The translations under genes were made by a program, and so were the position numbers. From Raillietiella orientalis (Eukaryota): a stretch of 64,000 nt of DNA. The notes beneath the pieces were generated by a model. That model had not been told where the DNA came from and made no database searches. It worked only from the letters and a program-made list of their open reading frames with translations. This document shows positions 1 through 64,000 of the stretch, one piece after another (within the stretch, counting starts at the first letter, position 1; each line of letters opens with the position of its first letter). Where the stretch lies: positions 1 through 64,000 of the forward strand of contig JAYWIR010000087.1 of assembly GCA_036172245.1 (NCBI GenBank), written 5' to 3'.

Positions 1-737
1 ACACGAGCACAATTAACTGATTACTTTGTCAAGCGCACAATACTTTGAGCCGCGGAGCAAGTTCACCGACTCGGCAGGAGAGGAGCAATCTCCCGACTCT
101 AAACAAGGCGACTCCATTGCCGTCTTTGAAAGGCGTAGCGAAAGCAACGCTCCCAGAGAACCCAGCAAAAATCCCGGAGGTTTCCGCAACTACTGTCGCG
201 GAAGTCTCATAAAATCGCGATGGCGAATGGAAGGTAGTGGAGAGGAGGAAAGAAAAATCTATAAAAAAAGCTCCGCAACATCCATCCCTGAGCTCTTCCA
301 AAGGAAAAAGCAGTCGCGGGAATACGAAAACACGCGCGACTTGTGCCTCTTGCAAGGAGAAAGCCAGCGCCCGCAGCCCGTGCAAGTCCGCTTCTGTGGC
401 CGCCGAGAAGACAGTTACGGTGCAATCGAACGGATGCAAGCGCACGTCGATCGTGCGAGCATCACACTCCGCAAAGGAGTCGAATAGCGCCGCTGAACGA
501 CGCGTTACTCGCGCGAAAGCGAGCGCTTGCAGGGCTGAATCCCTGAGGCGTGAAACACTCGTCGCGGAACGGCGAGTGCTCACCCCGGAACCCACAGGTT
601 CTGCTCTTGGGAAGGAGCACTCGATTACGTGCAGCACAGTTGAAGCCGGTCGCGACCACGCCCTCCAGCTCATAGAGCTGCTTAGTGCCTGCTCGCCGGG
701 TGAGGCGAGGACCACGGCCTCGCTTTTCCAGCCGTGA
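1..737 (+). pseudogene. A ORF1, C-terminal low-complexity part
   Basis: ORF 237..737 resembles the ORF1 tail of F1/F2 and ends in TGA overlapping the ORF2 ATG. Confidence 0.65.
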
Positions 738-3700
738 TGATGGCAATCGCGTCTTCTCGTCGTGTTGCCGTGACGTCTTGGAACGTCAACGGGCTCCAAC
801 ACGAGGAGAATACGCGACCAGTGCCTCCCGCTCTGCGCGCCTTGAACTTGACGCTCCCGCAGAAGAATTAACAGAATATCCGAAGAGCAGGCTGCCGAAA
901 TCGAACGGCGCGCGGGCGGAACGTTACTTTATAGGTGCGGCGCTGCACGTAGGTGCGGCTTCGCTTTCCTCGTGCGAGACACTTTGACGATAGCAGTGCG
1001 CAGCAATCGTTTCCACAGGGAAGGCCGAGGGGGACAGCTCGTACTCAAGTGATCCGACTCGATCGACCTTGTCGTAACCAACGTGTACGCACCGAGCGCT
1101 GCTGGACGATGGGCCGAAAGGATTGAGTTCTTTGGTACCTTTCAAAGTCAGTGGCTCACTCGATCTAACCCTACTGTGGCCCATCTCATTGCGGGAAATT
1201 TAAACGTTTACCTGCTTTCCGAGAATAGCTCCCACAAAAAGGAAAAGTTGCTAGCGGAAGGGATGTGCGCGTCCGTGCACGCGTGCAACTTGCTCGCTTG
1301 CGATTCTGTTATGGCAGCAACGCTGGTTTACTTATTCCTTGATCCACACTTCCTCTCTTGAGTGGGTCGGAGAGGTCCCGTGCCGTCCGTGCTTTCAGAC
1401 CACAACAGGCTCTAGTTCGAGTTGCTCCCGCCAGGCAAGGTGCCTCCAAACTGTTTTTGGAGGATGCCGGCTGACTAGCTAAGCCACCCGGAGGCGGCTC
1501 AGCAGCTTCGCCAGTACCTCCTCGGCTTTTCCATAAATGAGCTCGAGGACTGAGACGAACTGAAAAGATCGGTCCGCGAGTTCTGCTGCCGGTTTCCTAT
1601 GCACCAGCTTCCGCGCGGCTTCGGAGAGGGCATAGCCAACAGCAGAGATTTTCTGCAGACCCGCTGCTTTTCCAGGCACGCGGACGTTGGTCGATTATCC
1701 GGGTACAACGCCAAGGCCGAGCGCCAGGTCTGGCAGTCAGGTGCGACAGTTCTGCTCGACGACCAGGACCGGGAATGTTTGGCTCCAGCCGACGTGCGAC
1801 GGATTGTCAGGCGCTATTACTCTTCTCTGTATGCAGAGGCACCGACGGAACGCAGCCTCTCTCGGCATCTTCTGCCGATTAATGCACCTGTTGTAGACGA
1901 GGAGGAACGCGCGCCTCTTGATGAGCCCTTCACGGCAGAGGAAATTTCCTCGGCCATCTCGGAGCTCAAGAGACGAAAAGCGCCAGGCGAAGATGGGCTC
2001 CCCGCGGAATTCTTTCAGTGTTTTGCGGCGGAGCTCATATTCCTGGTGCTCCAACTCTCGTCGCTGATGGGAGACTCGGGCGATGTCCTTGCTTCGTTTC
2101 GCTCTGCGAAGGTGCGTCTACTGCCGAAAGGCGGAGATTTGCGCCAACTGAACAACTGGCGTCCGATCACATTAGTGAATTCGGACGTCAAGTTGTTCTC
2201 GAAACTTTGGGTGGCGCGGATGGGTAGGATCGCGGAATCATTGGTAAGTCCGGAGAAGACGTAAGCTGTTCCTGGGCGGTCCATGGACGCGAATCTCTTG
2301 TTCATACGCAAGGGGGAGCAATTGCAGCATCGTCTGGCGGTGCATCGTCGTGCTGAAACGACGCCTTCGATCTCTCACCGACGGAAGCGCGGGACGCAAA
2401 GAAAGACACCGGGAGCCTTGGCGGTTGCAGTCGAGCTGCACAAAGCTTTCGATTGCGTAAACCAAAAGCTTCTTCTTGAGCTTTTGGAACTTGTGGGTCT
2501 TCCGGCATCCCTGTTGGCGGTCTTGCGCTCCTGCTGGCGCCACGCGATCACATCCATTTTTTTCGGTGACTGTTGTGTGTATGTCGTGCTGGGACGACGA
2601 GGAATTAGGCAGGGTGATAGCTTAAGCCGGCTGCACTTCGGCATCTATTTTGAATTGGTGCTGGAGGCTTACAGGCTGACGCTAGCCAACCTGCCGAGCT
2701 CCTGTCCAGGTACGCCGGCCGTGGCAGCCTATGCCGACGACCTGCTTCTCCTTTTGCCCACGTCCACTTCGCTGACATCGCTTGAAGACTTCTTTGAGTT
2801 GATTCGTCGCGGTGCGGGCGTGAGCGTTAACACGAGTAAGTGTATGATTGTTCCGTTAAGTGAGACGTGGGGCGGCAGTACGACTGGATCGGCCTGGGGA
2901 TTCTGACGGGCAGGTACCTCAGGTACCTTGGCGTGCCGTTGGGCGACTTCTGCATCTCAGCAGCGTGGTCGGACTGCCTTCGGAAAACAGAGCGTGCACT
3001 TGGCCCGTTTTCAGGAGGCGAGTTCGTCTTGCCGAAACGGGCCTGCATCTGGAACACCTTCGTTGCCCTCCTCCTCCGCCCCCTGTTTTTTTGTTTGTCC
3101 ACAGCCCCAGTAAGTCAAAGTCTGGACGCAGCGCCTTCTACGCAAAGCGTTGCGGGGCGCTGCAAGATCCCGTGTCAGACTTAACGACTTAGTGGCGCCG
3201 CGTCAGGATGCAGGCTTGGGCATCCTCGACTTAAACAGCATCGAACTGCAGGTGCAGTTTCGCTTGCTGCGGCTTTGCGCCAAGCTGTGGTGTACGCCGT
3301 GGTGTTTGGCCGCACGCCTTATACTGAGGCGCTGCACGGTAAGCAAGGGACTGCTTTCGTTGCTACTCCACTTTCGGCACACCAGAATAGGGTTTGGTTT
3401 CCTGCCGAGGCAGCTTTCCTCAATGCCGGAAGCCCAAAGCTGGATCTGCAGCCCCCCATGAACATTAATGCATAGCGGCAGGAATCTTTTTCATCGTGGG
3501 CAGCTTCCGAAGGAACGCGCTTGGAAGATCTTCGACGCCTGCGACTTCTCCTCAGTCATCAAATGGACGAAGTTATGCAGGACAAGAAGATGTCGAATCG
3601 TCTGGCCGCCACACCACTCGCCGCAGCGCTGTCTGCATTCAGGGCGAGCAACGACGGTTGCCTACCGGCGAAATGGGAGTTCTCCTGCAAAATTGCGTAA

Positions 3701-4320
3701 GTCAGTAAGCTCCTCGGCAGCTGGACGACAAAGGAGCTGATGCAAGCCGCCACACCTCGGAATCAGGCGAAGAGCCTGCTTCGGTGGAGCGAACATTTAA
3801 GTGAGCCCCCCGGAGAGATAGTCGTTCCCCCCGTTTGCTTGGACAGCTCCGTGTTCCTTCGAATGTGGAAACAAGATGTGCTGCTCTTTTTACATTGTGC
3901 CTTACACTGTAATAGGCAGCAAAGCATCGTTTCCGGGGGAGCTGCTTTGCCAAACTGTTTAAGGTGCGGAGAGATCGAGTCCTTTTTGCACCTTTTGCTG
4001 GACTGCGGTGACCTCCGTGAACTGTTGCGAAGGCTTACTTCGGCCATCATGCCACAAGGAGGCACTGCCATTGATGTGCTGCAGCGCTTCTTCAGCAGAA
4101 TTGGACTTTCGGTTGGCGCGATTGTCGCAACCATGTGTTGTTTTCGCGCCATCGTGAAGGCCCGCTACGCCCTGGAGTTTTAGGCGCAGCGAAGGGAGGC
4201 TCACCTGCTTGCAGCTCAATTCATGGAGAAGGCTTCAAAATGGTCTCATCTTCGTGACAAGGTGAAAGAGGACATTACCGGGATATATCGCCGGTTTACA
4301 GACATTTGAGGACGGCGTAA
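737..4320 (+). pseudogene. A ORF2 (APE-RT-CCHC), disrupted
   Basis: SWNVNG, NVYAP, AGNLN, SDH, KAPGEDG, NWRPITLVN, KAFDCV, RQGD, YADD, CLRCGEIESFLHLLLDC spread over several frames. Confidence 0.9.
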
Positions 4321-4664
4321 TCCGGAGACCCCTGCGACCTCTCGCCCACCCATACCTTGTCCCCTTTCGCTCAGTGAAATTTCCGGTGCATATGCTTTCA
4401 TCTCCGTGTCTTCCAGAGCGATCCCAAGGACCCATATCGCGTCCTCCTTATTTATTGTTTTTATTTTATTTTGGTTTCTTTGTGTATCCCGCCCCCCCCA
4501 ACTCCGTTCTTAAAAGTGTTACTCTGTCCTGCGTGCCAGCAATATTCTTTTTATTCTTGTTCAGTCGTCGGCTGGGAGTTTGGTTCCCAACTAGTTTATT
4601 TTGTATAATTGTTTTTTTTGTTTATGTTATATGGAATAAACCCCCCGGCGTGACCGGGTGAGAA

Positions 4665-6583
4665 ATATCCAGCGCTTGTTCTGCAGAGATCACATAGATC
4701 TCCTGCAGCAGCACAAGGTCGAACGATCCTAGAATGGCGGCCATGTCTCGTCTCCTACCGGCGTCTGTCATGCCGTTTAGGTTCCATACGGCAATGTGCA
4801 GACGACGGAGGGAGGAGATTCGCGGCATTACTGCCGGGGAGATGACGGTGTGGGGGAACCCGCCTCTTCCGAGGCGGGTGAGATGACCATTAGGGTTTCA
4901 GCCTCCTCAGGCACCTTGAATACCTTTCCGGCTTCAACCCCCTCCATCTCCTCCGTGTCTGTGCGTGCTGATCTCTCGTGTGACGATTCCCGGGATTCTC
5001 CCTCGCTCATGGCACTCTCGCAGTCGGAAGTCATCTCCACGACTTCGACCTGGAGAGGGGCTAACCGGGGTTTGCTGGACTTCCTTCCAGCCTTCCGGCG
5101 GGGTGCCGCGGAGATGTAAACTTGGTTTCCGGTCTACGCTACGGGTTCAGTAGTTACCGACTCCTCGGTGAAGGCCGGACGTCTAACTGCCTTTTTGTTA
5201 GCCTTGGAGGGGTCTGGCTGCAATGATGCACCAAGCTTCTCCGCCGCACGCCCGAAGGCGGCGTCATCGATCACGGTCTCGATGACGGACGCTTCTCCCG
5301 GTTGGTTCCCCACGCTGTTGACATTTTCAACAGTGGGTTGTTCATCGGTAGCAGCGATTTCTACCTTGCGGCGTTCGGCGGGAACGCGTGCCACGACGAC
5401 GCTGCATTCTTTTAAATTCTCGCCAACCTGCTGTTTTTTATTTTGGTAGGCTAGCTTTTTTTCAGTTCGTCGTTCTTCCTTCGACTTTTCCTTTTTCGCT
5501 GTGGCTTCTTGCCATTGCGACACCTGACCGCTTTTGTCGATCTTTTCGGCATTCGTTGCCGGGGTATCAACTGCGGCCTGTACCACGGGTGTGGGTGGCA
5601 CAGCTTGAGCGGCAGCCATTTTGTGTAGCAGCCTTCCGCTTCTTTTTAGGTTCCTTGCGGAAACCACGCGCACAGCGAACTGTGGACACACTTTCTTTGT
5701 GTGGCCCATTGTCCCGCATACCTGGCACGGTACGTTGGGGCACCTCCTTTTGAGGTGTCCCGACGTGTTGCAGAAGCCACAGTATTTGGGCTTCCCCACG
5801 TACCAGAGGTCTACGCTTTCTCCGCCGACCACTAGTTTGTGAGGAAGGGTAGAGCCCTCCCGAACGGTTACATGGGCAGCCGTTAGGCCACACTGAACTC
5901 TGGTATAGTCCTCGAAAGGACTAGGCTTGGTCCAAACATCACGGACCGTGCCTTCTTTTCCCAACGCGGCCCATAACTGTTCTTTCCGCATCCGCGCGGT
6001 AACTCCTAAAAGGTGGACCACCATACTGTGGTCCGCCGTAATGGGAAGGCGCCTGCGTGTCCCCATCACCACGGGGGTTTTGAGCAGAGGTTAGTAAGAT
6101 CTGCATGTTAGCAGATCACCTCTACGTACTGCCCTTCGCTACGAATAGTCATAGCGCAGAGCTCATCCTCTTTAACATCGAGAGCGCGCATCCATTTCGA
6201 AAAGTCGCGCGCACTCTCAGAAGAATAGAAATTTTCTACTTGGTAGAATAGTGATGGCTTATACCCCTCTTCCACGTGGCAGATAATTCCGTCGCGGCTG
6301 TAGGCGATGGCGCCAACACGACGGCGTACACGCTCGCGCTGCAGTGGGGACCGGTTGAGTGGGGGCGGACGCCCCCACGTATTTCGCCACTGCTTGCGAC
6401 GATATGGATGCACGCTGGCAGTCCAACTTTTCTAGAAGCAACGTTGTAGCCACCACCTGGCACGAACTGGTGGTCGTGTCAGGCATTGCTGCCTGATCGA
6501 CCACCACCCCACACGAAGCCTACACCTAGGGACGGTTCCCGTCACGAGGAGCACCGAGGAAACACGTCCGCTCTACCCGACGT
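4665..6583 (-). mobile_element. Element B: 5' leader, ORF1 and start of ORF2; cut by A
   Basis: Leader gagcggacgtgttt (reverse complement, about 6560-6573); ORF1 with CGFCNTSGHLKRRC and CQVCGTMGHTKKVC; ORF2 start MPRISSLRRLHIAVWNLNG..LQEIYV at 4828. Confidence 0.9.
4828..6488 (-). pseudogene. B ORF1 (zinc-knuckle protein), disrupted
   Basis: ORFs 5134..6072, 6108..6413 and 4828..5040 together align with ORF1 of C/J. Confidence 0.85.
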
Positions 6584-6697
6584 AAAGCATTCGATTTTCA
6601 CCCGGATTTCGCCGGGGCGTTTATTATAAAACAAACATTTACAAAGACGTGCAGTGGCTGGACCATTGCTCCAGCCACGCACGAAGAAACACAGAGC

Positions 6698-6742
6698 CTG
6701 CCGGGTCACCGGTTGGCAGACCGGTACGGTCCACCGCGGCAG
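6698..6742 (-). other. Conserved 3' UTR nested stem-loop; representative copy
   Basis: Outer stem ctgccg..cggcag and inner accggt-ctgcca-accggt; covarying copies in E, J, L, M and K. Confidence 0.7.
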
Positions 6743-6811
6743 CAGGGGGAAGGGGAAAAACCAAAATACAAAACAAAAAAAAAAGAAAAGTTGGGAGGGT
6801 AAGGGAAGAGA

Positions 6812-9800
6812 TCACAGTTGATGGTGAGGCCGTTGCATCCTTTGCAGGATGCCGGCAAGCTCTTGCTGCATGCTTGGATCCAGGTGGGGCCATCGCGACG
6901 CCCTCCTCAGGAACTGGGAAGCTGGCTGGATGGCAACCTAGTCGCGTTGTCCTCCCGTAGCCTTGCTCCAGGCGACGACGATCCCGCGAATGCAGCACAG
7001 AGCTGCTAACGAGGCCGCTGGCCGAAGGGCGTCGGCAACAAAGAGGGCTTTCAGTGCGTTCCTGGGGTTGCCGCAGGGGATTCCGATGGCCGCGGCAAAG
7101 CGAAACCAAAGGGGCCGAAGGGCAACACAATCCACTAGCAGGTGGGGGAGGGATTCCCGTTACCCACACCTGACGCAATTGGGGTCCACCGCTCCCCAGG
7201 TCCAGTGGTATCGGAGGCCGTTGCAGGGGAGTCATCAGTGCTGCAACAGGAGAGCCGACTCCTGCCATTTTAAGGGGAGGGTGGAAGTGTTCATGAGATC
7301 CGGGGGCCACTTCAGATGTTCAATGGTAACATCGAGCAGCGCGCAAGAGCGCAGAAGTCCATTGGGAGGCGTACTCGGGGACGCAGCGTCTGTTAACTGG
7401 CCCGTCTTCCACTCTCCTATCTTCTTCTCCTTCCCGGAGATTGTAACTGAAACCTCCCACTTCGCTGTACGATCGCTGTCCAGATCTTCCATCAGGGAGG
7501 GCAGCGCAGCAGCGAGGGTGGTTCCTCCTGCCCACACTCTCTTCTTTGGATCCTCAAGGATCTTGCAGAGCATGCAACTTCTGTAACCCCCAAACAGGAA
7601 CCTTCGTTCCTGTTGGGAGCGTTGCATGCCTAAATGTCCCCACGTACGAACGGTTTCCTGCAACCACGAACTACCGTTCAAAGGACGACAGGTGAGCAAT
7701 CCTGGGTTTTTCCGGTACAACGCAGCCACCCTCCGTAGCTGGAGTCCGCATCGGTTGACGCGGCGACGGAGTGCAAGAAACGACGTCAGTCCCGTCTTGA
7801 TGGTGGCTTGCTAAAGAAGGAGACGTGCAGGGACGCACCAACAGGTGCACCACAACTCTGGAACGAGTGCCGACAATCGGAACTGCAGCTGAAGCTCCAG
7901 CCGCTCCAGCGTCAGGAGGCCCAGACCACCGTCCCGATGAGGAGCGCACAAGTCCTTTAAGCGGACTCGGGCCCTCCCGTTGCCCCAAACGGCGATACGG
8001 AGGAGGTCCTTGGTCCGCTTTTTAAGTCTCTCTGTGGGGGAGGCAAACAAAAAGCAGGGGGCGGAGGAGAGAAGCCGCGAACGTGTTCCAAACCGCGGCC
8101 CGTTGAGGCAGGAAAAACCTGCCGCCTCGGAACAAGCCGATCGCCGTCTCTGCTTTTTGGAGGCAGCCGGACCACGCTTCCGCAGGGGAGTAGTTCCCCG
8201 ACGGCACACCAAGGTACTTGAAGTACCTCACCGTGACGATCCATAAACGGACACAGTCCTGCTGCCCTGCCCACTCCGCACCAACTGGCATCACGGACGA
8301 CTTCGCCCTGTTCACCGTAAGTCCGGTTCCCCGATGCAGCAGGTCGAAAAACTTTTCGACCGCCGCAGCCGGGGTGGACATAGGGAGCAGCAGCAGAAGG
8401 TTGTTCGCGTACGCTGAAACCGCTGGCGTACCGGCGCAGTCGTGCGGCAGGTGCGCCAGAGTTCCCCTGTACGCGCTCAGTACCAACTCAAAGTACGTAC
8501 TAAAGAGCAAGGGGTTCAGGCTGTTTCCCTGCCGGATCCCACGCCGCACCGGCACGCCGTGCACGATCTGCCCGCTGAAAGTAACATTGATGAGCGCGTC
8601 GCGCCAGAAGGAGCGCAGATAGGCCACTAATGAGGCCGGGAAGCCCAAGCGTTCCAGAAGCTCTAGAAGGAGATTCTGGTCGACGCAATCGAATGCTTTC
8701 CTCAAATCGATTGCGACCGCAAAGGCTCCCTTCCCCACCCGACCATCCAACCCCTTGCCGGCGCAAGCACCGGAATTCCGGCTGCGCACCAAGCTCCTTT
8801 CATGTTGGAGCTCTAGCCAGGTAGAAGCGTGGAACAGTTTCGCCTCCATGCTTCGCCCGGGAACAGCACATGTCTGTTCCGGGCTGATGAAGGTGTTGGT
8901 AACCCGTCCCAACCTCTCTGCCCAAACCTTAGCCAGCAACTTGGCGTCCGCATTTACTATTGTGATGGGACGCCAGTTGTTCATGCTCCTCAGATCTCCT
9001 CCCTTTGAAAGGAGACGCACCTTTGCCGAACGAAACGAGGCGGGAACGTCACCTGTTTCGCGTATCAGAAAGGTAAGTTGCTGTACCAGGGGGGTAAGCT
9101 CAGCTGCGAAAGTTTAATAATACTCCGCGGGCAGGCCGACCTCCCCTGGAGCCTTGCGCCTCTTGAGCTTTCCGATGGCCGAGAGGATGTCGTCCATCGT
9201 GAAAGGGTCTTCGAGGGTCTTTCTCTGCTCCTCCCCGATCGCTGGAGCGCCTTCCGGAAGCAGAAGTCGTGAGACGTTCCTCTCCGGAGGTGCCCTGGCA
9301 TACAGGGAGGAGTAGTAACTCCGCAGCAGGCCGCGGATTTGGGCAGGTGCCCAGTGCTCCTGGCCCTGATCGCCCAGCAAGCTGGCCGATCCGGACTGCC
9401 AGGCTTGCCTCTCGGCTCCCGCTTTGTATTCCGCCAGCCTGCGGATGTCTGGGGTCCTGGCGTAACGGCGAGCCTGCAGATAGGCTCGTTTGTTACGTAC
9501 TTCGTCCCCAAATCTTGCAGGTAGGCGGTGCAGAGGGAACTGGTCGCAGAACTCCTGGACCGACCGCTTGAAGCGGTCCCAATCCTGAAGTGTCCGCAGC
9601 CTGAAGCTCCGTATGAACGTGCGGAGATGTTACGCCGCGTCCAAGAGCTTTAGCCAGTCCCCTGGGAGACGCCACGCTGACGAGGGGGGACCTCTGTCGC
9701 GCGGATGGATCTCGAGGACTAGCGGGCGATGGGCGGACAGCTCGCACGGTAACTTGCCGCGCCTTCCCACGCGAGGGCACTAGTGCTCGTCAAGGAACAC

Positions 9801-10394
9801 GTGGTCAATGCTGTCTTCCATCCTTGGTGCACTGGTTAACAAATTACGGGTGTGCACCGTCATGCACACCTCGTTCACCAAGTCACGCTCGGGATTCTGC
9901 CCATCTGGTTTCAGGCGAACGTTGAAATCGCCTGCAACCAGATGGGCATTCCGCACGCCTGCTTCGGTCAGCCAGTCTCGGCGGAGGGCAAGGAAAAACT
10001 CTTTCCTCGCCCTCCTGGTCATCAGGTCCGCGCCGCTCGGTGCGTACACGTTTGTGACGATCAGAGCGATCGAGTCGGACCACCTGAGATTCAGCTGGCT
10101 GACACGACCGTGATCGTCGAACCGCACTCCCCGAGCCGCAGCCTCGACGTCTGGCCGAAGCAGGTAAGCCACACGGCAACTTTTCGCTCTCTCACACCTG
10201 TACCATAGCCGCCCTCCGGAGATCCGTTCGATCTCTTGCGCTTGTTCTGCAGAGATCACGTGGATCTCCTGCAGCAGCGCAAGGTCGTAGGACTCCAGAA
10301 GGGCGGCCATGTCTCGTCTCCTGCCGGCGTCTGTCATGCCGTTCACGTTCCAAACGGCGATGCGCAGACGACGGCGGGAGGAGATTCCCGGCAT
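6812..10394 (-). pseudogene. C ORF2 (APE-RT-CCHC), disrupted; YADD changed to YANN
   Basis: ORFs 9780..10394 (APE), 8022..9020 (RT) and 7235..7729. Confidence 0.9.
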
Positions 10395-12070
10395 TACTGC
10401 TGGGAAGATTAAGGTGTGGGGGAGCCCGCCTCTTGCGAGGCGGACGGGATGTCCATGGGGGTTTCGGCCTTCTCAGGCACCTGAGGCACCTGTTCGGCCT
10501 CCACCCCCTACATCCCCTCCGTGTCCGTGCGAGGGAGTCTCTCGGGCGACGGGTCCCGAGAGTTTCCCACGCTCATGGCACCCTCGCTTGCGGAAGCAAT
10601 CTCTTCCCCTTCGACGGGGGAGACGAGCTTCCTTGGCTTTGTGGACTTACGTCCAACCTTCTTGCGCGGTGCCGTGGAAACGGAGGCTGCGTTTCCGGCC
10701 TCCACCTCGGGGTCGGAAGTGGGGGACTGCTGAGGGGAGGCCGGACGCCTTACGGCCTTCTTGCCAGCCTTGGAGGGTTCTGGCTGCAACGAAGCTGCCA
10801 GCTCCTCCGCGGCTCGCGCGAAGGCTACGTCATCGATGGTGGTGTCGATGACGGACGCTGCCGCCGGCTCCCTCCCCTCGCTGTTGATAGTGTCAACAGA
10901 GGGGAGGTCGTCGGTAGCGGCGAGTTCTTTCCGGCAGCGTTCGGCAACATCGAGAACGCGTTCGACAACGACGCTGCACTCTTTAATAATCGCGCTACCC
11001 TGCTCTTTCTTCTTCTGTAGGTAGGCGATTTTCTTTTCCATCCTCCTCTCCTTCTTTGATTTTTTGGCCGTTGCCACTTGCCACCTAGTCTCCTGGCCGG
11101 CTCCATCAACTTCTTCGGCGTTGGTCGCCGGAGTCTCGGGTGCGGCCTGGGTCTTGGGCGCGGGTGGCACAGCCTTCGCGGCAGCTTTCGCCGCAAGCCT
11201 TTTCTGCAGAAGCCGGGCGCGTTTTTAAAGGTTTCTCTTGGAAACCACCCGCACTGCTGCTTTTGGACACACCTCCCTCGTGTGGCCCATTGTGCCGCAT
11301 ACTTGGTACTGCACATTGGGACACCTCTTTTTGAGGTGGCCCGACGTATTGCAGAAGCCACAGTATTTCGGCTTCCCCACATACCAGAGGTCGACGGTTG
11401 CGCCTTCGACCACCAGTTTGTGGGGAAGAGTGCAGCCCTTTTGAACGCTCACGCGGGCAGCAGTGAGGCCGTGTAGCAGCCCCGCGTAGTCGTCGAAAGG
11501 ACTAACTTTCGTCCACTGCGCGTGGACCGTTCCGTATTTCTCCAACGCGGTGCGAACCTGCTCCTTGCGCATCCGCGCGGTACCACCTAACAGGTGGACC
11601 ACCATGCTGCGGTCCGCCTTAATAGGGAGGAGCCTGCGCGTCCTCATCACCACGGGGGTTTTAAGCAGTCGTTGGGCCAGCTCTGCTTGTTTGCAGATGA
11701 CCTCAACGTACTGACCCCCGCTGCGGATGGTCATAGCGCTGAGCTCCTCCTCTTTCACATCGAGAGCGCGCATGCCCTTCGAGAAGATGCGCGCGCTCTC
11801 TAAAGAATATAAATTGCCTACCTTGTAGAACAATGAGGGATTGTATCCCTCCTCTACATAGGCCGACAATTCCGCCGCGGCTGCAGGCGATGGCGCCGAC
11901 ACAACGGCTTTGCACGCCCGCGCTGCAGCGGGGACCGATTCTGTGGGGGCGGATGCCCCCACCTCCATCGCCTCCGGGAACGACGTTGTAGCCGCCCCCT
12001 GGGTCTCCATCGCCTCTGGTCGCGGCGTTGCCGCTGCCCCCTGGCCATTCCCGGTGGTCGCGTCAGGCAT
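10394..12070 (-). pseudogene. C ORF1, disrupted
   Basis: ORFs 11225..12220 and 10508..11170; zinc knuckles; TAATG overlap at 10392-10396. Confidence 0.88.
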
Positions 12071-12167
12071 CGCTGCCTGATCGACCACCGAACCACACGA
12101 CGCTTGTACTGGGGGAGACTTCCTGGCACGAGGAGCAGGGAGAAAACACGTCAACCCTGGAGCACGC

Positions 12168-14149
12168 ACGGCGTACAAATGCGTCGACCTGGATCTCCTT
12201 CTGGAGCTCGCAGAACGCATGGGTTTCCCGTCCGTGCTTTGAACTTACCTGCGCTCCTGCTGGCGCAACGCGTACATAAATATTGGTTTCATCAGTTGGC
12301 ACGTGTACGGCGTGCCAGTAGGCCGCAGCATCCGGCAGGGTGACAGCCTGAGCGCCTTGCTCTTCAGCATCTACTTCGAGTTGGTGCTGAGTGCATACAG
12401 GGTAACTCTGGCAGCTCTGCCGAGCTCGTGTGCTGGCACGCCTGCCGTGGCGGCCTATGCAGACGACCTTCTGCTGCTGCTTCCCGGGTCCACTCCGGCT
12501 AGTGCGCTCGAGGAATTATTCGAGTTGCTGCGCCGCGGGACGGGCCTGGAGGTGAACAGGGCGAAGTCGTCTATGGTCTTTGTGGGTTCGGCGTGGCCTA
12601 GACGGTCGGATTGGATCCTCTAGGAGATCGTCACACTGGCAACTGGCGTCCGATCAAACTTGTGAATGCGGACGCAAAGTTGCATGCCAAGTTGTGGGCT
12701 GAGCGCTTGGGGCGTGTGGCCGCTTCCGTGATCAGTCCGGGCAGACCTATGCTGTTCCCGGACGAAGCATGGAGTCATACCTGCTTCTCGCCAGCACATG
12801 GTGGCAGTTGGGACAACGCGTTGCCCAGGAAGGTCAAGGGAGTCTTGCGCTCCCCTCTGACCAGGAACATTGAAGAGAGGGTGGGAGGGACTCGGCGGGA
12901 GCCTTTTCAGTCGCGGTCGACTTGCACAAAGCATTCGACTGCGTCGACCAGGATCTCCTTCTAAAGCTACAGGAACGAATGGGTTTCCCGTACTTGCTCC
13001 GGTCTTTCCTGCGCTTCTGCTGGAGCAACGCGTATATAATTATTGGTTTCACTGGCCGGCACTTGTACGGAGAGCCGGTTCGTCGCGGCATCCGGCATGG
13101 TGACAGCCTGAGCCCCTTGCTCTACAGCATCTACTTCGAGTTGGTGCTAAAGGCATATAGGGTAACTCTGGCAACTCTGCTGAGCTCGTACGCCGGCACG
13201 CGTGCCGTGTCGGCCTATGCAGACGATCTTCTGCTGCTGCTTCCCGGGTCCACCCTGGCGAGTGTGCTCGAGGAATTCTTCGAGTTGCTGCGTCGCGGGA
13301 CGGTTATGGAGGTGAACAGGGCGAAGTCGTCGATGGCTTGTGTTGGCTCGGCGTGGGCTCGACGGTCGGACTGGATCCGCTTGTGGATCTCACGGGCAGG
13401 TGCTTCAAGTACCTTGGCGTTTTGTTAAGGGACTTCTGCATAGCAGAAGCTTGGTCCGACTGTGTTTAAAAGGCAGCGTTTGCGATCAGTCCGTTCCAAG
13501 AAAGCAAGTTACACTTGCAGCAACGGGCCGAGGTGTGAAACGCGTTTGCTGCTTCCCTCCTTCGCCTTCTTCTTTTTGTTTGCCCCGCCCCTCATTTTAT
13601 TCGCAAACGAGCAGCGTGCTTCCTGAGGACAGTCCTTTGGGGCAAAGGGAGGTCCCGTGTGTGGCTCAAAGTCTTGTGCGCTCTACGTAAGGACGGAGGA
13701 CTTGAAGTGCTTACGCTGGAGCCCATGAAACTGCAACTCCGATCCAGGACTCCCGCTTTCGCGGCTTAATTGTGGGACACGCCTTGTGCGTTCCAGCACG
13801 CCTGCTGGCCCAACGAGCCTGCGGATTCGGCGGACTTTTGTCGTTTCTGTCTGCGCGCGTCTGTAGAAGAGCATACTGTGGCGCTATGCTGCGACGCATC
13901 TTCGTTGCGGATCGGGAGAACGCCTGGATTTTCTGCCTTCCAGGGAACTACTCTGCCTGGTTGCACGGAGAAGTCTCCACCTGGTAAAAGGTCTACGTTC
14001 CGGCGGGCACAAGGAACATTTGCCTGAAAAGGCACTCCCGCTGGATGCTACAGGAGATCGTGCAGTATCACGACAAGCTTCTATGGGCCTTGATAACCCC
14101 CATCTTTCCAGTGCTGCCCTTCCTTGTGAATGCCAGGGACAGTAGCTAG
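12168..14149 (+). mobile_element. Family H ORF2 fragments: RT piece 12168-12634 joined to a second RT-to-C-terminal piece 12632-14149
   Basis: RQGD/RHGD and YADD each occur twice (ORFs 12303..12623 and 12922..13428); homologous to 21560-23556 on the minus strand. Confidence 0.85.
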
Positions 14150-15195
14150 ATGTTTGCTGGGATGGATTAGGGATTGGCATCTGGCTCCTTACGGCCTCCT
14201 TCATGGTATTCGTCTCTCTTGCCCGTTACCCCTTTACCTTTTTGGCAGCGGAAGGGTCCGGGATTTCTTGTCATGGGCACACCTTGCAGATGTGGTCCTT
14301 GTTTCCACATAAGTGGTATTAGATGTTAGGGCACCGTTTTTTGAAGTGCCCTCTAGCATCGCAATGGCCACAATACTTGGGCTTTCCCACGTATTAAACA
14401 TCCACTTTCTCTTCGCCGATATTTAGTTTGTGCGAAAACCCACCATTCCCAAAAGTGTGACCCGGGCAGCGGCCATCCCATTGAATAGCCTTTTGTACGT
14501 TCGGAAGATATTGGGTTTGGCCCAATACGCGTGCACACTACTGTGCTTTGACAACTCCTCATGGACGCTGGTTTTTTCCATTCGGAGTGATACGCCAGTG
14601 AGGTGGACCAAGACGGAGCGGTCCTCCGTCACAGGAAAGATCCTGCGGCCGTCCTCCGTAATGGGGGTGTTTAGCAGGCGCTGCGTCAGACTTGCCTCTC
14701 TGCCAGTCAGCTCAACTCGCTGCCCCTACCAAGGACGGAGAGGACCTCGAGGTCTTCGTCCCTCACATTCATTCTTTGCAGCTGCATTTCAAAGGAGCGT
14801 GCAATTTTCTCGTCGAGCACACTGCCTAAATTGTAGGTAAGCGACGGTTTGTAGCCGCTGTCCTTGTAAGCAGTCTGCTCCGCAGCTGAAGCCGGGGATG
14901 GTGCAGAAACGACGGCACTCCAGCTCCTCGCGGCTGGCGAAGAGGGTGGCGAAGTAGCGGTTGCCCCCGAATCCGATGAGGCAAGTGCCCCAGATTCCGT
15001 GAGGTCGGATGCCCCCACTTTCATGGGTGGTGGATAGCATGTCGCCTCCCCTCCCCGAATTTCCATCGCGGTGTCTTCAGGCATTTCTGCCATGGGACAC
15101 CGGCGCTCCTACACATCAGGCAAAACCATTGAAAACCTTTGCACTAACCAAACCGCTAAGCAATGTCAAACCACCTTCGCTCCGTAGAAGGACAG
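14150..15195 (-). mobile_element. Element D: 5' leader and N-terminal ORF1 only
   Basis: MAEMPEDTAMEI.. start at 15093; TEDRSVLVHLTG and YVGKPKYC; related to G ORF1. Confidence 0.8.
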
Positions 15196-15203
15196 AGTGA
15201 AGT

Positions 15204-17830
15204 TTTCACCCGGTCACGCCTAATGGTTTATTGCTAAACACTTTGTTTTCGCGGTACGAGGCACCGCTACGGCCATTAGTTCTTTGGTTCTGCCGGAAAG
15301 CCGGCTTGCAGGCCGACTTGACTCTCCTTGGCAGCGAAGGGTGCAGATGGTAAAAGCGAAAAGAAAAATAAAAGAAATAACCGAAAAGAAACTATTTGGA
15401 GGGCCGGGAAGTGATCCCAGCCCGCTGGAAGAAGATACCATCCTTTCCAGGATGCCCTCGAGGTCCCTCTTCATTGTTTGCAGATGGGACCAGCCGATCG
15501 CGATTCGCAGGTATCGACCAGCGTGTACGATGGGATCGCTGTCGCTGCTTTTTCTGTTGGCTGCGCTCCACGCGGCCACAATCCCTCGGAGGCATCAAAG
15601 TGCTGCCAGGGCTGAGGCTGGTGTCAGGGCGTGTCGCAAGAAGAGGAGTCTCATAACGTCTCTGGGGGTCCTGCCTACCTGCATTGAAGGATTCGCTGCA
15701 AAACGTTCCCACAAGGGCCGGAAGGCAGCGCAGTCCACTAACAGACGGAAGAGGGATTCCTTCTCCCCGCACACTGCACAGTTCTGTCCAACATTCCCCC
15801 ACGTCCAGCGGTGGCGGCGCGGGTTGCAGGGAAGACCCCAGTCCAACAACAAAAGCGCCGTTTCCTGCCACTTTAGGGGGAGGATGGATAAATCAATGAA
15901 CGACGGGGGTCACTCTAGTTTATCCGTCGGGATGCCGAGCAGCTCGCCCCTTCTCCGTAGTCTATGCGGGTGAACTCTTGGGTTCCCGGCGTGTGCCAGT
16001 TCCCTCTTGGTCCAACCAGTCAGATCCTTCTCTTTGCCCGCTATCCCTGGCAGGAGACTTGCCATCTCGGCTTCTGAATATTTTGTAGCGCCCTCCGTAG
16101 GAAGGGTAGCGCCGTGGTCAGTGGGGTCGTCTCCGCCCAAGTGCTTCTGGTGGGACACACGATCATGTTCCGCAGCGTGCAGCGGGTGTATATTCCGGTA
16201 CGCAGGCCGTTGCAGGATTCTTCACTGATATTGATTATCTTTGCCTACGTTCCAACTGTTTCTTCCAGCCATGCGATGGAGTTGGCGGGGCTGCAGGTCA
16301 TCCACGCGTTCTCCTTTGCGAGGGTGGCCATGCGTCCCAGGAGAAGTGCACATCTTTTTTTTCGGCCGGGGCACAGAAGAAAAGACGCAAGTCCTTCAGT
16401 CCCGGACACGCGTCTGGCGAGAAGGCGGGCCGGTACGCACCACGGGGTGTTCCACATTTTCGCTGCGATGGCTAGAGTACGCCACCGCAGGTGGGTTTCG
16501 ATGCGCTCCATCGTCAGTACGCTGAGACCTTCGTCCCGACGTGGAGCGCACAATTCTTTTAAAGGGGCACGAGGCCTGCCGCCGCCCCACAGGGCGATAC
16601 GTAAGAGGTCCTTCGTTCTTTTTCTTAATTCATGGGGTACGGGGCACGCAAAAAGCAGGAGGCGAATGAGGGGGGCCGCGAACGCGTTCCACACCGCTTC
16701 CCCTTTCCGGCAAGTGAAGCTTGCTTTCCAGGAACGGGCCGATCGCTGACTCCACAATTTGGAGACGGCCTGACCAGGCTTCTGACTGACAAAAGTCCCC
16801 CAACGGAACGCCGAGGTACTTTAAGTACCTGTCCGTGGGGATCCCCAGGCGGATTCAATAAGGTCGTCCTGCCCACGTAGCACCAACCGCAACCAGCGAT
16901 GACTTCGTCCTGTTCACCTGTAGTCCTGTCCCACGGCCCAACGAGTCGAAGTAATCTTCGAATGCCGGAGCCGGGGCGGACATGGGCAGCAGGAGCAAAA
17001 GATCGTCAGCGTACGCCGACACGGCCATCGTACCTGAACACGTGCTCGGCAAAGCAGCCAATGTCACCCTGTATGCTCTCAGCACCAGTTCGAAATAGGA
17101 GCTAAAGAGTAGGGGACTCAGGCTGTCGCCATGCCGCATGCCGCGCCTTACCGCCACGCCGGACACGTGCTGTCCTCTGAAAGACAAGTTAATGATCGCA
17201 TTGCGCCAGCAGGCGCGCAGGTAAGCCAGTAAAGTGTCCGGGAAGCCCATGCGATCCAGGAGCTCCAGAAGGAGTTCCTGGTTCACGCAATCGAATTCTT
17301 TGTGCAGATCGACTGCGATCGCTAAAGCCCCCTTTTCTTCCCGGCAGTCCCTTGTTTGCCGCGCTGGCGTTTCCAAATTAAGTTTGAAGTCATTTCGTTC
17401 TTTTCTCTTCTCTTTTTCTTCGTATTGTAGATTAAACCATGTGCTGGCGAAGAACCAGTTCGCTTCCATGCTTCGCCCGGGAACAGCGTACGTCTGTTCC
17501 GAGCTGACGAATCTGTCAGCTACCTGTCCTAGTCGTGCAGCAGACATTCCGGCCAGCAACTTGTCGTCGGTGTTTACTATCGTGATCGGATGCCAGTTGC
17601 TTTATTTCCGGAGGTCTTTTCCTTTAGGTAGGAGCCTCTCTTTGGCTGAGCGAAACGAGGAAGGAACTTCGCCTTGGTCTCGGATCAGCGATTTCAATTT
17701 GAGCACCAGGGGGGTCAGCTTTGCAACGAAGCACTGAAAGAACTCCGCCGGTAGGCCGTCCTCTCCTGGCGCCTTACGCCTTTTGAGCCTTTTAATCGCG
17801 GTGATGATTTCCCCGGTTTCTAATGCCGGG
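15204..17830 (-). mobile_element. Element E: 3' half (RT, CCHC, 3' UTR, terminal hairpin)
   Basis: ORFs 16855..17559, 16245..16757 and 15595..15852; 3' end aataaaccattaggcgtgaccgggtgaaa (reverse complement). Confidence 0.87.
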
Positions 17831-17837
17831 CTTTGCT

Positions 17838-18317
17838 GAGTTCCCCTGTACGCTCTCAGTACCAACTCAAAGTAGGTACGTGGGATCCGGCTGTCTCCCT
17901 GCCGGATCCCACGTTGCACCGGCACGCCTTGCACGGTCTGCCTGCTGAAAGAAACGTTGATGAGCGTGTCGCATCAGCAGGAGCGCAGATAGGCTACTGA
18001 TGAGGCCGGGAAGCCCAGGAGTTCCAGGAGCTCAAGAAGAAGATTCTGGTTGACGCAATCGCATGCTTTGTGCAAGTCGTCTGCGACCGCAAGGGATCCC
18101 TCCTCCACCCGACCATTCGACCCCTTGTTGGCGTACGCAGCGGAGTTCCGGCTGCGCACCAAGCTCCTTTCTTGCTGGAGCTCTAGCCAGGTGGAAACGT
18201 GGAACAGGTTCGCCTCCATGCTTCCCTCGGGAACAGCATATGTCTGTTCCGGGCTGATGCAGATGTTGGTAACCCGCCCCAGACGCTCTGTCCAAACCTT
18301 AGCTAGCAACATGGCGT
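17838..18317 (-). mobile_element. C-like RT fragment, cut at the NADAK motif by G
   Basis: LLAKVWTERLG..ERSLVRSRNS..KACDCV..RQGD, nearly the same as C/J RT. Confidence 0.8.
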
Positions 18318-20396
18318 GCGGACGTGTTTTTTCCGCGTTCCTCTGCGCCTGTTGTAAAGCGTTCCTTTCCGTTACTGTTTGTGTGTGGAGCATCTGCGGT
18401 GTCCAATCGCAGAAATGCCTGAGGACACCGCGATGGAAGTCGGCGGGGGAGAGGATTGCTCCTCTCCTCAACCCATTAAAATAAAGGCAACCGCCCCCAC
18501 GGAAGAGAGGGCAACCGCTGCCTTGGAAAAGGGCGCAATTGCGTCTTTGGATCCTTCCTCGTCAACGACGAAGATCTGGAGCTCAGTGGCTGCAGCGTCA
18601 TCTCCTGCAGCCTTAGCAGAACAGCGCGCCTACCTTGAACAAGGATAGAAGCCGTCCTTGATTTACAAGGTAGGAAATCTGTTTGTGGGGAACACCGCTC
18701 GTAACTTTGAAAGAAAGTTACAGCGGTTGGATGTGATAGAGGAAGACCTGGAAGGTCTCTCCGTGAGAAGTGGGGGCCAGCGTGTGAAGCTGACTTCCAA
18801 GAATGCAAGTCTGGCGCAACGCCTGCAGAACACTCCTATCACTCTGGAAGGCAGAAAGGTCTTTTCTGTAACGGAAGACCGCTCCATTGTTGCCCACGTT
18901 TCCCGTGAAACTCTGCGCATAACAAAAGCTGGAGTGCAGGAAGAGTTGCAACAACATGGTACCGTGTACGAGCTCTGGACCAAGCCCAACGTCTTCCAAA
19001 CATACGGAAGACTGTTCAGAGGCATAGCTGCAGCGCGTGTGACCGTCCACGAAAACGGTGGGCTGCCCCACAAACTCGATATCGGCAACGAGGTCGTCGA
19101 CTTCTGGTACGTGGGCAAGCCCAAGTAATGTGGGCACTGTGATGCAACAGAGCACCTGAAAAAACGGTGCTCTCACATTTAGTGTTTCCACTGCGGGGAG
19201 AAGGGCCACCTCCGTAAAGTGTGCCCTAAGCGGGAACCTCCAGCGCCCTCTGCCTTCAAAAAGGTAAGGGGAAACGCTTGGAGAAAACAAGCAAGCCAAA
19301 AGAAGCAAAGGAAAGGCCAAGCAAAAAGCCAGAGTACGAATGCTCCTAGCAAACGGCGGTCGAGAAAACTCCCGACGACGCTGGTGACAACGAGGACTGG
19401 CGATCAGCGAAGCCGAAAAGTAAACAAATTCGTAAAACCGAAGAACCGACGGCGGAACACGCGACAACTTCTTTAAATAGAAGGCAACGCCCCGCTTTGC
19501 TCCGCGGATGTTCGGTTTCTTTGGAGCGCGTGGAGATCCCCAAGACCTCCATGGGGCAGATATCTCCCGCCTCGTTGACGTCGAAGCCGCGATCGAGGAA
19601 GGGGAACCCTCTGTGCAAACAGAGGGGAAGCCGAGCGACGCGCTCGCCGCAATCGAGGACGCGGCCTTCCAGCAGGCAGCGGAAGAGCTCGCAGCCGAAC
19701 TCGCGGACCGTGAGAACAACGCGAGAAAGGCCTTGTGAAGGCCGGCCGCGACCAGGACACCTCCGACAGGTGACTACGAACCGGATGCCGGAAGTGCGTC
19801 CTCCTCCGCGGAGGCGCCTGCGAAAAAGACTGAACGGAAGTCCAAAAATCCAAAGAGGCGCATCCCGAGAAAGAAGGAGGGGGACGCACTGGCAACCAAG
19901 GAGGAAGCCGGCAGCGTCGGAACGGAGGGAGGGATTTTCCCACCCTCCGCTACCAAGCAGCTGGCGACCCCCATGAAGGAAGGGGATAAGGTGAGTGATT
20001 GAAGCCCCTCCCAACGGTGGAACCTGCTCAGGACATAGCCATGGAGGAGGGGTAACAGACAGCTGACAACCGCTCCCACTGCTGTCCAGCGCATCCGACG
20101 AATCGGCCCCCACGGAAGAAAGAGAACCGGTGCGCGGTGATCCCGTTCCTCCATCCGTCCCGCCCGACCAGGTGGCGGGAGCCTTATTGCCACTTTCCCA
20201 GGAGTAACACCTGGGCTCGCCTGTCGCCGTCGATTACGCGTGGCCTGCTGGAACGTCAACGGGCAGCGCGACGACGCCAACAAACGGGACACGGCCGCCA
20301 CCCTGCGTGACTTCGACCTGGCGCTCCTGCAGGAGATCCACGTGATCACCGCGGAGAACGCTAAGGAGATCAAAAGGATCGCAGGGAAGCAGCTCA
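18318..20396 (+). mobile_element. Element G: leader, ORF1 (18415-20207) and APE start; cut by I
   Basis: gcggacgtgttttt at 18318; WYVGKPK followed by decayed knuckles; CWNVNG..LQEIHV at 20240-20345. Confidence 0.88.
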
Positions 20397-21555
20397 TTGT
20401 CACCTGGGTGCGCCGGGGCGTTTATTATAAACTATCCGGGAACAGGGTTCCCGGACAAAAGGGAAAACAAGAGACGAAGGGGGTGGGATCCCCGACAAGC
20501 AGGTCGGTATGCCGAAAGTCTGGAACGGAAGGGAAGGGACAACAAACACACTACTATATAAAAAAATAAAAGAAAAATATGGAGGGCAGGGGACAGGGGT
20601 CTTTGGTAAGTCCGTTCCTTCCTTTCAAAACCGGCGATGGATGCCGGCGATCTCTCTCCTTACTCCTTGCGGCAGATGGGCCCACTGGGCAGCCGAAGAC
20701 ATGTTTGTGCTGGCTAATCCGCTAAGCTGACGAGGGATGGCCAGCTTCTCCAACTCTCGGTGGGCCTTGTCGATGGCGCGGGTGCAACACATGGTTGCAA
20801 CGACAGCACCCAAATACAGGCCGCCTGGCGTGAAGAAGCGGCGCATCAAGTCTCCTGCGGTGTCCCCCTGGTGCAGGAGAGCTGAGTACAGCCTCCGCTA
20901 GAGTCCTAGAAGGGCACCGCAGTCCAGGAGCAGGTGCGGCAGCGTTTCCACTTCCCCGCACCGCTTACAGTTTGGGGAGAAAACTCCCCCGGAAACAAGG
21001 TTCGTGCGCTGGTTGGAGTGAAAACCCCAATGCACCAGCATAATCACATCCTGCTTCCATTAAAGGCGGAACAAAGAAGTGTTTAAACACGAGGGAGGGA
21101 CCACAAGATCTTCGGGGGGCACACTCAAGTGTTCGCTCCACCGAAGGAGTCCCTTCGGTATGTGGCGAGGCGAGGCGGCATCTGCCAGCTCGTAAGTCCT
21201 CCAGACGCCAATAGGTCGCGTTGTTCCTGCGATGGTGCAAGCGACCTCCCATCTCGCCGGTTCGCAACTGTCATCTCCTGCCTTGAGGGCTGACAGTGCG
21301 TCGGCGAGATGGGTGACGGCCAGGCGGGTCCACTTCCACTGGCAGTTGCACACCTCATCCACCGTGCAGCACGGGGAGAGGTGAGCGCAAAGAAGTTCCA
21401 GGAGGGAAACGTCCTGGTGCTTTGCCCAGCCATGCATTGGTTAGTGCCGCCAGGCTTCAAAGTTCGTTGGGCGGCAGGAGATCAAAATACATGAAATGTC
21501 GCGTGGCGTATTCGAAGGTTCACCACTGCAAAACAGCTTGCTGGTTACCAGCTCC
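20397..21555 (-). mobile_element. Element I: 3' end (ORF2 C-terminus and 3' UTR), A/F-like
   Basis: RWEVACTIAG, LLRWSEHL, CxRCGE..HLLLDC; 3' end aataaacgccccggcgcacccaggtga (reverse complement). Confidence 0.85.
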
Positions 21556-21559
21556 ATGC

Positions 21560-23556
21560 CGGAGAGGTCCTTCCGATGCGCGGGGATGGGAAACGAACAA
21601 AAACAAAAAGAAACAAAAAGTTCAAATGTGGGGGGGGAACAAAAGTTGTAGGGTTGGGAGGGCGGGGAAGGGATCACCGTGCGCGTGGACAGGTCCTCTA
21701 GATCCTGTTCAGGATCCGCACAAGCTGAGTCCTTTCAGCGCCTAAGTGCCGCCACTTGCAGACACTGCGCGCGAAAACGCGAGTCCAGTGTAAGGCGTTG
21801 CCGGTTAGCTGACGCCTGCTTCTGGTGGCGTTCCAAGCTGCCACTATTCCTCTGATGCAGCAGAAAACTGCTACACTAGCCGGCAGCGACAAGGCGTCAC
21901 TACAGAAGAGGCGCCTTAAAACGTCCTTTGGGCCGCATCCGCGCAAGTCCAGGATCGGCGCGAGACGATCCCACAAAGGGCGGATGGCTGTGCACTCAAG
22001 GAGAAGGTGGGGGATTGTTTCTTCTGCCCCACACCGGTCACAATCAAAATCCACAGCCCCACGAGTGGTGTGGTGCAGGCGTGCTTTGAATGGTAATCCC
22101 CACAGTACCACAAGAAACGCCACATCCTGCGATTTCAGGGGTAGGGATGCACTGATCCAGGACGCTGGGGGCCACTTCATCTCCTCCGGAGATAGTCCGA
22201 GTACCTCCCCCAGCGTCGAATTCCGTTGGACGGGACACTCGGCGTCGCAGCGCCAGCTAGCTGCCGAGATGTCCACGCCATTATCGATTGTGTACTGCTG
22301 ATTATAGTGCAGGACACGGTCCATTTCCCCTGCTCGCTACTGTCCCTCGCATTCTCAAGGAAGGGCAGCACTGGGGCGAGGGAGGTTATCAAGGCCCACA
22401 GGTGGTTGTCGTGGGACTGCACGATCTTCTGCAGCGTCCAGCGGGCGTGCCTTTTCACACAAGTGTTCCTTGTGCCCGCCGGAACGTAGATCTTTTGCAA
22501 GGTGGAGACTGACTCGTGCAACCAGGCGGAGTAGTTCCCTAGGAGGCAGGAGATCTAGGCGTTCTCCCGATCCGCAACGAAGATGCGTCGCAGCATTGAG
22601 CCACAGTATGCTCTTCTGCAGACGCGCGCAGACAGAAACGACAAAAGTCCGCCGATTCCGCAGGCTTGTTGGGCCAGGAGGCGTGCTGGAACGCATTACG
22701 GCGTGTCCCACAATTCGGCCGCGAGGGCGAGAGTCCTGAATCCAAGTTGCAATTCCATGGGCTCCAGAGTAAGTACGCCAAGTCCACCGTTTTCACGTGG
22801 AGCGCACAAGTCTTTGAGCCTCACACGGGACCTCCCTTTGCCCCAGAGGACTGTCCTCAGGAGGCCCGCCGCTTGTTTTCGAATATAATAATGGGCGGGT
22901 TAAACAAAGAGTAGGGGGCGAAGGAGGAAGGCCGCAAACGCGTTTCACACAGCGGCTTGTTCCTGCAAGTAGAACTTGCTTTCTTAGAACGGACTAATCG
23001 CCAACGCTGCCTTTTGGAGACAGTCGGAACATGTTTCTGCTGCGCAGAAGTCCCCCAACGGAACGCCAAGGTACTTGAAGCATCTGCCCGTGACGATCCC
23101 CTAGAGGATCCAATCCGACCGTCTAGGCCACGCAGAACCCACAAAGACCATAGACGACTTCGCCCTGTTCACCCACAGGCCCGTCCCGCGGCGCAGCAAC
23201 TCGAATAATTCCTCGAGCGCACTAGCTGGAGTGGACCCGGGAAGCAGCAGCAGAAGGTCGTCTGCATAGGCCGCCACGGCAGGCGTGCCAGCACACGAGT
23301 TCGGCAGAGCTGCCAGAGTTACCCTGTATGCCCTCAGCACCAACTCGAAGTATATGCTGAAGAGCAAGGGGCTCAGGCTGTCACCCTGCCAAATGCTGCG
23401 GCCTACTAGCACGCCGTACACGTGCCAACTGATGAAACCAATATTTATGTACGCGTTGCGCCAGCAGGAGCGCAGGTAAGTCCGGAGCACGGACGGGAAA
23501 CCCATGCGTTCTGCGAGCTCCAGAAGGAGATCCAGGTCGACGCAGTCGAACGCCTT
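21560..23556 (-). mobile_element. Element H2, downstream part (from KAFD to the 3' UTR)
   Basis: ORFs 23101..23505 (YADD) and 21698..22324 (CDRCGAEETIPHLLLEC); continues on the other side of J. Confidence 0.87.
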
Positions 23557-23570
23557 GCGTGCTCCAGGTT

Positions 23571-23580
23571 GGACGTGTTT
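23571..23580 (+). promoter_or_regulatory. Conserved 5' leader motif GGACGTGTTT (DPE-like internal promoter element); representative copy
   Basis: Also at 18320, 42307 and 48221, and on the minus strand at 6569, 12153 (variant), 37626 (variant) and 58703. Confidence 0.6.
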
Positions 23581-23653
23581 TCTCGGTGCTCCTCGTGCTA
23601 GGAAGTCTCCCCCAGTGCAAGCGTCGTGTGGTTCGGTGGTAGATCAGGCAGCG

Positions 23654-25330
23654 ATGCCAGACGCGACCACCAGGGATGGCCAGGGGGCAGCGGCAACGCC
23701 GCCCCCAGAGGCGATGGAGAGCCAGGGGGCGGCGGCAACGTCGCCCCCAGAGGCGATGGAGGTGGGGGCATCCGCCCCCACAGAATCGGTCCCCGCTGCA
23801 GCGCGGGCGTGGAGCGCCGTTGTGTCGGCGCCATCGCCTGCAGCCGCGGCGGAATTGTCGGCCTATGTAGAGGAGGGGTACAATCTTTCATTGTTCTACA
23901 AGGTAGGCAATTTATATTCTTTAGAGAGCGCGCGCGTCTTCTCGAAGGGCATGCGCGCTCTCGATGTGAAAGAGGAGGAGCTCAGCGCTATGACCATCCG
24001 CAGCGGGGGTCAGTACGTTGAGGTCATCTGCAAACATGCAGAGCTGGCCCAACGACTGCTTAAAACCCCCGTTGTGATGGGGACGCGCAGGCTCCTGTTT
24101 ACTCCAGCGGACCGCAGCATGGTGGTCCACCTGTTAGGTGTTACCGCGCGGATGCGCAAGGAACAGGTTAGCCCCGCTTTGGAGAAGTTTGGAACGGTCC
24201 ACGCGCAGTGGACGGAAGTTAGTCCTTTCGACGACTACGCAAGGCTGCAACACGGCCTCACTGCTGCGCCCGTGACCGTTCGGGAGGGCTGCACTCTTCC
24301 CCACAAACTGATGGTCGAAGGCGAAACCGTCGACCACTGGTATGTGGGGAAGCCGAAAAATTGTATCTTCTGCAATACGTCGGGCCACCTCAAAAAGAGG
24401 TGTCCCAATGTGCAGTGCCAAGTATGCGGCACAATGGGCCACACGAGGGAGGTGTGTCCAAAAGTAGCAGTGCGGGTGGTTTCCAAGAGAAACCTTAAAA
24501 AACGCGCCCGGCTTCTGCAGAAAAGGCTTGCGGCGAAAGCTGCCGCGAAGGCTGTGCCACCCGCGCCCAAGACCCAGGCCGCACCCGAGACCCCGGTGAC
24601 CAACGCCGAAAAAGTTGATGGAGCCGGCCAGGAGACTTGGTGGCAACTGGCAACGGCCAAAATATCAAAGAAGGAGAGGAGGATGGAAAAGAAAATCGCC
24701 TACCTACAGAAGAAAAAAGAGCAGGGTAGCGCGATTATTAAAGAGTGCAGCGTCGTTGTCGAACGCGTTCTCGATGTTGCCGAACGCTGCCGGAAAGAAC
24801 TCGCCGCTACCGACGACCTCCCCTCTGTTGACACTATCAACAGCGAGGGGAGGGAGCCGGCGGCAGCGTCCGTCATCGACACCACCATCGATGACGTAGC
24901 CTTCGCGCGAGCCGCGGAGGAGCTGGCAGCTTCGTTGCAGCCAGAACCCTCCAAGGCTGGCAAGAAGGCCGTAAGGCGTCCGGCCTCCCCTCAGCAGTCC
25001 CCCACTTCCGACCCCGAGGTGGAGGCCGGAAACGCAGCCTCCGTTTCCACGGCACCGCGCAAGAAGGTTGGACGTAAGTCCACAAAGCCAAGGAAGCTCG
25101 TCTCCCCCGTCGAAGGGGAAGAGATTGCTTCCGCAAGCGAGGGTGCCATGAGCGTGGGAAACTCTCGGGACCCGTCGCCCGAGAGACTCCCTCGCACGGA
25201 CACGGAGGGGATGTAGGGGGTGGAGGCCGAACAGGTGCCTCAGGTGCCTGAGAAGGCCGAAACCCCCATGGACATCCCGTCCGCCTCGCAAGAGGCGGGC
25301 TCCCCCACACCTTAATCTTCCCAGCAGTAA
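23654..25330 (+). pseudogene. J ORF1, nearly intact (premature TAG ending at 25216)
   Basis: ORF 23504..25216; CIFCNTSGHLKKRC and CQVCGTMGHTREVC; TAATG at 25328-25332. Confidence 0.9.
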
Positions 25331-28300
25331 TGCCGGGAATCTCCTCCCGCCGTCGTCTGCGCATCGCCGTTTGGAACGTGAACGGCATGACAGACGCCGG
25401 CAGGAGACGAGACATGGCCGCCCTTCTGGAGTCCTACGACCTTGCGCTGCTGCAGGAGATCCACGTGATCTCTGCAGAACAAGCGCAAGAGATCGAACGG
25501 ATCTCCGGAGGGCGGCTATGGTACAGGTGTGGGAGAGCGAAAAGTTGCGGTGTGGCCTACCTGCTTCCGCCAGCCGTCGAGGCTGCGGCTCGGGGAGTGC
25601 GGTTCGACGATCTCGGTCGTTTCGGCCAGCTGAATCTCAGGTGGTCCGACTCGATCGCTCTGATCGTCACGAACGTGTACGCACCGAGCGGCGCGGACCT
25701 GATGACCAGGAGGGCGAGGAAAGAGTTTTTCCTTGCCCTCCGCCGAGACTGGCTGACCGAAGCAGGCGTGCGGAATGCCCATCTGGTTGCAGGCGATTTC
25801 AACGTTCGCCTGAAACCAGATGGGCAGAATCCCGAGCGTGACCTGGTCAACGAGGTGTGCATGGCGGTGCACACCCGTAATTTGTTAATCAGTGCACCAA
25901 GGATGGAAGACAGAATTGACCACGTGTTTCTTGAAGAGCACCAGTGCCCTCGCATGGGAAGGCGCGGCAAGTTACCGTGCGAGATGTCCGACCATCGCTC
26001 GCTAGTCCTCGAGAGCCATCCGCGCGACAGGGATCCTCCTTGGTCAGCGTGGCGTCTCCCAGGGGACTGGCTAAAGCTCTTGGACGCGGCGTAACATCTC
26101 CGCACGTTCATACGGAGCATCAGGCTGCGGACACTTCAGGATTGGGACCGCTTCAAGCGGTCGGTCCAGGAGTTCTGCGACCAGTTCCCTCTGCACCGCC
26201 TACCTGCAAGATTTGGGGAAGAAGTACGTAACAAACGAGCCTATCTGCAGGCTCGCCGTTACGCCAGGACCTCAGACATCCGCAGGCTGGCGGAATACAA
26301 AGCGGGAGCCGAGAGGCAAGCCTGGCAGTCCGGATCGGCCAGCATGCTGGACGATCGGGACCAGGAGCACTCGGTACCTGCCCAAATCCGCGGCCTGCTG
26401 CGGAGTTACTACTCCTCCCTGTATGCCAGGGCACCTCCGGAGAGGAACGTCTCACGACTTCTGCTTCCGGAAGGCGCTCCAGCGATCGGGGAGGAGCAGA
26501 GAAAGACCCTCGACGACCCTTTCACGATGGACGACATCCTCTCGGTCATCGGAAAGCTCAAGAGGCGCAAGGCTCCAGGGGAGGACGGCCTGCCCGCGGA
26601 GTTTTATTAAACCTTCGCAGCTGAGCTTACCCCCTCGGCACAGCAACTTACCTTGCTGATACGCGAACCAGGTGACGTTCTCGCCTCGTTTCGTTCGGCA
26701 AAGGTGCGTCTCCTTTCAAAGGGAGGAGATCTGAGGAGCATGAACAGCTGGCGTCCCATCACAATAGTGAAAGCGGACGTCAAGTTGCTGGCTAAGGTTT
26801 GGGCAGAGAGGTTGGGACGGGTTGCCAACACCTTCATCAGCCCGGAACAGACATGTGCTGTTCCCGGGCGAAGCATGGAGGCGAAACTGTTCCACGCTTC
26901 TACCTGGCTAGAGCTCCAACATGAAAGGAGCTTGGTGCGCAGCCGGGATTCCGGTGCTTGCGCCGGCAAGATGTTGGATGGTCGGCTGGGGAAGGGAGCC
27001 TTTGCGGTCGCAATGGGTTTGCGGAAAGCATTCGATTGCGTCGACCAGAATCTCCTTCTAGAGCTTCTGGAACGCTTGAGCTTCCCGGCCTCATTAGTGG
27101 CCTATCTGCGCTCCTTATGGCGCGACGCGCTCATCAATGTTACTTTCAGCGGGCAGATCGTGCACGGCGTGCCGGTGCGGCGTGGGATCCGGCAGGGAAA
27201 CAGCCTGAACCCCTTGCTCTTTAGTACGTACTTTGAGTTGGTACTGAGCGCGTACAGGGGAACTCTGGCGCACCTGCCGCACGACTGCGCCGGTACGCCA
27301 GCGGTTTCAGCGTACGCGAACAACCTTCTGCTGCTGCTCCCTATGTCCACCCCGGCTGCGGCGGTCGAAAAGTTCTTCGACCTGCTGCATCGGGGAACCG
27401 GACTTACGGTGAACAGGGCGAAGTCGTCCGTGATGCCAGTTGGTGCGGAGTGGGCAGGGCAGCAGGACTGTGTCCGTTTATGGATCATCACGGTGAGGTA
27501 CTTCAAGTACCTTGGTGTGCCGTCGGGGGACTACTCCCCTGCGGAAGCGTGGTCCGGCTGCCTCCAAAAAGTAGAGACGGCGATCGGCCCGTTCCGAGGC
27601 GGCAGGTTTTTCCTGCCTCAACGGGTCGCGGTTTAAAACACGTTCGCGGCTTCTCTCCTCCGCCCCCTGCTTTTTGTTTGCCTCCCCCACAGAGAGACTT
27701 AAAAAGCGGACAAAGGACCTCCTCCGTATCGCCCTTTGGGGCAACGGGAGGGCCCGAGTCCGCTTAACGGACTTGTGCGCTCCTCGTCGGGACGGTGGTC
27801 TGGGCCTCCTGACGCTAGAGCGGCTGGAGCTTCAGCTGCAGTTCCGATTGTCGGCACTCGTTCCAGAGTTGTGGTGCACCTGTTGGTGCGTCCCTGCACG
27901 TCTCCTTCTCCAGCAAGCCACCGGCAAGACGGGACCGACGTCGTTTCTTGCCCTCCGTCGCCGCGTCAACCGATGCCGACTCCAGCTACGGAGGGTGGCT
28001 GCGCTGTACCGGAAAAACCCAGGACTGCTCACCTGTCGCCCTTTGAACGGTAGTGCCTGGTTGCAGGATACCGTTCGAATGTGGGGACAGTTCGGCATGC
28101 AACGCTCCCAACAGGAAAGAAGGTTTCTGTTTGGGGGTTACAGAAGTTCATGCTCCGCAAGATCCTGGAGGATCCAAAGAAGAGAGTGTGGGCAGGAAGA
28201 ACCACCCTCGCTGCTGCGCTGCCCTCCCTGATGGAAGATCTGGACAGCGATGGTGCGGCGAAGTGGGAGGTTTCAGTTACAATCTCCGGGAAGGAGAAGA

Positions 28301-28911
28301 AGATAAGAGAGTGGAAAACAGGCCAGTTAACAGACACTGCGTCCCCGAGTACGCTTCCCAATGGACTTCTGCGCTGTTGCGCGCTGCTCGATGTTTCCAT
28401 TGAACATCTGAAGTGGCCCCCGGTGCTTATGAACACTTCCACCCTCCCCTTGAAATGGCAGGAGTTGGCTCTCCTGTTGCAGCACTGGGGACTCCCCTGC
28501 AATTCCCGCCGACACCACTGGACCTGGGGAGCGGTGGACCCCAATTGCGTCAGGTGTGGGGAACGGGAGTCCCTCCCCCACCTGCTAGTGGATTGTGTTG
28601 CCCTTCGGCCCCTTTGGTTTCGCTTTGCCGCGGCCATCGGAATCCCCTGCGGCAACCCCAGGAGCGCACTGAAAGCCCTCTTTGTTGCCGACGCCCTTCG
28701 GCCAGCGGCCTCGTTAGCAGCTCTGTGCTGCATTCGCGGGATCGTCGTCGCCTGGAGCAAGGCTACGGGAGGACAACGCGACCAGGGTGCCATCCAGCCA
28801 GCTTACCAGTTCCTGAGGAGGGCGTCGCGATGGCCCCACCTGGATCCAAGCATGCAGCAAGAGCCTGCCGGCATCCTGCAAAGGATGCAACGGCCCCACC
28901 AGCAACTGTGA
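25330..28911 (+). pseudogene. J ORF2 (APE-RT-CCHC), disrupted
   Basis: ORFs 25330..26094, 26653..27636, 27674..28231 and 28081..28911 (CVRCGERESLPHLLVDC). Confidence 0.92.
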
Positions 28912-29101
28912 TCCCTTCCCTTACCCTCCCAGCTTTCTTTTCTTTTTTGTTTTGTTTTTTGTTTTTTCTTCCCCCTTCTGCCTGCTGCCGTGGTGGACCG
29001 TACCGGTCTGCGAACCGGTGACCAACCAGGCTCTGTGTTTCTTCGTGCGTGGCTGGAGCAATGGTCCAGCCACCGCACGTCTTTGTAATAGTTTATTTTA
29101 C

Positions 29102-29130
29102 AATAAACGCCCCGGCGAAATCCGGGTAAA
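29102..29130 (+). terminator. Conserved 3' terminus: AATAAA plus CCCGG-loop-CCGGG hairpin; representative copy
   Basis: Ten element 3' ends share it (about 4635, 6600, 15207, 20401, 29102, 32114, 48177, 54088, 58727, 61283). Confidence 0.75.
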
Positions 29131-29785
29131 AATCGAATGCTTTGTGCAAATCGACCGCGACGGCAAAGGCTCCCGCCGAGTCCGTTTCATTCTTTGCATG
29201 ATCTTCTTGATCAAAGGGGAGCGCGAGGCTCCCTTGACCATCCTGAGCAACGCGTTATCGCAACTGCCACAATGAGCTGGCGAGGAGCAGTTTGGCCACT
29301 ATGGTTCGTCAATGAACAGCGTGGGTCTGCTCTAGACTCACCACGGTAGCGGCCACTCGCCCCAACCGCTAAGCCTACAATTTGGCATGCAACTTTTCGT
29401 CCGCATTTACAAGTGTGATCGGACGCTAGTTGCCAGTGTGGCGTAGGTATCCTGATTTCGGCAGGTGACGTTTTTTTGCTGACTGGAACGAGGCAAGATC
29501 TTCGCCGTGTTCGCGGATAAGCGTACTTAACCTGTGCATCAGGGGGGCCAGCTCTGGCGCGCAGTGATGCTTAAACTCCGCAGGCAGGCCATCCTCCCCT
29601 GGTGCCTTCCTTTTCTTTAACTTTGCGATTGCGGAGATGATCTCCGCCATCGAAAACGGATTTGTCAACCTGAAACGATCCTTCTCCTTGGGCGCGTCAG
29701 CAACATCCGGCAGAAGGCGCGGCGCGAAATGTCGCTTAGGTGTTAAAAGCGCGCACAAGGAGGAAAAGATCTCCAGCACCATGCG
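29131..29785 (-). mobile_element. Element H2, upstream RT part
   Basis: KAPGEDGLPAEF..HTGN*RPITLVNAD..AVDLHKAFD; matches the H fragment at 12632-12945. Confidence 0.85.
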
Positions 29786-30652
29786 GCTTTCCCTTAGCTG
29801 GGCTGGAGCACCGACCCGCTGATCGTTGATGGTCGCAAGATCTTGCCGTTGACGATGGACCCCTCGGTGGTGGTCAATCTTACTGAAATCTCCAGTCGCA
29901 TGACTAGGTCAGCGATTCGAGAACAGTTACAAAAGCACGGAGAGGTGCACGCGTTGTGGCCGGAGTCCACGATTTTCCAAGGCTACAATACCCTTTTCGG
30001 AGGTCAAGCTGCAGCGCGTATCACAGTAAAAGAGGGTGGTGCTCTTCCCCACAAGCTGGAGGTCTGCCAAGAAGCGGTGGACCTCTGGTACGTGGGGAAA
30101 CGCCAATTTTGTGGCTACTGCAATGCAGTAGGGCATCTACGAAAAAGGTGCCCGAACATTGTGTGCCACCTGTGCGGCGAAAAGGGTCACGTTCGACGCG
30201 TGTGCCCCAAGGGCCCCAACCCGGTGCCCCCTGCCGGCAAAAAGGCGCAGGGAAAACGTGGAAAGCTGGTAGAAAGACCAGCTCGCGAAAATGGCCGTTC
30301 CCAACTGCCAGCCTCCCTTCCTCCTGTACAGACGTCGGAGGAAATAGCTCCCGTGGACGCAGGAATGGAGGAGGGTTGGCAGCTGGTTCAGGCCAGAAAA
30401 GAGAAAAAAAAGAAAGTGATGCAAGAAGAAAAGTCGGAGAAGAAAACTGCCGGCAACAAGAAAAAAGCCGCGCCGCTTTCAAAAAAAAAAATCCGCGAAT
30501 GCTCGGTGGCACTGGAACGCTTAGCCGTTCCTGCCGAGTCCGCCCGCGGCAATGTTCGCGGAACAGCTGATGCGGACGCGATGAATACTCGCGTGGACGA
30601 GCCCATTCTACGTTTAGAGGGTGAGACGCGAGACTCGCGCGCCGACAGCCAG

Positions 30653-30815
30653 GACGCCGCGCTCGATAAAGTCGCGGAGGAGCCCGCGGCAACGTTCGCT
30701 GTCAGCTATGACGCCGTGCTCGATAAGGTCGCGGAGCAGCCCGCGGCAACGGTCGCCGCTGGCAAAGACGCGGCCTTCGAGAAAGCGGCGGAGGAGCTCG
30801 CAGCAACGCTCGCCG
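30653..30815 (+). repeat. Three 57-bp coding tandem repeats in M ORF1
   Basis: Units start at 30653, 30710 and 30767; they encode DAALDKVAEEPAAT / DAVLDKVAEQPAAT / DAAFEKAAEELAAT. Confidence 0.9.
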
Positions 30816-32326
30816 AGCGCGAAACCCCGTCGCGCAAGGGCTTACGCAGGTCGGCTCCGACGAAGAAGCCCCCGCAGGTGAGTGCGACCTGGGGGCCGGA
30901 AGCTGATCCTCCTCCTCGGAGGCACCCCCCAGGAAGTCGGGACGCAAGTCCCAGAAACCCAGGAGGCGCCTCCCTTCCACCAGCGAGGAGGAGAAACCGG
31001 AAGGTAGCGGCAGCGTGGGAATCCCAGAGGAGGAATACCCACGCCCGGAAGCCGTCGAGTCGGCCACCCCCATAGAGGAGGGAGAGCAGGTGGGTGAAGT
31101 CCTCCCTGCAGTCGCGAAACCTAAGCAGCCCGAACCCATGGAGAAAGGCGAACAGGTAGGCGCGACTCCACCTGCGGGTGATCCGGCCGACGCGCCGGCA
31201 CCGATGGAGGAGGAGGAAAAGGTGCCTTCAGTACCTGTTCCCCCTCCCCCTCCAACTAGAGTCCCGCCTCAGCAGATGGCGGACGCCGCATCGCCGTTTT
31301 CCCTGGACTAACACCTGGGCTCGCCAGTCGCCGTCGGATTCGCGCGGCCTGTTGGAACGTCAAGGGGCTGCGCGACGACGGCAACAGGCGAGATACAGCG
31401 GACACCCTGCGTGAGCTCGACCTGGCGCTGCTGCAGGAGATCCACGTGTTCACCGCGGCAGACGCCCAGGAAATCGAGACAATCGCGGGGGGTCGGCTGT
31501 ATTGGCGATGCGGCCTCCGCAACACCTGCGGGGTCGCGTTCTTCGTGAAGCCGGCCATCGACGCTGCCGTGAAGGGCGTGCGCTTCGATGACGACGGTCG
31601 GGTCGGTCAGCTGATACTCAGCTGGTCCGACTCGATCGACCTAATCGTCACAAACGTGTATGGTTCCAGCGGCAAACAGGGGTACCGCGACCGCACCAGG
31701 CTGCTGGAAACCCTAAAGCGCGACTGGCTGGCGGATACCAATGTGCGAAGGGCTCACCTGATAGCGGGAGATTTCAATCTCCGCCTGCTAACAGGTGAGC
31801 CGGAAACACAAGTGAACGCGATGAACGAGTTGTGCGGCGCCATGCGTGCGCGCAACTTGTTTGCGGGTGAGAAGGGGAATGGTCCGCAGCATCGACCACG
31901 TCTTCCTCGACGATGATTTGTGTTCACGGGTAGGCAAACAGGGGAGGGTTGCGTTACGCTTTAGGACCATTCCCGGCTAATTTTCTAGATGCGCCCTTGC
32001 GACAAAAGACCGCCATCCAGGGATTGGCGTCTGCCGGGGGACTGGACGCGACTCTCAGGTGCGAAGAAACACCTTCGCGAATACCTGAGAGGCGTCACGC
32101 TCCGGAATCTCCATTGAAACCCGGGTGCGCCGGGTCGTTTATTCTCACGAATAAACCTATACAATTTGTGACTGGACCAGTAGTCCAGCCACGCCCTGGA
32201 AAGATATAGCTTGCCGGGCTACCGGCGCGCAGACCGGCGCGGTCGACCTCGGCAGCAGAGGGGAGGGGGAACGAAACAAATAGAAAACCAAAAATTAACA
32301 AAAATCAGGGAAGGAGCGGAAAGGGA

Positions 32327-35300
32327 TCACAGTCTGCTGGGAGGGTCCGTCATCCTCTGGAGGATGCCGGCAAGCTGTTTCTGCTTGTGTGGTTCCAGAT
32401 GGGGCCATCGCGTCGCCATCCTGAAAAAACGGGCGGCATACACGTTGGCATCCCTGTCGCTGGATCCTCCTGTCGCTTTGCTCCATGCCACGACGATCCT
32501 GCGTAGGCAGCACAGGGCTGCAAGCGAGGCCGCTGGAGGCAGGGCGTCACGGACGAAGAGGGGGCGCAAAGCGTCTCTGTGGTTGCCTCCGGGGATCCCC
32601 AGAGCTGCAGCAAAGCGTTCCCACAAGGGACGGATGGCAACACAATCCACTAACAGGTAGGGGAGGTATTCCCTCTCCCCGCACCTGACACAATTAGGGT
32701 TGACACCCCCCAAAGTCCAGTGGTGTCGGCGGGCGTTGTAAGAAAGCCCCCAATGCAACACCATCAGTGCCGACTGTTGCCACTTCATGGGGAGGGTGCG
32801 CGAGTCCATGAGCCCCAGGGGCCACTCGAGATGTTCCTCTGGAAGATCCAGTAGCTCTCCCCAGCGCAACAGTCCATTTGGGGTGGTCCTCGGGGTCGCA
32901 GCGTTGGTGAGCTGACCCGTTCTTCAATCCCCGATCTTCTTTGCCCTGCTGGCGATCTTGACAGTAACCTCCCATTGTGCCGCGACGTCGCTGCCCAGAT
33001 GTTCCTGTAGGGTAGGCAGTACCGCAGCAAGGGAGATTCTTTGTGCCCACGCTCTCCTTCGGGGATTCTCGATGATTTCTCGGAGCGTGCGGCGGGCATG
33101 CGGCCCGAACAGAGCTATTCGCTCGTGTTGCGGGCTCTGCTCCTGAATCATCGCCCACGTGCGGACGGTTTCCTGCAACCAGGCAGGACTGTTCGCGGGG
33201 CGTACAAGGATCCGCGCTGAGTTGTTCTTCACGAGCTAGGCCGCCCTCCGAAGTTGAAGTCCGCAGTGGCAGATGAGGCTTCGGAGTGCAAAGTAGGACG
33301 AGGGTCCCGCATTGCCGGTGGCCCGCTCGACGAGGAGACGTGCAGGGAGGCACCATGGGGTGCACCAATTATCTGCCATAAAGGCAACAACTCGGAACTG
33401 GAGCTGTAGCTTCAGCCGCTCCAACGTCAGGAGGCCCAGACCACCATCCCGACGAGGAGCGCACAAGTCCGAAAGACGGACTCGGGGCCTCCCTCTGTTC
33501 CAAAGGGCGATCCTCAGGAGGTCCTTCGTCCTCTTCTTTGACTCCGCTGAGGGGGGGCAAACAAAAAGCAAGGGGCGAAGCAGGGGGGACGCAAACGCGT
33601 TCCACGCCGCGGCCCGTTCCTGCAGGTAGAACCTGCCGTCCTGGAACGGGCCGATCGCCGCCTGAGCCTTCTGAAGGCAGCCGGACCACGTTTCCGCAGA
33701 AGAGTAATCCCCCAACGGCACACCAAAGTACTTCAAGTACCTCACCGTGGGGATCCCCAAACGGACCCAGTCCTGCTGCCCTGCCCACGCCACTCCGACT
33801 GGCATTACGGACGACTTCGCCCTGTTCACCGTCTGTCCTGTTCCACGACTCAGCAGGTCGAAGAAGTCCTCGACCGATGAGGCCGGAGTGGACTAGGCAG
33901 CAGCAGCAGAAGATCGTCCGCGTACGCCAAAACCGCAGGCGTACCGGGGCAATCGCACGGCAGGTGCGCAAGAGTCTCCCTGTACGCTCTCAGCACCAAT
34001 TCGAAAAAGGCGCTAGAGAGCAGGGGGCTCAGGCTGTCTCCCTGCCGTATGCCGCGTCGCACCGGTACTCCGTGCACGGTTTGCCAGCTGAAAAGAACAT
34101 TAATGAGCGCGTAGCGCCAGCTGGAGCGCAGGTAGGCCAACAAAGAGGCCGGGAAGCCCAAGCGTTCCAGAAGCTCCAGCAGGAGATTCTGGTCGACGCT
34201 GTCGAATGCTTTATGCAAGTCGACAGCGACCGCAAGAACTCCCTTCCCAACCCGACCGTTCCGTCTCCCGCCAACGGACGAACCGGATTTCCGGCTGCTC
34301 AATAAGCCCCTTCCTTGTTGGAGCTCTAACCATGTGGAAGCGTGGAACAGGTTCGCCTCCATGCTCCGCCCGGGAACAGCATAAGTCTGTTCCAGGCTGA
34401 CGAAGATGTTGGCAACCCGTCCCAGACGCTCTGCCCACATCTTGGCTATCAACTTGGCGTCCGCATTCACTATTGTGATGGGACGCCGATTGCTTATGCT
34501 CCTTGGTCTCCTCCCTTCGGGAGAAGCCGCACCTTTGCTGAACGAAACGAGGTGGGAACGTCACCGGTTTCACGGATCAGCAAGGTGAGCTGATGTACCA
34601 GGGGAGTAAGCTCAGCCGCGAAAGTTTGGTAAAACTCCGCGGGCAGGCCGTCCTCCCCTGGAGCCTTGCGCCTCTTGAGCTTTCCGATGGCCGCGAGGAT
34701 CTCGTCCATCGTGAAAGGCTCGTCGAGGCTTCCTTTCTCCTCCTCCCCGATCGCTGAAGCACCTTCCGGAAGCAGAAGTCGTGAGACGTCCCGCTCCGGA
34801 GGCGCCCTGGCGTACAGGGAGAAGTAAAATTTGCTGACTATCCCGCGTTTCTGAGCCGGAACCGAGTGGTCCCGGCCCTGGTCGTCCAGTAATCTGGCCG
34901 ACCCGGATTGGCAGGCTTGCCTCTCGGCTCCCGCTCGATACTCTGCTAACCTGCGCATGTCGAGGGTTCTCGCGTAACGTCGAGCCTGAAGATAGCACCT
35001 TTCGTTACGCGGCCCCACCCCAAATCCCGCAGGTAGGCGATGCAGGGGGAACTGATCGCAGAACTCCTGGACCGACCGCTTGAAGCGGTCCCAGTCCTGA
35101 AGTGTCGGCATCCTGAAGCTAAGAATAAACGCGCGGAGGTGCTCCGCCGCGTCGGGAAACTTCAGCCAGTCTCCTGGCAGACGCCACGCTGACGGGGGGG
35201 GGCCCTTGTCGCGCGGACGCACTTCGAACATGATCCGACCATGGTCCGACAGCTCGGATGGTACCTTGCCGCGCCTGCCAACCCTAGAGCATAGGTGCTG

Positions 35301-35906
35301 ATCATGGTACACGTGATCGATGCTGCTTTCCATGGCCGTGTCCCCGGCCAACAAGTAGCGCATGTTCATTTCTGCGCACAACTCGTTGACGCGGTCGTTC
35401 AGTGTATCCGGCGCCCCTGAAACCAGGCGCAGGTTGAAATCACCTGCGATCAGGTGCGTTTTGCAAACTCCTTCATCGGTCAGCCAATCGCGTCTCAGGA
35501 CAAAATACAATTCCCTTCTTGCCTTCGCCCTCAACGCGTTGTTTCCGCCAGGAGCGTATAGGTTGGTGACGATTAGGTCGATAGAGTAGGTACAGCTGAG
35601 AGTCAGCTGACCGACGCGACCTGCGTCATCGAACCGAACGTCCTTTATTGCGGTCTCGATGGCTGGCCGAAGCAGGAAGGCGACACCGCTTGATTTCGCG
35701 GTGCCGCAACGCCACAACAGCCGCCCACCCGAGATCCGTTCGATCTCCCGGGCTTGATCTGCGGAGATCACGTGGATCTCCTGCAGCAGTACCAGGTCGA
35801 AGGATGCCAGAGTGGCGGCCACGTCACGCCTCTTGCCGTCGTCGCTTAGCCAGTTCACGTTCCAACAGGCGATCAGAAGACGACGGCGAGAGGCGATTCC
35901 CGGCAT
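32327..35906 (-). pseudogene. L ORF2 (APE-RT-CCHC), frameshifted
   Basis: 470-aa APE-linker ORF, RT ORF 33850..34470 with YADD, and C-terminal ORF 32327..32869. Confidence 0.92.
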
Positions 35907-37549
35907 TATGGCTGGGAAAGTGGCGTCGCGACACCTGCCGCGGGGCAGGTGTAGGAAAGGTCCATCGGTAGGAGGACGGAGGCCTCTTCAGGCGCCTGTA
36001 GTACCTGTTCGGCCTCCATCCTCACCATCCCCCCCGTGTCCGAGCGTGGAATTCTCTCGGGCGACGGGTTCCGGGAGTTTCCCTCGCTCATTGCACCCTC
36101 GCTACCGGAAGCGATCTCTTCCCCTTCGTCGGAGGAGACGATCTTCCGGGGCATTGTGGACTATCGTCCTGCCTTTTTGCGGAGTGCCGCGGAGATGGAT
36201 GCTGTGTTTCCGGCCTTCACCTCGGGTTCGGAAGTGGCCGACTCCTCAGGGGAAGCCGGACGCCTGACGGCCATCTTGCCAGCCTTGAGGGCAACCGGCT
36301 GCAGCGAGGCAGCCAGCTCCTCCGCGGCGCGCTCTAAGGCGACGTCATCGAGCGTGGGCTCGATGACGGACGCTGCCGCCTCGCTCCCCTCCTTGTTGAC
36401 TTTGTCAACGGAGGGTTGAGCAGGGGCACCAGCGAGTTCTTTAGCGCCGCATCCGTCGATGGCGGGAATCCGCTCTACAACGACGCAGCAGCTTTTAATT
36501 TTTTCGCGGCGCAGAGCGGTTTCGCTCCGTTTCGCCACGTTCTTTCCCTTCTTATCGGAGTTTTTCTTGGGGTCGACCTTCTGCCACCCTGGCTCTTGAC
36601 CCTCGTTCTCGACCTTTTCGGCGTTTTTCGCCGAAGTCTCGGGGCAGGCCCTCGCCTTGGTGGCGGAGGTGACCTCCTTAGCAACAGCACGAGTTGCCAG
36701 CTTCTTTCTCTTCTTTGCCGCGCGCTTCCTCGCGTTTTTCGCGGACACGACGCGGACTGTGTTTTGGGGGCACACCAGACGGGTGTGCCCCGCTTGTTTG
36801 CATTGCTGGCACTGCACGCTCGGACACCTCATTTTAAGGTGACCAAAGCTGCTGCAGCAGCCGCAAACCATGGGTTTCCCCACGTACCACACGTCAACGG
36901 ATTCACCGTTGACGGTAAGTTTGTCGGGAAACTCACATCCCTCGCGAACCGTCACTCGTGCTGCACCCAGGCCGCCAAGCACCCCGTCGTAATCGACAAA
37001 AGGAATAGGCTTTCCCCACAGCGCGTGGACAGTTGCAAACTTTTCTAATTCGTTCCGGACGGCCTCCTTCGTCATCCGGAACGTGAAACCGGTCAGGTGA
37101 ATGATCACCGACCGGTCTTCAGTAATGGGGAGAAGCCTCCGGCTGCCCATAATTACGGGGGTTCGCAGAAGTTTTTGCACAAGAGTTGCCTCCTTGCAGA
37201 TAACTTCCACAAATTGACCCCCGCTTCTCACGGACATAGCCAGAAGCTCCTCTTTTTGTACACCGAGAACGCGCATCCCCTGCGAAAAGGCGCGCGCGTT
37301 CTCGAAAGAATATAAACCGCCTACCTTATATAGAAGGGGTGGGTTATACCCCTCCTCCAGGTAAGCGCGCATTTCCGCCATAGCCGCTGGCGTAGGTGTT
37401 GCAGCCACGGCGTTCCAAGCCCTATGTAGGGCCGGGGGCGCATCCATGCTGGCGGAATCCTCCACTGATGCGGGAGCCCCCACCTCCATCTCCTCCGGGG
37501 GAAATGAGGTCATCGCCCCCGGATCCTCACCGGTGGTGGTATCAGGCAT
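35906..37549 (-). pseudogene. L ORF1 (interrupted at about 36161)
   Basis: 462-aa ORF with CGCCSSFGHLKMRC and CQQCKQAGHTRLVC, plus ORF 35906..36154. Confidence 0.9.
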
Positions 37550-40500
37550 TGCTGCCTAATCCTCCACCCACACCACGCACAAGCACCAACGGAAATGGAA
37601 CTCAGGAGCAACGAAAAGACACCTCCGCTCGACGCTCCGGAATCTCCAGTACTGGGACCTTTTTAAGGAATCGGTCCGCGAGTTCTGTTTGCAGTTCCCC
37701 CTGGATCGCCTGCCCCCCGTATTCGGAGAGGGTGCTCGCAACCATCGGGCCTATTTACAGGCTCGTAGGTACGAGAGAACCCTTAATGTCCGTCTCCTGG
37801 CTAAGTACCGCGCCTGGGCCGAACGCCAAGCCTGGTAATCCGGGTCGGCCAGCTTGCTGGACGACCAGGGCCGGGAATGTTCGTCCCCGGCGTCGGTACG
37901 GCATCTCGTGCATAGTTTGTATTCCTGTCTTTACACCAGGGAGCCCCCGGATTGAAACGCCTCTCATCGCTTGCTTCCGGATGGCGTCCCGGCAATAGGG
38001 GAGGAGGAGATGGAATGCCTCGACGAGGCTTTTACCACCGGCGAAACTCTCGCCGGTATCAAAAGGCTCAAGAGGCGTAAAGCTCCAGGGGAAGAAGGCT
38101 TGCCCGCGGAGTTCTTTTAGAGCTTCGCGGAAGAGCTGGCACCCCTGCTGCTTAAGTTGATCAGGCTGATCCGAGACGAAGGCGATGTTCCCGCCTCGTT
38201 TCGGTCAGCCAGAGTAAGGCTCCTTCCGAAAGGGATAGACCTCAGGGATTTAAAGAACTGGCGTCCGATCACGATCGTGAATACGGACGTCGAGTTGATA
38301 GCAGGGCTATGGGCTTCGCGTCTGGGGCAGGTGGCAGAATCCGTAATTAGCCCGGAGCAGACTTATGCTGTTCCCGGGCGAAGTATGGATGCCAACCTCT
38401 TTTTCGCAAGCACATGGGTGCACCTGCAGAGAAGACAAAAGAAAGGGATAGAGAAAGTCGGCAACCCTACATTGCGGCCGCCAGTCGGGCTGGGAAGAAA
38501 CCCTCGGGCGGGGAAGGGGGCCCTAGCGCTCTCAGTCGACCTCCACAAGGCGTTCGACTGTGTAGACCAGGAACTCCTCTTGGAGCTCCTGGGTCGCATG
38601 GGCTTCCCACCTTCCCTGATTACCTACCTGCGCTCTTGCTGACGGAATGCGATGATTACCGTCTGTTTCAGTGGACAGAAGGTGTATGGCGTGCCGGTGC
38701 GGCGGGGCATAAGGCAGGGCGATAGCCTCAGCCCCCTGCTCTTTAGCACCTACTTTGAGTTGGTGCTGAGAGCGTACAGGGTGACTTTGGCCCTCTTGCC
38801 GAGCTCGTGCCCCGGCCCGCCCGCCGTAGCAGCGTACGCCGACGATCTTCTGCTCTTGTTGCCAATGTCCACCCCGGCAAATGCGGTCGGAGACTTCTTC
38901 GATCTGCTCAGCCGCGGGATCGGACTGCAGGTTAACAGGGCGAAGTCGTCGGTTGTGTCAATAGGTGCGGCGTGGGCAGGGCAGCAGGACTGGGTCCGTC
39001 TGGGGATCCCTTTGGCGAGGTGCTTTAAGTACCGCGGTGTGCCGTTGGGGGACTTCTCCCCTGCGGAAGCGTGGTCCAGCTGCCTCCAAAAAGTCGAGAC
39101 GGCGATCGGCCCGTTCCTGGAAGGCAAGTTTCACTTGCCGGAACGGGCCGCGGTTTGGAACGCCTTCGCGGCCCCCATCCTTTGCCCCTTGCTTTTTGTT
39201 TGCCCCCCCACCGTGGAATCCAAGAAGAGGACAAAGGACCTCCTCCGTATCGCCCTTTGGGGCAAGGGGAGGCCCCGAGTCCCTCTGAAGCACTTGTGCG
39301 CTCCGCGTCGAGACGGCGGTCTTGGCCTCCTGACGCTGGAGCGCGCGGAGAAGCAGCTGCGGTGGCGAACCCTCGCCATCGACACTAAGATGTGGAGCAC
39401 CCCTTGGTGCACTCCGGCCGGCCTCCTGGCCTGCCGTGTGTCCCGGTGCGATGGACTCGCGTCTTTTCTTCTGAGCCGTGGCCAGATGCGAAGATGCGGC
39501 CTACTCCACCGGCGCATGGCAACATTGGCTAAGGAGAACAGCTGGATGGTTTGCTGCCCCCCCAACTCCACCGCCTGGCTGGAGGAGAATATTGAAACGT
39601 GGGCAGTAGTTAACCAGAGGAGAAACGAAACGTGGAATCGTCTCCGATGCAGCCCCTACGCCCGCTGCACGCTGCGGAATCTCCTGGATTGTCCAGCAAG
39701 ATGCACCTGGGCATAGACGACCTGCCTAGCTACGGCGCTGCCCTTCCTGAGGAGGGCACTTCACAGCAGCCGGACGCCAATGTGGCAAGTCTCCTGCTGC
39801 ATCGAGGGACGCTAGAAGTTGATCAGCGGCTGGACAACAGGAGAACTGGCCGACACCACGACCCCGAGCGTCCAGCCGCAAGGATTAAGAAGATAGGGCG
39901 AGCTGCTGGCCATCCCTATGGATGTGCTGAAGTGGCCCCCGCTTCTTCAGGAATCCAGGATCCTGTTGCTTAAGTGGAAAGATTCGGCGTTGCTGTTGTT
40001 GCATTGGGGTTTACCCTGCAACGCACGCCGCTCTCACTGGACAAGAGGAGTTGTGGATCCTGCGTGTGTCAGGTGCGGAGAGCGGGAATCGCTCTCCCAC
40101 CTTATTGTGAACTGTGCTGCCCTTCGTCCCCTTTGCGAACGGTTTGGGACGATCCTCGGTCTCCCAACGGGCAGTTCCCCTAGAGACGTTCTTCGGCCCC
40201 TCTTCGTGAAGGACGTTCTGCAGCCAGCCGCAGCCCTTGCAGCCTTGTGCTTCGTCCGAGGCATCGTGGCGGCATGGAGCGACACCAACAAGGAAGGAGT
40301 GGGTCAACACGCGAGGGATGTCATCCCATATGCCCAACGCTTCTTGCGGAGAGCTGCTGGATGGCCCCAACTGAGGAATATACGGATGGACTTCGAGAAC
40401 TTCCTTCAACGGATGGGCCCTCCTCTCAGCGAACAGTGATCCCTTCCCTGTCCCCCATCCTCATTTTTTTTTTGCCTTTTGCTTTTATTTTTGTTTTTCC

Positions 40501-42298
40501 CCATCCCCTTTCGCTACCGGGGAGTGCCACGCCGGGCTGCGTCCCGGTGTCCCGGCAGTTCCGGTATTGCGTGGCCGTCAGTGGGGCCTTGTACCACGTT
40601 CTGTAGGCCACAATCTTCGATGGCTACGATAGCCTTTTCGGAGAACCGGCTGCCGCGCGTGTGACCATTTAGAAGGATAGTGGGCCTCCCCACAAACAAG
40701 AGGTCAATGACCAGGACGTAGACCTCTGGTACGTGGGGAAACTTCGCTTTTGTGGCTACTGCAATGCAGTAGGACACTTGCGCAAGCGAGGCCTGAACAT
40801 TGTGTGCCACTTAAGCGGGAAGAAGGGCCACGTGCGCCGCTTATGCCCTAAACGTGTCACTCCAAAGCCGCCTGCCGCAAAGAAAGCGCAAGCAAAACGC
40901 GGAAAACTGGTCGAAAGGCCAAAAAGAGATACTGGTTGGCAACAGCCGCTAGCCCTTGTTCCTCCCACACAGGCGTCGAAAGAAAAACCATCCGAAGACG
41001 CGGGAGTTCAAAACGGCTGGCAGTTGGTAAAGGCCAGCAAGGAGAAAAAGGTGCCCTCCGCGGAACCCGCGAAAGCGATAAAAAAGACAGCCGGCAAGGC
41101 GAAAAAACCTGGGCCGCGCTCGAAGACCATGCGGGAATGTACGGTGGCACTGGAGCGCATAGCCGTTCCCGAGACTGCCACTCAGGGCGACGAGCCTTCC
41201 CTCGCCGCTTCCGCCGTCCCCGAGGTTCGCGACGACAAACCCTCTGTTTGCACAAAGGGTCTGCCGCGCGAAGCGCGCGTTGAAAGCGAAGACGTCGCGT
41301 TCGCGCAGGCGGCGGAGGAGCGCGAGGCCTCGCTGGCCGAGCGTGAGAACTCCTCACGCAAGGCCGTGCGCAGGCCGACTCCGCCGAAGAAGGCCCCCCG
41401 CAGGTGAGTGCGACTTGGGGGCCGGAAGTGCATCCTCCTTGTCGGAGGCACCCCCCGGAAGAAGAGACGCAAGTCCCAAAAGCCGAGGAGGCGCTTCCCC
41501 TCCACGAGCGAGGAAGAGAAGCAGGAAGCCGACGGCAGCGTGGGAATCCAGGAGGGGGAAATCCCACGCGCGGAAGTTGTCGAGCAGGTCACCCCCATGG
41601 AGGAGGGTGAGCAGGGGGGCGAAGTCCTCCTTGCCGGCGCAAACCCTGTACAGCCCACCCTTATGGAGGAAGGCCAACAGGTAGGCGCGACCCCACTGGA
41701 GGATGACCCGCCCGACGCGCGTCACCGATGGAGCAGGGGAACCAGGTGATCGAGGCACCTGTCCCTCCTGCTCCACCTAGCGTCCCACCCCAACAGGTGG
41801 CGGACGCCGCAGAGCCGCATTTCCAGGAATGACACCTGGGCTCGCCAGTCGCCGTCGGATTCGCGCCGCCTGTTGCAACGTCAACGGGCTGCGCGACGAC
41901 GGTAACAGGCGAGATAGGGCCTACACCCTGCGTGAGCTCGACCTGGCCCTGCAGCAGGAGATCAACGTGATCACCGTGGCAGACGCACAGGAGATCGAGA
42001 CGATCGCATGGGGTCGGTTGTATTGCCGATGCAACCTCCACAAAACCTGCTGGGTCTCGTTCTTCGTGAAGCCGGCCATCAACGCTGCCGTGAAGGGCGT
42101 GGGCTCCGATGACGACGGTCGGGTCATTCAGCTGGTTCTCAGCTGGTCCGACTCGATCGAACTGATCGTCACGAATGTGTACGCCCCCAGCGGTAAACAG
42201 TGATACAGAAACCGCACCAGGCTGCTGAAAACCCTGAAGCGCGACTGGCTGGCGGACACGAACGTGCGGAAGGCTCACCTGATAGCGGGAGATTTCAA

Positions 42299-45200
42299 CC
42301 GAGTGCGGACGTGTTTTTCTTCGCTCTCGTCTCCGTGCTTCCATCCGCTTTATCTTGGGGTCGTACATTTTGACGACGATGTCGACCCCACCCGAAGCTA
42401 CTGAAGTTGGAGGAACAGCATCCGGATCTGCAATGGCGGAACCGACGGCCGCCTCCACTTCGTCTTTTTCACCAATGGAGAGGAGTTTTGCTGACGTTGC
42501 TGCCACAGCAGCCGTCAAAGGGAAACCACTCGACGAGTCGGAGTTGCGGGCATACGTAGCCCAAGGCTATAGACCTGCTCTCCGATATTAGGTGAGTGGT
42601 TTTCTTTCTGCGCGCGACGGGAATCAGTTCAACGATTGAACTGACCCGTGTTGACGTGCGGGAGGAGGACCTCCTCGCCATTATGCCCGTAAAAGACATG
42701 GGCTATTTCAAGGTGCGTTGCAAAGAAGCTGCACTTGTGCAACGCTTACTGCGCACCCCGTTGTCGATCCGTGGGCAGAAGGTCTTCCCGGCCGCCATGG
42801 ACGACTCATTTGAGGCGGAGATTTTCGACATCGGGTTGGAAATCTCGGATATTGATATTCCGAACGCGTTGGCGAAATTCGCCACTGTCCATGCGCTGTG
42901 GAGGGTGCCTAGCAACCTCAAGGACTTCCCGTCCATACACAGCAGAGTCGCTGGTGTCCGGCTTACAATGCCGGACCGCTGTCTGCTGCCCACCAAACTA
43001 CAGGTGAAAGACACAATCGTTCACCTGTGGTTCGTAGGCAAAGTAAGAAAGTGCGAGCAATAAGGGAAGGAGGTGCATTGTTTGGATAAATGCTTCTCTC
43101 AGAATGCCGTTATTGCAAACTATCCGGGCATCAATTGAAAAATTGCCCGGATCTTTTGCAAAAAAGGCAGCCGCGGAGCTCCATCCTAAAAAACAAAGCG
43201 CGGAAAAAAAGAAAAAATCTGCGAAAGACCTCGAGACCCCACGGCAGAAATTCCGTAAGAACGCTAGGCGGAATGTCGCCCCAAAGCAGCAGGGTACCTC
43301 GCACGCGAAGCCCTGCGCGCCCCCTTTCGCGGCAAGGGAGCCGCAAAAGAAAGGCTGCGGTGAATCCGGGACAATGATAAGTCTCCCTAGACGCAAAAGC
43401 TGTCCTTCCCAAGCACGCCCGGCTCTCTCGGAGTTCAAGCAACCGGCGGGGACGCCAATGAACAACGACAATAAGGACACTTCCAGTACCGTCAGATCCA
43501 ATCCTACAGCACCTGCAGTGGCTGAGAAGCCCAAATCGGGTAAGAAAGGTATTGCCGTGTCGACTTCGAACGTCGGCAAAAAACAATCCGCGTCACGATC
43601 CAACACCGCGAAAGCGGAGAAAAATCTCACGCCGTCGCAGTCGGAGAGCAAGCTCTCGACTGGCGCGGATGCCATGCCAACGAAGGGATTCAAGGCCCTT
43701 CCGAAGGCAGCGTCCATGACGAGAGTGTCGGAGCCATCGAGAGTGCTCCCGTCAAAAGACGCGTATGGCTTCAAAGATGGCAATAGAGCACAATCTCCAT
43801 TTACGGCGGCACGCGAAGTGAGGAACCGTAATGAAGTGAAGAAGACTTCAGCAAAGGTCCCTCGTGCAACTGCGCGTGAGCACGCTGAGAACGCGCGCGC
43901 CGGGAAAGCAGCCGTCACCAAAAGCGATGCTTTGGTGACGAAAAACGACAACAGGACAGCTGTCAATCCAGCAGAACGTGTGACTACTTCGCGGAAGGCC
44001 GAAACCCGATCAAACATGCGCCGTTCGGACTCGGAAATGGATATAGTTCCGATCACCGAGACGAGGACAACTCGTTCAAAAGCGTGTGCGCGCCGATCAA
44101 AAGTAGGGAGCCAGGCAACGCTCGCCGCGAAGCAACGCGAAGTCTCCACGAAACCCGACGGGGTTAAGCCTGGCGTGATGTCATTACATGCATACAGCAC
44201 GACAGAGGACGGTGGCGAATGTCCTCTCCAGCCAGTCGTCCTGCTCTCCGTCTGCTTGCCGGATAAAACGAGCAAAAAGCCGCCACCTCCTCAGCAGTGA
44301 TGCGGGGTATCGCGTCTTCTCTTCGTCTGTCCGTAACGTGTTGGAACGCGAACGGACTACAGAAGGACGAGAAGAGGCGAATAGTAGCCAACACCCTGCG
44401 CTCCTTCGACGTGGCGCTCCCGCAGTAGATTCACGTAATCTCCTACAAGCAGGCAGCCGAAATCGCGGAGCGCGCAGGCGGAACGCTACATTGGCGGTGC
44501 GGGGGCGCACACACGTGCGGCGTCGCGTTCCTCGTAAGTGGAAAAACTGCGGAAGCGGTGCGTAGTGTTCGTTTCGACGACGACGGACGGAAAGGCCAGC
44601 TTGTCATCAAGTGGTCCGAGTTTATCGATCTCGTCGTTACGAACGTCTACGCGCCGAGTGGCTCTCGCTACCTCGAAGAAAGAGTAGCTTTCTTTGGTGA
44701 GGTGCAGAGTCACTGCTCCAACAACTCCGGCTTCCAAGTGGCGCACCTCGTTGCTGGGGACTTCAACGTCCGCCTGCTTTCCGACGATTGGAGCCGCCCG
44801 AGGGAGCACGCGCATCTCATGGAGATGTGCGCGTCCGTGCACGCCGCCAACTTGATGGTCAGCGAACCTGAAATGGAAAGAAGGCTGGATCACGTTTTCC
44901 TCGATAAAAACCTGCATTCGCGTGTGGGTAGGACAGGAAGATTGTTGACTAGGCACTCTGACCACCACAGGTTGGAGTTTGAGATCGTTCCGCGAAGCAG
45001 GGGGCCTTTGTTGCAAAACTGGAGGATGCAGGCAGATTGGCTTAGCCTACCGGCGGCTGCGGAGCATCTACGTGGATAGCTCCGAGGCTTTGCTATTTAA
45101 GAAATTGCTGACTGGGACGATCTCAAAAGATCTGTCCGCGAGCACGGCAGCCAATTCCCCTTGCACCGGCTTCCACCGGTTTTGGAGAAGGCATGGCCAA

Positions 45201-48200
45201 CGGTAGAGACTTTCTGCAGACCCGCACGTTTTCGAGACGCGCGGATGTCGAACGTCTCGCGGAGTACAAGGCGAGGGCCGAGCGCCACGTCTGGCAGTCC
45301 GGAGCAGCATGCCTGCTGGACGACAAGGGCAAGGAATGTTCGGCTTCAGCCGAAGTATGCCGCATTGTGAGACGCTACTACTCCTCGCTGTACGCGGAAT
45401 CTCCAACGGAGGATATTCTCTCTGAGATACAACTGTGTCAGGATGATCGTGTTGTCGGCGAGAAGGAACGCGAAGGACTCAACGAGCCCTTAACGGCGGA
45501 TGAATTTTCGTCTGCCATTGCTGTGCTGAAGAGACGGAAGGCGCCATTCGAGGATGGGCTACCTGCAGAGTTTTATCAGTGCTTTGAAGTGGAGCTCATT
45601 CCCTTGATGCTGAGACTAGCGACGGTGATGAGTGAATCCGGGAATGTCCCGGATTCCTTCCGCTCAGCGAAGGTGCGTCTCCTGCCGAAAGGCGAAGACT
45701 TGCGTGAACTTAACAACTGGCATCCCATCACCTTGGTGAACTCCGATATCAAGTGGTATTCCAAGCTGGGGGTCGTGCGGTTACGAAGTATCGCGGAATC
45801 TGTGGTGAGTCCGGAACAAACCTACACGGTTCCGGGACGATCCATGGAGGCGAACATCCTCTTCGCGCGTACATGGATGCAGCTGCAGGAAGTTGTGACG
45901 AAGCAAAGCCAGGCTGCTGCGAAAGTCACTGCCGCAGGCAAGAAGAACAGGCGCCGACAGCAGGAGGGAACGCCATGCGCCTTGGCGGTCGCGGTCGTTC
46001 TCCACAAGGCGTTCGCCTGCGTAAACTAGAAGCTGCTCTTGGAGCTTATAGAAAGCCTTGGGTTTCCGGCGCAACTCCTGCTGTATTTGCACCCGTGCTG
46101 GCGCCAGGCGCTAACCTGCATCACTTTCAGCGGCTGCTGCGTGTATGGTATTCCCGTTCGTAGGGGCATCCGAAAGGGCGACAGCTTAATCCCGTTGCTC
46201 TTCAGCATCTTCTTTTCGTTGGTGCTAAGAGCATACAGGCTGACGCTGTCTCACTTGCCAAGCTCCTGCCCGGGAACGCCAGCTGTGGCCGCCTACGCTT
46301 ATGACCTGCTTCTTCTGCTCCCCATGTCCACCCCGGCGTCTAGTGTCGAAAATTTGTTCGACCTCATTCGTCGGGGAGCTTGTGTGAGCGTGAACAGAAA
46401 GAAGAGCGTGGTCGTTCCTGTCGGTACGTCGTGGGAGGGGCAGTCCGACTGGATCCGCTTGGGGATCTCCACGGGCGGGTACTTTAAGTACCTTGACGTT
46501 CCGTTGGGCGCTTACGGCGCAGCCGTCGCGTGGGCGGACTGTCTTAAGAAAGCACAGTTAGCCATCAGCCCGTTCTTAAACAGCAAGTTTACATTGCAGG
46601 AACAAGCGACTGTTTGAAACACTTTTGTGGCCCCCCTCCACCGTCCCCTGTTTTCTGTTTTGGGCCCCCCCTATGCGGCGAAACAGAGGGCTAAACGCCT
46701 GCTCAGGAACGCTCTCTGTGAACCGGCGAGATCCAGGAACCGCCTTAAAGATTTGTAAGCTCCGCGTCGGGATGCTGGTTTGAGTATCCTGACAATGAAG
46801 CGAATCGGACTGCAGGTGCAGTTCCTACTGCTGGCACTGTGTACCCAGCTATGGACATCCCCCCTGTGTGTGCCAACCCGCGTACTCCTGCGAAGATGCG
46901 CCGGCAGCGGAGGATTTCTCTCGCTTCTGCCGGGCACTCAATACAGGAAGCGGGGTTTCGGGTTTCCATTGCGGCAGTTGACCGCACTTCTGGAAGCTCA
47001 CACGTGGATCTCCTTTCGCCCAATGAACTATGAAGCTTGGCGGCAGAAGTCCGTTAAATCCTGAGCGGCGTTACAAGAAATACGCCCTGAATATCTTCGC
47101 CCTTTGCGCCAATTTTTTCCACGATTCTTGGAAGAAGTACTGCAGGACGAGGTGAGGTTTTCAACCCTGGCTGCCACGCCTCTTGCCGCAGCTCTGTCTG
47201 CCCTCAGGGCAAGTAACGACAGTTACCAACCAACGAGGTGGGAGGATTTCTGCACGATAGCGGGAAAAACAAAACTTCTTGGCGCCTCGAAGGCGAGTGA
47301 GTTGGCGGACGCCGCCACTCCTCGTGTTACTGCAAAGGGACTCCTCCGGTGGGCAGAAGAACTTGCTGTCACCCCCGAAGAACTTGCAGTGTCTCCACAG
47401 TGCATTGACAGTTTGCTGCTCCCCCTTGCTTGGAAACAAGCCGTGCTGCTTTTCGTTCACTGGAATTTTCAGTGCAACGAGCGTTGGCATCGGGACTCCG
47501 GTGGACTTGCTTCTCCGAACTGCGTTCGGTGCGGATCGACGGAGTCGATTCCGCACCTACTTCTGGACTGCGCTGTCCTACAAGGACTGTAGCGTAGGCT
47601 GGCAACAGCACTAATGCATCCCGTGGACACCGCTAGAGACTTGCGGCGACGATTCTTCACGCCGAGAGGGCTGTCACTAAGCGCAAGGATTGCAACCATT
47701 GGTTGCATACGCGCGATAGTTTCCGTCCGCAAGGCGTTGGTAATCAAAGGGCAGCACCAAGAGGTTACCAGCAAAGCATCCTTCTACATGGGAGCATCCG
47801 CTAGATGGCCTCATTTGACAGAGGAGACAAAAAGGAATCTCGCCGCATTACACCGCCGGTTTACACACGCTCAGCAGCGGCCAACCCGGTGATCATTGCC
47901 CTATCCTCCATAAACTATTTTTGTATTTTCTTTTTACACCCGCGTCCCCATAGGCACCGGAACATTCCAGGTGCTCATCGTAAAAATCCTGGTGAGTACG
48001 GAGCCTATCCAAAAACCCGTTACCCTTCCCTCCAGTTTTTGATTTTTGTTTGTTTCCCCTAATTCCTTCCACGCTGCGAGCGGTTTGTTTACCTGTCCTG
48101 CGTTTCAATAATTTTTCTATGTTCTCTGTCGTTCTCTTGGTTGGGGACATTGTCCCTGACCAGTTTATTATTATTAATAAACGCACCGGCGTGACCGGGT

Positions 48201-48205
48201 GATAA
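42299..48205 (+). mobile_element. Element F1: full-length LINE
   Basis: Flanked by atttcaa (42292-42298 and 48206-48212); ORF1 42379-44300, TGATG overlap, ORF2 44300-47892. Confidence 0.93.
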
Positions 48206-48212
48206 ATTTCAA

Positions 48213-51200
48213 TGGAGTGCGGACGTGTTTTTCTTCGCTCTCGTCTCCGTGCTTTCATCCGCATCATCTTGGCGTGGTGCATTGACGACGATGTCGACCC
48301 AACCCGAAGCTACTGAAGTTGGAGGAACAGCATCCGTATCTGCAATCGCGGACCTGACGACCGCCTCCAGTTCGTCTTTCTCGCCAATGGAGAGGAGTTT
48401 TGCTGACGTTGCTGCCACAGCAGCCGTCAAAGGGAAACCACTCGACGAGTCGGAGTTGCGGGCATACGTATCCCGAGGCTATAGACCTCTTCTCCGATAT
48501 AAGGTGAGTGGTTTTCTTTCTGCGCGCGACGGGAATCAGTTCAACGATGAACTGACGCGTGTTGGCGTGTGGGAGGAGGAGCTCCTCGCCATTATGCCCG
48601 TAAACGATATGGGGAATTTCAAGGTGCGTTGCAAAGACGCTGCACTTGTACGACGCTTGCTGCGCACCCCGTTGTCGATCCATGGCCAGAAGGTCTTCCC
48701 GGCCGCCATTTAGGACTCATTTGTGGCGGAGATTTTCGAAATCGAGTCGGAAATCTCCGATATTGATATTCGGAACTCGTTGGCGAAATTCGCCACGGTC
48801 CATGCGATGTGGAGGGTGCGTAGCAACCTCAAGGACTTCCCGTCCATACACAGCGGAGTCGGTGCAGTCCGGCTTACAATGCCGTTACGCCGTCTGCTGC
48901 CCACCAAACTACAGGTGAAAGACACGGTCGTTCACCTGTGGTTCGTGGGCAAAGTAAAAACGTGCGAGCAATGCGGGAAGGTGGGGCATTGTTTGGATAG
49001 ATGCCCCTCTGGAAAATGCCGTTCTTGCAAACTATCCGGGCACCAATTGAAAAATTGCCCGGATCTTTTGCGAAAAAAGTCAGCCGCGGAGCTCCATCCT
49101 AAAAAACAAAGCGCGGATAAAAAGAAAAAAACTGCGAAAGACCTCGAGACCCCACGGCAGAAATTGTGTAAAAACGCTAGGCGGAATGTCGCCCCAAAGC
49201 TGCAGGAAACCTCGCACGCTAAGCCCTGCGCGCCACCTCTCGCGGATGGGGAACCGCAAAAGAAAAAGTGCGGAGAATCCGGGGCAATGATAACTCCCCC
49301 TAGGCACAATAGCTGTCCTTCCCAAGCACGTCCGGCTCTCACGGAGTTCAAGCAACCGGCGGGGACGCCAATGGACAACGGCGGTAAGGACACTTCCAGT
49401 ACCGTCAGATCCATTCCTTCACCTCCTGCAGTGGCTGAGAAGTTCAAATCGGGTAAGAAGGGTTGTGCCGTGTCGACTTCGAAAGTCGGCAAAAAACAAT
49501 CCGCGTCGCGATCCAACACCGCGAAAGCGGAGAAAAATCTCACGTAGAAGCAGTCGGAGAGGAAGCTTTCGACTGGCGCGGATGCTGTGTCAACGAAGGG
49601 ATTTATGGCCCTTCCGAAGGCAGCGTCCATGACGAGCGTGTGGGAGCCATCAAAAGTGCTCCCGTCCCAATACGCGGATGGCTTCAAAGATGGCAATAGA
49701 GCACAATCTCTATTTACGGCGCCACGCGAAGTGAGAAACCGTAATGAAGTAAAGAAGACTTCAGCAAAGGTCCCTCGTGCAACTGCGCGTGAGCACGCTG
49801 AAAACGCGCGCGCTGGGAAAAAAGCCGTCACCAAAAGCGATGCTCTGGTGATGGAAAACGACAACAGGACAGCTGTCAATTCAGGAGAACGTGTCATTAC
49901 TTCGCGGAAGGCCGAAATCCGATCGAACATGCGCTGGTCGGACTCGGAGATGGATGTCGTTCTGATCACCGAGACGAGGACAACTCGTTCAAAAGCGTGT
50001 GCGCGCCGATCGAAAGTAGGCCGCCAGGCAACGCTCGCGGCGAAGCAACGCGAAGTCTTCACGAAAGCCGACGGGGTTTCGCCTGGCGTGGAGTCATTGG
50101 ATGCATGCAGCACGACAAAGGACGGTGGCGAACGTCCCCTCCAGCCAGTCGTCCTGCTCGCCGTCTGCTTGCCGGATAAAGCGAGCAAAAAGCCGCCACC
50201 TCCTCAGCAGTGATGCGGGGTATCGCGTCTTCTCTTCGTCTGTCCGTAACGTGTTGGAACGCGAACGGACTACAGAACGACGAGAAGAGGCGAATAGTAG
50301 CCAACACCCTGCGCTCCTTCGACGTGGCGCTCCTGCAGGAGATTTACGTAATCTCCGACGAGCAGGCAGCCGAAATAAAGAAGCGCGCAGGCTGAACGCT
50401 ACATTGGTGGTGCGGCGGCGCACTCACGTGCGGCGTCGCGTTTCTCGTACGAGGAAAAATGGCGGAAGCGTTGCGTAGTGTTCGTTTCGATGACGACGGA
50501 CGGATAGGCCAGCTTGTCATCAAGTGGTCCGAGTCCATCGATCTCGTCGTTACGAACGTCTACGCGCCAAGTGAATCTCGCTACCTCGAAGAAAGAGTAG
50601 CTTTCTTTGGTGAGGTGCAGAGCCAATGGCTCAACAACTCCCGCTTCCAAGTGGCGCACCTTGTCGCTGGGGACGTCAACGTCCGCCTGGTCTCCGACGA
50701 TTGGAGCCGCCCGAGGGAGCGCGCGCTGCCCATCGAGATGTGCACGTCCGTGCACGCCGCCATCTTGATAGTCAGCGAACTTGGAATAAAAAGATCGCTC
50801 GATCACGTTTTCCTCGATGAAAACCTGCATTCGCGTGTGGGCAGGAGAGGAAGATTGTTCACTAGGCACTCTGACCAAAACAGGTTGGGGTATGAGGTCG
50901 TTTGGCGAGGCAGGGGGCCTCCGTTGATAAACTGGAGGATGCAGGCGGATTGGCTTAGCCAACCGGAGGCTACGGAGCATCTACGTGGGTATCTTCAAAG
51001 CTTTGCCATTCAAGAACTTTCGGACTGGGACAATCTCAAAAGATCTGTCCGCGAATTCTGCTGCGAATTCCCCTTGCATTGGCTTTCACGCGGTTTCGGA
51101 GAGGGCGTGGCCAACAGTAGAGACTTTCTGAAGGCCCGCACGTTTTCCAGACGCGGGGACGTCGGAAGTCTCGCGGAGTACAAGGCGAGGGCCGAGCTCC

Positions 51201-54117
51201 AGGTCTGGCAGTCCGGAGCAACATGCCTGTTGGACGACAAGGGCCAGGAATGTTCGGCCCCAGCCGAAGTACGCCGCATTGTGAGACGCTACTACTCCTC
51301 GCTGTACGCGGAATTCCCGACAGAGGATATTCTTTCTGAGATACTCCTGTCTCAGGATGCTCGTGTTGTCGGTGAGGAGGAACGCGAACGTCTCAACGAG
51401 CCCTTCACGGCGGATGAATTTTCGACTGCCATCGCTGGGCTGAAGAGACGGAAGGCGCCAGGCGAGAATGGGCTCCCTGCAGAGTTTTATCAGTGCTTTG
51501 AAGTGAAACTCATTCCCTTGATGTTGAGACTCGCGACGTTGATGAGTGAATCCGCGAATGTCCCGGATTCCTTCCGCTCAGCGAAGGTGCGTCTCCTGCC
51601 GAAAGGCGGAGACTTGCGTCAACTTAACAACTGGCGTCCGATCACATTGGTGAACTCGGACGTCAAGTGGTATTCCCAGCTGTGGTTCGCGCGGTTAGGA
51701 AGTATCGCGGAATCTTTGGTGAGTCCGGAACAAACCTACGCGGTTCCGGGACGATCCTTGATGGCGAACATCCTTTTCGTGCGTACATGGATGCAGCTGC
51801 AGGAAGTTGTGGCGCAGCAAAGCCAGGCTGCTGCGAAAGTCACTGCCGCACGGAAGAAGAACAGGCGCCGACGGCAGAAGGGAACGCCAGGCGTCTTGGC
51901 GGTCGCGGTCGATCTCCACAAGTCGTTCGACTGCGTAAACCAGAAGCTGCTTTTGGAGCTTATGGAACGCTTTGGGTTCCTTGCGCAACTCGTGCTGTAT
52001 TTGCGCGCGTGCTGGCGCCACGCGCTATCCTGCATCACTTTCAGCGGCTGCCGCGTGTATGGTATTCCCGTTCGTAGGGGCATCCGACAGGGAGACAGCT
52101 TAAACCCGTTGCTCTTCAGCATCTTCTTTAGGTTGGTGCTAAGAGCACACAGGCTGACGCTGTCTCACTTGTCAAGCTGCTGCCCGGGAACGCCAGCCGT
52201 GGCCGCTTACGCTGATGACCTCCTTCTTCTGCTCCCCATGTCCACCCCGGCGTCCAGTGTCGAGAATTTTTTTGACCTGATTCGTCGAAGAGCGGGCGTG
52301 AGCGTGAACAGAGAGAAGAGCGTGGTCGTTCCTGTGGGTACGTCGTGGGAGGGGCAGTCCGACTGGATCCGCATGGGGATCCCCACGGGCGGGTACTTTT
52401 AGTACCTTGGCGTTCTTTTGGGCGCTTTAAGCGCACCCTAAGCGTGGGCGGACTGTCTTCAGCAAGTAGAGTTGGCCATCAGTCCGTTCTTTAACGGCAA
52501 GTTTACCTTGCAGGAACAAGCGACTATTGGAAGCACCTTTGTGGCCCCCCTCCTCCGTCCCCTTTTTTTTGTTCTGAACCCCCCCTATGCAGCGAAACAG
52601 CGGGCTAAACGCCTGCTCAGGAACGCTCTCTGGGGTCTGGCGAGTTCCAGGATCCGCCTTAAAGATTTGTTAGCTCCCCGTTTGGATGCTGGTTTGGGTA
52701 TCCTGACAATGGAGCGAATCGGACTGCAGGTGCAGTTCCGACTGCTGGCACTGTGTGCCCAGCTATGGACATCCCCCTGTGTGTGCCAGCCCGCGTTCTC
52801 CTGCGGAGATGCGCCGGCAGCGGAGGATTTCTCTCGCTTCTGCCGGGCACTCAATAAAGGAAGCGGGGTTTCGGGTTTCCATTGCGGCAGTTGACCGCAC
52901 TTCTGGAAGCACACTCGTGGATCTCCTGCCGCCCAATGAACTTTGAAGCTTGGCTGCAGGAGTCTGTTGAATCCTGGGCGGCGTTCCCAGGAATACGCCT
53001 TGAAGATCTTCGCCCCCTGCGCCAATTTTTTCCACGATCCTTGGAAGAAGTACTGCAGGACGAGGTGAAGTTTACTAGCCTGGTTGGCACGCCTCTTGCC
53101 GCAGCGCTGTTTGCCCTCAGGGCAACAAACGACAGTTACCAACCGGCGAGGTGGGAGGTTTCCTGCACGATAGCGGGAAAAACCAAACTTCTTGACGCCT
53201 GGTAGACGAGTGAGTTGGCGGACACCGCCACTCCTCGTGTTACTGCAAAAGGACTCCTCCGGTAAGCAGAATTACTTGCTGTCACCTCCGCAGAACTTAT
53301 AGTCCCTCCACAGTGCATGGACAGCTCGCTGCTTCTTCTTGCTTGGAAACAAGCCGTGCTGCTTTTCGTTCACTGGGGTTTTCAGTGCAACGAGCGTTGG
53401 CATCGGGACTCCGGTGGACTTGCTTCTCCGAACTGCGTTCGGTGCGGATCGACGGAGTCGATTCCGCACCTACATTTGGACTGCGGTGTCCTACAAGGAC
53501 TGTGGCGTAGGCTGACAACAGCACTAATGCATCCCGTGGACACCGCAAGAGACTTGCTACGACGATTATTCACGCCGAGCGGGCTGTCACTAAGCTCAAG
53601 GATTGCAACCAGCGGTTGTATACGCGGGATAGTTTGCGTCCGCCAGGCGTTGCTAATCAACGGACAGCACCAAGAGGTAATCAGCAAAGCATCCGTCTAC
53701 ATGGGAGCATCCGCTAGATGGTGTCATTTCATAGAGGAGACAAGAAGGAATCTCGCCGAAATACACCGCCGGTTTACACACGCTCAGCAGCTGCCAACCC
53801 GGTGATGATTGCCCTACCCTCCATTTACTGATTTTGTAATTTCTTTTAACACCCGCGTCCCCATAGGCTCCGGAACATTTCAGGTTTTCATCGTTTAAAT
53901 CCCCGTGAGTACGGAACCTAACCAAAACCCGTTACCCTTCCCTCGAGTTTTTGATTCTTGTTTGTTTCCCTTCATTCCTCCCATGCTGCGAGCGGTTTGT
54001 TTACGAGGTCTGGGTGCCGGTTATTTTTCTATGTTCCCTGTCGTTCTGTTGGTTGAGGACATTGTCCCTGACCAGGTTATTATTATTAATAAACGCTTCG
54101 GCGTGTCCGGGTGATAA
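48213..54117 (+). mobile_element. Element F2: full-length LINE, head-to-tail with F1
   Basis: Flanked by atttcaa (48206-48212 and 54118-54124); ORF1 48291-50213, ORF2 50213-53805. Confidence 0.93.
50213..53805 (+). pseudogene. F2 ORF2; contains the longest open stretch in the window (647 aa, APE through RT YADD)
   Basis: ORF 50459..52402 with NVYAP, LDHVF, NWRPITLVN, KSFDCV, RQGD and YADD; stops elsewhere. Confidence 0.92.
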
Positions 54118-55935
54118 ATTTCAATCTCCGCCTGCCAACAGGTGAGCCTGAAACACAAGAGAACGCGATGATCGAGTTGTGCGCCGCCATGCGTGCGCAC
54201 AACTTGTTCGCGGTTGAGAGCGGAATGGCGCGTAGCATCGACCACGTTTTCCTCGACACTGACCTGTGTTCACGGGTCGGCAAATGGGGGAAGATTGCCT
54301 CGACGCTTTCGGACCATTCCGGGCTAATTTTCGAGATGCGGCCTCACGACAAGGGACCGCCATCCCGAATACCTGAGAAGTGTCACGTTCGGGAATCTCC
54401 AGGACTGGAACCTTTTTAAGGAATCGGTCCGCGTTTTCTGCGAGCAGTTCCCCCTGGATCGCTGCCCTTGGATTTGGCGAGGGTACTTGCAACCATCGAG
54501 CCTATTTACAGGACCTTCGTTACGAGAGAAAATCTAATGTCTGTCGCTTAGCCGAGTACAGCGCTGGGGCCGAACGCCAAGGCTGGCAATCCGAGTCGGC
54601 CAGCTTGCTGAACGACCAGGGCCGGGAATTTTCGTCCCCGGCGTCTGTACGGCATCTCGTGCAAAGATTTTATTCAGGCCTCTACGCCAGGACGCCTCCG
54701 GACCAAGATGCCTCTTGGCGCTTGTTCCCAAATGGTGCCCCGGCAATTGGGCAAGAGGAGTCAATGAGCCTCGACGAGCCTTTCGCTACCGGCGAAATTC
54801 TCGCTGGTATCAAAAGGCTCAAGAGGCGTGTTGCTTTGGAGGGGGACGGCTTGCCTGCGGAGTTCTTTCAGTGGTTCGCGGATGAGCTTGCCCCCCTGCT
54901 GCTCGTGTTGACAAGGCTGATCTGAAACAAAGGCGATGTTCCCGCCTCGTTTATGTCAGCCAGAGTGACGCTCCTTCCGAATGGTGGAGACCTCGGGGAT
55001 TTAAATAACTGGCGTCCCATCACCATCGTGAATACTGACGCCAAGATGCTAGCAGGGTTATGGGCTTCGCGTTTGGGGCAGGTGGCCGAGTCCATAATTA
55101 GCCCGGAGCAGACCTATGCTGTTCCCGGGCAAAGTATGGACGCCAACCTCTTTTTCGCAAGCACGTGAATGCACCTGCAAAGGAGAGAAAAAAAGGGAAA
55201 GGGAAAATCGGCAACCCAACATTGGGGCCGCTAGCGGGGCTGGAGATTGACCCCGGGGCGGGGAAGGGAGCCCTAGCGATCGCAGTCGATCTCTGTAAGG
55301 CGTTCGACTGTGAAGATCAGGAACTTCTCTTAAAGTTCCTGGGTCGCATGGGCTTCCCACCCTCTTTGATGTCCTACCTGCACTCTTGCGGGCAAAATGC
55401 GATGATTACCATCTCTTTCAGCGGTCACAAGGTGTATGGCGTGCCGGTGCGGCGGGGCAGAAGGCAAGGAGATCGCTTCAGCCTACTGCTCTTTAGCACC
55501 TACTTTGAGTTGGTGCTGAGAGCGTACAGGCTGACTTTTGCCCCCTTGCCGAGCTCGTGCCCTGGTTCGCCCGCCGTAAGAATTTATGCCGACGGTCTTC
55601 TGCTCCCGTTACCTATGTCCACCGCGGCGGAGGCAATCAGAGATTTCTTCGACATGCTCAATTGCAGCACCGGACTGCAGGTGAAGCTGACGAAGTCGTC
55701 GGTGGTGCCAGTTGGTGCAACGTGGGCAGGGCAGCAGGACTTGGTCCGTTTGGGGATCCCCACAGCGAGGTGCATCAAGTACCTTGGTGTGCCGTTTGGG
55801 GAATTCTTCCCTGTGGAAGCGTGGTCGAGGTTCCTTTAAAAAGTCGAGACGGCGATCGTCCCGTTCCTGGAAGGCAAGTTTAACTTGTCGGAACGGGCCG
55901 CGGTTTGGAACGCCTTGGCGGCCCCTATCCTCCGC

Positions 55936-58712
55936 AACGAACGCGCGTGCAAATACGCGCGTTCCTTGCAAGCCCCTTTGTTAAATCCCCAAGACAGACG
56001 TTGCACAGGGAACTGTTCGCAGAACTCCCGGACCGAGTCCTTAAATAGGTCCCATTCCGCGAGATTCTGGAGGGTGACGCCTCGCAGGAATTCGCGAAGA
56101 AGTTCTTTCGCTCCTGACAGGAGCGTTCAGTTCCCTGGCATACGCCAATCCTTGGATGGCGGTCCCTTGTCGCGCGGACGCATCTCGAATAATAACCAAG
56201 AATGGTCCAACAGCGTCCAGCCAAGTGTCCCTCGTTTTCCGACCCATGTGCACAGGTCTCCGTCGAGAAAGACGTGGTCCACGCTGCTGTCCATCCTCTG
56301 TATTTCTGTCAACAAGTTGCGCGCACGCATGGCGGCGCACAACTCGTTGATCGCGTTCCCCTGTGCTCCGGGCTGATCTGAGAGCAGGCGGACGTTGAAA
56401 TCCTCTGCTATCAGATGCGCCTTTCGCACGTTTGCGTTCACCAGCCATTCGCGCTTCAAGGGTTCAAGTAACGCGTTGCGCTGCTGGTACCCTTTTTACA
56501 GCTTGGAGCGTACACATTGGTGACGATGAGTTCGATCGAATCCGACCATCTGAGAATCAGTTGGCCGATCCGTTCGTCGTCCCCAGAGCGCACGCCGTTC
56601 ACGGCCGCGTTAATAGCTGAGTTTAGAAAGAAAGCGACTCCACAAGTGATGCGGGCGCCGCATCGCAAGTACAGCCGCCCTCCCGCTATCGTTTCAATCT
56701 CCTGAGCGTCTTTTGCGGTAATCACGTGGATCTCCAGCAAATGCTCCAGGTCGGAATCTCACAAGGTGGCGGCTGTATCTCGTCTGTTTCCGTCGTCGCG
56801 CAGCCCGTTGGAATTACAACTGGCCACGCGGATCCGACGGCGACAGGCGAGTCCAGGTGTTATTCATGGGAAATTGGCGGTGGTGCTCCCGCCACCTTTT
56901 GGGGCGGGTCGCTGGACGGGGTTTGCGTCTTGCCCACCAACTCTCCATCCTTCTTACGTGCCGACGTCTCCGGCTGCCCGTGCGAAGGGAATGTTGCTCG
57001 TACCTGTTGGCCCACATCCATTCATGCGGGTGGTTCAGGTTTGGCGGTCTCAGGGGGCATTGCTGACCCCTGGTTACCCTCCTCCATTGGAGTCGCCTCG
57101 TCGTCGGCTTCCGCACGTGAGTGATGCTCGAGTTGGGCTCCCACGCTGCCATCCTCTGGTTCCTCCTCCATTGGATCCCCCTCGCGCGGAGGCGGAATGC
57201 ACCTATGGGGTTTCTAGGATTTTCGCCGCGCTTTCCTTGGTGGTGCTTCCGCAGAGAAGGATGCACTTCATGCCTTTCGGTCCGACTCACCTGCGGAGGC
57301 CATTTTAGCCGCTTCCGGCCTACGCAACACCTTTCGCGGAGGGTTCTCGCGTTCGGTAAGCGTTGCCGCAAGCTTCTCGGCGGCCTTCTCGGAGGCTGCG
57401 TCCTTGGTTTCGGCGAGTTTGTCGTCCAGCTGATCCTCTTCGCAAGCAGGGGGTGAGTTTTCGCGCGCATTGGTCGCGGCGGAAAAAACGATAGAAGCCG
57501 TATCACCTCCGGGGGTGTCGGTGGGAACGTCAATGCGCTCCAGCGTAACCGTGCTTTTTGGGAGAGTTTTAACGCGCGACACGGATTGAGCTTTTGTTCC
57601 GGCCACCGCCTCTTCTCCTTTCTTCGGGACATGCTTGTCCTTATTCTCTTTTTTGGCTTCAATTAGCTTCCAGCTCTGTTATCCCTCTGCGGTTCCGGGA
57701 AGATTTTACTCCGATGCCGCGGTTCGATCTAGGGTTATTGGCAGCTTTTCTCGCACAGCTTCACGGTTTTTAAAATTTTTCTTTCCCCGCGCGTTTCCCT
57801 TGCGCCTTTTTCGCGGACGACAAAATTGGGGTGGGGCGTTTAGAGCACACGCGACGGACGTGTCCCTTCTCCCCGCACAAGTAGCATACGATGTTTGGGC
57901 ACCTCTTTCGGATGTGACCGAACGTATCGCAGTAGCCGCAATACCGTGGCTTGCCCGAATACCAGAGGTCTACCGGTTCTCCCGCGACCTCAAGTTTGTG
58001 GGGTAGTTTCGCATCGTTTTTTGGGGTTACACGTGCTCCGGCGAGGCCCCCGAAGTGGCGTCCGTAGCCCTCAAAGATTGTGGGCTTCGGCAACAGCGCG
58101 TGTACGTCGCCGTACTTACTTAATTCTTTTTTGACGGCAGTGCGCGTCATGCGCATAGATGTTCCTGTCAAGTGGACCACTACCGAGTGTTCCATTGACA
58201 CCGGGTAGATCTTACGGCCGTCAATGATCAGCTGGGTATTTATAAGGCGATCGGCTATGCTGATGCTCTTGCACACCACCTCAACCCGCTGCGCCCCGGC
58301 TGAGCACGCATAGACCTTCCAGATCTTCCCCACGGACATTAGCATTTTGAAGCGCTCTGCTGAAAGCGCGCGCCGTGTTTTCCTCAAAGGGCCTACCTTG
58401 TCTACAAGCGAAGGCTTGTATTCACTATCCCGATAGGCGGCTTCCTCGGCCATGGCCTCCGCACTGGGAGCGGCGACCAATTCACTCCAAGTCTTCACCG
58501 GCTGCGAAGACGTTCCAGGGACTATTACCCCCATAGCTGTAGGTCATGTGGGAGGACTTGCCTCCCCCACAACTACATCCATCGCGGTGTCCTCTGACAC
58601 GGATGCTATCGGACACCTTAGACCCACACATTACACCTGACTACACTAAAAACTCCGTTTGCTTCCCAGACAAGGGCTGGCGGAGCGACCAAAAAACACG
58701 TCCACCCACACC
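55936..58712 (-). mobile_element. Element N: leader, ORF1 and APE; 3'-truncated
   Basis: gtggacgtgttttt leader (reverse complement, about 58691-58705); CGYCDTFGHIRKRC and CYLCGEKGHVRRVC; TAACA junction at 56858-56862. Confidence 0.87.
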
Positions 58713-58725
58713 GACTTTCGGCGAT

Positions 58726-60826
58726 GCCACCTGGTTCCGCGGGACGTTTATTAAAAACATTTCAGCAGTGAATACAGAACGTGGTTCAAGGCCCCACTGA
58801 CAGCCACGCAATACTGAAACTGCCGGGACACCGGGACGCAGCTCGGTGTGGCTCTCCTCGGCAGTGGGGGGGGATGGGTGAGAAAACAAAAAAAAAATAA
58901 AAGAGAAAAACAGACCACAAAAAAAGTTTGGAGGGCCGGGAAGGGATCACAGAAAACTGCTGGGAGGGCCTGTCCTTTGCAGGATGCCTTCTAGTTCCAT
59001 TTTCAGTTTTCCAAGATAAGGCCATTTGGTAGCTCTCTGCAGGAAGCGAGAAGCATACTCGATGACATCCCTCACGATGCAGTCTTCATCTTCGGCATCA
59101 TTCCAGGCCGCCACGATAACACGAATGCAGAAAAGTGCTGCAAGGGCTGCGGCTGGGATGAGGGCGTCCCGCACAAAGACAAGACTGAAGACACATCCAA
59201 CATTGCCACCATTTGGTATACCTAGTCCCGATTTAGGACGATCCCAAAAAATGCGGACGGCAGAGCATTTAACTAATCGGTGGGGGAGCGGCTCCTGCTC
59301 CGCATATCTGGCACACGCAAGATTAACTCTTCCCCGCGTATAGTGGAAGCGACGCGCGTTGAAGGGTAGACCCTAATGTAGCCACAGAAGCGCCGATCCT
59401 TGCCACTTCAGGGGAAGAATCCTGGATTTAACTAGAACCGGAGACCACTTCAGGTCATGTAATCGAATGCCGAGCAGCTCGCCCCATCTTCTTAATTCAC
59501 GCGAATGGAGACTAGGGGTCGTTGCATCTGTCAACTCTCCCATGGTCCAGCCGCTCATCATCTTCTCTCTGCCTGCGATACGGCAGCAGACTTGTCACCT
59601 TGGCTTACGACTTTCGTGAACTGCCCTTTGGAGGAAGGGCATCGCCGTAACAAGGGGTGTGCCTTCCGCCCACGTGCAACTCGGTGGAAATACAAGAATT
59701 TCACGGAGAGTTCGGCGGGCGCAAAAGCCGACTCGCAGGCAGTTCATCCGGTCTTCGCACCTCTAGTTCTGCTTGGCCCAGGTGCCAGCAGTCTCTTCCA
59801 GCCAAGCGGAGGAGCTGGCGGTGCCACAAACCATCCAGTCGTTCTCCTTTACCAGGGTTGCCATGCGGCCGAGCAGTAGACCGCATCTTCGAATCTTCAG
59901 GTGAGGGCACAGAAGAAACGATGCGAGTCCTTCGCAGCGGGACACAAGCCTGGCCAGGAGGTGGGCCGGAATGCACCAAGCGGTGCTTTACATCTTCGCT
60001 GCGATGGCGAGGGTTCGCCATTGCATCTGGATTTTCACGCGCTTCAGCGTCAAGATACTGAGACCGCCGTCCCGACAAGGAGCGCACAAGTCCTTCAAAG
60101 GGACTCGGGGCCTCCCCTTGCCCCAAAAAGCTATGCGGAAGAGGTCTTTTGTCCGCTTTTTAGATCCCACGGCGGCGGAAAGCAAGGGACGGAGGATGGG
60201 GGCCGCGAAGGCGTTCCAAACCGCGGCCCGTTCTGGCAAGTGAAACTTGCCTTCCAGGAACGGGTCGATCGCCGTCTCGACTTTTTGGAGGCAGCTGGAA
60301 CACGCTTCCGCAGGGGAGAAGTCCCCTAACGGCACACCGAGGTACTTGATGCACCTCACCGTGGGGATCCCCAGACGGACCCATTCCTGCTGCTCTGCTC
60401 ACGCCGCACCAACTGGCATCATGGACGACTTCGCCCTGTTCACCGTAAGTCCGGTTCCCGGATTCAGCAGGTCGAAGAACTTCTCGACCGCCGAAGCCTG
60501 GGAAGACATAAGAATCGGCAGCAGAAGGTCGTCCGCGAGCGCTGAGACCGCAGGCGTTGCGGCGCATCCATGCGGCAGGTGCGCCAGAGTTTTCCTATAC
60601 GCTCTCAGTACCAACTCAATGTAGGTACTGAAGTGCAAGAGGCTCAGGCTTTCTTATTGCAGGATTCCACGTCGCACCGGCACGCCGTGAACAGTCTGCC
60701 GCTGAAAGTAAGATTGATTTGCGAATGGCGCCTGCTGGAGCGCAAATAGTCCTTTAATGAGGGCGGGAAGCCCAAGCGTTCCAAAAGCTCCAGCAAGAGA
60801 TTCTCGTCGACGCAATCGAATGCTTT
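58726..60826 (-). mobile_element. Element K: 3' half from KAFD to the terminal hairpin
   Basis: KAFDCVD, LADD, GKFHLPERAAVW; 3' end aataaacgtcccgcggaaccaggtgg (reverse complement). Confidence 0.85.
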
Positions 60827-61279
60827 CCATCTCCGCGCCACCCCGACGGAAGGCTGGAAGGAAGTCCAGCAAACCCCGGAAAGCTTCTACCCATACCGAA
60901 GGCGTGGAGTCTACTGCGGACAGCGAGGGTGCCATGAGCTTGGGAGAATCACTGGAATCGTCACCCGAGAGAGCAACACTCACAGACACGGAGGAGATGG
61001 AGAGGCTTGAAGCCTGAAAGGTAACCAAGGTGCCTGAGGAGGCCGAAACCCTAATGGTCATCTCACCCGCCTCGGAAGAGGCTAGTTCCATTACGCCGTC
61101 ATCTTCCCGGCAATAATGCCGGGAATCTCCTGCCTCCGTCGTCTGCACATTGCCGTATGGAACGTAAACGGCATGACAGGAGCCGGCAGGAGACGAGACA
61201 TGGCCGCCATTCCAGGATGGTTCGACCTTGCGCCGCTGCAGGAGATCCATGTGATCTCTGCAGAACAAGCGCAGGAGAT
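60827..61279 (+). mobile_element. Element B': B-family fragment starting exactly after the KAFD target of K; cut by A'
   Basis: Homologous to 4665-5118; preceded by aatcgaatgcttt (60814-60826); TAATG overlap at 61114-61118. Confidence 0.85.
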
Positions 61280-63498
61280 TTCTCACCCGGTCACGCCGGG
61301 GCGTGTATTCCATATAACATAAACAAAAAAAACAATTATACAAAATAAACCAGTTGGGAACCAAACTCTCAGCCGACGACTGAACAAGAATGAAAAGAAT
61401 ATTGATGGCACGCAGGCCAGAGTAACAGTTTTGAGAACGGTGTGGGGGGGGCGGGGAACACAAAGAAACCAAAGTAAAATAAAAACAATGAATAAGGAGG
61501 ACGGGGTAAGGGTCTTTAAGATCGCTCTGGAAGACACGAAGATAAAAGCATTGGCACCGGAAATTTTACCAAGCGGAAGGGGACAGGATATAGGTGGGCG
61601 AGAGGTTGAAGGGGTCTCCGGATTACGCCGTTCTCAAAGGTCTGTAAACCGGCGATGCATGCCGGTGATGTCCTCATTCACCTTGTCACGAAGATGAGAC
61701 CACCTTGAAGCCTTCTCCATGGATTGAGCTGCAAGCAGGTGAGCCTCCCTTCGCTGCGCCTAAAACTCCAGGGCGTAGCGGGCCTTGACGATGGCGCGAA
61801 CGCAACACATGGTTGCCACAATCGCGCCAACCGAAAGTACATTCCTGCTCAAGAAGCGCCGCAGCACATCAATGGCTGTGCCTCCTTGTGGCATGATGGC
61901 CGAAGTGAGCCTTCGCCACAGTTCCCGGAGGTCACCGTAGTCCAGCAAAAGGTGCGGAAAAGACTCGATCTCTCCGCACCTTAAACAGTTTGGCAGAGCA
62001 GCGCTCCCGGAAACGATGCTTCGCTGCCTATTACAGTGTAATGCACAATGTAAAAAGAGCAGCACATCTTGTTTCCACTTTAAGGGGAACACGGAGCTGT
62101 CCAAACAAACGGGGGGAACCACTATCTCTCAGGGGGGCACACTTAAATATTCGCTCCACCGAAGTATACCCTTCGCCCGATTCGGAGGAGCGGCGGCTTA
62201 CACCAGCTCCTTTGTCGTCCAACTGCCGAGGAGCTTACTGACTGCCGCCATTTTGCAGGAGAACTCCCATTCCGCCGGTAGACAACCGTGGTTGCTTGCA
62301 CTGAGGGCAGACAGCGCTGCGGCGAGTATTGTGGCGGGCAGACGATCCGACAACTTCTTGTCCTGCATGACTTCGTCCATTCGATGACTGAGGAGAAGTC
62401 GCAGGCGCCGAAGTTCTTCCGGGCGCGTTCCTTTGGAAGCTGCCTACGATGAAAAACATTCCTGCCGCCATGCATTAATGTTCATAAGGCGGCAGGAGAT
62501 CCAGCTTTGGGCTCCCAGTTGTGACGACAGCTGCCTCAGCGGGAAGCCAAACCCTATTCTGGTGTGCCGAAAGTGGGGTAGCAACGACAGCAGTCCCTCG
62601 CTTCCCGTGCAGCGCCTCAGTATAAGGCGTGCGGGTAAGTACCACGGCGTTCACTACTGTTTGGCACAGAGGCGCAGTATCCGAAACTGGACCTGCAGTT
62701 CGATGCTGTTTAAGTCGAGGATGCCCAAGCCTGCATCCTGACGCGCCGCCACCAAGTCTTTAAGTCTTACGCGGGATCTTGCAGCGCCCCGCAACGCTTT
62801 GCGTAAAAGGCGCTGCGCCTAGACTTTGACTTCCTGGGGAGTGGACAAACAAAATACAGGGGGCGGAAGAGGGGGGCAACGTAGGTGTTCCAGATGCAGA
62901 CCCGTTCCGGCAAGACGAACTCGCCTTCTGAAAACGGGCCAAGTGCACGCTCTGCCTTCCGAAGGCAGTCCGACCACTCTTCTGTGATGCAGAAGTCGCC
63001 CAACGGCACGCCAAGGTACCTGAGGTACCTGCCCGTGGAAATGCCTAGGTCGATCTAGTCGAACTGCCCTTCCCACGTCGCACCTACCGGAACAACCATA
63101 CACTTACTCCTGTTAACGCTCACGCCCGCACCGAGACGAATCAACTCAAAGTCTTCAAGCGATGTTGCCGGGGTGGACATGGGCAACAGGAGAAGCAGGT
63201 CGTTGGCATAGGCTGCCACGGCCGGCGTACCTGGACAGGATCTCGGCAGGTTGGCTAGCGTCAGCCTGTAAGCCTCCAGCACCAATTCAAAATAGATGCT
63301 GAAGAGCAGCGGGCTTCAGCTATCACCCTGCCCAATTCCTCGTCGTACCGGCACTCCATACACGCGACAGCCACTGAAAACAATGGATGTAATCGCATAG
63401 CGCCAGCAGGAGCGCAAGTTCGCCAACATGGATGTCGGGAGATTCAGACGTTCCAAAAGCTCAAGAAGAAGCTTTTGGTTCACGCAATCGAAAGCTTT
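61280..63498 (-). mobile_element. Element A': A-family 3' half, cut at its own KAFD motif
   Basis: Homologous to about 2440-4664; same junction with the B-family APE as A. Confidence 0.88.
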
Positions 63499-64000
63499 GC
63501 GCCCTTGCGGTCGCAATTAACTTGCGGAAAGCATTCGATTGCGTCCACTAGAATCTTCTTCTGGTGCTTCTGGAACGCTTGGGCTTCCTGGCCTCTTTAG
63601 TGGCCTATCTGCGCTCCTGCTGCCGCGACGCGCTCATCAACGTTACTTTCAGCGGGCAGTCCGTGTACGGCGTGCCGTTTCGGCGTGGGATACGGCAAAG
63701 AGACAGCCTGAGCCCCTTGCTCTTCAGTACGTACTTTGAGTTGGTACTGAGAGCGTACAGGGGATCTCTGGCGCACCTGCCGCACGATTGTGCCAGTACG
63801 CCGGCCGTTTCAGCGTACGCGGACGACATTCTGCTGCTGCTCCCTATGTCCACCCCGGCTGCGGCGGTCGAGGAGTTCTTCGACCTGCTGCATCGGGGAA
63901 CCGGACTTACGGGGAACAGGGTGAAGTCGTCCGTGATGCCAGTTGGTGCGGCGTGGGCAGGGCAGCAGGACTGGGTCCGTTTGGGGATCCCCACAGAGAG
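63499..64000 (+). mobile_element. Element Z: C/L-like RT fragment antisense to A', running out of the window
   Basis: AVAINLRKAFDCV..RQRDSLSP..LAHLPHDC..YADD. Confidence 0.8.

Follow-up and report, generated by a model that had tools for sequence, protein, structure and literature searches.

Nested L1-like LINEs inserted into one another, with several lineages found at precise positions in the ORF2 of their relatives

Results

A window made of nested LINEs

The window, i.e. the whole 64-kb stretch of DNA analysed here, consists of LINE sequence throughout positions 647-64000, with nesting up to four deep (D2 is interrupted by X, X by Z, and Z by an R-type element). The core of the initial annotation, a pile of nested L1-like LINEs inserted into one another, holds. 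Pfam searches placed APE, RT, zf-RVT and CCHC ORF1 domains on many ORFs. Within the same elements, Pfam matches and a tblastn map gave APE (PF03372) followed by RT (PF00078), in that order; zf-RVT (PF13966) was matched at 21698-22336 and 28054-28911, and CCHC (PF00098) at 29798-31075 and 57770-58543. The APE matched L1-EN structures (E about 1e-6), and the best solved-structure match of the RT was human L1 ORF2p (E 6e-37), R2 proteins scoring about 1e-11, values that reflect a comparison and not a phylogeny. The features of the L1 superfamily were thus found together: an APE N-terminal to the RT, an L1-like RT, a C-terminal zinc-binding domain and a CCHC knuckle in ORF1.

The best relatives returned by protein database searches were only 24-27% identical and mostly unnamed, with no named algal, Tx1 or Zepp protein, and a protein atlas search gave generic RT/APE clusters of uninformative taxa. 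No other genes, tRNA or Rfam families were found in the window, a tandem-repeat scan also gave nothing relevant, and no similarity was found between region 1-646 and the rest of the window. None of the copies in the window has an intact ORF2, the longest ORF being one of 668 aa (50396-52402), in the element T-b described below, so activity is historical. The sequencing-run search listed one run, which contained 0.09 of the words sampled, and it listed no run of RNA. Junctions, sites and lineages were compared within this single 64-kb window, together with contigs of a related organism, and the lineage tree is a neighbour-joining tree built from pairwise identities, without support values.

Element termini

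All 10 element 3' ends carry the block AATAAAC-N5-GGCG-N3-4-CCrGGT, and eight element 5' ends have GGACGTGTTTT in common. Together, this common 3' block and 5' motif indicate that junctions sit at true element termini. Each of the 10 3' ends stops 2-5 A past the CCrGGTGA block, with no poly(A) tail of the Zepp kind. Eight of them adjoin one of five named ORF2 sites, and the other two (D1 and D2) adjoin the 5' region of another element. 5'-truncated copies join their target with a few bases of microhomology. Two leads on the 3' block were discarded: a 3'-terminal stem-loop had 4 predicted pairs and 0 compensatory changes, which leaves its structure unsupported and only a sequence block, and a metagenome scan with the block gave 119 loci, 0 of them LINE-like by tblastn/blastn, hence chance matches.

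R-type and S4-type insertions at the KAFD codons of RT

Five R-type or S4-type insertions lie at one nucleotide position of the KAFD codons (RT motif A), in four target copies; all five are antisense to the target, with a target-site duplication (TSD) of 11-14 nt. Both junctions and the TSD are seen for R (23560-29132, + strand), a full-length R-type LINE with ORF1, APE, RT and zf-RVT. It splits the RT of a C-type element (- strand) into a downstream half running from KAFD (23546-23556) to the 3' UTR (21340-23559) and an upstream half that terminates in KAFD (29133-29652). The TSD, TCGAAyGCyTTG(yG), is present at 23546-23559 and 29133-29146, and a C-type RT fragment (12640-14149, +) with an uninterrupted KAFD at 12928-12939 provides a paralogous empty site. 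The remaining insertions are seen at one end: S4 (5'), S5 (3'), X (5') and a fragment at the edge of the window (5').

S5 (6595-12164, -), another full-length R-type LINE, is 96% identical to R overall, in a patchy manner (89-100% in 250-nt windows). Its 5' flank is the half of a C-type RT downstream of KAFD (12165-12634, +), which agrees with the corresponding flank of R at 97% identity. S5 and R have 467 nt of 5' flank in common, at 93-97% identity, so their 5' junctions are not independent; their 3' flanks diverge exactly at the element end. There, a single KAFD copy (6584-6594, +; TCGAATGCTTT on the - strand) flanks both the 3' end of S5 and the 5' end of S4, which points to re-insertion into a regenerated TSD. 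S4 (4664-6580, -) belongs to an R-like lineage and is about 75-79% identical to R; its complete 5' end, GGACGTGTTTC at 6559-6569, adjoins KAFD, and it is cut at EQAQEI by E1.

The S4/X lineage is 76.5-78.7% identical to R in the sole region where they can be compared, and is there at the same distance from R as R2 is. X (60827-61280, +), a 5'-truncated element 88.0% identical to S4, lies antisense at the KAFD of D2 (60816-60826) and is cut by Z at EQAQEI (61266-61280). D2 (58725-60826, -) extends from the RT to the 3' end and is itself a mosaic, R-like just past KAFD and FL-like further 3'. The fifth insertion, a 5'-truncated R-type fragment (63502-64000, +) antisense at the KAFD of Z (63488-63498), leaves the window. 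It is 90% identical to R, where about 83% would be expected of an S4/X-lineage RT by comparison with R2; judged from these identities, X and this fragment are probably separate insertions.

The window holds at least 11 uninterrupted KAFD sites (10 in one survey, plus that of T-b). For about 16 oriented KAFD sites, we calculate that a random insertion would hit one with p about 1.25e-4 (16 / 128,000 strand positions), and four further hits at this p each go far beyond chance. Since the flanking sequences come from different lineages (C-type, D2, Z-type, S4 5' end), these hits are not copies of one event. The evidence for KAFD site specificity of the R-type lineage is strong. The KAFD site of R-type elements themselves is identical to their target, so there is no sign of selectivity against rivals, and the proposal of the initial annotation that insertion inactivates competitors is unsupported.

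Could integration instead be merely regional, as through tethering to the cluster's chromatin, with chance junctions later spread by segmental duplication, composite retrotransposition or conversion? The 5' flank common to S5 and R fits this explanation, and their patchy identity shows conversion at work. It accounts poorly for four KAFD targets of different lineages with different flanks, for S5 and R 3' flanks that differ right at the element end, and for X ending at the KAFD of D2 while S4 stands full length at another KAFD; the TSD copy between tandem elements is moreover what re-insertion predicts. Even with the further points in its favour reported below (the S4-E1 and X-Z composites, the single-event sites, and the FL-type elements), we regard purely regional integration as unlikely.

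Z-type insertions at the EQAQEI codons of APE

The 3' junctions of E1 and Z are identical: both lie antisense at EQAQEI codons, in targets of the S4/X lineage. E1 (647-4663, +) is a Z-type LINE with ORF2 from the start of APE to the 3' end, which adjoins S4 at these codons (4664-4678). Z (61281-63498, -) runs from KAFD to the 3' end; it adjoins X at EQAQEI and is cut at its own KAFD. E1 and Z are 90.1% identical, against 88.0% for S4 and X. As the S4-E1 and X-Z composites diverged about equally in both parts, one Z insertion may have been copied together with its host, as regional integration would have it. Z-type specificity for EQAQEI thus has moderate support from these two junctions, whose independence is not provable. 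An apparent junction at 2438 inside E1 was dismissed, E1 being merely uninterrupted (own KAFD at 2442-2453) where its relative Z is broken. The 51668/63499 joint in the run X1 of the related organism is best read as a Z-type copy uninterrupted at KAFD, not as a rearrangement.

T-type insertions at the GDFN codons of APE

Two T-type elements stand in tandem and in sense orientation at one locus, the GDFN of FL2, with an 8-nt TSD between them. The 5' part of FL2 (40605-42299, +), 5'-truncated in ORF1, is cut after the GDFN codons (42288-42299). Then follow T-a (42300-48205, +), a full-length T-type LINE, a TSD copy (ATTTCAAT, 48206-48213, +), and T-b (48214-54117, +), also full length and 90% identical to T-a. 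FL2 resumes at 54118-55935 (+), starting with ATTTCAATCTCC and continuing through the remaining APE into the RT. FL1 offers an empty site for T, its GDFN at 31767-31782 being uninterrupted. A contig of the related organism (90-95% identical) has a T 3' end followed by ATTTCAAT and, after it, by CTCCGCCTGCT. With two insertions at one locus and one junction in the contigs of a relative, support for T-type specificity for GDFN is moderate. In two head-to-tail arrays, S5/S4 and T-a/T-b, re-insertion into a regenerated TSD is seen, and to this extent the self-growing cluster proposed in the initial annotation is supported.

As the region is wholly repetitive, junctions might also be assembly artefacts, mis-joins at k-mers common to repeat families. 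Contigs of the related organism, which were assembled independently, nevertheless span the X-Z junction and carry the junction of the T 3' end with GDFN, and mis-joins would neither create TSDs nor put conserved termini at the joins. This makes an artefactual origin very hard to believe.

Sites used once

R2 (32114-37631, -), a full-length LINE 74% identical to R, is antisense at the RNLQYWD of FL1, between perfect 17-nt TSD copies (TGGAGATTCCGGAGCGT, 32097-32113 and 37632-37648). It separates the 5' part of FL1 (29815-32113, +; ORF1 with CCHC, then APE) from its 3' part (37632-40605, +; RT to 3' UTR), which lacks the last ~48 nt compared with D2. RNLQxWD is uninterrupted in FL2 (54385-54402) and in FL3, both paralogous empty sites for R2. 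The two other sites involve H (18318-20396, +), the 5' part of an FL-like element whose 5' end is complete (GGACGTGTTTT at 18320). H is cut after its GKQL codons (20378-20396) by I (20397-21336, -), a 5'-truncated Z/T-like element whose 3' end adjoins H in antisense; this 3' junction is the one event at GKQL. Likewise, the one event at NADAK is the 5' junction of H, which adjoins the NADAK codons of an R-type RT fragment (17838-18317, -) about 83% identical to R.

Since LINE sequence fills nearly the entire window, an insertion anywhere in it would hit a LINE, and more often than not ORF2. Specificities for RNLQYWD, GKQL and NADAK, each seen in a single event, are putative, and having three sites of the six represented by one event apiece also speaks for regional integration. 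Motif searches and junction sequences placed all six motif junctions named by the initial annotation at the kind of place it gave, with three sites reused (KAFD 5, EQAQEI 2, GDFN 2, the latter in tandem) and three used once (RNLQYWD 1, GKQL 1, NADAK 1), as it had counted. Its view of lineages with different precise ORF2 targets is accordingly strong for R-type, moderate for T and Z, and limited to single events for the other three.

FL-type elements, rearrangements and conversion

The FL/D/H/K group is the commonest in the window. Its 5' junctions lie at four or more places with no common 3' target, so the claim that each family has a target of its own is not supported, and this lack of a fixed site is a further point for regional integration. 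Besides the elements described above, the group includes K (14224-15183, -), an FL-like 5' part consisting of ORF1, with a 19-nt spacer (15184-15202) ahead of it; D1 (15203-17817, -), an FL-like 3' part from the RT to a 3' end that adjoins this spacer and the 5' region of K; and FL3 (55996-58710, -), also a 5' part of FL-like type, in which the 5' motif (58693-58703), ORF1 and APE are present and both RNLQxWD and GDFN are uninterrupted. No second copy of the FL-type spacers (15184-15202 and 58707-58724) was found in the window at ≤3 mismatches. Shorter pieces of these spacers faintly resemble adjacent parts of antisense RT 'VNRAKS', about what chance would give (we estimate p about 0.05).

At least seven junctions, lying off any shared motif, are rearrangements: 12634/12640, 14149-14224, 17817/17838, ~21336, 29652-29815, 40605 and 55935-55996. 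The claim that every terminus abuts a conserved motif or another 3' end is not confirmed: eight 3' ends lie at ORF2 sites, these seven junctions do not lie at a shared motif, and the FL-type elements show no single site.

Such events raise the question of whether the motif junctions too are products of recombination, template switching or palindrome resolution at the most conserved stretches of diverged LINE copies, rather than insertions. The 63498/63502 junction joins two RT sequences, inverted, at nearly the same ORF2 coordinate; a 10-nt inverted repeat is present at 55935-55996 and a CAC microhomology at 12634/12640, and conversion tracts exist. The KAFD, GDFN, EQAQEI and RNLQYWD junctions, on the other side, have one true terminus (5' motif or 3' block) and not a homologous ORF2 position, TSDs surround R, R2 and the T pair, and the most conserved stretches do not include three of the targets. 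Recombination is therefore a quite improbable source of these junctions.

This last point comes from ranking the targets among the 15-nt windows of a five-lineage ORF2 alignment, where the conservation percentiles were 0.998 for NADAK, 0.905 for KAFD, 0.82 for GDFN, 0.72 for both EQAQEI and GKQL, and 0.59 for RNLQxWD. The idea that targets are hard-to-mutate codon blocks is tenable for KAFD, GDFN and NADAK; EQAQEI, GKQL and RNLQxWD are not particularly conserved. Targets of T, Z and R2 are sequence variants present in only one other lineage.

Discussion

The explanation we favour, and consider probable, is that this LINE-only cluster was built by target-primed reverse transcription, related L1-like lineages recognising short specific sequences in the ORF2 of other copies. 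As the junctions show, R-type elements, the S4/X sublineage included, integrate at one antisense-strand position of the RT motif-A codons; the TSD results from a first nick before TCGAATGCTTT and a second one some 11-14 nt beyond it. Integration of T-type elements is in sense, within GDFN of the APE in the FL1/FL2 lineage, with the 8-nt TSD ATTTCAAT. Z-type elements are found in antisense at EQAQEI in S4/X elements, and R2 in antisense at the RNLQYWD of FL1, with a 17-nt TSD. The sequence expected past the 3' end would then be TCGAATGCTTT for R-type, ATTTCAATCTCC for T-type and AATCTCCTGCGC for Z-type. The site being restored by the TSD, new copies can insert next to older ones, which yields head-to-tail arrays. 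Specificity would reside in element-encoded proteins, APE or another part of ORF2; the cluster would grow by self-feeding, and gene conversion and rearrangement would later scramble it.

A bolder reading, on which we are evenly balanced, is that of a young L1-like radiation with several re-targetings. At least three, perhaps five or six lineages would each use a different 8-17-nt site in the APE or RT codons of their sisters, KAFD being common to all lineages and the other sites present in a single 'host' lineage. These elements would be parasites upon parasites, with their own cluster as only habitat.

The rDNA elements R1 and R2 integrate by nucleotide-precise target-primed reverse transcription into a conserved multicopy sequence, and their copies have no long poly(A) tail; the window elements resemble them in both respects. 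The endonuclease of the rDNA R2 is of the restriction-like type, R1 falls in another clade, and their target is a host gene, whereas the targets here are other retrotransposons. In the Tx1 clade, Tx1L inserts in the Tx1D transposon, while small RNA genes are the target of Keno, Mutsu and others. The site-specific LINEs of this clade, described with 'transposons' among their targets (PMC4640811; also PMC3747384), are, by these descriptions, likewise APE-encoding, L1-related and sequence-specific for multicopy sequences that include another transposon. In the window, too, integration is sequence-specific, the target is a repeated one and a TSD is formed (11-14 nt for R-type, 8 for T, 17 for R2). 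Unlike in the Tx1 clade, targets in the window lie within protein-coding codons of sister LINEs and are used in both orientations, and at least three to five different sites occur among close relatives in one cluster.

Clusters of L1 elements of the Zepp (Chlorella/Coccomyxa) and ZeppL-1_cRei (Chlamydomonas) kind are described as likewise LINE-only, made of nested and tandem copies, and the window shows such copies nested and in tandem in one another. As described, Zepp and ZeppL comprise one family per genome, ZeppL-1_cRei being 'the only ZeppL family' (PMC9940879), in contrast to the several lineages with different sites found here. Compared by description only, they also differ in that their descriptions name no nucleotide-precise target in coding motifs. 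The 3' tail of Zepp is listed as (A)n in Table 3 of PMC3747384, against the 2-5 A that follow a conserved block in the window elements. Site-specific APE LINEs and Zepp-like self-nesting clusters are thus known kinds, and the system in the window is a variant of these, with several precise sites in the ORF2 of sister elements.

If the specificities hold genome-wide, they would provide a mechanism by which LINE-only clusters, among them the Zepp-type ones put forward as algal centromeres, may grow without harm to genes. They would also supply a natural series of close APE-type LINEs with different precise targets, the comparison needed to find how L1-like elements come to choose their targets, a matter relevant to targeted gene insertion. 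The elements would then be transposons that find their niche in coding sequence belonging to related elements.

Composition of the window and element termini

LINE coding sequence covers nearly all of 647-64000, as found by tblastn with one nearly complete LINE copy (23090-29143) as the query, and ORFs on both strands encode APE, RT, zf-RVT and CCHC-knuckle domains. GC content is 53-62% across the 64-kb window, and tRNA, Rfam and gene scans of the window found nothing besides LINE genes. Among solved structures, human L1 ORF2p is closest to the RT (E 6e-37), L1-EN and exonuclease III to the APE; the nearest relatives among 5.8 billion proteins searched are only 24-27% identical. Positions 1-646 have no resemblance to the rest of the window and contain stops in all three plus-strand frames; they may be a diverged 5' part of E1 (LINE copy at 647-4663, +), or something else.

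When the window was compared with itself, many alignments terminated at identical coordinates. Ten 3' ends have in common the block AATAAAC-N5-GGCG-N3-4-CCrGGT(GA), then 2-5 A, and GGACGTGTTTT is found a few bases inside eight complete 5' ends, so that true termini can be distinguished from breakpoints. A covariation check gave no support to a small stem-loop in the 3' block. AATAAA lies ~20 nt upstream of every element end (e.g. 29102-29132, 48176-48205), with only 2-5 A after it; it resembles a polyadenylation signal, and reverse transcription would then begin at the very start of the tail.

Insertions at the KAFD codons of RT

The full-length element R (23560-29132, +) lies antisense within a C-type RT: the half ending in KAFD adjoins its 3' end, the half starting with KAFD its 5' end, and TCGAAyGCyTTG(yG) flanks it on both sides. 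An uninterrupted version of this target is present at 12928-12939 in T1 (12640-14149, +), a paralogous C-type RT. At a further KAFD copy (6584-6594), the element S5 (6595-12164, -) ends on one side and the complete 5' end of S4 (4664-6580, -), of a related lineage, stands on the other, which implies one regenerated duplication common to both. X (60827-61280), a 5'-truncated S4-lineage copy, begins at KAFD of element D2 (58725-60826), and an R-type fragment (from ~63502) at KAFD of element Z (61281-63498), with a few bases of likeness at each join. In total, five insertions, all antisense, fall at a single nucleotide position; their four targets belong to different lineages. At least 11 other KAFD sites in the window are unoccupied. 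By our own arithmetic, the probability of a random correct-orientation hit on a KAFD site is ~1.25e-4 per insertion; fixed-site insertion at KAFD is real, well beyond chance.

The R-type copies S5 and R (6584-12634 and 23090-29143) lie inverted to each other and share 96% identity overall; the identity is patchy (88.8-100% per 250-nt window), and the similarity extends over 467 nt of 5' flank (C-type RT). This points to gene conversion between cluster members or to a copied flank, so the 5' junctions of S5 and R cannot count as two independent events. On the 3' side, the flanks cease to match right where the element ends, consistent with separate integrations.

In a related organism, one contig (run X1; 63047-63499 region), ~95% identical to Z, appears to continue past KAFD into upstream RT; it would be a Z-type copy with an empty KAFD, and the R-type insertion may then be present in one organism and absent from the other. 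Over the ~800 nt that follow KAFD, D2 has 81-84% identity to R-type, and it is FL-like further 3', its 3' UTR included; either recombination or an intermediate position among the lineages may account for this.

Insertions at the GDFN and EQAQEI codons of APE

The FL-type element FL2 is cut after GGAGATTTCAA and followed by the T-type copy T-a (42300-48205), ATTTCAAT and a second copy, T-b (48214-54117), after which FL2 resumes at ATTTCAATCTCC; the GDFN site is uninterrupted in FL1. T-a and T-b are 90% identical, and their arrangement is what two successive integrations at one site predict. In a contig of the related organism (contigs 90-95% identical), a T 3' end is followed by ATTTCAAT and then by CTCCGCCTGCT, which is FL sequence downstream of GDFN; this may be the orthologous locus. 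The case for GDFN as a fixed target is good.

E1 and Z, antisense to S4 and X, terminate at the identical bond beside the codons AATMTCC... of those targets. The exact EQAQEI site is confined to the S4/X lineage, where both copies are occupied; R, S5, R2, FL2 and FL3 have unoccupied variants with 2-4 mismatches. Divergence is about equal between E1 and Z (90.1% identity) and between S4 and X (88.0%), so the two junctions could stem from the copying of one composite. Against this, X is a truncated insertion at KAFD of D2 and S4 a full-length one at a different KAFD. Another contig of the relative also spans the X|Z junction. EQAQEI is a likely fixed target.

Sites with a single event and site conservation

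The remaining three sites, as candidate targets, were each seen in one event. At RNLQYWD of FL1, R2 (32114-37631, -) is flanked by a perfect 17-nt duplication; FL2 and FL3 have this site empty. Element I (20397-21336) ends antisense at GKQL of element H (18318-20396), with the 3' junction alone visible; the complete 5' end of H adjoins an R-type RT fragment at its NADAK codons, with the 5' junction alone visible. AATCTCC or its complement GGAGATT occurs near the nick in the Z, T and R2 targets (3' flanks at 4664, 61280, 54118 and 32113), and could be a common recognition core or a coincidence.

The initial annotation held that the targets are hard-to-mutate codon blocks of sister elements. Sites were ranked by the count of invariant columns among all 15-nt windows in an ORF2 alignment of five lineages, which gave percentiles of 0.998 for NADAK, 0.905 for KAFD, 0.82 for GDFN, 0.72 for both EQAQEI and GKQL, and 0.59 for RNLQxWD. 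For T, Z and R2, the target is a variant confined to one other lineage and unlike the inserting lineage's own sequence. The R-type's own KAFD site is identical to its target. The idea therefore fits KAFD, GDFN and NADAK; EQAQEI, GKQL and RNLQxWD have the appearance of host sequences particular to one lineage. The RT part after KAFD was used for a neighbour-joining tree, drawn without support values, that groups R, S5 and the 63502 fragment, with D2 and R2 near; FL1 with FL2; D1; C-type; and (Z, E1) with (T-a, T-b). Near relatives thus use different sites (R KAFD and R2 RNLQYWD; Z EQAQEI and T GDFN).

FL-type elements and rearranged junctions

FL-type elements (FL1-3, D1 at 15203-17817, D2, H, and K at 14224-15183) are the commonest group in the window, and no single target was seen for them within it. 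On the 3' side, D1 and D2 end next to the 5' region of another element (K and FL3, respectively), across spacers that are unrelated, and the 5' junctions of FL-type elements are spread over at least four places. Seven junctions (12634/12640, 14149-14224, 17817/17838, ~21336, 29652-29815, 40605, 55935-55996) look like truncations or rearrangements. At 55931-55996, FL2 (+, end of RT core) meets FL3 (-) at a perfect 10-nt inverted repeat (GAACGCGCGT / ACGCGCGTTC, 6-nt loop), which suggests a hairpin-type rearrangement, not an insertion.

Comparison with known systems

The proposed guild of families, each with its own target, stands in part: KAFD, GDFN and EQAQEI uphold it with graded support, but the FL-type does not fit. 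A full-text literature search found no description of LINEs targeting ORF2 motifs of sister LINEs, though an earlier one is possible. Transposons are among site-specific LINE targets in an account that names the Tx1 and R1 clades (PMC4640811). Zepp and ZeppL form nested, self-targeting LINE clusters (PMC8226300, PMC3446292, PMC9940879); the passages on them in these papers describe no coding-motif targets and one family per genome, whereas in this window several lineages are inserted at ORF2 sites.

What the first reader, a model, noticed from the sequence alone, without database searches (positions are those of the whole stretch)
4635..63500. Reciprocal targeting between families
A-family elements cut the B-family APE (4664 and 61280), while a B/C-like element cuts the A-family RT (63498). 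G cuts a C-like RT (18317), while C-like L cuts M, which shares G's TAACA-type ORF junction. A/F-like I and F cut G and O. Mutual nesting implies contemporaneous activity and possibly an arms race between TE families (inference).
Basis: inference. Interest (0 to 1): 0.78.

Follow-up and report, generated by a model that had tools for sequence, protein, structure and literature searches.

The report
LINE retrotransposons nested reciprocally at fixed sites
This 64-kb stretch is a pile of related LINE jumping genes, several of which land at one exact spot in the enzyme-coding sequence of their relatives, so families end up inside each other in both directions; this looks like a by-product of shared landing sites, not an arms race.

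Summary

The window holds only L1/Tx1-type LINEs, about 21 copies, all decayed.

Several lineages insert at their own fixed nucleotide:
- B-type guests insert antisense at the RT 'KAFD' codons. There are five junctions within about 5 nt, in hosts of three clades.
- F inserts at the endonuclease 'GDFN' codons, twice, in tandem around an 8-bp target-site duplication (TSD).
- L inserts in the linker of M, with a 16-bp TSD.
- A inserts at one endonuclease-domain (APE) nucleotide of B-type hosts, seen twice.

Nesting does run both ways. A sits in B-type and B-type Q sits in A. L (B clade) sits in M, and M-type G' sits in B-clade D. The chain P > B'' > A2 > Q shows interleaved activity.

Two repeated junction pairs may each be one event inherited by descent: A1/B' with A2/B'', and B1/X' with B2/X.

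Nothing supports an arms race. Synonymous variation at the target codons is average, and B-type elements hit their own clade. Shared-motif homing explains the reciprocity.

Earlier notes from this scan describe the same phenomenon on other DNA of this genome.

I class it as a new variant of target-specific LINEs and Zepp-like clusters.

The parts
1..4664 (+). A1, A-family LINE. Its 5' part runs off the window. RT at 2265-2903, intact KAFD site at 2442-2453, 3' box at 4635-4659, tail GAGAA at 4660-4664.
4665..6569 (-). B', a B-type element (75.6% to B2). Its full-length 5' end is at 6569. It is cut in the APE (B2 coordinate 1936) by the 3' end of A1.
6584..6594 (-). KAFD-site copy TCGAATGCTTT, sandwiched between the 3' end of B1 and the 5' end of B' (head-to-tail tandem).
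6595..12161 (-). B1, a full-length B element. It is 96.1% identical to B2 and shares 4 in-frame stop codons with it.
12162..12634 (+). X', an RT stub that starts at the KAFD break. It is 95.9% identical to the flank of B2 (23090-23557).
12640..14161 (+). Y, an X-clade RT part. Its KAFD site (12927-12941) is unoccupied and serves as the empty site for B2 in X.
14170..15180 (-). R, the 5' part (ORF1) of an M/G'-like element. It lies head-to-tail behind C.
15203..17815 (-). C, a C-family element that is 5'-truncated. Its 3' box and tail GAAAA end at 15203.
17838..18319 (-). D, a B-clade RT fragment (B2 coordinates 3708 to 3217). It is the host side of the 5' junction of G'.
18318..20399 (+). G', an M-type element (TAACA ORF junction). 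It has a full-length 5' end and is cut in the APE by I.
20400..21500 (-). I, the 3' part of an A/F-like element. The 3' box is at 20402-20426. The 5' limit is approximate.
21500..23562 (-). X, 3' half (X clade). It ends at the left TSD copy TCGAACGCCTTGCGTGC (23546-23562). The 3' limit is approximate.
23563..29132 (+). B2, a full-length B element inserted antisense in the KAFD site of X. Its tail is TAAAAA.
29133..29801 (-). X, upstream RT part. It begins with the right TSD copy TCGAATGCTTTGTGC (29133-29147).
29802..32113 (+). M, left part (ORF1 with CCHC, and APE). It holds an empty GDFN site at 31771-31778.
32114..37632 (-). L, a full-length B-clade element inserted antisense in M. The 16-bp TSD lies at 32098-32113 and 37633-37648.
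37633..40605 (+). M, right part (RT to near the 3' end). About the last 47 bp are missing.
40606..42298 (+). N, left part (M clade), up to the GDFN codons.
42299..48205 (+). F1, a full-length F element inserted in sense orientation at the GDFN codons of N.
48214..54117 (+). F2, a second full-length F element, 90.4% identical to F1. It lies behind the TSD copy ATTTCAAT (48206-48213). The next TSD copy is at 54118-54125.
54118..55932 (+). N, right part. It carries the empty site for L (around 54385-54400) and ends in a non-canonical junction with O.
55933..58703 (-). O, an M-type element. Its 5' end is at 58703 and its 3' part is missing.
58727..60827 (-). P, a host broken at its KAFD codons (60815-60826). 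It is a mosaic: B-like for about 465 bp after KAFD, then M-like.
60828..61279 (+). B'', a B'-type guest that is 5'-truncated at B2 coordinate 1483. It sits in the KAFD site of P and is cut by A2 at the same APE nucleotide as B'.
61280..63502 (-). A2, the 3' part of an A-family element, 90.1% identical to A1. It is broken at its KAFD codons (63487-63498).
63503..64000 (+). Q, a B-type RT 90% identical to B2, starting at B2 coordinate 3441. It is read as a 5'-truncated guest in A2 and runs off the window.

Best explanation
The window is a LINE-only pile-up of at least six related lineages of APE-type LINEs of the L1/Tx1 kind. They are labelled A, F, B (with sub-lineages B1/B2/Q, B'/B'' and L), M (M, N, G', O, R), C and X.

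Several lineages insert by target-primed reverse transcription at one fixed short sequence inside the ORF2 coding region of related LINEs:
- B-type elements nick the host's coding strand at the RT motif 'KAFD' (AAAGCATTCGA^T) and end up antisense, with a 13-17-nt duplication.
- F inserts in sense orientation at the endonuclease motif 'GDFN' (ATTTCAAT).
- L inserts antisense in the APE-RT linker of M-type elements.
- A and I insert antisense at two points 30 nt apart, just after the endonuclease 'LLQEI' motif.

Because these motifs are shared by homologous families, any lineage can be host to another and guest in it. Reciprocal nesting is therefore an automatic by-product of homing to relatives' conserved codons during a long period of joint activity. 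It is not a sign of antagonistic co-evolution.

Shown directly: the junctions, the TSDs, the empty sites and the order of nesting.
Inferred: that the encoded endonucleases determine the sites; that a duplicated target site is hit again to give head-to-tail tandems; and that the pile serves as a safe landing ground.
For: Composition of the window:
- Only LINE domains are present. 25 of 352 ORFs of 90 aa or more hit Pfam: 13 RVT_1, 7 Exo_endo_phos, 2 zf-RVT, 3 zf-CCHC, and nothing else.
- The best solved relative is human L1 ORF2p (E 6e-37, against 2e-11 for R2).

Complete insertions with TSD and an empty site in a sister copy:
- B2 in X, with Y empty.
- L in M, with N empty.
- F1 and F2 in N, with M empty.

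KAFD site:
- The junctions X/B2, X'/B1, P/B'', A2/Q and the spacer between B1 and B' all lie within about 5 nt.
- The 3' junctions of B1 and B2 are at the identical nucleotide.
- The hosts belong to three RT clades.

Other recurrent sites:
- The A1 and A2 3' ends fall in the same alignment column of B'/B''.
- A contig of an independent run shows another F-type 3' end followed by ATTTCAAT and then CTCCGCCTGCT (record 1).

Ends of the elements:
- 10 element 3' ends share AATAAAC...CCGG..CCGGGT plus short, lineage-specific, non-poly(A) tails.
- 8 full-length 5' ends share GGACGTGTTT.

Order of nesting and targets:
- Interleaved order P > B'' > A2 > Q.
- The target of L is M-type specific, while the target of B is universal.

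Known precedents from passages read:
- Tx1-clade LINEs target other transposons and give tandem copies sandwiching a TSD (PMC4494074).
- Zepp targets existing copies (PMC8226300).
Against: - Site recurrence for A rests on two junctions that may be one event. Identity is 90.1% in the element and 87.9% in the flank, which is not significantly different.
- B1/X' is probably a copy of the B2/X junction, with 96% identity in both the element and the flank.
- G' in D, I in G', and the two 5'-truncated guests (B'', Q) are each seen at one junction only.
- Six junctions are not canonical and are unexplained: 12634|12640, 14161|14170, 17815|17838, about 21500, 40605|40606 and 55932|55933.
- The two TSD copies of B2 differ at 3 positions plus a 2-nt indel.
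- No endonuclease activity was tested.
- No genome-wide census was possible.
- All copies are decayed, so nothing shows present activity.
Confidence: 0.75

Rival explanations
1. Arms race. The families attack each other's genes, and victims evolve escape changes at the target codons while attackers follow.
For: Nesting runs in both directions. Three of the four lineages with a defined site carry a different sequence at their own copy of that site: F has ACTTCAAC against the target ATTTCAAT, and L and A differ at many positions.
Against: The B-type target is identical in B elements themselves, and a host with a B-like RT (P) is hit. A site with 3 synonymous differences (X) is occupied. Synonymous diversity at the KAFD-region codons is 0.72, 0.56, 0.00 and 0.50, against a mean of 0.48 (sd 0.26) over 146 invariant-residue columns. 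The differences in A, F and L at their own sites track their general divergence from the host clade. Most copies are dead, so selection on them is not expected.
Confidence: 0.07
2. The reciprocity is only apparent. Q is not a guest but the resumed host B'' after a roughly 1.5-kb target deletion made when A2 inserted. A1/B' and A2/B'' are one event copied as DNA or as a composite RNA. On this reading only 'A in B' exists, once.
For: Q has the same orientation and clade as B''. The alignment 2438-5120 vs 63502-60824 passes through the junction, with similar divergence on both sides. B1 shows that elements here do get copied together with flanking DNA. Q starts only 27 nt before its own KAFD codons, an odd coincidence.
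Against: A2 is broken at the KAFD cleavage position used in P (13 nt from the nick) and within about 5 nt of X. A chance 5' truncation there has odds of about 5 in 6000 (my arithmetic). Q is 90% identical to B2, whereas a B'-type RT is expected near 83% by calibration on L. B' is full length and tandem with B1, while B'' is 5'-truncated at coordinate 1483 and sits in the KAFD site of P. The contexts therefore differ exactly at a target site. The B-M reciprocity (L in M, G' in D) does not depend on Q.
Confidence: 0.12
3. Random nested accumulation. The LINEs insert anywhere in a gene-poor region, and the nesting carries no target information.
For: Six junctions are irregular. Gene-poor repeat regions commonly collect nested insertions (established knowledge).
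Against: Five B-type junctions lie within about 5 nt. The 3' junctions of B1/B2, of A1/A2 and of F1/F2 are each at the identical nucleotide. TSDs are of fixed length and orientation is fixed per lineage: 9 antisense cases and 2 sense cases, both sense cases being F.
Confidence: 0.03

Closest known systems
Target-specific Tx1-clade LINEs. Examples: Tx1 in the piggyBac-type Tx1D; Tx1-Mar in Mariner-N4_AMi; Tx1-8_Crp and Tx1-4_AMi in LTR retrotransposons; Keno in U2 snRNA genes (PMC4494074, passages read).
   Same: They are APE-type LINEs with a fixed target sequence, and some target other transposons. They make TSDs of about 16 bp and tandem copies that sandwich a TSD. The endonuclease is held to set the target. 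A relative cluster of the window's RT is named 'transposon TX1 uncharacterized 149 kDa protein' by its source (27-33% identity).
   Different: Here the targets are conserved coding motifs of sibling LINE families, and for B of the element's own clade. Hosts and guests are therefore homologous and nest in both directions. Several lineages with different sites share one pile. Clade membership was not tested by phylogeny.
Zepp (Chlorella, Coccomyxa) and ZeppL (Chlamydomonas) L1-type LINE clusters (PMC8226300, PMC3446292, PMC9940879, passages read).
   Same: They form LINE-only clusters built by insertion into existing copies, and the clusters are GC-rich relative to the genome. [quoted passage not shown]
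   Different: Zepp clusters are described as one family, made mostly of 3' ends. In the passages I read, no nucleotide-level target is given. Here there are at least six lineages, many full-length copies, and defined sites in catalytic-motif codons. The tails are short and fixed rather than poly(A). Relatedness to Zepp was not tested.
R1/R2 rDNA-specific LINEs (PMC1919474 and PMC5035012, search listings and abstracts only).
   Same: They insert sequence-specifically into a multicopy, conserved target that cannot easily change, and they produce 5'-truncated copies at the same site.
   Different: Their target is a host gene, not another mobile element. R2 uses a restriction-like endonuclease.

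Membership tests
L1-superfamily APE-type LINE | ORF2 with an N-terminal APE endonuclease, a central RT and a C-terminal zinc-binding domain | tested here: met
   Exo_endo_phos, RVT_1 and zf-RVT occur in this order in B2 (25252-28908), and likewise in other copies. The best PDB match is L1 ORF2p at E 6e-37.
L1-superfamily APE-type LINE | ORF1 upstream of ORF2, insertion with TSDs, frequent 5' truncation | tested here: met
   ORF1 carries a CCHC knuckle. TSDs are 8, 16 and 15-17 bp. The truncated copies include B'', Q, C, Y and I.
Tx1 clade | RT groups with Tx1 elements in a phylogeny | not tested
   No labelled reference set was available. The only lead is a source-given name 'transposon TX1...' on one relative cluster; other top relatives are unnamed.
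Tx1 clade | Target-specific insertion, with more than 20% of flanks of one kind (criterion in PMC4494074) | tested here: met
   Within this window, all 5 B-type junctions are at KAFD, 2 of 2 F copies are at GDFN and 2 of 2 A copies are at one APE nucleotide. The genome-wide share could not be tested.
Zepp / ZeppL | Clusters made of LINE copies inserted into earlier copies | tested here: met
   The whole 64 kb is LINE in LINE.
Zepp / ZeppL | One family per cluster, arrays mostly of 3' ends | tested here: not met
   There are at least six RT clades. B1, B2, L, F1 and F2 are complete copies. B', G' and O also keep an intact 5' end, but their 3' parts are missing or interrupted.
Zepp / ZeppL | Phylogenetic affinity to green-algal L1 (Zepp) elements; centromeric location | not testable with these tools
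   No Zepp sequences and no chromosome context are held.

The most novel reading that the evidence does not exclude
A self-sustaining guild of site-specific LINE lineages whose landing pads are the catalytic-motif codons of one another's, and partly their own, ORF2 (KAFD, GDFN, the region after LLQEI, NADAK). Target specificity has switched between close relatives: B and L are 74% identical in DNA but use different sites. Such a guild would build LINE-only chromosome domains without touching host genes. It would also tie each lineage's target supply to sequences that its relatives cannot change without losing function.
Probability: 0.55. Interest if true: 0.75.

Novelty: new variant of a known kind. 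Interest (0 to 1): 0.58.

Why it matters
If it holds genome-wide, this gives a nucleotide-level mechanism for how LINE-only, Zepp-like domains arise. Each lineage homes to a conserved codon string of its relatives. The pile therefore feeds itself and host genes are spared. It would also give a natural series of closely related APE endonucleases with different, known target sequences, which is useful for studying how target specificity evolves. The specific 'arms race' reading would matter more, but the window gives no support for it.

Tried and rejected
- Whole genome: none is held, so no who-in-whom matrix could be made.
- Rfam and tRNA scans of the window found nothing.
- The search for homologous proteins with the F2 ORF gave 4 distant hits without names.
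- The protein atlas gave only generic RT/APE clusters.
- A metagenome scan for the B 3' junction pattern gave 0 matches.
- The search for related loci with an RT alignment gave 6 loci at only 26-40% identity, none usable.
- The sequencing-run search listed one DNA holder with a 0.18 share of words and no RNA holder.
- Laid contigs of that run are mostly 90-95% alike, so they are other copies. One contig (record 5) reaches only 29 letters across the A2/B'' junction, below the tool's 31-letter rule, so it was not counted.
- The search of earlier findings by sequence for two junctions returned nothing.
- A 3' stem-loop was tested on 10 element 3' ends. Only 4 pairs were predicted, with no compensatory change, so I claim a conserved box and not a structure.
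- I considered reading TAA/TAG as sense (table 6). B2 ORF2 is then open for 1219 codons. I rejected this for two reasons. Table 6 also opens many spurious frames, for example 21317-25381 across several elements. And ORF1 of the B and M types ends in TAA where A, F and N have TGA.
- I considered P as a guest in B''. I rejected this because the spacer between P and O does not match the B' sequence at coordinate 1483.
- Higashiyama 1997 (PMC1169995) is not held, so what it says about Zepp targets is taken only from the citing passage in PMC8226300.
- One paper search failed on term length.
- Searches for a described LINE-in-LINE coding-motif target turned up none. This is no proof of absence, since subscription papers and Repbase reports are not searched.

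Full report
WHAT THE WINDOW IS

The 64 kb has 53-62% G+C, no tRNA and no Rfam family. I scanned 352 stop-to-stop ORFs of 90 aa or more. Of these, 25 hit Pfam at E of 0.001 or better, and every hit is a LINE domain: 13 RVT_1, 7 Exo_endo_phos, 2 zf-RVT and 3 zf-CCHC. The longest ORF (F2, 668 aa) matches human L1 ORF2p best among solved structures (E 6e-37, against 2e-11 for R2).

The closest protein in 1.8 billion representatives is an unnamed metagenome protein, P0005. It is 71% identical to the B RT. The next relatives are 26-38% identical and come from fishes, a turtle, a pseudoscorpion and an alga. One such cluster is named 'transposon TX1...' by its source. No whole genome is held, so everything below rests on this window.

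MAP

Self-comparison and mapping onto one full-length copy, B2 (coordinate 1 = window 23558), resolve about 21 copies. The parts list gives their coordinates.

A 464-bp RT tree gives these clades:
- B: B1, B2, Q, D, P, L
- M: M, N
- C
- X: X, X', Y
- A (A1, A2), sister to F (F1, F2)

The ORF1/ORF2 junction supports the same groups:
- TAATG in B1, B2, B', B'' and L
- TGATG in A and F
- TAACACCTGG in M, G' and O, with TGACACCTGG in N

Ten element 3' ends share AATAAAC..CCGG..CCGGGT plus a short lineage-specific tail (GAGAA, GATAA, A/GAAAA, TTCAA and others) and no poly(A). Nine of these came from the pattern scan, which also gave 2 other hits, and C was seen by eye. Eight full-length 5' ends share GGACGTGTTT; the pattern itself had 53 loose hits. 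A stem-loop in the 3' box is not supported by covariation.

COMPLETE INSERTIONS

Three events have both junctions, a TSD and an empty site in a sister copy.

- B2 in X. B2 (23563-29132) lies antisense in X. The empty site in Y reads GCAG-TCGAATGCTTTGTGC-AAGTCGACC, and X carries this string on both sides of B2.
- L in M. L (32114-37632) lies antisense in M with a perfect 16-bp TSD, CGCTCCGGAATCTCCA. N has the site once.
- F1 and F2 in N. They lie head to tail, in sense orientation, at GGGAG-ATTTCAAT-CTCC. An ATTTCAAT copy sits between them and after F2, the extra 5' letters differ (CCGAG against GGAG), and M has the empty site.

The targets are coding motifs. The B site is the RT 'KAFD' codons, and the F site is the endonuclease 'GDFN' codons.

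THE KAFD SITE IS HIT REPEATEDLY

In guest orientation the host ends as follows:
- X: ...TCGAACGCCTTGCGTGC|
- X': the same string, decayed
- P: ...TCGAATGCTTTCC|
- A2: ...TCGAAAGCTTTGC|

B1 is followed by TCGAATGCTTT and then the 5' end of B'. The 3' junctions of B1 and B2 are at the same nucleotide. The hosts X, P and A2 belong to three clades. P has a B-like RT next to the break, so B-type elements also hit their own kind.

Of 16 RT copies with this region in the window, 4 are occupied (X, X', P, A2) and 12 are not.

By my arithmetic, three further independent junctions within a 6-nt span of a 5.5-kb element have a chance of about 1e-9.

- A1 (3' end at 4664) and A2 (3' end at 61280) abut B' and B'' at the same column, 10 codons after LLQEI.
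- I ends 30 nt further along, in the APE of G'.
- The full-length 5' end of G' abuts B-clade D in the 'NADAK' region of the RT. Only this one side is visible.
- Q starts at 63503 against the KAFD break of A2.

I read Q as a 5'-truncated B-type guest for two reasons. The break in A2 is at the B-type cleavage position, as in P. And Q is 90% identical to B2, whereas calibration on L suggests about 83% for a B'-type RT.

The alternative is that Q is B'' resuming after a 1.5-kb deletion. I cannot exclude this without sequence beyond the window. I put it, together with the 'single A event' reading, at about 0.12.

INDEPENDENCE OF REPEATED JUNCTIONS

The alignment 2438-5120 vs 63502-60824 passes through both A/B junctions. 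A1 and A2 differ at 219 of 2221 sites, and B' and B'' at 55 of 454 (z about 1.4, not significant; windowed values). The pair could therefore be one event copied, or two events in coeval families.

The contexts differ, which favours two events. B' has its full 5' end and follows B1. B'' is cut at coordinate 1483 exactly at the KAFD site of P.

B1 is a different matter. It matches B2 at 96.1%, and the 467 bp beyond its 5' end match the flank of B2 in X at 95.9%, while X and Y are only 84% alike. The similarity stops exactly after TCGAATGCTTT on the 3' side. B1 and B2 share four in-frame stops. I read B1 as a copy of the already dead B2, carried with 467 nt of upstream flank (5' transduction, mobilised in trans) and landed at another KAFD site beside B'. 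A DNA-level duplication is not excluded.

B1 and B2 differ by 0.4 to 7.4% per 500 bp, which suggests later gene conversion between the inverted copies.

RECIPROCITY AND TIMING

With only site-precise junctions counted, the host-guest relations are:
- X > B2
- M > L
- N > F1, F2
- B' > A1
- B'' > A2
- G' > I
- P > B''
- A2 > Q
- D > G'

Nine guests are antisense. The two sense guests are both F.

Reciprocal pairs exist: A in B-type and B-type in A; B-clade L in M and M-type G' in B-clade D.

The chain P > B'' > A2 > Q places B-type insertions before and after an A insertion. The clades were therefore active together, or in alternation, and not in a strict family-by-family order. B'' and Q need not be the same sub-lineage.

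ARMS RACE

I found no support.
- The B target string is carried unchanged by B elements.
- Occupied sites include AAGGCGTTCGAC (X), which has 3 synonymous differences.
- Among 146 codon columns with an invariant residue in at least 6 lineages, the mean pairwise codon difference is 0.48 (sd 0.26). The KAFD-region columns score 0.72, 0.56, 0.00 and 0.50. The sample is small.
- F, L and A do differ from their targets at their own homologous site. These lineages are also the most diverged from their hosts, so this is not evidence of escape or self-avoidance by selection.

KNOWN RELATIVES OF THE PHENOMENON

Passages read in PMC4494074 state three things. Many Tx1-clade LINEs are target-specific, and some target other transposons (Tx1D, Mariner-N4_AMi, LTR elements). 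Tandem copies sandwiching a TSD arise by sequential insertion. Co-transcription with the target can aid targeting.

My searches found no description of LINE lineages homing to coding motifs of sibling LINEs. The library lacks most subscription papers and Repbase reports, and Higashiyama 1997 was not readable.

Earlier notes of this scan report the same kind of site-specific LINE-in-LINE nesting on other pieces of this genome. I used them as leads only.

UNRESOLVED

Six junctions lack tails or TSDs: 12634|12640, 14161|14170, 17815|17838, about 21500, 40605|40606 and 55932|55933. They may be 5'-junction deletions, template switches or later deletions.

P is a mosaic. It is B-like for about 465 bp after KAFD and M-like afterwards. 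The switch lies within about 10 nt of the RT position where X' ends.

A contig of an independent run shows one more F-type 3' end at ATTTCAAT|CTCCGCCTGCT.

VERDICT

The best explanation is a guild of target-specific LINEs that land on conserved codons of their relatives. I class this as a new variant of a known kind.

Noticed in passing
6595-12634 vs 23090-29143: B1 carries 467 bp of the upstream flank of B2, at the same 96% identity as the element itself. B1 and B2 share 4 in-frame TAA/TAG codons. This suggests a dead copy was re-mobilised with 5' flank (5' transduction) or duplicated as DNA.
   Followed up: partly
B1 6595-12161 vs B2 23563-29132: Divergence between the two inverted copies is mosaic, from 0.4% to 7.4% per 500 bp. 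This suggests gene-conversion tracts between copies 11 kb apart.
   Followed up: partly
58727-60827 (P); 12162-12634 (X'); 17838-18319 (D): P is B-like for about 465 bp next to its KAFD break and M-like beyond. The switch lies within about 10 nt of the RT position where the X' stub ends. Three guests (B1, B'', G') each have a 465-490-bp RT stub on their 5' side, followed by a different element.
   Followed up: partly
23546-23562 vs 29133-29147; 6584-6594: The two TSD copies of B2 differ: TCGAACGCCTTGCGTGC against TCGAATGCTTTGTGC. The copy after the 3' end is the same beside B1 and B2. The 3' flank may therefore travel on the RNA (read-through), as discussed for other target-specific LINEs. This is inference only.
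   Followed up: no
15181-15202 and 58704-58726: There are two more head-to-tail pairs, C then R and P then O. They are separated by 22-24-nt spacers that look like further target sites. The C/R spacer resembles antisense RT sequence at about B2 coordinate 3860. The P/O spacer weakly resembles ORF2 C-terminal sequence.
   Followed up: partly
25252-28911: ORF2 of B2 is open for 1219 codons if TAA and TAG are read through (5 such codons, no TGA). I judged these to be decay mutations, because ORF1 of the B and M types ends in TAA where A, F and N have TGA.
   Followed up: yes
12634|12640, 14161|14170, 17815|17838, ~21500, 40605|40606, 55932|55933: Six junctions have no tail, TSD or 5' motif. Four of them join a 3'-cut element to a 5'-cut element in the same orientation. 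Possible causes are template switches or deletions at 5' junctions.
   Followed up: partly
protein P0005: An unnamed metagenome protein of 619 aa, from a 2870-bp contig, is 71% identical to the B RT and 65% to the M RT. A member of this LINE group therefore exists in an environmental data set.
   Followed up: partly

Follow-up and report, generated by a model that had tools for sequence, protein, structure and literature searches.

LINEs that insert at a fixed sequence are known from rDNA, from snRNA and tRNA genes, from telomeres and microsatellites, and from a few DNA transposons. R2, which targets 28S rDNA, does so with a restriction-like endonuclease. Zepp is a poly(A)-tailed LINE, and clusters of the Zepp type have been linked to the centromeres of algae. 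For the target-specific lineages of APE LINEs, the targets described in PMC4640811 include transposons. Zepp of Chlorella and Coccomyxa and ZeppL of Chlamydomonas, as presented in PMC8226300 and PMC3446292, are two-ORF L1 LINEs that cluster by targeting existing copies, and the Zepp elements have a higher GC content than their own genome. In trypanosomes, according to the description in PMC7563717, the LINE ingi and its SINE, RIME, share a single insertion point within the coding sequence of the multicopy RHS genes; it lies a short way downstream of a conserved nucleotide-binding motif, and the gene halves flank one or more elements. For R2Ol, the account in PMC6795142 has read-through target sequence annealing to the target, which raises efficiency and fixes where reverse transcription starts.

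The locus compared with these systems here is a single 64-kb window, by which we mean the whole stretch of DNA that was analysed, and all of the evidence comes from it.

Results

L1-superfamily LINEs, with an endonuclease, a reverse transcriptase (RT) and a CCHC ORF1, fill nearly the entire window in a nested arrangement, and 86% of the window has a second copy within it. By Pfam, APE domains (PF03372) match at E = 6.8 × 10−11 and 3.6 × 10−15 and RT domains (PF00078) at E = 1 × 10−14 to 1 × 10−16; a domain search of the same type finds CCHC domains in ORF1, and zf-RVT (PF13966), C-terminal of the RT, gives a weak match of 23.3 bits, under the cut-off of 27.5. The top PDB matches of ORF2 are to human L1 ORF2p (E = 6 × 10−37), and the KAFD motif of the window aligns with EKAFD of L1. 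The elements are L1-superfamily non-LTR retrotransposons, with APE and RT present in ORF2. Protein searches gave 1 and 4 matches, and the protein-cluster atlas returned generic LINE clusters only. Scans of the window for Rfam families, tRNAs and tandem repeats gave nothing relevant.

Hallmarks of target-primed reverse transcription (TPRT) are seen in the window as a perfect 17-bp duplication around element D and as 5' ends at many B coordinates, which we number from 23558 with B copy 2 as the reference. There are 4 head-to-tail pairs and several nested inserts, and LINEs lie within LINEs as D in E, A' in C, J in I, and A1/A2 in L. Inverted duplications are also present, as are breaks without explanation, for example at 55933-55935, where L at B 4106 stands against M at B 2706.

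The elements of the window have a conserved tail, AATAAAC..CCGGGTGA(A)n, and the 3' tails of the B/C type read AATAAACGCCCCGGCGAAATCCGGGT.. in this region. Nine tails close with CCGGGT plus a few bases and lack a long run of A, and the flank starts with AT right after the tail in 5 of the 7 families read. A hairpin is predicted in all 4 tails that were folded, no better than in shuffles (z = −0.15 to −1.12). When metagenome contigs were scanned with the shared tail pattern, 2 loci came up with no blastn similarity to the window (E = 1 × 10−5); both lie inside apparent bacterial coding genes and were set aside as chance matches. Viral contigs scanned for the tail plus the 13-mer described next gave no hit.

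The KAFD 13-mer, AATCGAATGCTTT, has 11 matches in the window when up to 1 mismatch is allowed; the expectation from shuffled sequence is 0.05. Seven are the K-A-F-D codons of uninterrupted RT copies (2442, 8687, 12928, 17289, 18057, 27025 and 63528), these unoccupied sites being exact in 3 cases (B1, B2 and a B-like element) and carrying one mismatch in 4. The remaining 4 matches are exactly at junctions (6584, 29131, 60814 and 63486), points at which an antisense RT breaks off next to the start or end of a B/C-type element. An earlier reading made from the sequence only had listed these 4 junctions together with two more, at 23544 and 12168. The 4 lie at junctions as listed; the other two copies are degenerate, with 23544-23556 reading AGTCGAACGCCTT, 3 mismatches away, and 12168-12180 having diverged further, so far as to be missed even at up to 3 mismatches. 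That reading had also held that hosts cannot easily escape by mutation, a claim that our results do not support: among 10 RT copies the 13-mer ranks 87th of 922 windows for conservation, which makes it conserved, though not exceptionally; synonymous KAFD variants with 2-4 differences are found in D, E, L, A1 and A2; and 12 RT copies are without interruption.

Table 1. Positions of the inserts, hosts and empty sites discussed in the text
Feature	Position	Strand	Description
A'1	725-4668	+	KAFD intact at 2442-2454; paralogous empty site for the A'2 event
Element C	4669-6583	-	B coordinates 14-1936, 5' end full length
Lone 13-mer	6584-6596	-	Between the B1 3' tail and the full-length 5' end of C
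Element B copy 1 (B1)	6597-12166	-	Inverted duplicate of copy 2, plus 467 bp of H flank (12168-12634)
H2, H-family copy	12640-14142	+	Uninterrupted across KAFD (12928-12940)
Host H, post-KAFD part	21832-23559	-	85.6% to H2 12927-14149
Element B copy 2 (B2)	23560-29130	+	Full length: ORF1, APE, RT, zf-RVT-like C-terminus; PF03372, PF00078, weak PF13966
Host H, up to and including KAFD	29131-29787	-	82.9% to H2 12632-12938
Element D	32114-37631	-	Antisense in host E, at a site other than KAFD
A1-A2 tandem	42300-54117	+	Sense orientation, at G-D-F-N codons of host L
Host K	58729-60826	-	RT from KAFD (60814-60826) to the 3' tail (58729-58752)
C-like insert	60827-61279	+	5'-truncated at B coordinate 1483, adjoins KAFD of K
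Host A'2	61280-63498	-	3' end to KAFD (63486-63498), A'-specific variant
B-like insert	63499-64000	+	5'-truncated at B coordinate 3441, 90% identical to B, continues past the window end

B in H is a two-sided insertion and the sole event that shows both of its junctions (Table 1). The 3' tail of B copy 2, AATAAACGCCCCGGCGAAATCCGGGTAAA, is abutted by the host 13-mer at 29131-29143, and on the other side the post-KAFD part of H stops at the junction in the variant AGTCGAACGCCTTGCG (23544-23559). Both flanks match the single continuous copy H2, overlapping by 12 nt, and from this alignment we read H2 as the family-level empty site of the insertion. The two target copies that flank B are alike at 12 of 16 positions and differ at 4, and the 3' copy has the canonical sequence, as does the KAFD of B itself. 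Over the same 16 nt B1 and B2 also have 4 differences, although they are otherwise 96% identical, so that the mismatch around B is explicable without an RNA-borne copy, as local hypermutation or gene conversion.

The stretch at 6584-12634 repeats 23090-29143 in inverted orientation with 96.0% identity over 6,056 nt, the H flank and the B body both being at 96.1%, and for that reason the junctions at 12168 and 23544 are one junction, copied. At their other ends, 6584 and 29131 both have the 3' end of B followed by the 13-mer and are unlike each other only downstream. Hence 12168/6584 and 23544/29131 are one event, copied later as a 6-kb inverted duplication.

The second event is seen where a full-length C stands behind the 3' end of B1 and its 13-mer in a B1-13mer-C tandem, this C being broken at B 1936 by antisense A'1. 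The third is the C-like insert in K, with one junction visible, and the fourth is the B-like insert in A'2. The KAFD copy of A'2 is AAAGCTTTCGATT, the same variant as in the paralogue A'1, which identifies the 13-mer at the 5' junction as host DNA. Both A'-in-C junctions derive, as copies, from a single event, and since A'1 has the same 3' junction with C as A'2, yet runs through KAFD, the break in A'2 is secondary. The A'2/B-like junction is near-palindromic, with two opposite KAFD 13-mers 29 nt apart (63499-63527). Empty-site comparators are at hand for 2 events, H2 for H and A'1 for A'2. The 3' junctions of the second, third and fourth events fall beyond the window, and the independent 3' junctions visible within it number 1, that of B, with B1 and B2 as copies.

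The junctions are real in the assembled window. In the alignment of 5' junctions, the host ends in GCTTT where K meets the C-like insert, in GCTTTG where A'2 meets the B-like insert, in GCTTT where the 13-mer meets C, and in ..CCTTGCG in H; the three besides B in H fall at the same point, with a spread of at most 3 nt. Over the 487 nt that follow the motif, the hosts H, K and A' have pairwise identities of only 64-70% and so count as three families. Of the inserts, two are full length and two truncated, their first positions being B coordinates 1, 14, 1483 and 3441; the incoming DNA is 76-96% identical to B, and the orientation is antisense to the host RT in 4 of 4 events. Taken from these comparisons, four apparently independent events at KAFD are supported: B in H, C after B1, C-like in K, and B-like in A'2. 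The sequence-only reading had proposed repeated, independent insertion of B/C-like DNA, always opposite to the host RT, with different truncation points and in three different host families, and in each of these respects our results agree with it; its count changes, from 6 events to 4, on account of the 6-kb duplicate.

Six 5' junctions can be read in the B/C/D group, and 4 of them are at KAFD; none of the readable junctions of other families (A', A1/A2, G, J, K, tandem partners) lies there. By our own arithmetic, the chance per junction is about 9 × 10−4 (about 16 sites × 7 positions over 128,000 strand positions), and the chance of finding 4 of 6 there is about 1 × 10−11.

Sequencing run X1 held 15% of the sampled words, in contigs that are short (~300 nt) and divergent. 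Three of its joints, 17267 to 23531/23535, were considered as extra junctions and rejected, being equally well read as intact antisense RT copies split between two references. A loose end at 25493 in the same run is the junction of the A' tail in C again.

The preference of B/C-related elements for KAFD is not absolute, as D and one further fragment show. D, which is 73-77% identical to B, is flanked by the perfect 17-bp duplication TGGAGATTCCGGAGCGT (32097-32113 and 37632-37648), and an empty site matching its insertion is found in L near 54400. The B-like fragment at 17838-18320 adjoins the 5' end of another element, without a KAFD junction. At the A1/A2 site an 8-mer is present 3 times (42292-42299, 48206-48213 and 54118-54125), with ATTTCAAC as the 5' copy and ATTTCAAT as both 3' copies. 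Within the window, no site other than KAFD was hit independently more than once.

Discussion

We think it probable that the B/C lineage inserts by TPRT with a strong preference for the KAFD DNA of the RT genes of other LINEs, always antisense. In the scheme we propose, the B/C subfamilies would integrate by TPRT, and their preferred site would be KAFD-coding DNA immediately past the motif-A aspartate of the RT. Written in the orientation of the insert, the target would be GACGCA^ATCGAATGCTTT^G, with the 3' tail of the element (..CCGGGT[A/G]AA) joining it at the first mark and the host on the 5' side stopping 12-16 nt onward, at or just past the second mark. As the 13-mer would then stand on both sides of the insert, the site could be hit again, which leads to the B1-13mer-C tandem.

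The specificity might come from a sequence-selective APE endonuclease, like those of Tx1/R1-type elements, or from the nicked target pairing with an antisense-KAFD stretch at the 3' terminus of the element RNA. These sources are compatible, and we lean slightly towards pairing by the RNA 3' end at least contributing. The pointers to 3' homology are the canonical 3' copy at B, the same pattern of 5' and 3' variants at A1/A2, and the precedent of read-through annealing in R2Ol (PMC6795142). A stronger version, in which antisense KAFD (13-16 nt) is the extreme 3' end of the B/C RNA and, by pairing with the sense strand, guides homology-directed integration into any LINE RT gene, instead of or alongside the endonuclease, is offered tentatively, as we find it rather doubtful. 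If it were true, the differing variants of the target copies around B and A1/A2 would be explained; every insertion would knock out the RT of a rival or a sibling and leave a fresh target that seeds tandem arrays; and B/C would be a LINE specialised on LINEs, with a short piece of its own RNA determining the target.

Homing at the level of the region would dispense with a defined target: elements would be drawn to the nest in the manner of Zepp, for example by chromatin, with a weak nick preference, and the recurrence at KAFD would be a by-product of microhomology between tail and motif. This would suit a window that is LINE-in-LINE throughout and 86% in second copies, the placement of D in E, A' in C, J in I and A1/A2 in L, the AT-starting flanks after the tail in 5 of 7 families, and the behaviour of Zepp and ZeppL, L1 elements whose nested and tandem clusters are ascribed to the targeting of copies already present (PMC8226300, PMC3446292). 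We judge it unlikely, because a weak AT preference cannot put 4 events within 3 nt in three diverged families and in one orientation, and because the window has no second independently recurring site, the A'-in-C pair being one event. Regional homing does not exclude the homology-guided form of our main reading and in part coincides with it.

The roles of insert and target could also be reversed, with K, A'2 and the post-KAFD part of H as 5'-truncated insertions that start at KAFD, through an RT stall or a cut in the RNA, and the B/C-like DNA as their target. The K junction is visible from one side, so its direction is not directly readable and would allow this; elsewhere, however, the halves of H flank B, and a 3'-side truncation at KAFD (29131-29787) is impossible by TPRT, while the break in A'2 is later than the 3' junction shared with A'1, since A'1 continues through KAFD. 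Even at K, what lies beyond its 3' end is the 5' end of another element, with no (+) C-like remainder, and we regard the reversal as very improbable.

Least credible of all is rearrangement at the 13-mer by recombination between inverted RT copies, by twin priming or fold-back inversion, or by assembly mis-joins: the region does have inverted duplications, unexplained breaks (L B 4106 / M B 2706, 55933-55935) and the near-palindromic A'2/B-like junction, but recombination between inverted copies, which the sequence-only reading had named as what would overturn it, fails on geometry, since the product of homologous exchange at a motif common to both copies is a chimeric RT that keeps one orientation and not a head-to-head joint, and the partner breakpoints are off the motif (in ORF1 at B 1483, at a 5' UTR end, and 27 nt before the KAFD of the partner); in twin priming and fold-back a single element has to supply both arms, and those at 63498/63499 are 67.6% identical and of different families; the duplicated blocks differ by 4% and 10%, which makes them distinct loci and not collapsed repeats; and 13 nt is too short for a mis-join.

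If the proposed preference of B/C for KAFD is true, a LINE that prefers the catalytic-core codons of the RT of other LINEs would be a retrotransposon that lives on, and inactivates, its own kind, with a safe haven that enlarges as rival LINEs multiply. It would also provide a sequence-level mechanism for the self-building of LINE-only clusters such as those of the Zepp type. Should a short 3' stretch of RNA be what reads the target, this would be a natural homology-programmed TPRT in an APE-type element. In open-access papers, our literature searches turned up no LINE that targets RT codons.

Comparison with known systems

In R2Ol as PMC6795142 describes it, the template RNA carries target homology at its 3' end, and this is the model for the homology-guided version here. 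In comparison with R2, the proposed RNA-borne 13-mer of the present elements is read from variant patterns at two sites only. The ingi/RIME system, in the description of PMC7563717, shares with this locus a single hot spot that falls within the coding sequence of a multicopy gene, next to a conserved motif. It differs in that its target is a host gene family and not the RT of a retrotransposon, and it belongs to another LINE clade and another organism group. Against Zepp, the nest of the window is occupied by several diverged families, and its tails, AATAAAC..CCGGGTGA(A)n, contrast with the poly(A) of Zepp. In what is described of Zepp and ZeppL, the window resembles them as a nested and tandem cluster built by insertion into existing copies, and the accounts in PMC8226300 and PMC3446292, as far as they bear on this, do not name a defined internal target motif. 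The Tx1 and R1 clades, as PMC4640811 presents them, are like the B/C elements in being APE and RT LINEs that enter a multicopy target with a fixed orientation and 5' truncations, and the B/C elements would share with them the use of one defined sequence. Specificity in the window is not absolute, and the target here is different in kind, being a protein-coding motif in the RT gene of related LINEs, entered on the antisense strand.

Composition of the nest and element ends

The window is almost wholly made of non-LTR retrotransposons (56-57% G+C over the 64 kb), and 86% of it is duplicated elsewhere inside it. Pfam finds APE endonuclease (PF03372) and reverse transcriptase (RT; PF00078) in the long frames, along with a weak zf-RVT match under the cut-off, and the ORF1s bear CCHC knuckles. 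The top solved-structure relative of ORF2 is human L1 ORF2p (E = 6e-37), with R2 far behind. Scans of the window for tRNAs, Rfam families and relevant tandem repeats found none. All fragments, lettered as LINE copies or families, were placed on the coordinates of the most complete copy, B, whose K-A-F-D codons (B 3468-3480) align with EKAFD of L1 ORF2p, immediately past the motif-A aspartate.

Full-length 5' ends have the motif ..GCGGACGTGTTTTT.. in common, and a 3' tail pattern AATAAAC..CCGGCG..CCGGGT is common to all families in the window; in nine elements the conserved tail is AATAAAC(10-11 nt)CCGGGT (or CCAGGT), followed by a few bases but by no long poly(A). With these landmarks, true element ends can be separated from breaks. 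A small hairpin is predicted in the tails, but it is no better than in shuffled sequence (z -0.15 to -1.12). In four head-to-tail pairs, the conserved 5' end of a second element begins 8-20 nt beyond the 3' tail of the first. Two odd joints are neither a 5' nor a 3' element end, one of L at B 4106 with M at B 2706 and one of H2 at B 4690 with F, and are probably deletions or rearrangements within the nest.

Coordinates of features in the window
Feature	Position	Remark
RT copies intact at KAFD	2442, 8687, 12928, 17289, 18057, 27025, 34200, 38547, 46006, 51920, 55297, 63528	12, A-family variants (found by protein motif) included
13-mer matches at junctions	6584, 29131, 60814, 63486	
Degenerate 13-mer copies	12168, 23544	
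3' tails	4635-4659, 6600-6625, 15208-15232, 20402-20426, 29102-29127, 32119-32143, 48176-48200, 54088-54112, 58729-58752	
Head-to-tail pairs	6584-6625, 15189-15232, 48176-48225, 58709-58752	B1-C, G-F, A1-A2, K-N
Reference B	23558-29130 (+)	
Inverted duplicate	6584-12634, 23090-29143	
H2	12640-14142	
A'1 at KAFD	2442-2454	
C::A' composites	2441-5120, 60824-63499	
Element D	32114-37631 (-)	
Target duplication of D	32097-32113, 37632-37648	
B-like fragment	17838-18320	
A1 and A2	42292-54125 (with the 8-mers)	
Odd joints	55933-55935, 14142-14274	L/M, H2/F

Junctions at the K-A-F-D codons

The 13-mer of the K-A-F-D codons occurs 11 times in the window at ≤1 mismatch, against 0.05 expected. Seven matches are the plain, unoccupied codons of unbroken RT copies; the other four lie at element boundaries, upholding the sequence-only reading that real junctions fall on this motif.

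Only one insertion, B in host H, is seen from both sides. On the left, antisense RT of H runs up to 23559 and B opens with 11 extra nt ahead of the conserved 5' motif; on the right, the B tail ..CCGGGTAAA gives way at 29131 to AATCGAATGCTTTGTGCAAATCGACC.., in which H encodes A-F-A-V-A-V-D-L-H-K-A-F-D on the opposite strand. The two H flanks, 83% and 86% identical to H2 and overlapping there by 12 nt, are contiguous in that unbroken copy of the H family, so H2 represents the empty site. About 16 nt are duplicated around B, imperfectly (5' copy AGTCGAACGCCTTGCG, 3' copy AATCGAATGCTTTGTG, 12/16 identical). This region recurs as its reverse complement at 96% identity, and since H flank and B body show the same divergence (each 96.1% identical), 12168 and 23544 represent a single insertion that was later duplicated. 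The duplicates part ways only past the 13-mer, where H goes on at 29144 and a different element starts at 6583. The 16 nt at the B 5' junction (12168-12183 versus 23544-23559) have 4 differences, though the duplicates are otherwise 96% identical, and may be a local spot of fast mutation or gene conversion.

The second event, on the minus strand, runs from the tail of B1 (the inverted copy of B) through the 13-mer and 10 extra nt to the conserved 5' motif of full-length C, 76% identical to B, as expected from a second hit on a regenerated target. In the third, antisense RT of host K runs up to ..GCAATCGAATGCTTT at 60826, directly followed by a (+) C-like element beginning at B 1483, within ORF1. 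In the fourth, antisense RT of A'2 runs up to ..GCAATCGAAAGCTTTG at 63498/63499, and the (+) element after it, 90% identical to B, begins at B 3441. The 13-mer of A'2 has an A'-specific variant also present in A'1, so at this 5' junction it is host DNA; A'1 itself runs uninterrupted through KAFD and is thus a paralogous empty site, the break in A'2 having arisen later. At their 3' ends, A'1 and A'2 meet C and C-like at a common junction (host ending ..GCAGGAGAT), and the two composites, in which C is broken at B 1936 by antisense A', match each other at 88.0% in C and at 90.2% in A'; the composite was therefore copied as a unit, and may itself have been mobilised as one. One contig of X1, a sequencing run sharing part of the window's sequence words, has the C::A' junction (loose end at 25493).

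Independence, chance and alternatives

Pairwise identity among the three distinct hosts interrupted at KAFD (H, K and A'2) is 64-70% over 487 nt past the motif, and the four inserts, all antisense to their hosts, start at four different positions. Antisense insertion into different hosts, as first proposed, is thereby supported, the junctions listed then coming down to four events once the copied ones are merged. A chance model with ~16 KAFD sites, 7-nt tolerance and both strands of the 64 kb gives ~9e-4 per junction and, for 4/6 B/C/D-group junctions at KAFD, about 1e-11 by our own arithmetic.

The preference has limits. Full-length D, 73-77% identical to B, is a textbook nested insertion away from KAFD: it interrupts host E in antisense at B 2567-2581, its 17-bp target duplication TGGAGATTCCGGAGCGT is perfect, and L, a related element, keeps the empty site near 54400. 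A B-like fragment adjoins another element's 5' end. Among the other-family tails read (A'-in-C, J-in-I, A1/A2-in-L, head-to-tail K-N and G-F), none is at KAFD. The 13-mer ranks 87 of 922 windows in conservation (mean column identity 0.869 versus best 0.931, 10 RT copies) and its synonymous variants are common among RT copies, so the suggestion that hosts cannot escape by mutation is unsupported.

If roles were reversed, the hosts would themselves be 5'-truncated inserts, which is possible for K alone and fails for H, with both halves present, and for A'2, with its paralogue intact. A 4-10% difference between the duplicated blocks makes assembly error unlikely, although the joints described are those of the assembly and the contigs of X1, the one matching run, are short and divergent. 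Recombination at the shared motif, a rival raised by the sequence-only reading itself, should leave a chimeric RT oriented one way throughout, whereas the joints are head to head, and the partner breakpoints lie away from the motif. In twin priming or fold-back a single element supplies both arms, and here the arms are 67.6% identical. For this one 64-kb window, we conclude that the junctions are real and not random, and that a habit of site-preferential insertion probably lies behind them.

Proposed mechanism and known systems

In their geometry, the junctions are consistent with target-primed reverse transcription, in which one nick would fall at GCA^ATCG, where the insert tail joins, and a second 12-16 nt downstream of it, at the end of the host sequence. 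The site could be read by an APE with sequence selectivity, as one account has it for Tx1/R1-type elements (PMC4640811), or by pairing of the target with the 3' end of the template RNA. Two variant patterns hint at such pairing instead. The target copy 3' of B is the canonical variant, the same as B's own KAFD codons, and 5' of B stands another synonymous variant, the one that E and L use. A1 and A2 (90% identical) form a sense-oriented head-to-tail pair exactly at the endonuclease G-D-F-N codons of host L, with the 8-mer ATTTCAAY three times around them, the 5' copy ending in C (ATTTCAAC) and both 3' copies, one after each tail, in T (ATTTCAAT). Both patterns, as well as the head-to-tail pairs, would follow if the 3' end of the element carried a target-like stretch. 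A precedent is R2Ol, for which read-through target sequence is described as annealing to the target and setting the start of reverse transcription (PMC6795142). Against RNA pairing stand the 4 differences in these 16 nt between the two B copies, as the spot may just be one of fast mutation or conversion.

We found no report in the open-access papers searched of a LINE targeting the RT-coding sequence of other LINEs. In their way of working, the B/C elements are like a target-specific APE LINE; the setting is like a Zepp-type nested cluster as portrayed in two accounts (PMC8226300; PMC3446292), and a similar hot spot within a multicopy coding gene is described for ingi/RIME in RHS genes (PMC7563717).

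Follow-up and report, generated by a model that had tools for sequence, protein, structure and literature searches.

A covarying CUGC-loop hairpin in the 3' untranslated regions of L1/Tx1-like LINEs of Raillietiella orientalis as a candidate ORF2p recognition element

INTRODUCTION

Structured RNA signals in the 3' tails of LINEs are already known, and the concept is established. Within the L1 clade, the stringent examples are two plant and algal lineages, which were inferred from sequence (PMC3472496, in the part of the paper accessible to us). The accessible text on R2Bm describes two separated stem-loops in the 3' untranslated region (UTR), both of which are needed for tight binding, with the 3'-terminal one placing the template end (PMC11194090). 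In human L1, a basic surface of ORF2p holds the Alu RNA stem upstream of the priming site (PMC10830416, again from a portion of that report). At some point, L1-type elements shifted from structured-tail to poly(A) recognition.

Here we describe a hairpin with a CUGCNN loop that recurs in the LINE 3' UTRs of a 64,000-nucleotide stretch of Raillietiella orientalis DNA (contig JAYWIR010000087.1, positions 1 to 64,000; here called the window). The structural analysis is based on the 12 UTRs of this window.

RESULTS

The window contains LINE copies nested in one another and broken, with no intact element. The elements have two ORFs, and ORF2 encodes an APE endonuclease, a reverse transcriptase (RT), and a C-terminal zinc finger, an order that was read along the elements; Pfam, which was run on separate fragments, matched Exo_endo_phos, RVT_1, zf-RVT (below the cut-off), and zf-CCHC. 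Element J (23557..29132, plus strand) is full length and broken, with an ORF1-like gene, an APE-RT-zinc finger ORF2, and a 3' UTR. It was inserted, in antisense orientation, at the KAFD codons of the RT of another LINE, where it is flanked by an 11-nt target duplication (23546-23556 and 29133-29143; 9/11 identical), and elements C and J have one KAFD site in common. Against solved structures, in a comparison that covers only the L1 and R2-type clades, the RT matched human L1 ORF2p with an E value of 3e-28 and R2-type entries with 2.5e-18. A word-indexed protein search returned four distant matches (25-26%), and an exhaustive search returned two close relatives on JGI/IMG contigs (P0005, 59%; P0049, 55%), the remainder lying at 26-38%; one relative at about 32% was automatically named Tx1. 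The host elements look like L1/Tx1-like LINEs, a clade name that comes from protein similarity. They fall into two clades, between which the 3' end of ORF2 is 43-51% identical in nucleotide sequence; ORF1 proteins are about 33-58% identical between families.

An earlier note on this DNA had described six copies of the hairpin, and all of their stems and loops were found as quoted. The full motif, comprising an outer stem, a bulge, and an inner stem, is present in copies C (6698..6742, minus strand; loop CUGCCA), J (28985..29029, plus; CUGCGA), L (32211..32255, minus; CUGCGC), M (40514..40558, plus; CUGCGU), K (58820..58864, minus; CUGCGU), and E (15290..15334, minus; CUGCAA). The outer stem of J is decayed, as had been recognized, with three of six pairs broken; K has one A-C mismatch in the inner stem, E has the most divergent stem, and the end of element M is gone beyond its second hairpin. 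All six copies are on the LINE sense strand, within the 3' UTR that follows the C-terminus of ORF2, and lie 79-94 nt upstream of AATAAA where AATAAA survives. Because C and J (96%) and M and K (89-91% in this part of the UTR) are nearly alike, the six copies amount to four independent UTR lineages of one clade.

The list of six was also correct but incomplete, because the inner hairpin of F, A, and P and the decayed forms in N, O, and G had been overlooked. In the sister clade, only the inner hairpin is found: it has five Watson-Crick pairs in F (20492..20507, minus; loop CUGCUU) and four of five pairs both in A (4524..4539, plus; CUGCGU) and in P (61405..61420, minus; CUGCGU), which is 91% like A. 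It is therefore intact or nearly so in three sister-clade copies and decayed in two, namely, N (48091..48111, plus), which retains the CUGCGU loop with its stem mostly gone, and O (54003..54023, plus; CUGGGU), in which three of five pairs remain; the outer stem is absent. At the hairpin, 10 of 21 bases are different between N and O, neither of which retains the full stem. Copy G (21535..21584, minus) is a heavily decayed homologue of the full motif that has lost its loop; the evidence for it is weak (E = 1.2), its score being equalled by 0.9-1.75% of 2000 random 100-nt windows. Across the copies, the loop lies 76-106 nt upstream of AATAAA in a U-rich UTR.

The window has 30 CTGCNN hairpins with at least five of six pairs, where 30 shuffles gave 21.5 +/- 4.6, and 8 hairpins with all six pairs, where the shuffles gave 2.4 +/- 1.5; five of the eight are copies from the earlier list. 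Such a hairpin alone is common; the signal is its position together with homology.

In the consensus of the six full copies, a 6-bp outer stem is followed by a single unpaired base on the 5' side, three more pairs, a 6-nt bulge that is likewise on the 5' side, a 7-bp inner stem, and the CUGCNN loop. In this fold, 88 of 96 cells are paired (91.7%), a level reached by none of 500 shuffles, and two-sided change at four pairs was equalled by 63 of 500; in these and the following pairing statistics, the structure was derived from the same sequences as those tested. The inner stems do differ while staying paired, as had been proposed: 40 of 42 cells are paired, where neutral simulation along the tree yields 28-30.5 (p <= 0.00035), and five pair types changed on both sides, against about 0.7 in the neutral simulation, which was likewise tree aware (p <= 0.0004). 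With one copy per UTR lineage, the inner stem remained paired in 27/28 and 26/28 cells (p <= 0.0009), and two-sided changes among the four lineages were confined to two or three inner pairs (p = 0.06 and 0.01). Across the 11 copies of both clades, five inner pairs gave 47/55 (p <= 0.0022). The outer stem, in contrast, is conserved but covaries at one pair only (p = 0.17-0.30 when covarying pairs are counted), and it is thus without independent support. Non-Watson-Crick cells in the six full copies comprised 7 G-U and 6 A-C, so that no strand asymmetry was demonstrated; G-U pairs common to copies persist at two positions.

The loop proved as constant as had been described, with positions 1 to 3 identical in 11/11 copies of both clades and position 4 in 10/11. 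G is present at position 5 in 8/11 copies and C at position 1 in all 11, with no compensatory change at C1/G5. The bulge is purine rich to the extent that four of its six bases are purines; however, its most conserved letters are pyrimidines, namely, C at offset -9 (6/6 copies) and at -10 (5/6). Its sequence repeats that of the 5' arm and, in all six full copies, is able to pair with the same GGY on the 3' side, which would let the stem slip by five bases. Copies are 70% identical to one another in the motif, whereas fourfold-degenerate sites of ORF2 reach 49% (14 pairs).

From C, J, and L, a model was built that recovered the held-out copies K, M, and E at E values of 3.6e-7, 1.3e-5, and 0.0055, the only other matches below 0.9, and without structure the same model gave 1.1e-5, 2.1e-5, and 0.15. 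All six significant model matches in the window lie after an ORF2 end. Folding energies are less favorable, the proposed 16-bp fold lying 1.4-7.9 kcal/mol above the lowest-energy fold in all six copies. The inner stem has a probability of 0.66-0.99 in J, M, K, and E, but of 0.00 in C and L; in most copies, the fold of the antisense strand is about equally stable. In C, a different hairpin is favored, formed when the bulge invades the 5' arm and loop; because M, K, and E are not predicted to fold in this way, it was not taken as the conserved state. Overall, the data support the inner stem as a selected RNA structure.

Among the sequencing runs listed as containing this sequence, one was of DNA, with a small share of it, and none was of RNA. 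In run X1, a single contig matched 39 of 42 motif bases, followed by CGGCAG, the outer 3' strand that is lost in J, and then by unlike sequence; this comparison took in 331 bases around the J tail, to which six contig pieces were fitted, with most of the UTR uncovered.

The CUGC hairpin is the first of four tail hairpins. The second, H2 (29049..29073 in J, plus), has a long stem and a 3-nt loop, with 10-11 of 11 pairs in C, J, L, F, N, and O; at least 10 pairs occurred in 4.5% of 3000 random 90-nt stretches. In H3 (29091..29108 in J, plus), GTTTATT pairs with the polyadenylation signal AATAAAC, and 6-7 of 7 pairs are possible at 7 of 10 ends. The J terminus (29102..29132, plus) consists of AATAAAC, a terminal GC hairpin (H4), and five A residues, followed by the target duplication. 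The module of AATAAAC and H4 also closes C (6596..6625, minus), A (4635-4659, plus), E (15208-15232, minus), F (20402-20426, minus), L (32119-32143, minus), N (48176-48200, plus), O (54088-54112, plus), P (61285-61309, minus), and, found apart from the pattern search, K (about 58729-58752, minus); the pattern had nine matches in the window, against 0.15 expected by chance. None of the 10 intact ends has poly(A), and all of them close with AATAAA and the terminal GC hairpin; the tail extends to 24-31 nt past the start of AATAAA and has at most five A residues.

The hairpin had been likened to the 3' stem-loops of stringent LINEs. The 10 ends agree with that comparison, and because none has poly(A), stringent-type priming is plausible; however, the motif is about 100-135 nt from the 3' end and does not adjoin the start of reverse transcription. 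It is H4, present in both clades, that occupies the place of the stringent-LINE stem-loops. No partner SINE with the same tail was seen, all 12 copies in the window following an ORF2 end.

The Rfam search that had been suggested was run on the whole window and gave nine matches at E <= 10, none on the motif and all below the gathering score; IRE, ribozymes, and hepatitis B virus epsilon were among the families without a match to it. A metagenome scan with an ORF2 C-terminal alignment gave 232 pattern matches, of which none was confirmed. The terminal-motif pattern had no match in viral contigs and nine in metagenome contigs, which are taken as chance because none of the nine had LINE protein similarity or a pyrimidine-rich UTR. 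In a literature search, with subscription papers and Repbase largely outside its coverage, neither this hairpin nor any structured 3' UTR of Tx1 elements was found described.

DISCUSSION

The CUGC(G)N hairpin appears to be a cis-acting RNA structure that is inherited within a group of L1/Tx1-like LINEs. We give about an even chance to the reading that it is the upstream binding handle of a two-part, R2-like tail that would be recognized by the element's own ORF2p. In this candidate step, ORF2p would read the stem shape and the loop bases and thereby hold its own RNA, the terminal hairpin would set the 3' end, and target-primed reverse transcription would start at the poly(A) junction. The two stem-loops of R2Bm are reported to divide their tasks in this way. 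The hexaloop may fold as a pseudo-triloop, with C1 pairing with G5. Because the outer stem and bulge extend the hairpin in one clade only, the inner hairpin is the core.

A somewhat unlikely alternative is that a host RNA-binding protein binds the hairpin, acting in 3'-end processing, stability, export, or germ line localization of LINE RNA. The near-invariance of the loop in families whose ORF2 ends have diverged so far, its fairly fixed distance from AATAAA in a U-rich UTR, and a neighboring hairpin able to mask the polyadenylation signal would all fit, as would the status of pseudo-triloops as a general protein-binding motif in the accessible part of PMC1636360. ZfL2-1 and ZfL2-2 discriminate each other's stem-loops, whereas one loop recurs here in distant families, which fits a host factor equally well. 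However, no Rfam family matches the hairpin, and four L2-clade LINEs at about 60% RT identity share a stem-loop bound by their own ORF2p (PMC4176376, as far as its accessible text goes); sharing therefore needs no host factor. It is unlikely, too, that the hairpin is an ORF1p packaging signal, whose exposed loop G would be bound by CCHC zinc knuckles that load the RNA into a ribonucleoprotein. Gag-type knuckles bind loop guanines, the third loop base is G in 11/11 copies, and zf-CCHC was matched in one of four scanned ORF1-region sequences; yet the loop is fixed despite the divergence of ORF1, and the literature search found no papers on SART1 ORF1 knuckles with stem-loops.

We regard as very improbable the view that there is no RNA function, the motif being inherited as a GC-rich quasi-palindrome in which template-switch repair preserves the complementarity of the arms and mimics covariation. 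Several arms are self-palindromic (ACCGGT), the folding energies disfavor the model in C and L, the antisense strand is about as stable in most copies, and the divergence of N and O exactly at the hairpin suggests a mutation hotspot. Repair of the arms would nevertheless leave the loop unconserved, yet CUG is invariant; in addition, motif conservation exceeds that of synonymous sites, and the persistent G-U pairs argue against such repair. It is extremely unlikely that the motif belongs to a ribozyme or pseudoknot, or that base pairing between the loop and the target DNA directs the choice of target. In one KAFD target, the loop complement CGCAG does lie just before the junction; however, of the 18 empty sites that resemble targets only 2 have CTGCG on either strand, the frequency in random 30-mers being 9%, and the guide was rejected. 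In J, L, M, and K, the loop could pair with a CGUGG that lies further downstream, but this sequence belongs to the H2 stem or arm, and the pairing needs two or three G-U pairs; pseudoknot or kissing-loop partners for the bulge and loop had no consistent place across copies. No Rfam ribozyme matched, and rough HDV-like and twister-like descriptors gave no match in nine regions on both strands, a scan in which a lone hammerhead core word was seen in the coding end of M.

A broader form of ORF2p recognition is quite doubtful: that the mutually targeting LINE families share one RNA handle and the ORF2p of any family can copy the RNA of any other, making recognition stringent for the group and relaxed within it. 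The handle would then be an epsilon-like pseudo-triloop on a stem that slips by five bases, and together with the hairpin that masks the poly(A) signal and the terminal hairpin it would fix the start of copying. If this were true, R2-like two-part recognition would exist inside a Tx1-like L1 group, and site-specific insertion would have a portable tag. An L1/Tx1-like group that is tail-less, has a defined, covarying handle, and includes many families with different target sites would make a compact test system, which could reveal which ORF2p surface reads the loop and whether handles can be exchanged between site-specific integrases.

The putative ORF2p handle can be set beside several described systems. 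The monocot-1a lineage (LINE1-1_ZM, ZmSINE2/3) and Chlamydomonas L1-1_CR likewise belong to the L1 clade and have a covarying stem with conserved loop letters, and the function of their hairpin was also inferred from sequence, as here; in the accessible portion of PMC3472496, that hairpin lies in the last 45-50 nt, has a UCU loop core, and is part of a tail shared with partner SINEs. Here, in contrast, the loop core reads CUGC, about 100-135 nt separate the hairpin from the end, three more hairpins lie in between, and neither poly(A) nor a SINE was seen.

R2 has one ORF and a restriction-like endonuclease, whereas the elements here are of the two-ORF APE type. The likeness to R2Bm lies in two separated stem-loops with little primary sequence conservation (PMC11194090, partial text); the roles of the R2Bm stem-loops were measured, whereas those proposed here are inferred. 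UnaL2 of eel and ZfL2-1 and ZfL2-2 of zebrafish have, as here, an upper and a lower stem split by a bulge and a conserved loop, and the stem-loop is common to L2-clade LINEs despite their RT divergence; as described in the accessible parts of PMC1636434 and PMC4176376, it has a GGAUA loop and a single-base bulge and adjoins a terminal UGUAA repeat. The motif here has a hexaloop, a 6-nt bulge, and no terminal repeat and lies far from the end.

Hepatitis B virus epsilon is an RT-bound bulged stem-loop whose CUGUGC hexaloop forms a C1-G5 pseudo-triloop, and it is a 5' element for protein priming, unlike the 3' UTR hairpin here (PMC1636360, in part). The loop here is typically CUGCG(U/A/C), and the likeness to epsilon is one of shape only, with no homology. 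The best solved relative of the RT here is human L1 ORF2p. Human L1 requires a poly(A) tract and binds a stem without a conserved loop, according to the part of PMC10830416 available to us, whereas the elements described here have no poly(A) and have retained the loop.

RESULTS

The six stems that the earlier note had described in LINE copies C, J, L, M, K, and E were all found in place, and every one of them lies on its element's sense strand, within the 3' UTR and downstream of a pyrimidine tract. RNAalifold folded the six copies into 16 bp: an outer stem of 6 and 3 bp with one unpaired base between them, then a 6-nt bulge on the 5' side and an inner stem of 7 bp closing the CUGCNN hexaloop. 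In this fold, 88 of 96 cells (one base pair in one copy) were paired, and four pairs, three of them within the inner stem, showed two-sided changes, both partners having changed yet remaining paired. Three results count against this structure. In none of the six copies was the proposed fold the one of lowest energy; the inner stem had a pairing probability of 0.66 to 0.99 in J, M, K, and E but of 0.00 in the other two, C and L. G-U and A-C cells were about equally frequent (7 and 6). A CTGCNN hairpin considered by itself was at least as frequent in the window as in shuffled sequence. In all six copies, the bulge repeats the 5' arm at a five-base period (for example, 28996-29005, plus strand) and could replace it in pairing with three bases on the 3' side; in E, the arm and its repeat carry an identical C-to-U change. 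The repeat may reflect a shifted pairing register or an earlier duplication.

Because the shuffle of the alignment-fold tool ignores relatedness, neutral evolution was simulated along the ORF2 tree, starting from a paired ancestral sequence, and runs were kept if their identity matched the data. In these simulations, which are our own rather than those of R-scape and which test the structure on the sequences from which it was read, 40 of 42 inner-stem cells were paired in the six copies, versus 28 to 30.5 simulated (p ≤ 0.00035), with 5 two-sided pair types versus 0.7 (p ≤ 0.0004); the outer 9 bp had 48 of 54 cells paired (p 0.05 to 0.10). Since the UTRs of C/J and M/K are not independent, the test was rerun on four lineages with two selections of copies. 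The inner stem was paired in 27/28 and 26/28 cells (p ≤ 0.0009), with two or three two-sided pairs (p = 0.06 and 0.01), and the outer stem had a single two-sided pair (p 0.17 to 0.30); the covariation described in the earlier note is thus supported for the inner stem and not independently for the outer one.

A covariance model trained on C, J, and L, a check that the note had proposed, gave a partly independent test: apart from its training copies it matched only K, M, and E below an E-value of 0.9, and including the structure lowered the value for copy E from 0.15 to 0.0055 (E-values are rough). An Rfam search, also proposed, matched the motif to no family. Among 14 pairs of copies, motif identity was 70%, versus 49% at fourfold-degenerate ORF2 sites; without gaps, the upstream flank reached 54% and the downstream flank 38%, and with gaps they reached 70% and 58%. 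A single contig from X1, a sequencing run that partially covers the J tail, fits 39 of 42 bases of the J motif, continues through an intact outer strand, and then diverges. We conclude that the CUGC hairpin is real as an RNA hairpin and probably functional, the inner stem being its best-supported part.

Broken non-LTR retrotransposons, nested within each other, make up the 64-kb window, which has 57% G+C and no CpG depletion. Pfam matches on element fragments (5 of 9 scanned) were to APE endonuclease, RT, zf-RVT, and zf-CCHC, and the nearest solved structure to the RT-region profile was human L1 ORF2p. A tree built from the final 700 coding bases separates the 12 ORF2 C-termini, with a support of 100, into clade I (C/J, L, E, M, K, and G) and clade II (A/P, N/O, and F), which share 43 to 51% of these bases. 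Named relatives, at 30 to 38% identity, come from fish, turtle, pseudoscorpion, and alga; the only close relatives are two JGI/IMG proteins, P0005 (59%) and P0049 (55%). P0005 is an uninterrupted 619-aa ORF2 stretch, so the group also has members that are less decayed.

ORF1-like genes hold in-frame tandem repeats with units of 57 and 42 nt (30646-30813, 11963-12044, and 23679-23761). A GGACGTGTTT motif, possibly an internal promoter element, lies about 15 to 45 nt past the element start at 5' ends of both clades (about 6570 minus, 23570 plus, 48220 plus, 58700 minus, and 18320 plus). Identity between M (38947-39447) and K is 78 to 96% across part of the RT region and 84 to 91% in the UTR core but 58 to 64% over the final 400 coding bases; this mosaic may have arisen by recombination between families. 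J is a full-length element inserted antisense within the KAFD codons of another LINE, with an 11-nt duplication. Target sites in ORF2 of other LINEs recur (23546-29143, 6584-6595 minus, 4665, 54118, and 61279): C and J occupy the KAFD codons of the RT and A and P the APE domain, all four in antisense orientation, and N and O lie in sense orientation in GDFN codons. Repeated insertion yields head-to-tail element pairs with the target duplication between them.

Clade II carries the inner hairpin at the same place, without the outer stem: F has 5/5 pairs, A and P have 4/5 each with a different pair broken, and the hairpin is decayed in O and N. F and P are weak matches to the full covariance model (E = 4 and 5.8), so position and loop are the basis for assigning these hairpins. 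A heavily decayed version of the full motif is present in G. A loop was present in 11 copies: all of them have CUG, 10 have C4, and 8 have G5. N (48091-48111, plus) and O (54003-54023, plus) are 91% identical overall, and 10 of 21 bases differ exactly at the hairpin; neither keeps the full stem, and both have a second CTGCGA 24 nt upstream.

The CUGC hairpin is one part of a larger 3' tail. Its loop lies 76 to 106 nt upstream of AATAAA in the 10 copies with a preserved end. Downstream of it, a long hairpin capped by a 3-nt loop forms 10 or 11 of its 11 pairs in 6 of the 11 copies, against a background of 4.5%, GTTTATT can pair with AATAAAC in 7 of 10 ends (6 or 7 of 7 pairs), and a terminal GC hairpin then closes the tail. 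The module of AATAAAC plus terminal hairpin, conserved in sequence across both clades, gave 9 matches versus 0.15 expected; the K end, with a one-base gap, is the tenth. These ends lie on the plus strand in A (4635-4659), J (29102-29127), N (48176-48200), and O (54088-54112) and on the minus strand in C (6601-6625), E (15208-15232), F (20402-20426), L (32119-32143), K (58729-58752), and P (61285-61309). At most five A residues follow before the target, and none of the 10 intact ends examined has a poly(A) tail. Judged by position, this terminal module is more likely than the CUGC hairpin to be the priming signal. GTTTATT lies directly upstream of AATAAAC (J 29091-29108, plus, and equivalent ends), where it could, as a hairpin, mask the polyadenylation signal; GTTTATT is also an antisense AATAAAC, which a transcript of the host element would read because most insertions are antisense.

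DISCUSSION

The analysis establishes the position and strand of the hairpin, its retained pairing and constant loop, and an end that lacks poly(A); the mechanism is inferred. Copies start right after the terminal hairpin, not inside a poly(A) tract; therefore, template recognition probably depends on structure. By analogy with known elements, we give an even chance to a division of labor in which the CUGC hairpin would serve, farther upstream, as the handle for binding and the terminal hairpin would be the positioning element. The linker between endonuclease and RT is arginine-rich and 49 to 76% identical across both clades, a sequence feature compatible with this reading but no test of it.

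Other roles were weighed. A host factor might bind the hairpin, which we regard as unlikely, and service as an ORF1p packaging signal is less likely still. That the hairpin is a functionless palindrome appears improbable, and a ribozyme or guide role is very improbable.

Other elements offer precedents for parts of this arrangement. Tight binding of R2Bm requires two stem-loops, the terminal one positioning the template (PMC11194090); the ZfL2 stem-loop is bound by the region between endonuclease and RT, and its type is common to LINEs at about 60% RT identity (PMC4176376); and human L1 ORF2p holds an upstream RNA stem on a basic surface (PMC10830416). The loop could form a C1-G5 pseudo-triloop by analogy with the CUGUGC loop of HBV epsilon (PMC1636360); this pair showed no compensatory change among copies. 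For human L1 and Alu, 3' stem-loops are reported (PMC5135761). Nothing on a Tx1 UTR structure was found in the available part of PMC4494074, and no description of the CUGC hairpin was found in the literature searched.

In mode of action, the CUGC hairpin is likened to the 3' stem-loops of stringent LINEs. That analogy, drawn in the earlier note, holds for a 3' stem-loop with a covarying stem and a conserved loop but not for position: the hairpin, 76 to 106 nt before AATAAA, does not adjoin the priming site and is for that reason not classed as an L2-type terminal stem-loop (as described in the available part of PMC1636434). Among the cases in the sources consulted, the monocot-1a lineage comes closest within the L1 clade: its hairpin, in the last 45 to 50 nt, has a stem that covaries and a conserved UCU loop (PMC3472496; also PMC3747384). 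The CUGC hairpin joins an already known kind of LINE 3' stem-loop.

Follow-up and report, generated by a model that had tools for sequence, protein, structure and literature searches.

Organization of the locus

The window, which is the whole 64,000-nucleotide stretch of DNA analysed here, is made up throughout of nested LINE fragments from both strands. Within it, one LINE (host O), older than the inserts and related to them, is interrupted by two full-length L1-like LINEs, F1 and F2, which are decayed, ~5.9 kb each and arranged head to tail. The heptamer ATTTCAA stands at 42292-42298, 48206-48212 and 54118-54124, exactly on the element boundaries. The features are as follows.

31764 to 31785, plus strand: empty target in a paralogous O copy (copy 2), GCGGGAGATTTCAATCTCCGCC, with the inverted repeat GGAGAT/ATCTCC
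40605 (approximate) to 42291, plus strand: host LINE O copy 1, left part, with the end of ORF1 and ORF2 residues 3-153, ending AHLIAG (from tblastn and the paralog)
42292 to 42298, plus strand: target copy 1, ATTTCAA, in the GAT TTC AA- codons (D-F-N) of O
42299 to 48205, plus strand: F1, full-length L1-like LINE, 5907 nt (5'UTR 42299-42378; ORF1 42379-44300, with two putative CCHC knuckles; ORF2 44300-47892; 3'UTR 47893-48205)
48176 to 48205, plus strand: conserved 30-nt 3' terminal motif of F1, AATAAA...CGGCGTGACCGGGTGATAA
48206 to 48213, plus strand: target copy 2, ATTTCAA, or ATTTCAAT with the T counted as target
48213 to 54117, plus strand: F2, full-length L1-like LINE, 5905 nt, with 48213 as its start if the T belongs to the element (5'UTR to 48290; ORF1 48291-50213; ORF2 50213-53805; 3'UTR 53806-54117)
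54088 to 54117, plus strand: 30-nt 3' terminal motif of F2, as in F1
54118 to 54125, plus strand: target copy 3, ATTTCAAT, continuous with the right flank of O
54126 to 55935, plus strand: host LINE O copy 1, right part, ORF2 residues ~157-782 (tblastn 54117-55935)

The three junction copies of ATTTCAA are spaced by 5914 and 5912 bases, and the heptamer alone is not rare in the 64-kb window (13 observed vs. 6.5 expected). Between F1 and F2 lies one target copy of the length of the target duplication (48206-48212, or 48213 with the T). The F junctions are base-precise, with ATTTCAA at three of three and zero base loss relative to the empty paralog. The sequence-only reading of this DNA had described two full-length elements and three atttcaa copies in the GDFN codons of the host, and both the boundaries and the end-to-end alignment agree with that description. 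Host O reads AHLIAGDFN up to 42298 and, with its frame unchanged, continues from 54118 as FNLRLPTGEPETQE, so the host does resume in register past the F pair as proposed. The sense orientation claimed for F was likewise confirmed by tblastn, which places F and O on the same strand, and the remark that this family differs from the others in orientation holds for the three other mapped 3' junctions (4664, 61280 and 20397), all of which are antisense to their hosts.

The host element and its empty site

The left part of O copy 1 was delimited by tblastn matches at 41838-42299 (ORF2 aa 3-156) and 40625-40876 (ORF1 aa 183-266). This left part maps to the paralog at 30762-31777 with 83% identity, and the right part maps to 31778-32018 with 86% identity and is also 83% identical to 37632-39181. 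The right part is broken off at 55935 by another element.

O copy 2 is continuous over the insertion site and reads GATAGCGGGAGATTTCAATCTCCGCCTGCT. Therefore, the insertion of F was clean: no host bases were lost, and 7 bp were duplicated (8 bp on the F2 side). The O target, GGAGAT-TTCA-ATCTCC, is a 6-bp inverted repeat that was seen only in O copies within the window. Within the window, the 16-mer GGAGATTTCAATCTCC, which has two mismatches to its own reverse strand, is intact in O copy 2 alone; in O copy 1 it is split, with its pieces on either side of the dimer. One of the two exact O targets in the window is occupied, and the other (31767) is empty. Four other ATTTCAA-bearing GDFN sites in the window belong to other LINE families, continue with AAC GTT/CTG/GTC and are all empty. 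The AGDFN codons of F1 itself (44753 to 44767, plus strand) read GCTGGGGACTTCAAC, unlike the O target, and their equivalent in F2 (50666-50680) encodes AGDVN. The GDFN motif aligns to G144-D145-F146-N147 of human L1 ORF2p, in a weak endonuclease stretch of the alignment; D145 and N147 of this motif are presumably catalytic.

Anatomy and kinship of the inserted elements

The ORF2 of F appears to have the layout APE, RT and a zf-RVT-like region, and in F2 a 668-aa piece is still open at 50396-52402. In Pfam searches, RT (PF00078) exceeded its cut-off of 29.6 bits in both copies, with 61.2 bits in F2 and 38 in F1, APE (PF03372) scored 23.6 bits on an F1 fragment, slightly below its cut-off of 24.5, and zf-RVT was recovered at E 0.004-0.006, below its cut-off. 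A homologous N-terminal ORF2 region is present in every LINE of the window according to the tblastn map. For ORF1, the Pfam search gave zero matches at E<=0.01, and two CCHC knuckles (C-X2-C-X4-H-X4-C) were read by eye in the F2 translation.

The 3' terminus of F is GGGTGATAA, ending in GATAA without an A-tail or A-run, and an AATAAA lies 24-30 nt ahead of the element end. The end motifs of the F family are CGGCGTGNCCGGGTGATAA at the 3' side and GAGTGCGGACGTG at the 5' side. A 3' terminal hairpin was considered and rejected, as the terminus folds no better than shuffled sequences (z -0.6 to -1.8).

When compared with solved structures, a comparison that took in L1 ORF2p and R2 from the PDB only, the RT region of F found its best relative in human L1 ORF2p (E 6e-37; PDB 8uw3, 8sxt, 8c8j). 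The best matches in protein searches were 26% identical and came from fish, arthropod, dinoflagellate and metagenome proteins, and a protein atlas search returned generic APE/RT clusters only. A metagenome scan with the open 668-aa ORF2 piece yielded 33 pattern matches and 0 relatives. A second scan, with a 19-mer spanning the 3' junction, yielded 11 loci, none of them similar to the region by blastn or tblastn and all therefore regarded as chance matches.

Divergence and decay of the two copies

Over their full length, F1 and F2 are 90.35% identical, and their alignment contains 560 mismatches and 9 gap openings; MAFFT counts 566 substitutions and 7 indels. Identity varies little from one 300-nt segment to the next (85-94%). 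In ORF2, the differences are distributed 128/101/119 over the three codon positions with no third-position excess, and the single changes comprise 75 synonymous and 190 non-synonymous ones. Polarisation with one outgroup, itself 56% identical, assigned 148 changes to F1 and 126 to F2 (p=0.20). Equal branch lengths are the exact prediction of a duplication or a single event, and two insertions merely allow them.

The F1/F2 differences are neutral, symmetric decay after insertion, ~4.8% in each copy; therefore, the 9.6% divergence arose with both copies already in place. The copies had been called visibly diverged in the sequence-only reading, which is correct at 9.6%, but this divergence does not serve as a sign of separate insertions, being neutral, symmetric and post-insertion. 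Inheritance of the divergence from different active subfamilies was ruled out by the lack of a third-position excess. RIP-like or CpG-driven decay was also rejected, with 278 transitions vs. 288 transversions and a CpG observed/expected ratio of 1.09-1.12.

The disabling mutations number 14 in F1 (10 in-frame stops and 4 frameshifts) and 9 in F2 (8 in-frame stops and 1 frameshift), a difference that is not significant. All are private to one copy. Many shared disabling mutations had been named beforehand as the mark of a tandem duplication after insertion, and 0 of the 23 are common to F1 and F2. The last common ancestor of the two copies therefore had both ORFs open. At the 5' end, the first two bases differ (CC in F1, TG in F2) and the next 28 are identical, a pattern that two 5' junctions formed independently would be expected to show and that has a chance of ~1% under 10% random divergence by simple arithmetic.

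These data bear directly on how the tandem was formed. A single F insertion followed by tandem duplication of element plus target, through slippage or unequal exchange on the 7-8-bp TSDs, would account for the near-equal branch lengths (148 vs. 126), for the uniform divergence and for two full-length copies with the same ends, and this TSD-mediated route equally yields three target copies. The private disabling mutations weigh against it: at ~2.4 disabling hits per 1% divergence, a duplication would be limited to the first ~1.25% of divergence after insertion. The CC/TG start ahead of 28 identical bases also speaks against duplication, and 7 or 8 bases are very short for unequal exchange. Overall, tandem duplication is considered unlikely.

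The dimer could instead have come from one integration, either by an RT template jump from one F RNA, at its 5' end, onto the 3' end of a second RNA with a short read-through into its old target, or by the copying of a dimeric read-through transcript of an existing dimer. Under such an event the two copies would be of exactly the same age and their ancestor intact, and the AATAAA 24-30 nt before the end makes an RNA ending just beyond the junction conceivable. It would demand, however, that the second RNA carry exactly 7-8 nt of read-through, and a copied dimeric transcript would be expected to show selected pre-insertion divergence or shared defects, neither of which was seen. A single-event origin therefore appears quite improbable. 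Taken together, the two signs that speak for separate events are an ancestor with open ORFs and a different dinucleotide at the start of each copy, and the comparison favours two insertions over a later tandem duplication as the source of F1 and F2.

Flanks of related copies

Evidence from outside the locus came from a related public run (X1) and from a sister lineage, F'. In X1, one contig that is 6% off the F1 3' end passes through ATTTCAAT into CTCCGCCTGCT. The 11 flank bases of this contig equal the flank of O copy 2, and the last base differs from the occupied copy of the window. The only X1 contig on the left flank of O carries 12 differences in ~65 bases near the junction. These flank differences suggest that the X1 copy of F is probably not at the orthologous locus, although the X1 junctions could be orthologous to the window locus and hence not independent. 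The sequence-only reading had pointed to the flanks of other F copies as a check; the expected flank (ATTTCAAT followed by CTCCGCCTGCT) is indeed carried by the one X1 3' junction, and the support extends to this single external junction.

None of the X1 contigs shown bridges the F-F junction, and parts of the F1 5' half and the F2 3' end are without X1 contig cover, holes that prove nothing. The unspanned junction and the highly repetitive nature of the region are what could be said for an assembly artefact in which two diverged copies or haplotypes were laid in series. Collapsed or duplicated haplotypes do not resemble a full-length divergence of 10% with exact targets at three of three junctions, and an artefact is extremely improbable.

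F and its sister lineage F' have a 30-nt 3' end in common. F' occurs twice in the window (3' junctions at 4664 and 61280), in different host copies and antisense to them, at the codons for LQEI(Y/H)VISAEQA, and its flank in the window recurs in an X1 contig. Base-precise insertion of F' at a fixed codon site demonstrates site-specific insertion for a close relative of F.

These flanks also bear on the proposal that F has no sequence specificity and reached the site through a preference for LINE-rich, possibly centromere-like, chromatin, combined with coincidence or a local DNA structure at a nick-prone site. The whole window consists of nested LINEs, the inverted-repeat target could be a structural hot spot, and Zepp-type LINEs are reported to aim at copies already present (PMC8226300). 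Without specificity, two hits on one phosphodiester bond in 64 kb would nevertheless be very unlikely, the X1 junction has the same flank, and F' is equally base-precise at another site. Insertion without specificity is accordingly rated very improbable.

A model of site-targeted double insertion

The explanation regarded as rather likely is that the F lineage targets a short sequence that occurs in O alone and hit this site twice. In this model, the F machinery would recognize GGAGAT-TTCA-ATCTCC, the GDFNLR codons in the endonuclease gene of the sibling LINE family O. A nick made by the F endonuclease in the antisense strand, at 5'-ATTGAAAT^CTCC, would free a 3'-OH to prime reverse transcription from the conserved 3' end of the F RNA. 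A second cut, placed 7-8 nt downstream in the sense strand at the mirror image of the first (5'-ATTTCAAT^CTCC), would then produce the ATTTCAA(T) duplication. The nick positions and the symmetric recognition are inferred, as are the two separate events and the specificity itself. Integration of a second F RNA at one of the junctions, within the same period of activity, would give the order target-F1-target-F2-target, and the full junction form expected under such targeting is GGGAG-ATTTCAA(T)-F-ATTTCAATCTCC.

The evidence that would make F sequence-specific is thin: one F locus in the window, one X1 junction and the behaviour of F'. Each F junction keeps the duplicated core plus one arm of the inverted-repeat site, so the target is only half regenerated by an insertion, and re-use of a junction would need an enzyme that tolerates half a site. 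The earlier proposal of serial insertion into a regenerated target is therefore retained in part: the intact ancestor and the differing 5' bases speak for it, but the target is not regenerated in full and the three target copies fit a duplication equally well.

Relation to known elements

The F locus appears to be of a known kind, that of site-specific APE-type LINEs with an R1-like double insertion, in a variant form. Human LINE-1 ORF2p has the same domain order as that assigned to F (APE, RT and a C-terminal Cys-rich region). Cleavage by human L1 is loose, at TTTT/AA, and its reverse transcription is primed on poly(A), whereas the end of F, GGGTGATAA, lacks an A-tail and F occupies one exact site. 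The Tx1-group LINEs (Tx1L of Xenopus, Keno, Mutsu) are L1-group APE LINEs with a CCHC ORF1 that use one site in another multicopy element, which for Tx1L is the DNA transposon Tx1D. F may be comparable to them, but its host is a sibling LINE, and the endonuclease active-site codons of that LINE contain the site.

R1 of insect 28S rDNA is an APE-type LINE with a fixed target, as F probably is, and like F it has head-to-tail copies with exactly one target duplication between them (PMC5932611). In that source, tandem dimers of R1 and other transposable elements are attributed to double insertion into one target unit, with one target duplication between the copies (McGurk and Barbash 2018). R1 differs from F in its target (rDNA vs. 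a protein-coding motif of another LINE) and in the length of its duplication (33 nt vs. 7-8 bp); the two are likened by insertion pattern, and the best solved relative of F is L1 ORF2p.

A further possible parallel is found in Zepp of Chlorella and Coccomyxa and ZeppL of Chlamydomonas, which are, like F, L1-type LINEs that insert into LINE copies and form dense nested clusters. Zepp arrays are described as mostly 5'-truncated 3' ends (PMC8226300). In contrast, neither F1 nor F2 is truncated or carries a poly(A) tail, and both occupy a base-precise site; in the protein searches, no relative of F exceeded 26% identity. A limited literature search, reports of Zepp nested insertion included, found no paper describing LINE-into-LINE codon targeting, which is not proof of novelty.

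Wider reading

A broader reading of F and F' is tentative and regarded as somewhat doubtful. It holds that sibling LINE lineages with a common 30-nt 3' end may have had their endonucleases retuned so that each recognizes a different codon-level site within the endonuclease genes of the others, F being tuned to GDFNLR of O in the sense orientation and F' to LQEI..AEQA in the antisense orientation. With symmetric AAT^CTCC cuts on both strands, one recognition mode would make both nicks. Each insertion would destroy the catalytic motif of a rival while the target is conserved by selection on that rival, and such LINE-on-LINE hyperparasitism would build a nested, possibly centromere-like array. 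If true, it would provide a natural series of reprogrammed APE-type integrases.

Site-specific LINEs are rare, and they serve as models for the specificity of APE-type endonucleases and as starting points for targeted gene insertion. Homing into the active-site codons of a sibling LINE, if real, would be a new kind of safe haven; the O target would be multicopy, harmless to the host and held constant by selection on the victim element. Targeting by F would, if confirmed, also give a mechanical account of how dense nested LINE arrays grow, and F and F', with the same 3' end and different targets, would form a natural pair in which to map the determinants of specificity. The F1-F2 locus alone is one clean, well-dated example.

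The F pair and its host site

The heptamer ATTTCAA occurs at 42292, 48206 and 54118, bracketing F1 and F2, two head-to-tail LINE copies that interrupt one copy of the older host LINE family O and share 90.35% identity over an end-to-end alignment.

Features of F1 and F2
42299-48205, F1, 5907 nt
48213-54117, F2, 5905 nt
Leader, 80 nt in each copy
ORF1, 640 codons in each copy; by eye, two C-X2-C-X4-H-X4-C knuckles
ORF2, 1197 codons in each copy, overlapping the ORF1 stop (TGATG)
3' UTR, about 313 nt in each copy

RVT_1 was found by Pfam (61 bits in F2), with Exo_endo_phos just below the cut-off and zf-RVT weak, and the closest solved relative was human LINE-1 ORF2p at E 6e-37, with R2 scoring far behind. 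Based on these domains and the LINE-1 match, the F lineage is provisionally assigned by homology to the L1-like, APE-type LINEs.

The O flank left of F1 translates as AHLIAGDFN, and the O frame picks up after F2 as FNLRLPTGEPETQE. A second O copy runs unbroken across the site, aligning with the left flank at 30762-31777 (83%) and with the right flank at 31778-32018 (86%), and reads GATAGCGGGAGATTTCAATCTCCGCCTGCT at the site itself. Combined, the uninterrupted paralog and the in-frame resumption indicate a clean insertion with a 7-bp duplication; at the F2 5' junction the target's T follows as well, which makes the duplication 8 bp there (ATTTCAAT). The sequence-only reading had described an F pair stacked at the GDFN codons of O with three copies of ATTTCAA, and the positions, boundaries, frame and empty paralog all agree. 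In a weak endonuclease alignment this motif corresponds to G144-D145-F146-N147 of human L1, of which we take D145 and N147 to be catalytic residues.

Target sequence and putative nicks

In the target, GGAGAT-TTCA-ATCTCC, the two 6-bp arms form a perfect inverted repeat, and the 16-mer mismatches its own reverse strand only at the 2 positions in the spacer. Within the window it is intact only in the second O copy, and its halves flank the F1-F2 dimer. A regular expression for GD[FVLWI]N-type motifs matched 8 sites in the window: two are the O copies, with the target sequence, and four belong to other families in which ATTTCAAC is followed by GTT, CTG or GTC, all of them empty. For this motif, the codons of F itself are GGGGACTTCAACGTCC (F1) and GGGGACGTCAACGTCC (F2). 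Judging from junction anatomy, the first strand would be nicked at 5'-ATTGAAAT^CTCC on the antisense strand and, given a stagger of 8, the second at the mirror-image 5'-ATTTCAAT^CTCC on the sense strand. Additionally, F's last bases, CCGGGTGAT (48190-48213), resemble the target left arm GCGGGAGAT (31764-31778) at 7/9 positions and are followed by AAA and then the target core; this likeness may be fortuitous, or may date from a capture of target sequence at the 3' end.

Two insertions or a duplication

Disabling mutations, whose sharing the sequence-only reading had proposed to examine, were counted by reading F1 and F2 in the alignment's frames. F1 carries 10 in-frame stops and 4 frameshifts and F2 carries 8 and 1; none of these 23 is common to both, the only coinciding stops being the two natural ones, so both ORFs were open in the last common ancestor of the pair. 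The 566 substitutions (278 transitions vs. 288 transversions, without CpG depletion) are neutral in pattern, with differences per codon position of 128/101/119 in ORF2 and 47/49/58 in ORF1, and 75 synonymous vs. 190 non-synonymous among ORF2 codons with a single difference. The divergence therefore postdates the release of both copies from selection, and its accumulation between two active source lineages is ruled out by the same pattern. Polarising the differences with an element of the sister lineage F' (737-4300, 56% identical) gave 148 F1-derived, 126 F2-derived and 74 ambiguous changes (p=0.20), or 89 vs. 77 where three outgroups agree; F1 and F2 are thus of about the same age (ratio roughly 0.9 to 1.5).

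Three models are compatible with copies of equal age and an intact ancestor: two insertions close in time, a very early duplication, or one event with two RNAs. To leave 0 shared defects, an early tandem duplication of a single F insertion would have had to happen before about 1.25% divergence had built up after that insertion (our arithmetic, from the observed hit density). LINE 5' junctions typically vary between events, and the extreme 5' ends read CCGAGTG in F1 and TGGAGTG in F2, the first two bases differing and the next 28 being identical. The narrow interval and the differing first bases favour independent formation of the two junctions, leaving early duplication unlikely, although it accommodates both the ages and the ancestor if it came very soon after insertion. 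A single integration event with two RNA templates fits the same two observations and is considered improbable. The most likely reading, at moderate confidence, is that F is a site-specific L1-like LINE and that one O target received two of its insertions; the serial insertion proposed from sequence alone is partly supported, by the intact ancestor and differing 5' ends, whereas the equal ages do not separate it from the other two models.

A sister lineage with its own site

F's last 30 nt, AATAAAC.C..CGGCGTG.CCGGGTGA.AA, occur 6 times in the window vs. 0 expected, whereas the 3' UTR outside them is unalignable between F and F'.

Copies of the 30-nt motif and F' junctions
4635, 48176 and 54088, 30-nt 3' terminal motif
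15203, 20397 and 61280, minus strand, 30-nt 3' terminal motif
4635-4700 and 61240-61309, minus strand, F' junction regions near the LQE motif

The motif is likely an RT recognition or initiation element; its predicted hairpin was no better than those of shuffles. The two F'-type copies have their ends at 4664 and 61280, abutting ATATCCAGCGCTTGTTCTGCAGAGATCAC and ATCTCCTGCGCTTGTTCTGCAGAGATCAC, the antisense of LQEI(Y/H)VISAEQA codons in the ORF2 of two different host copies, and an F'-type end in a contig from X1, a public sequencing run of a related organism, borders on the same flank. Base-precise, codon-level targeting is therefore replicated in the closest relative of F, in the opposite orientation, making F' a second site-specific lineage that is better replicated than F. 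These antisense copies also support the earlier remark that F is a sense-oriented exception.

Immediately past the 3' end, the sequence begins ATTTC for F (48206, 54118) and ATATC or ATCTC for F' (4665, 61279). The common AT.TC suggests that both lineages share a nick core, GA.AT^, on the primed strand, and outer recognition around it would appear to be lineage-specific. A further element with the 30-nt motif (20350-20426, minus strand), ending GACAA, lies antisense after host codons AKEIKRIAGKQL; since its insertion point is some 12 codons away from the F' site, this element probably represents a third lineage that has a target of its own.

F junctions in a related organism

X1 (organism A, 12% of sampled words) is not of the same genotype, since only 1 of the 132 contigs aligned to the window was at least 99% alike to it. 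One contig, which diverges by 6% from the 3' kilobase of F1, passes through ATTTCAAT into CTCCGCCTGCT, the O right flank in its second-copy version. Another joins 42291 to 54118, giving an empty O site that may be a paralog. The sole X1 contig shown for the O left flank has 12 differences over about 65 bases near the junction, compared with 4-6% for F-like contigs; the F copy in X1 would thus probably lie away from the orthologous locus and probably represents an additional, independent F-in-O junction (11 flank bases, among the contigs shown). A non-specific coincidence is regarded as a slim prospect, and an assembly artefact as very improbable. Two metagenome scans returned no relatives of the F region.

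Comparison with known systems

Tx1L is an L1-group LINE that resides within another transposon. Excerpts of PMC5932611 describe head-to-tail R1 copies with one target duplication between them, explained by double insertion, an arrangement that F1 and F2 likewise have. Zepp and ZeppL, as portrayed in part of PMC8226300, target existing LINE copies and form clusters; F likewise inserts in an existing LINE copy. What is new here is the target, a palindromic sequence within the endonuclease active-site codons of a sibling LINE, for which a limited literature search found no published description.

The surrounding LINE nest

The window consists of related LINE retrotransposons, densely nested on both strands, with 43 direct-repeat families and 45 ORF2 fragments (tblastn map, single ORF2 query). 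Two full ORF2 copies, in elements 10394-6836 (minus) and 25330-28902 (plus), have near-equal tblastn scores and an identical 42-nt GDFN region (9906-9947, minus; 25777-25818, plus), and may be a large inverted duplication rather than independent insertions. At 62818-63995, ORF2 residues 569-797 (minus strand) adjoin 562-725 (plus strand) in inverted order, and at 12171-12760 residues 571-719 precede 466-512; such orders resemble twin-priming 5' inversions or additional nested insertions at a single RT site. The 3' end of the second O copy abuts the start of the 5'-truncated first copy (about 40605 and 29964), so the hosts are themselves head to tail, about 10.5 kb apart, and both start inside ORF1 at similar positions.
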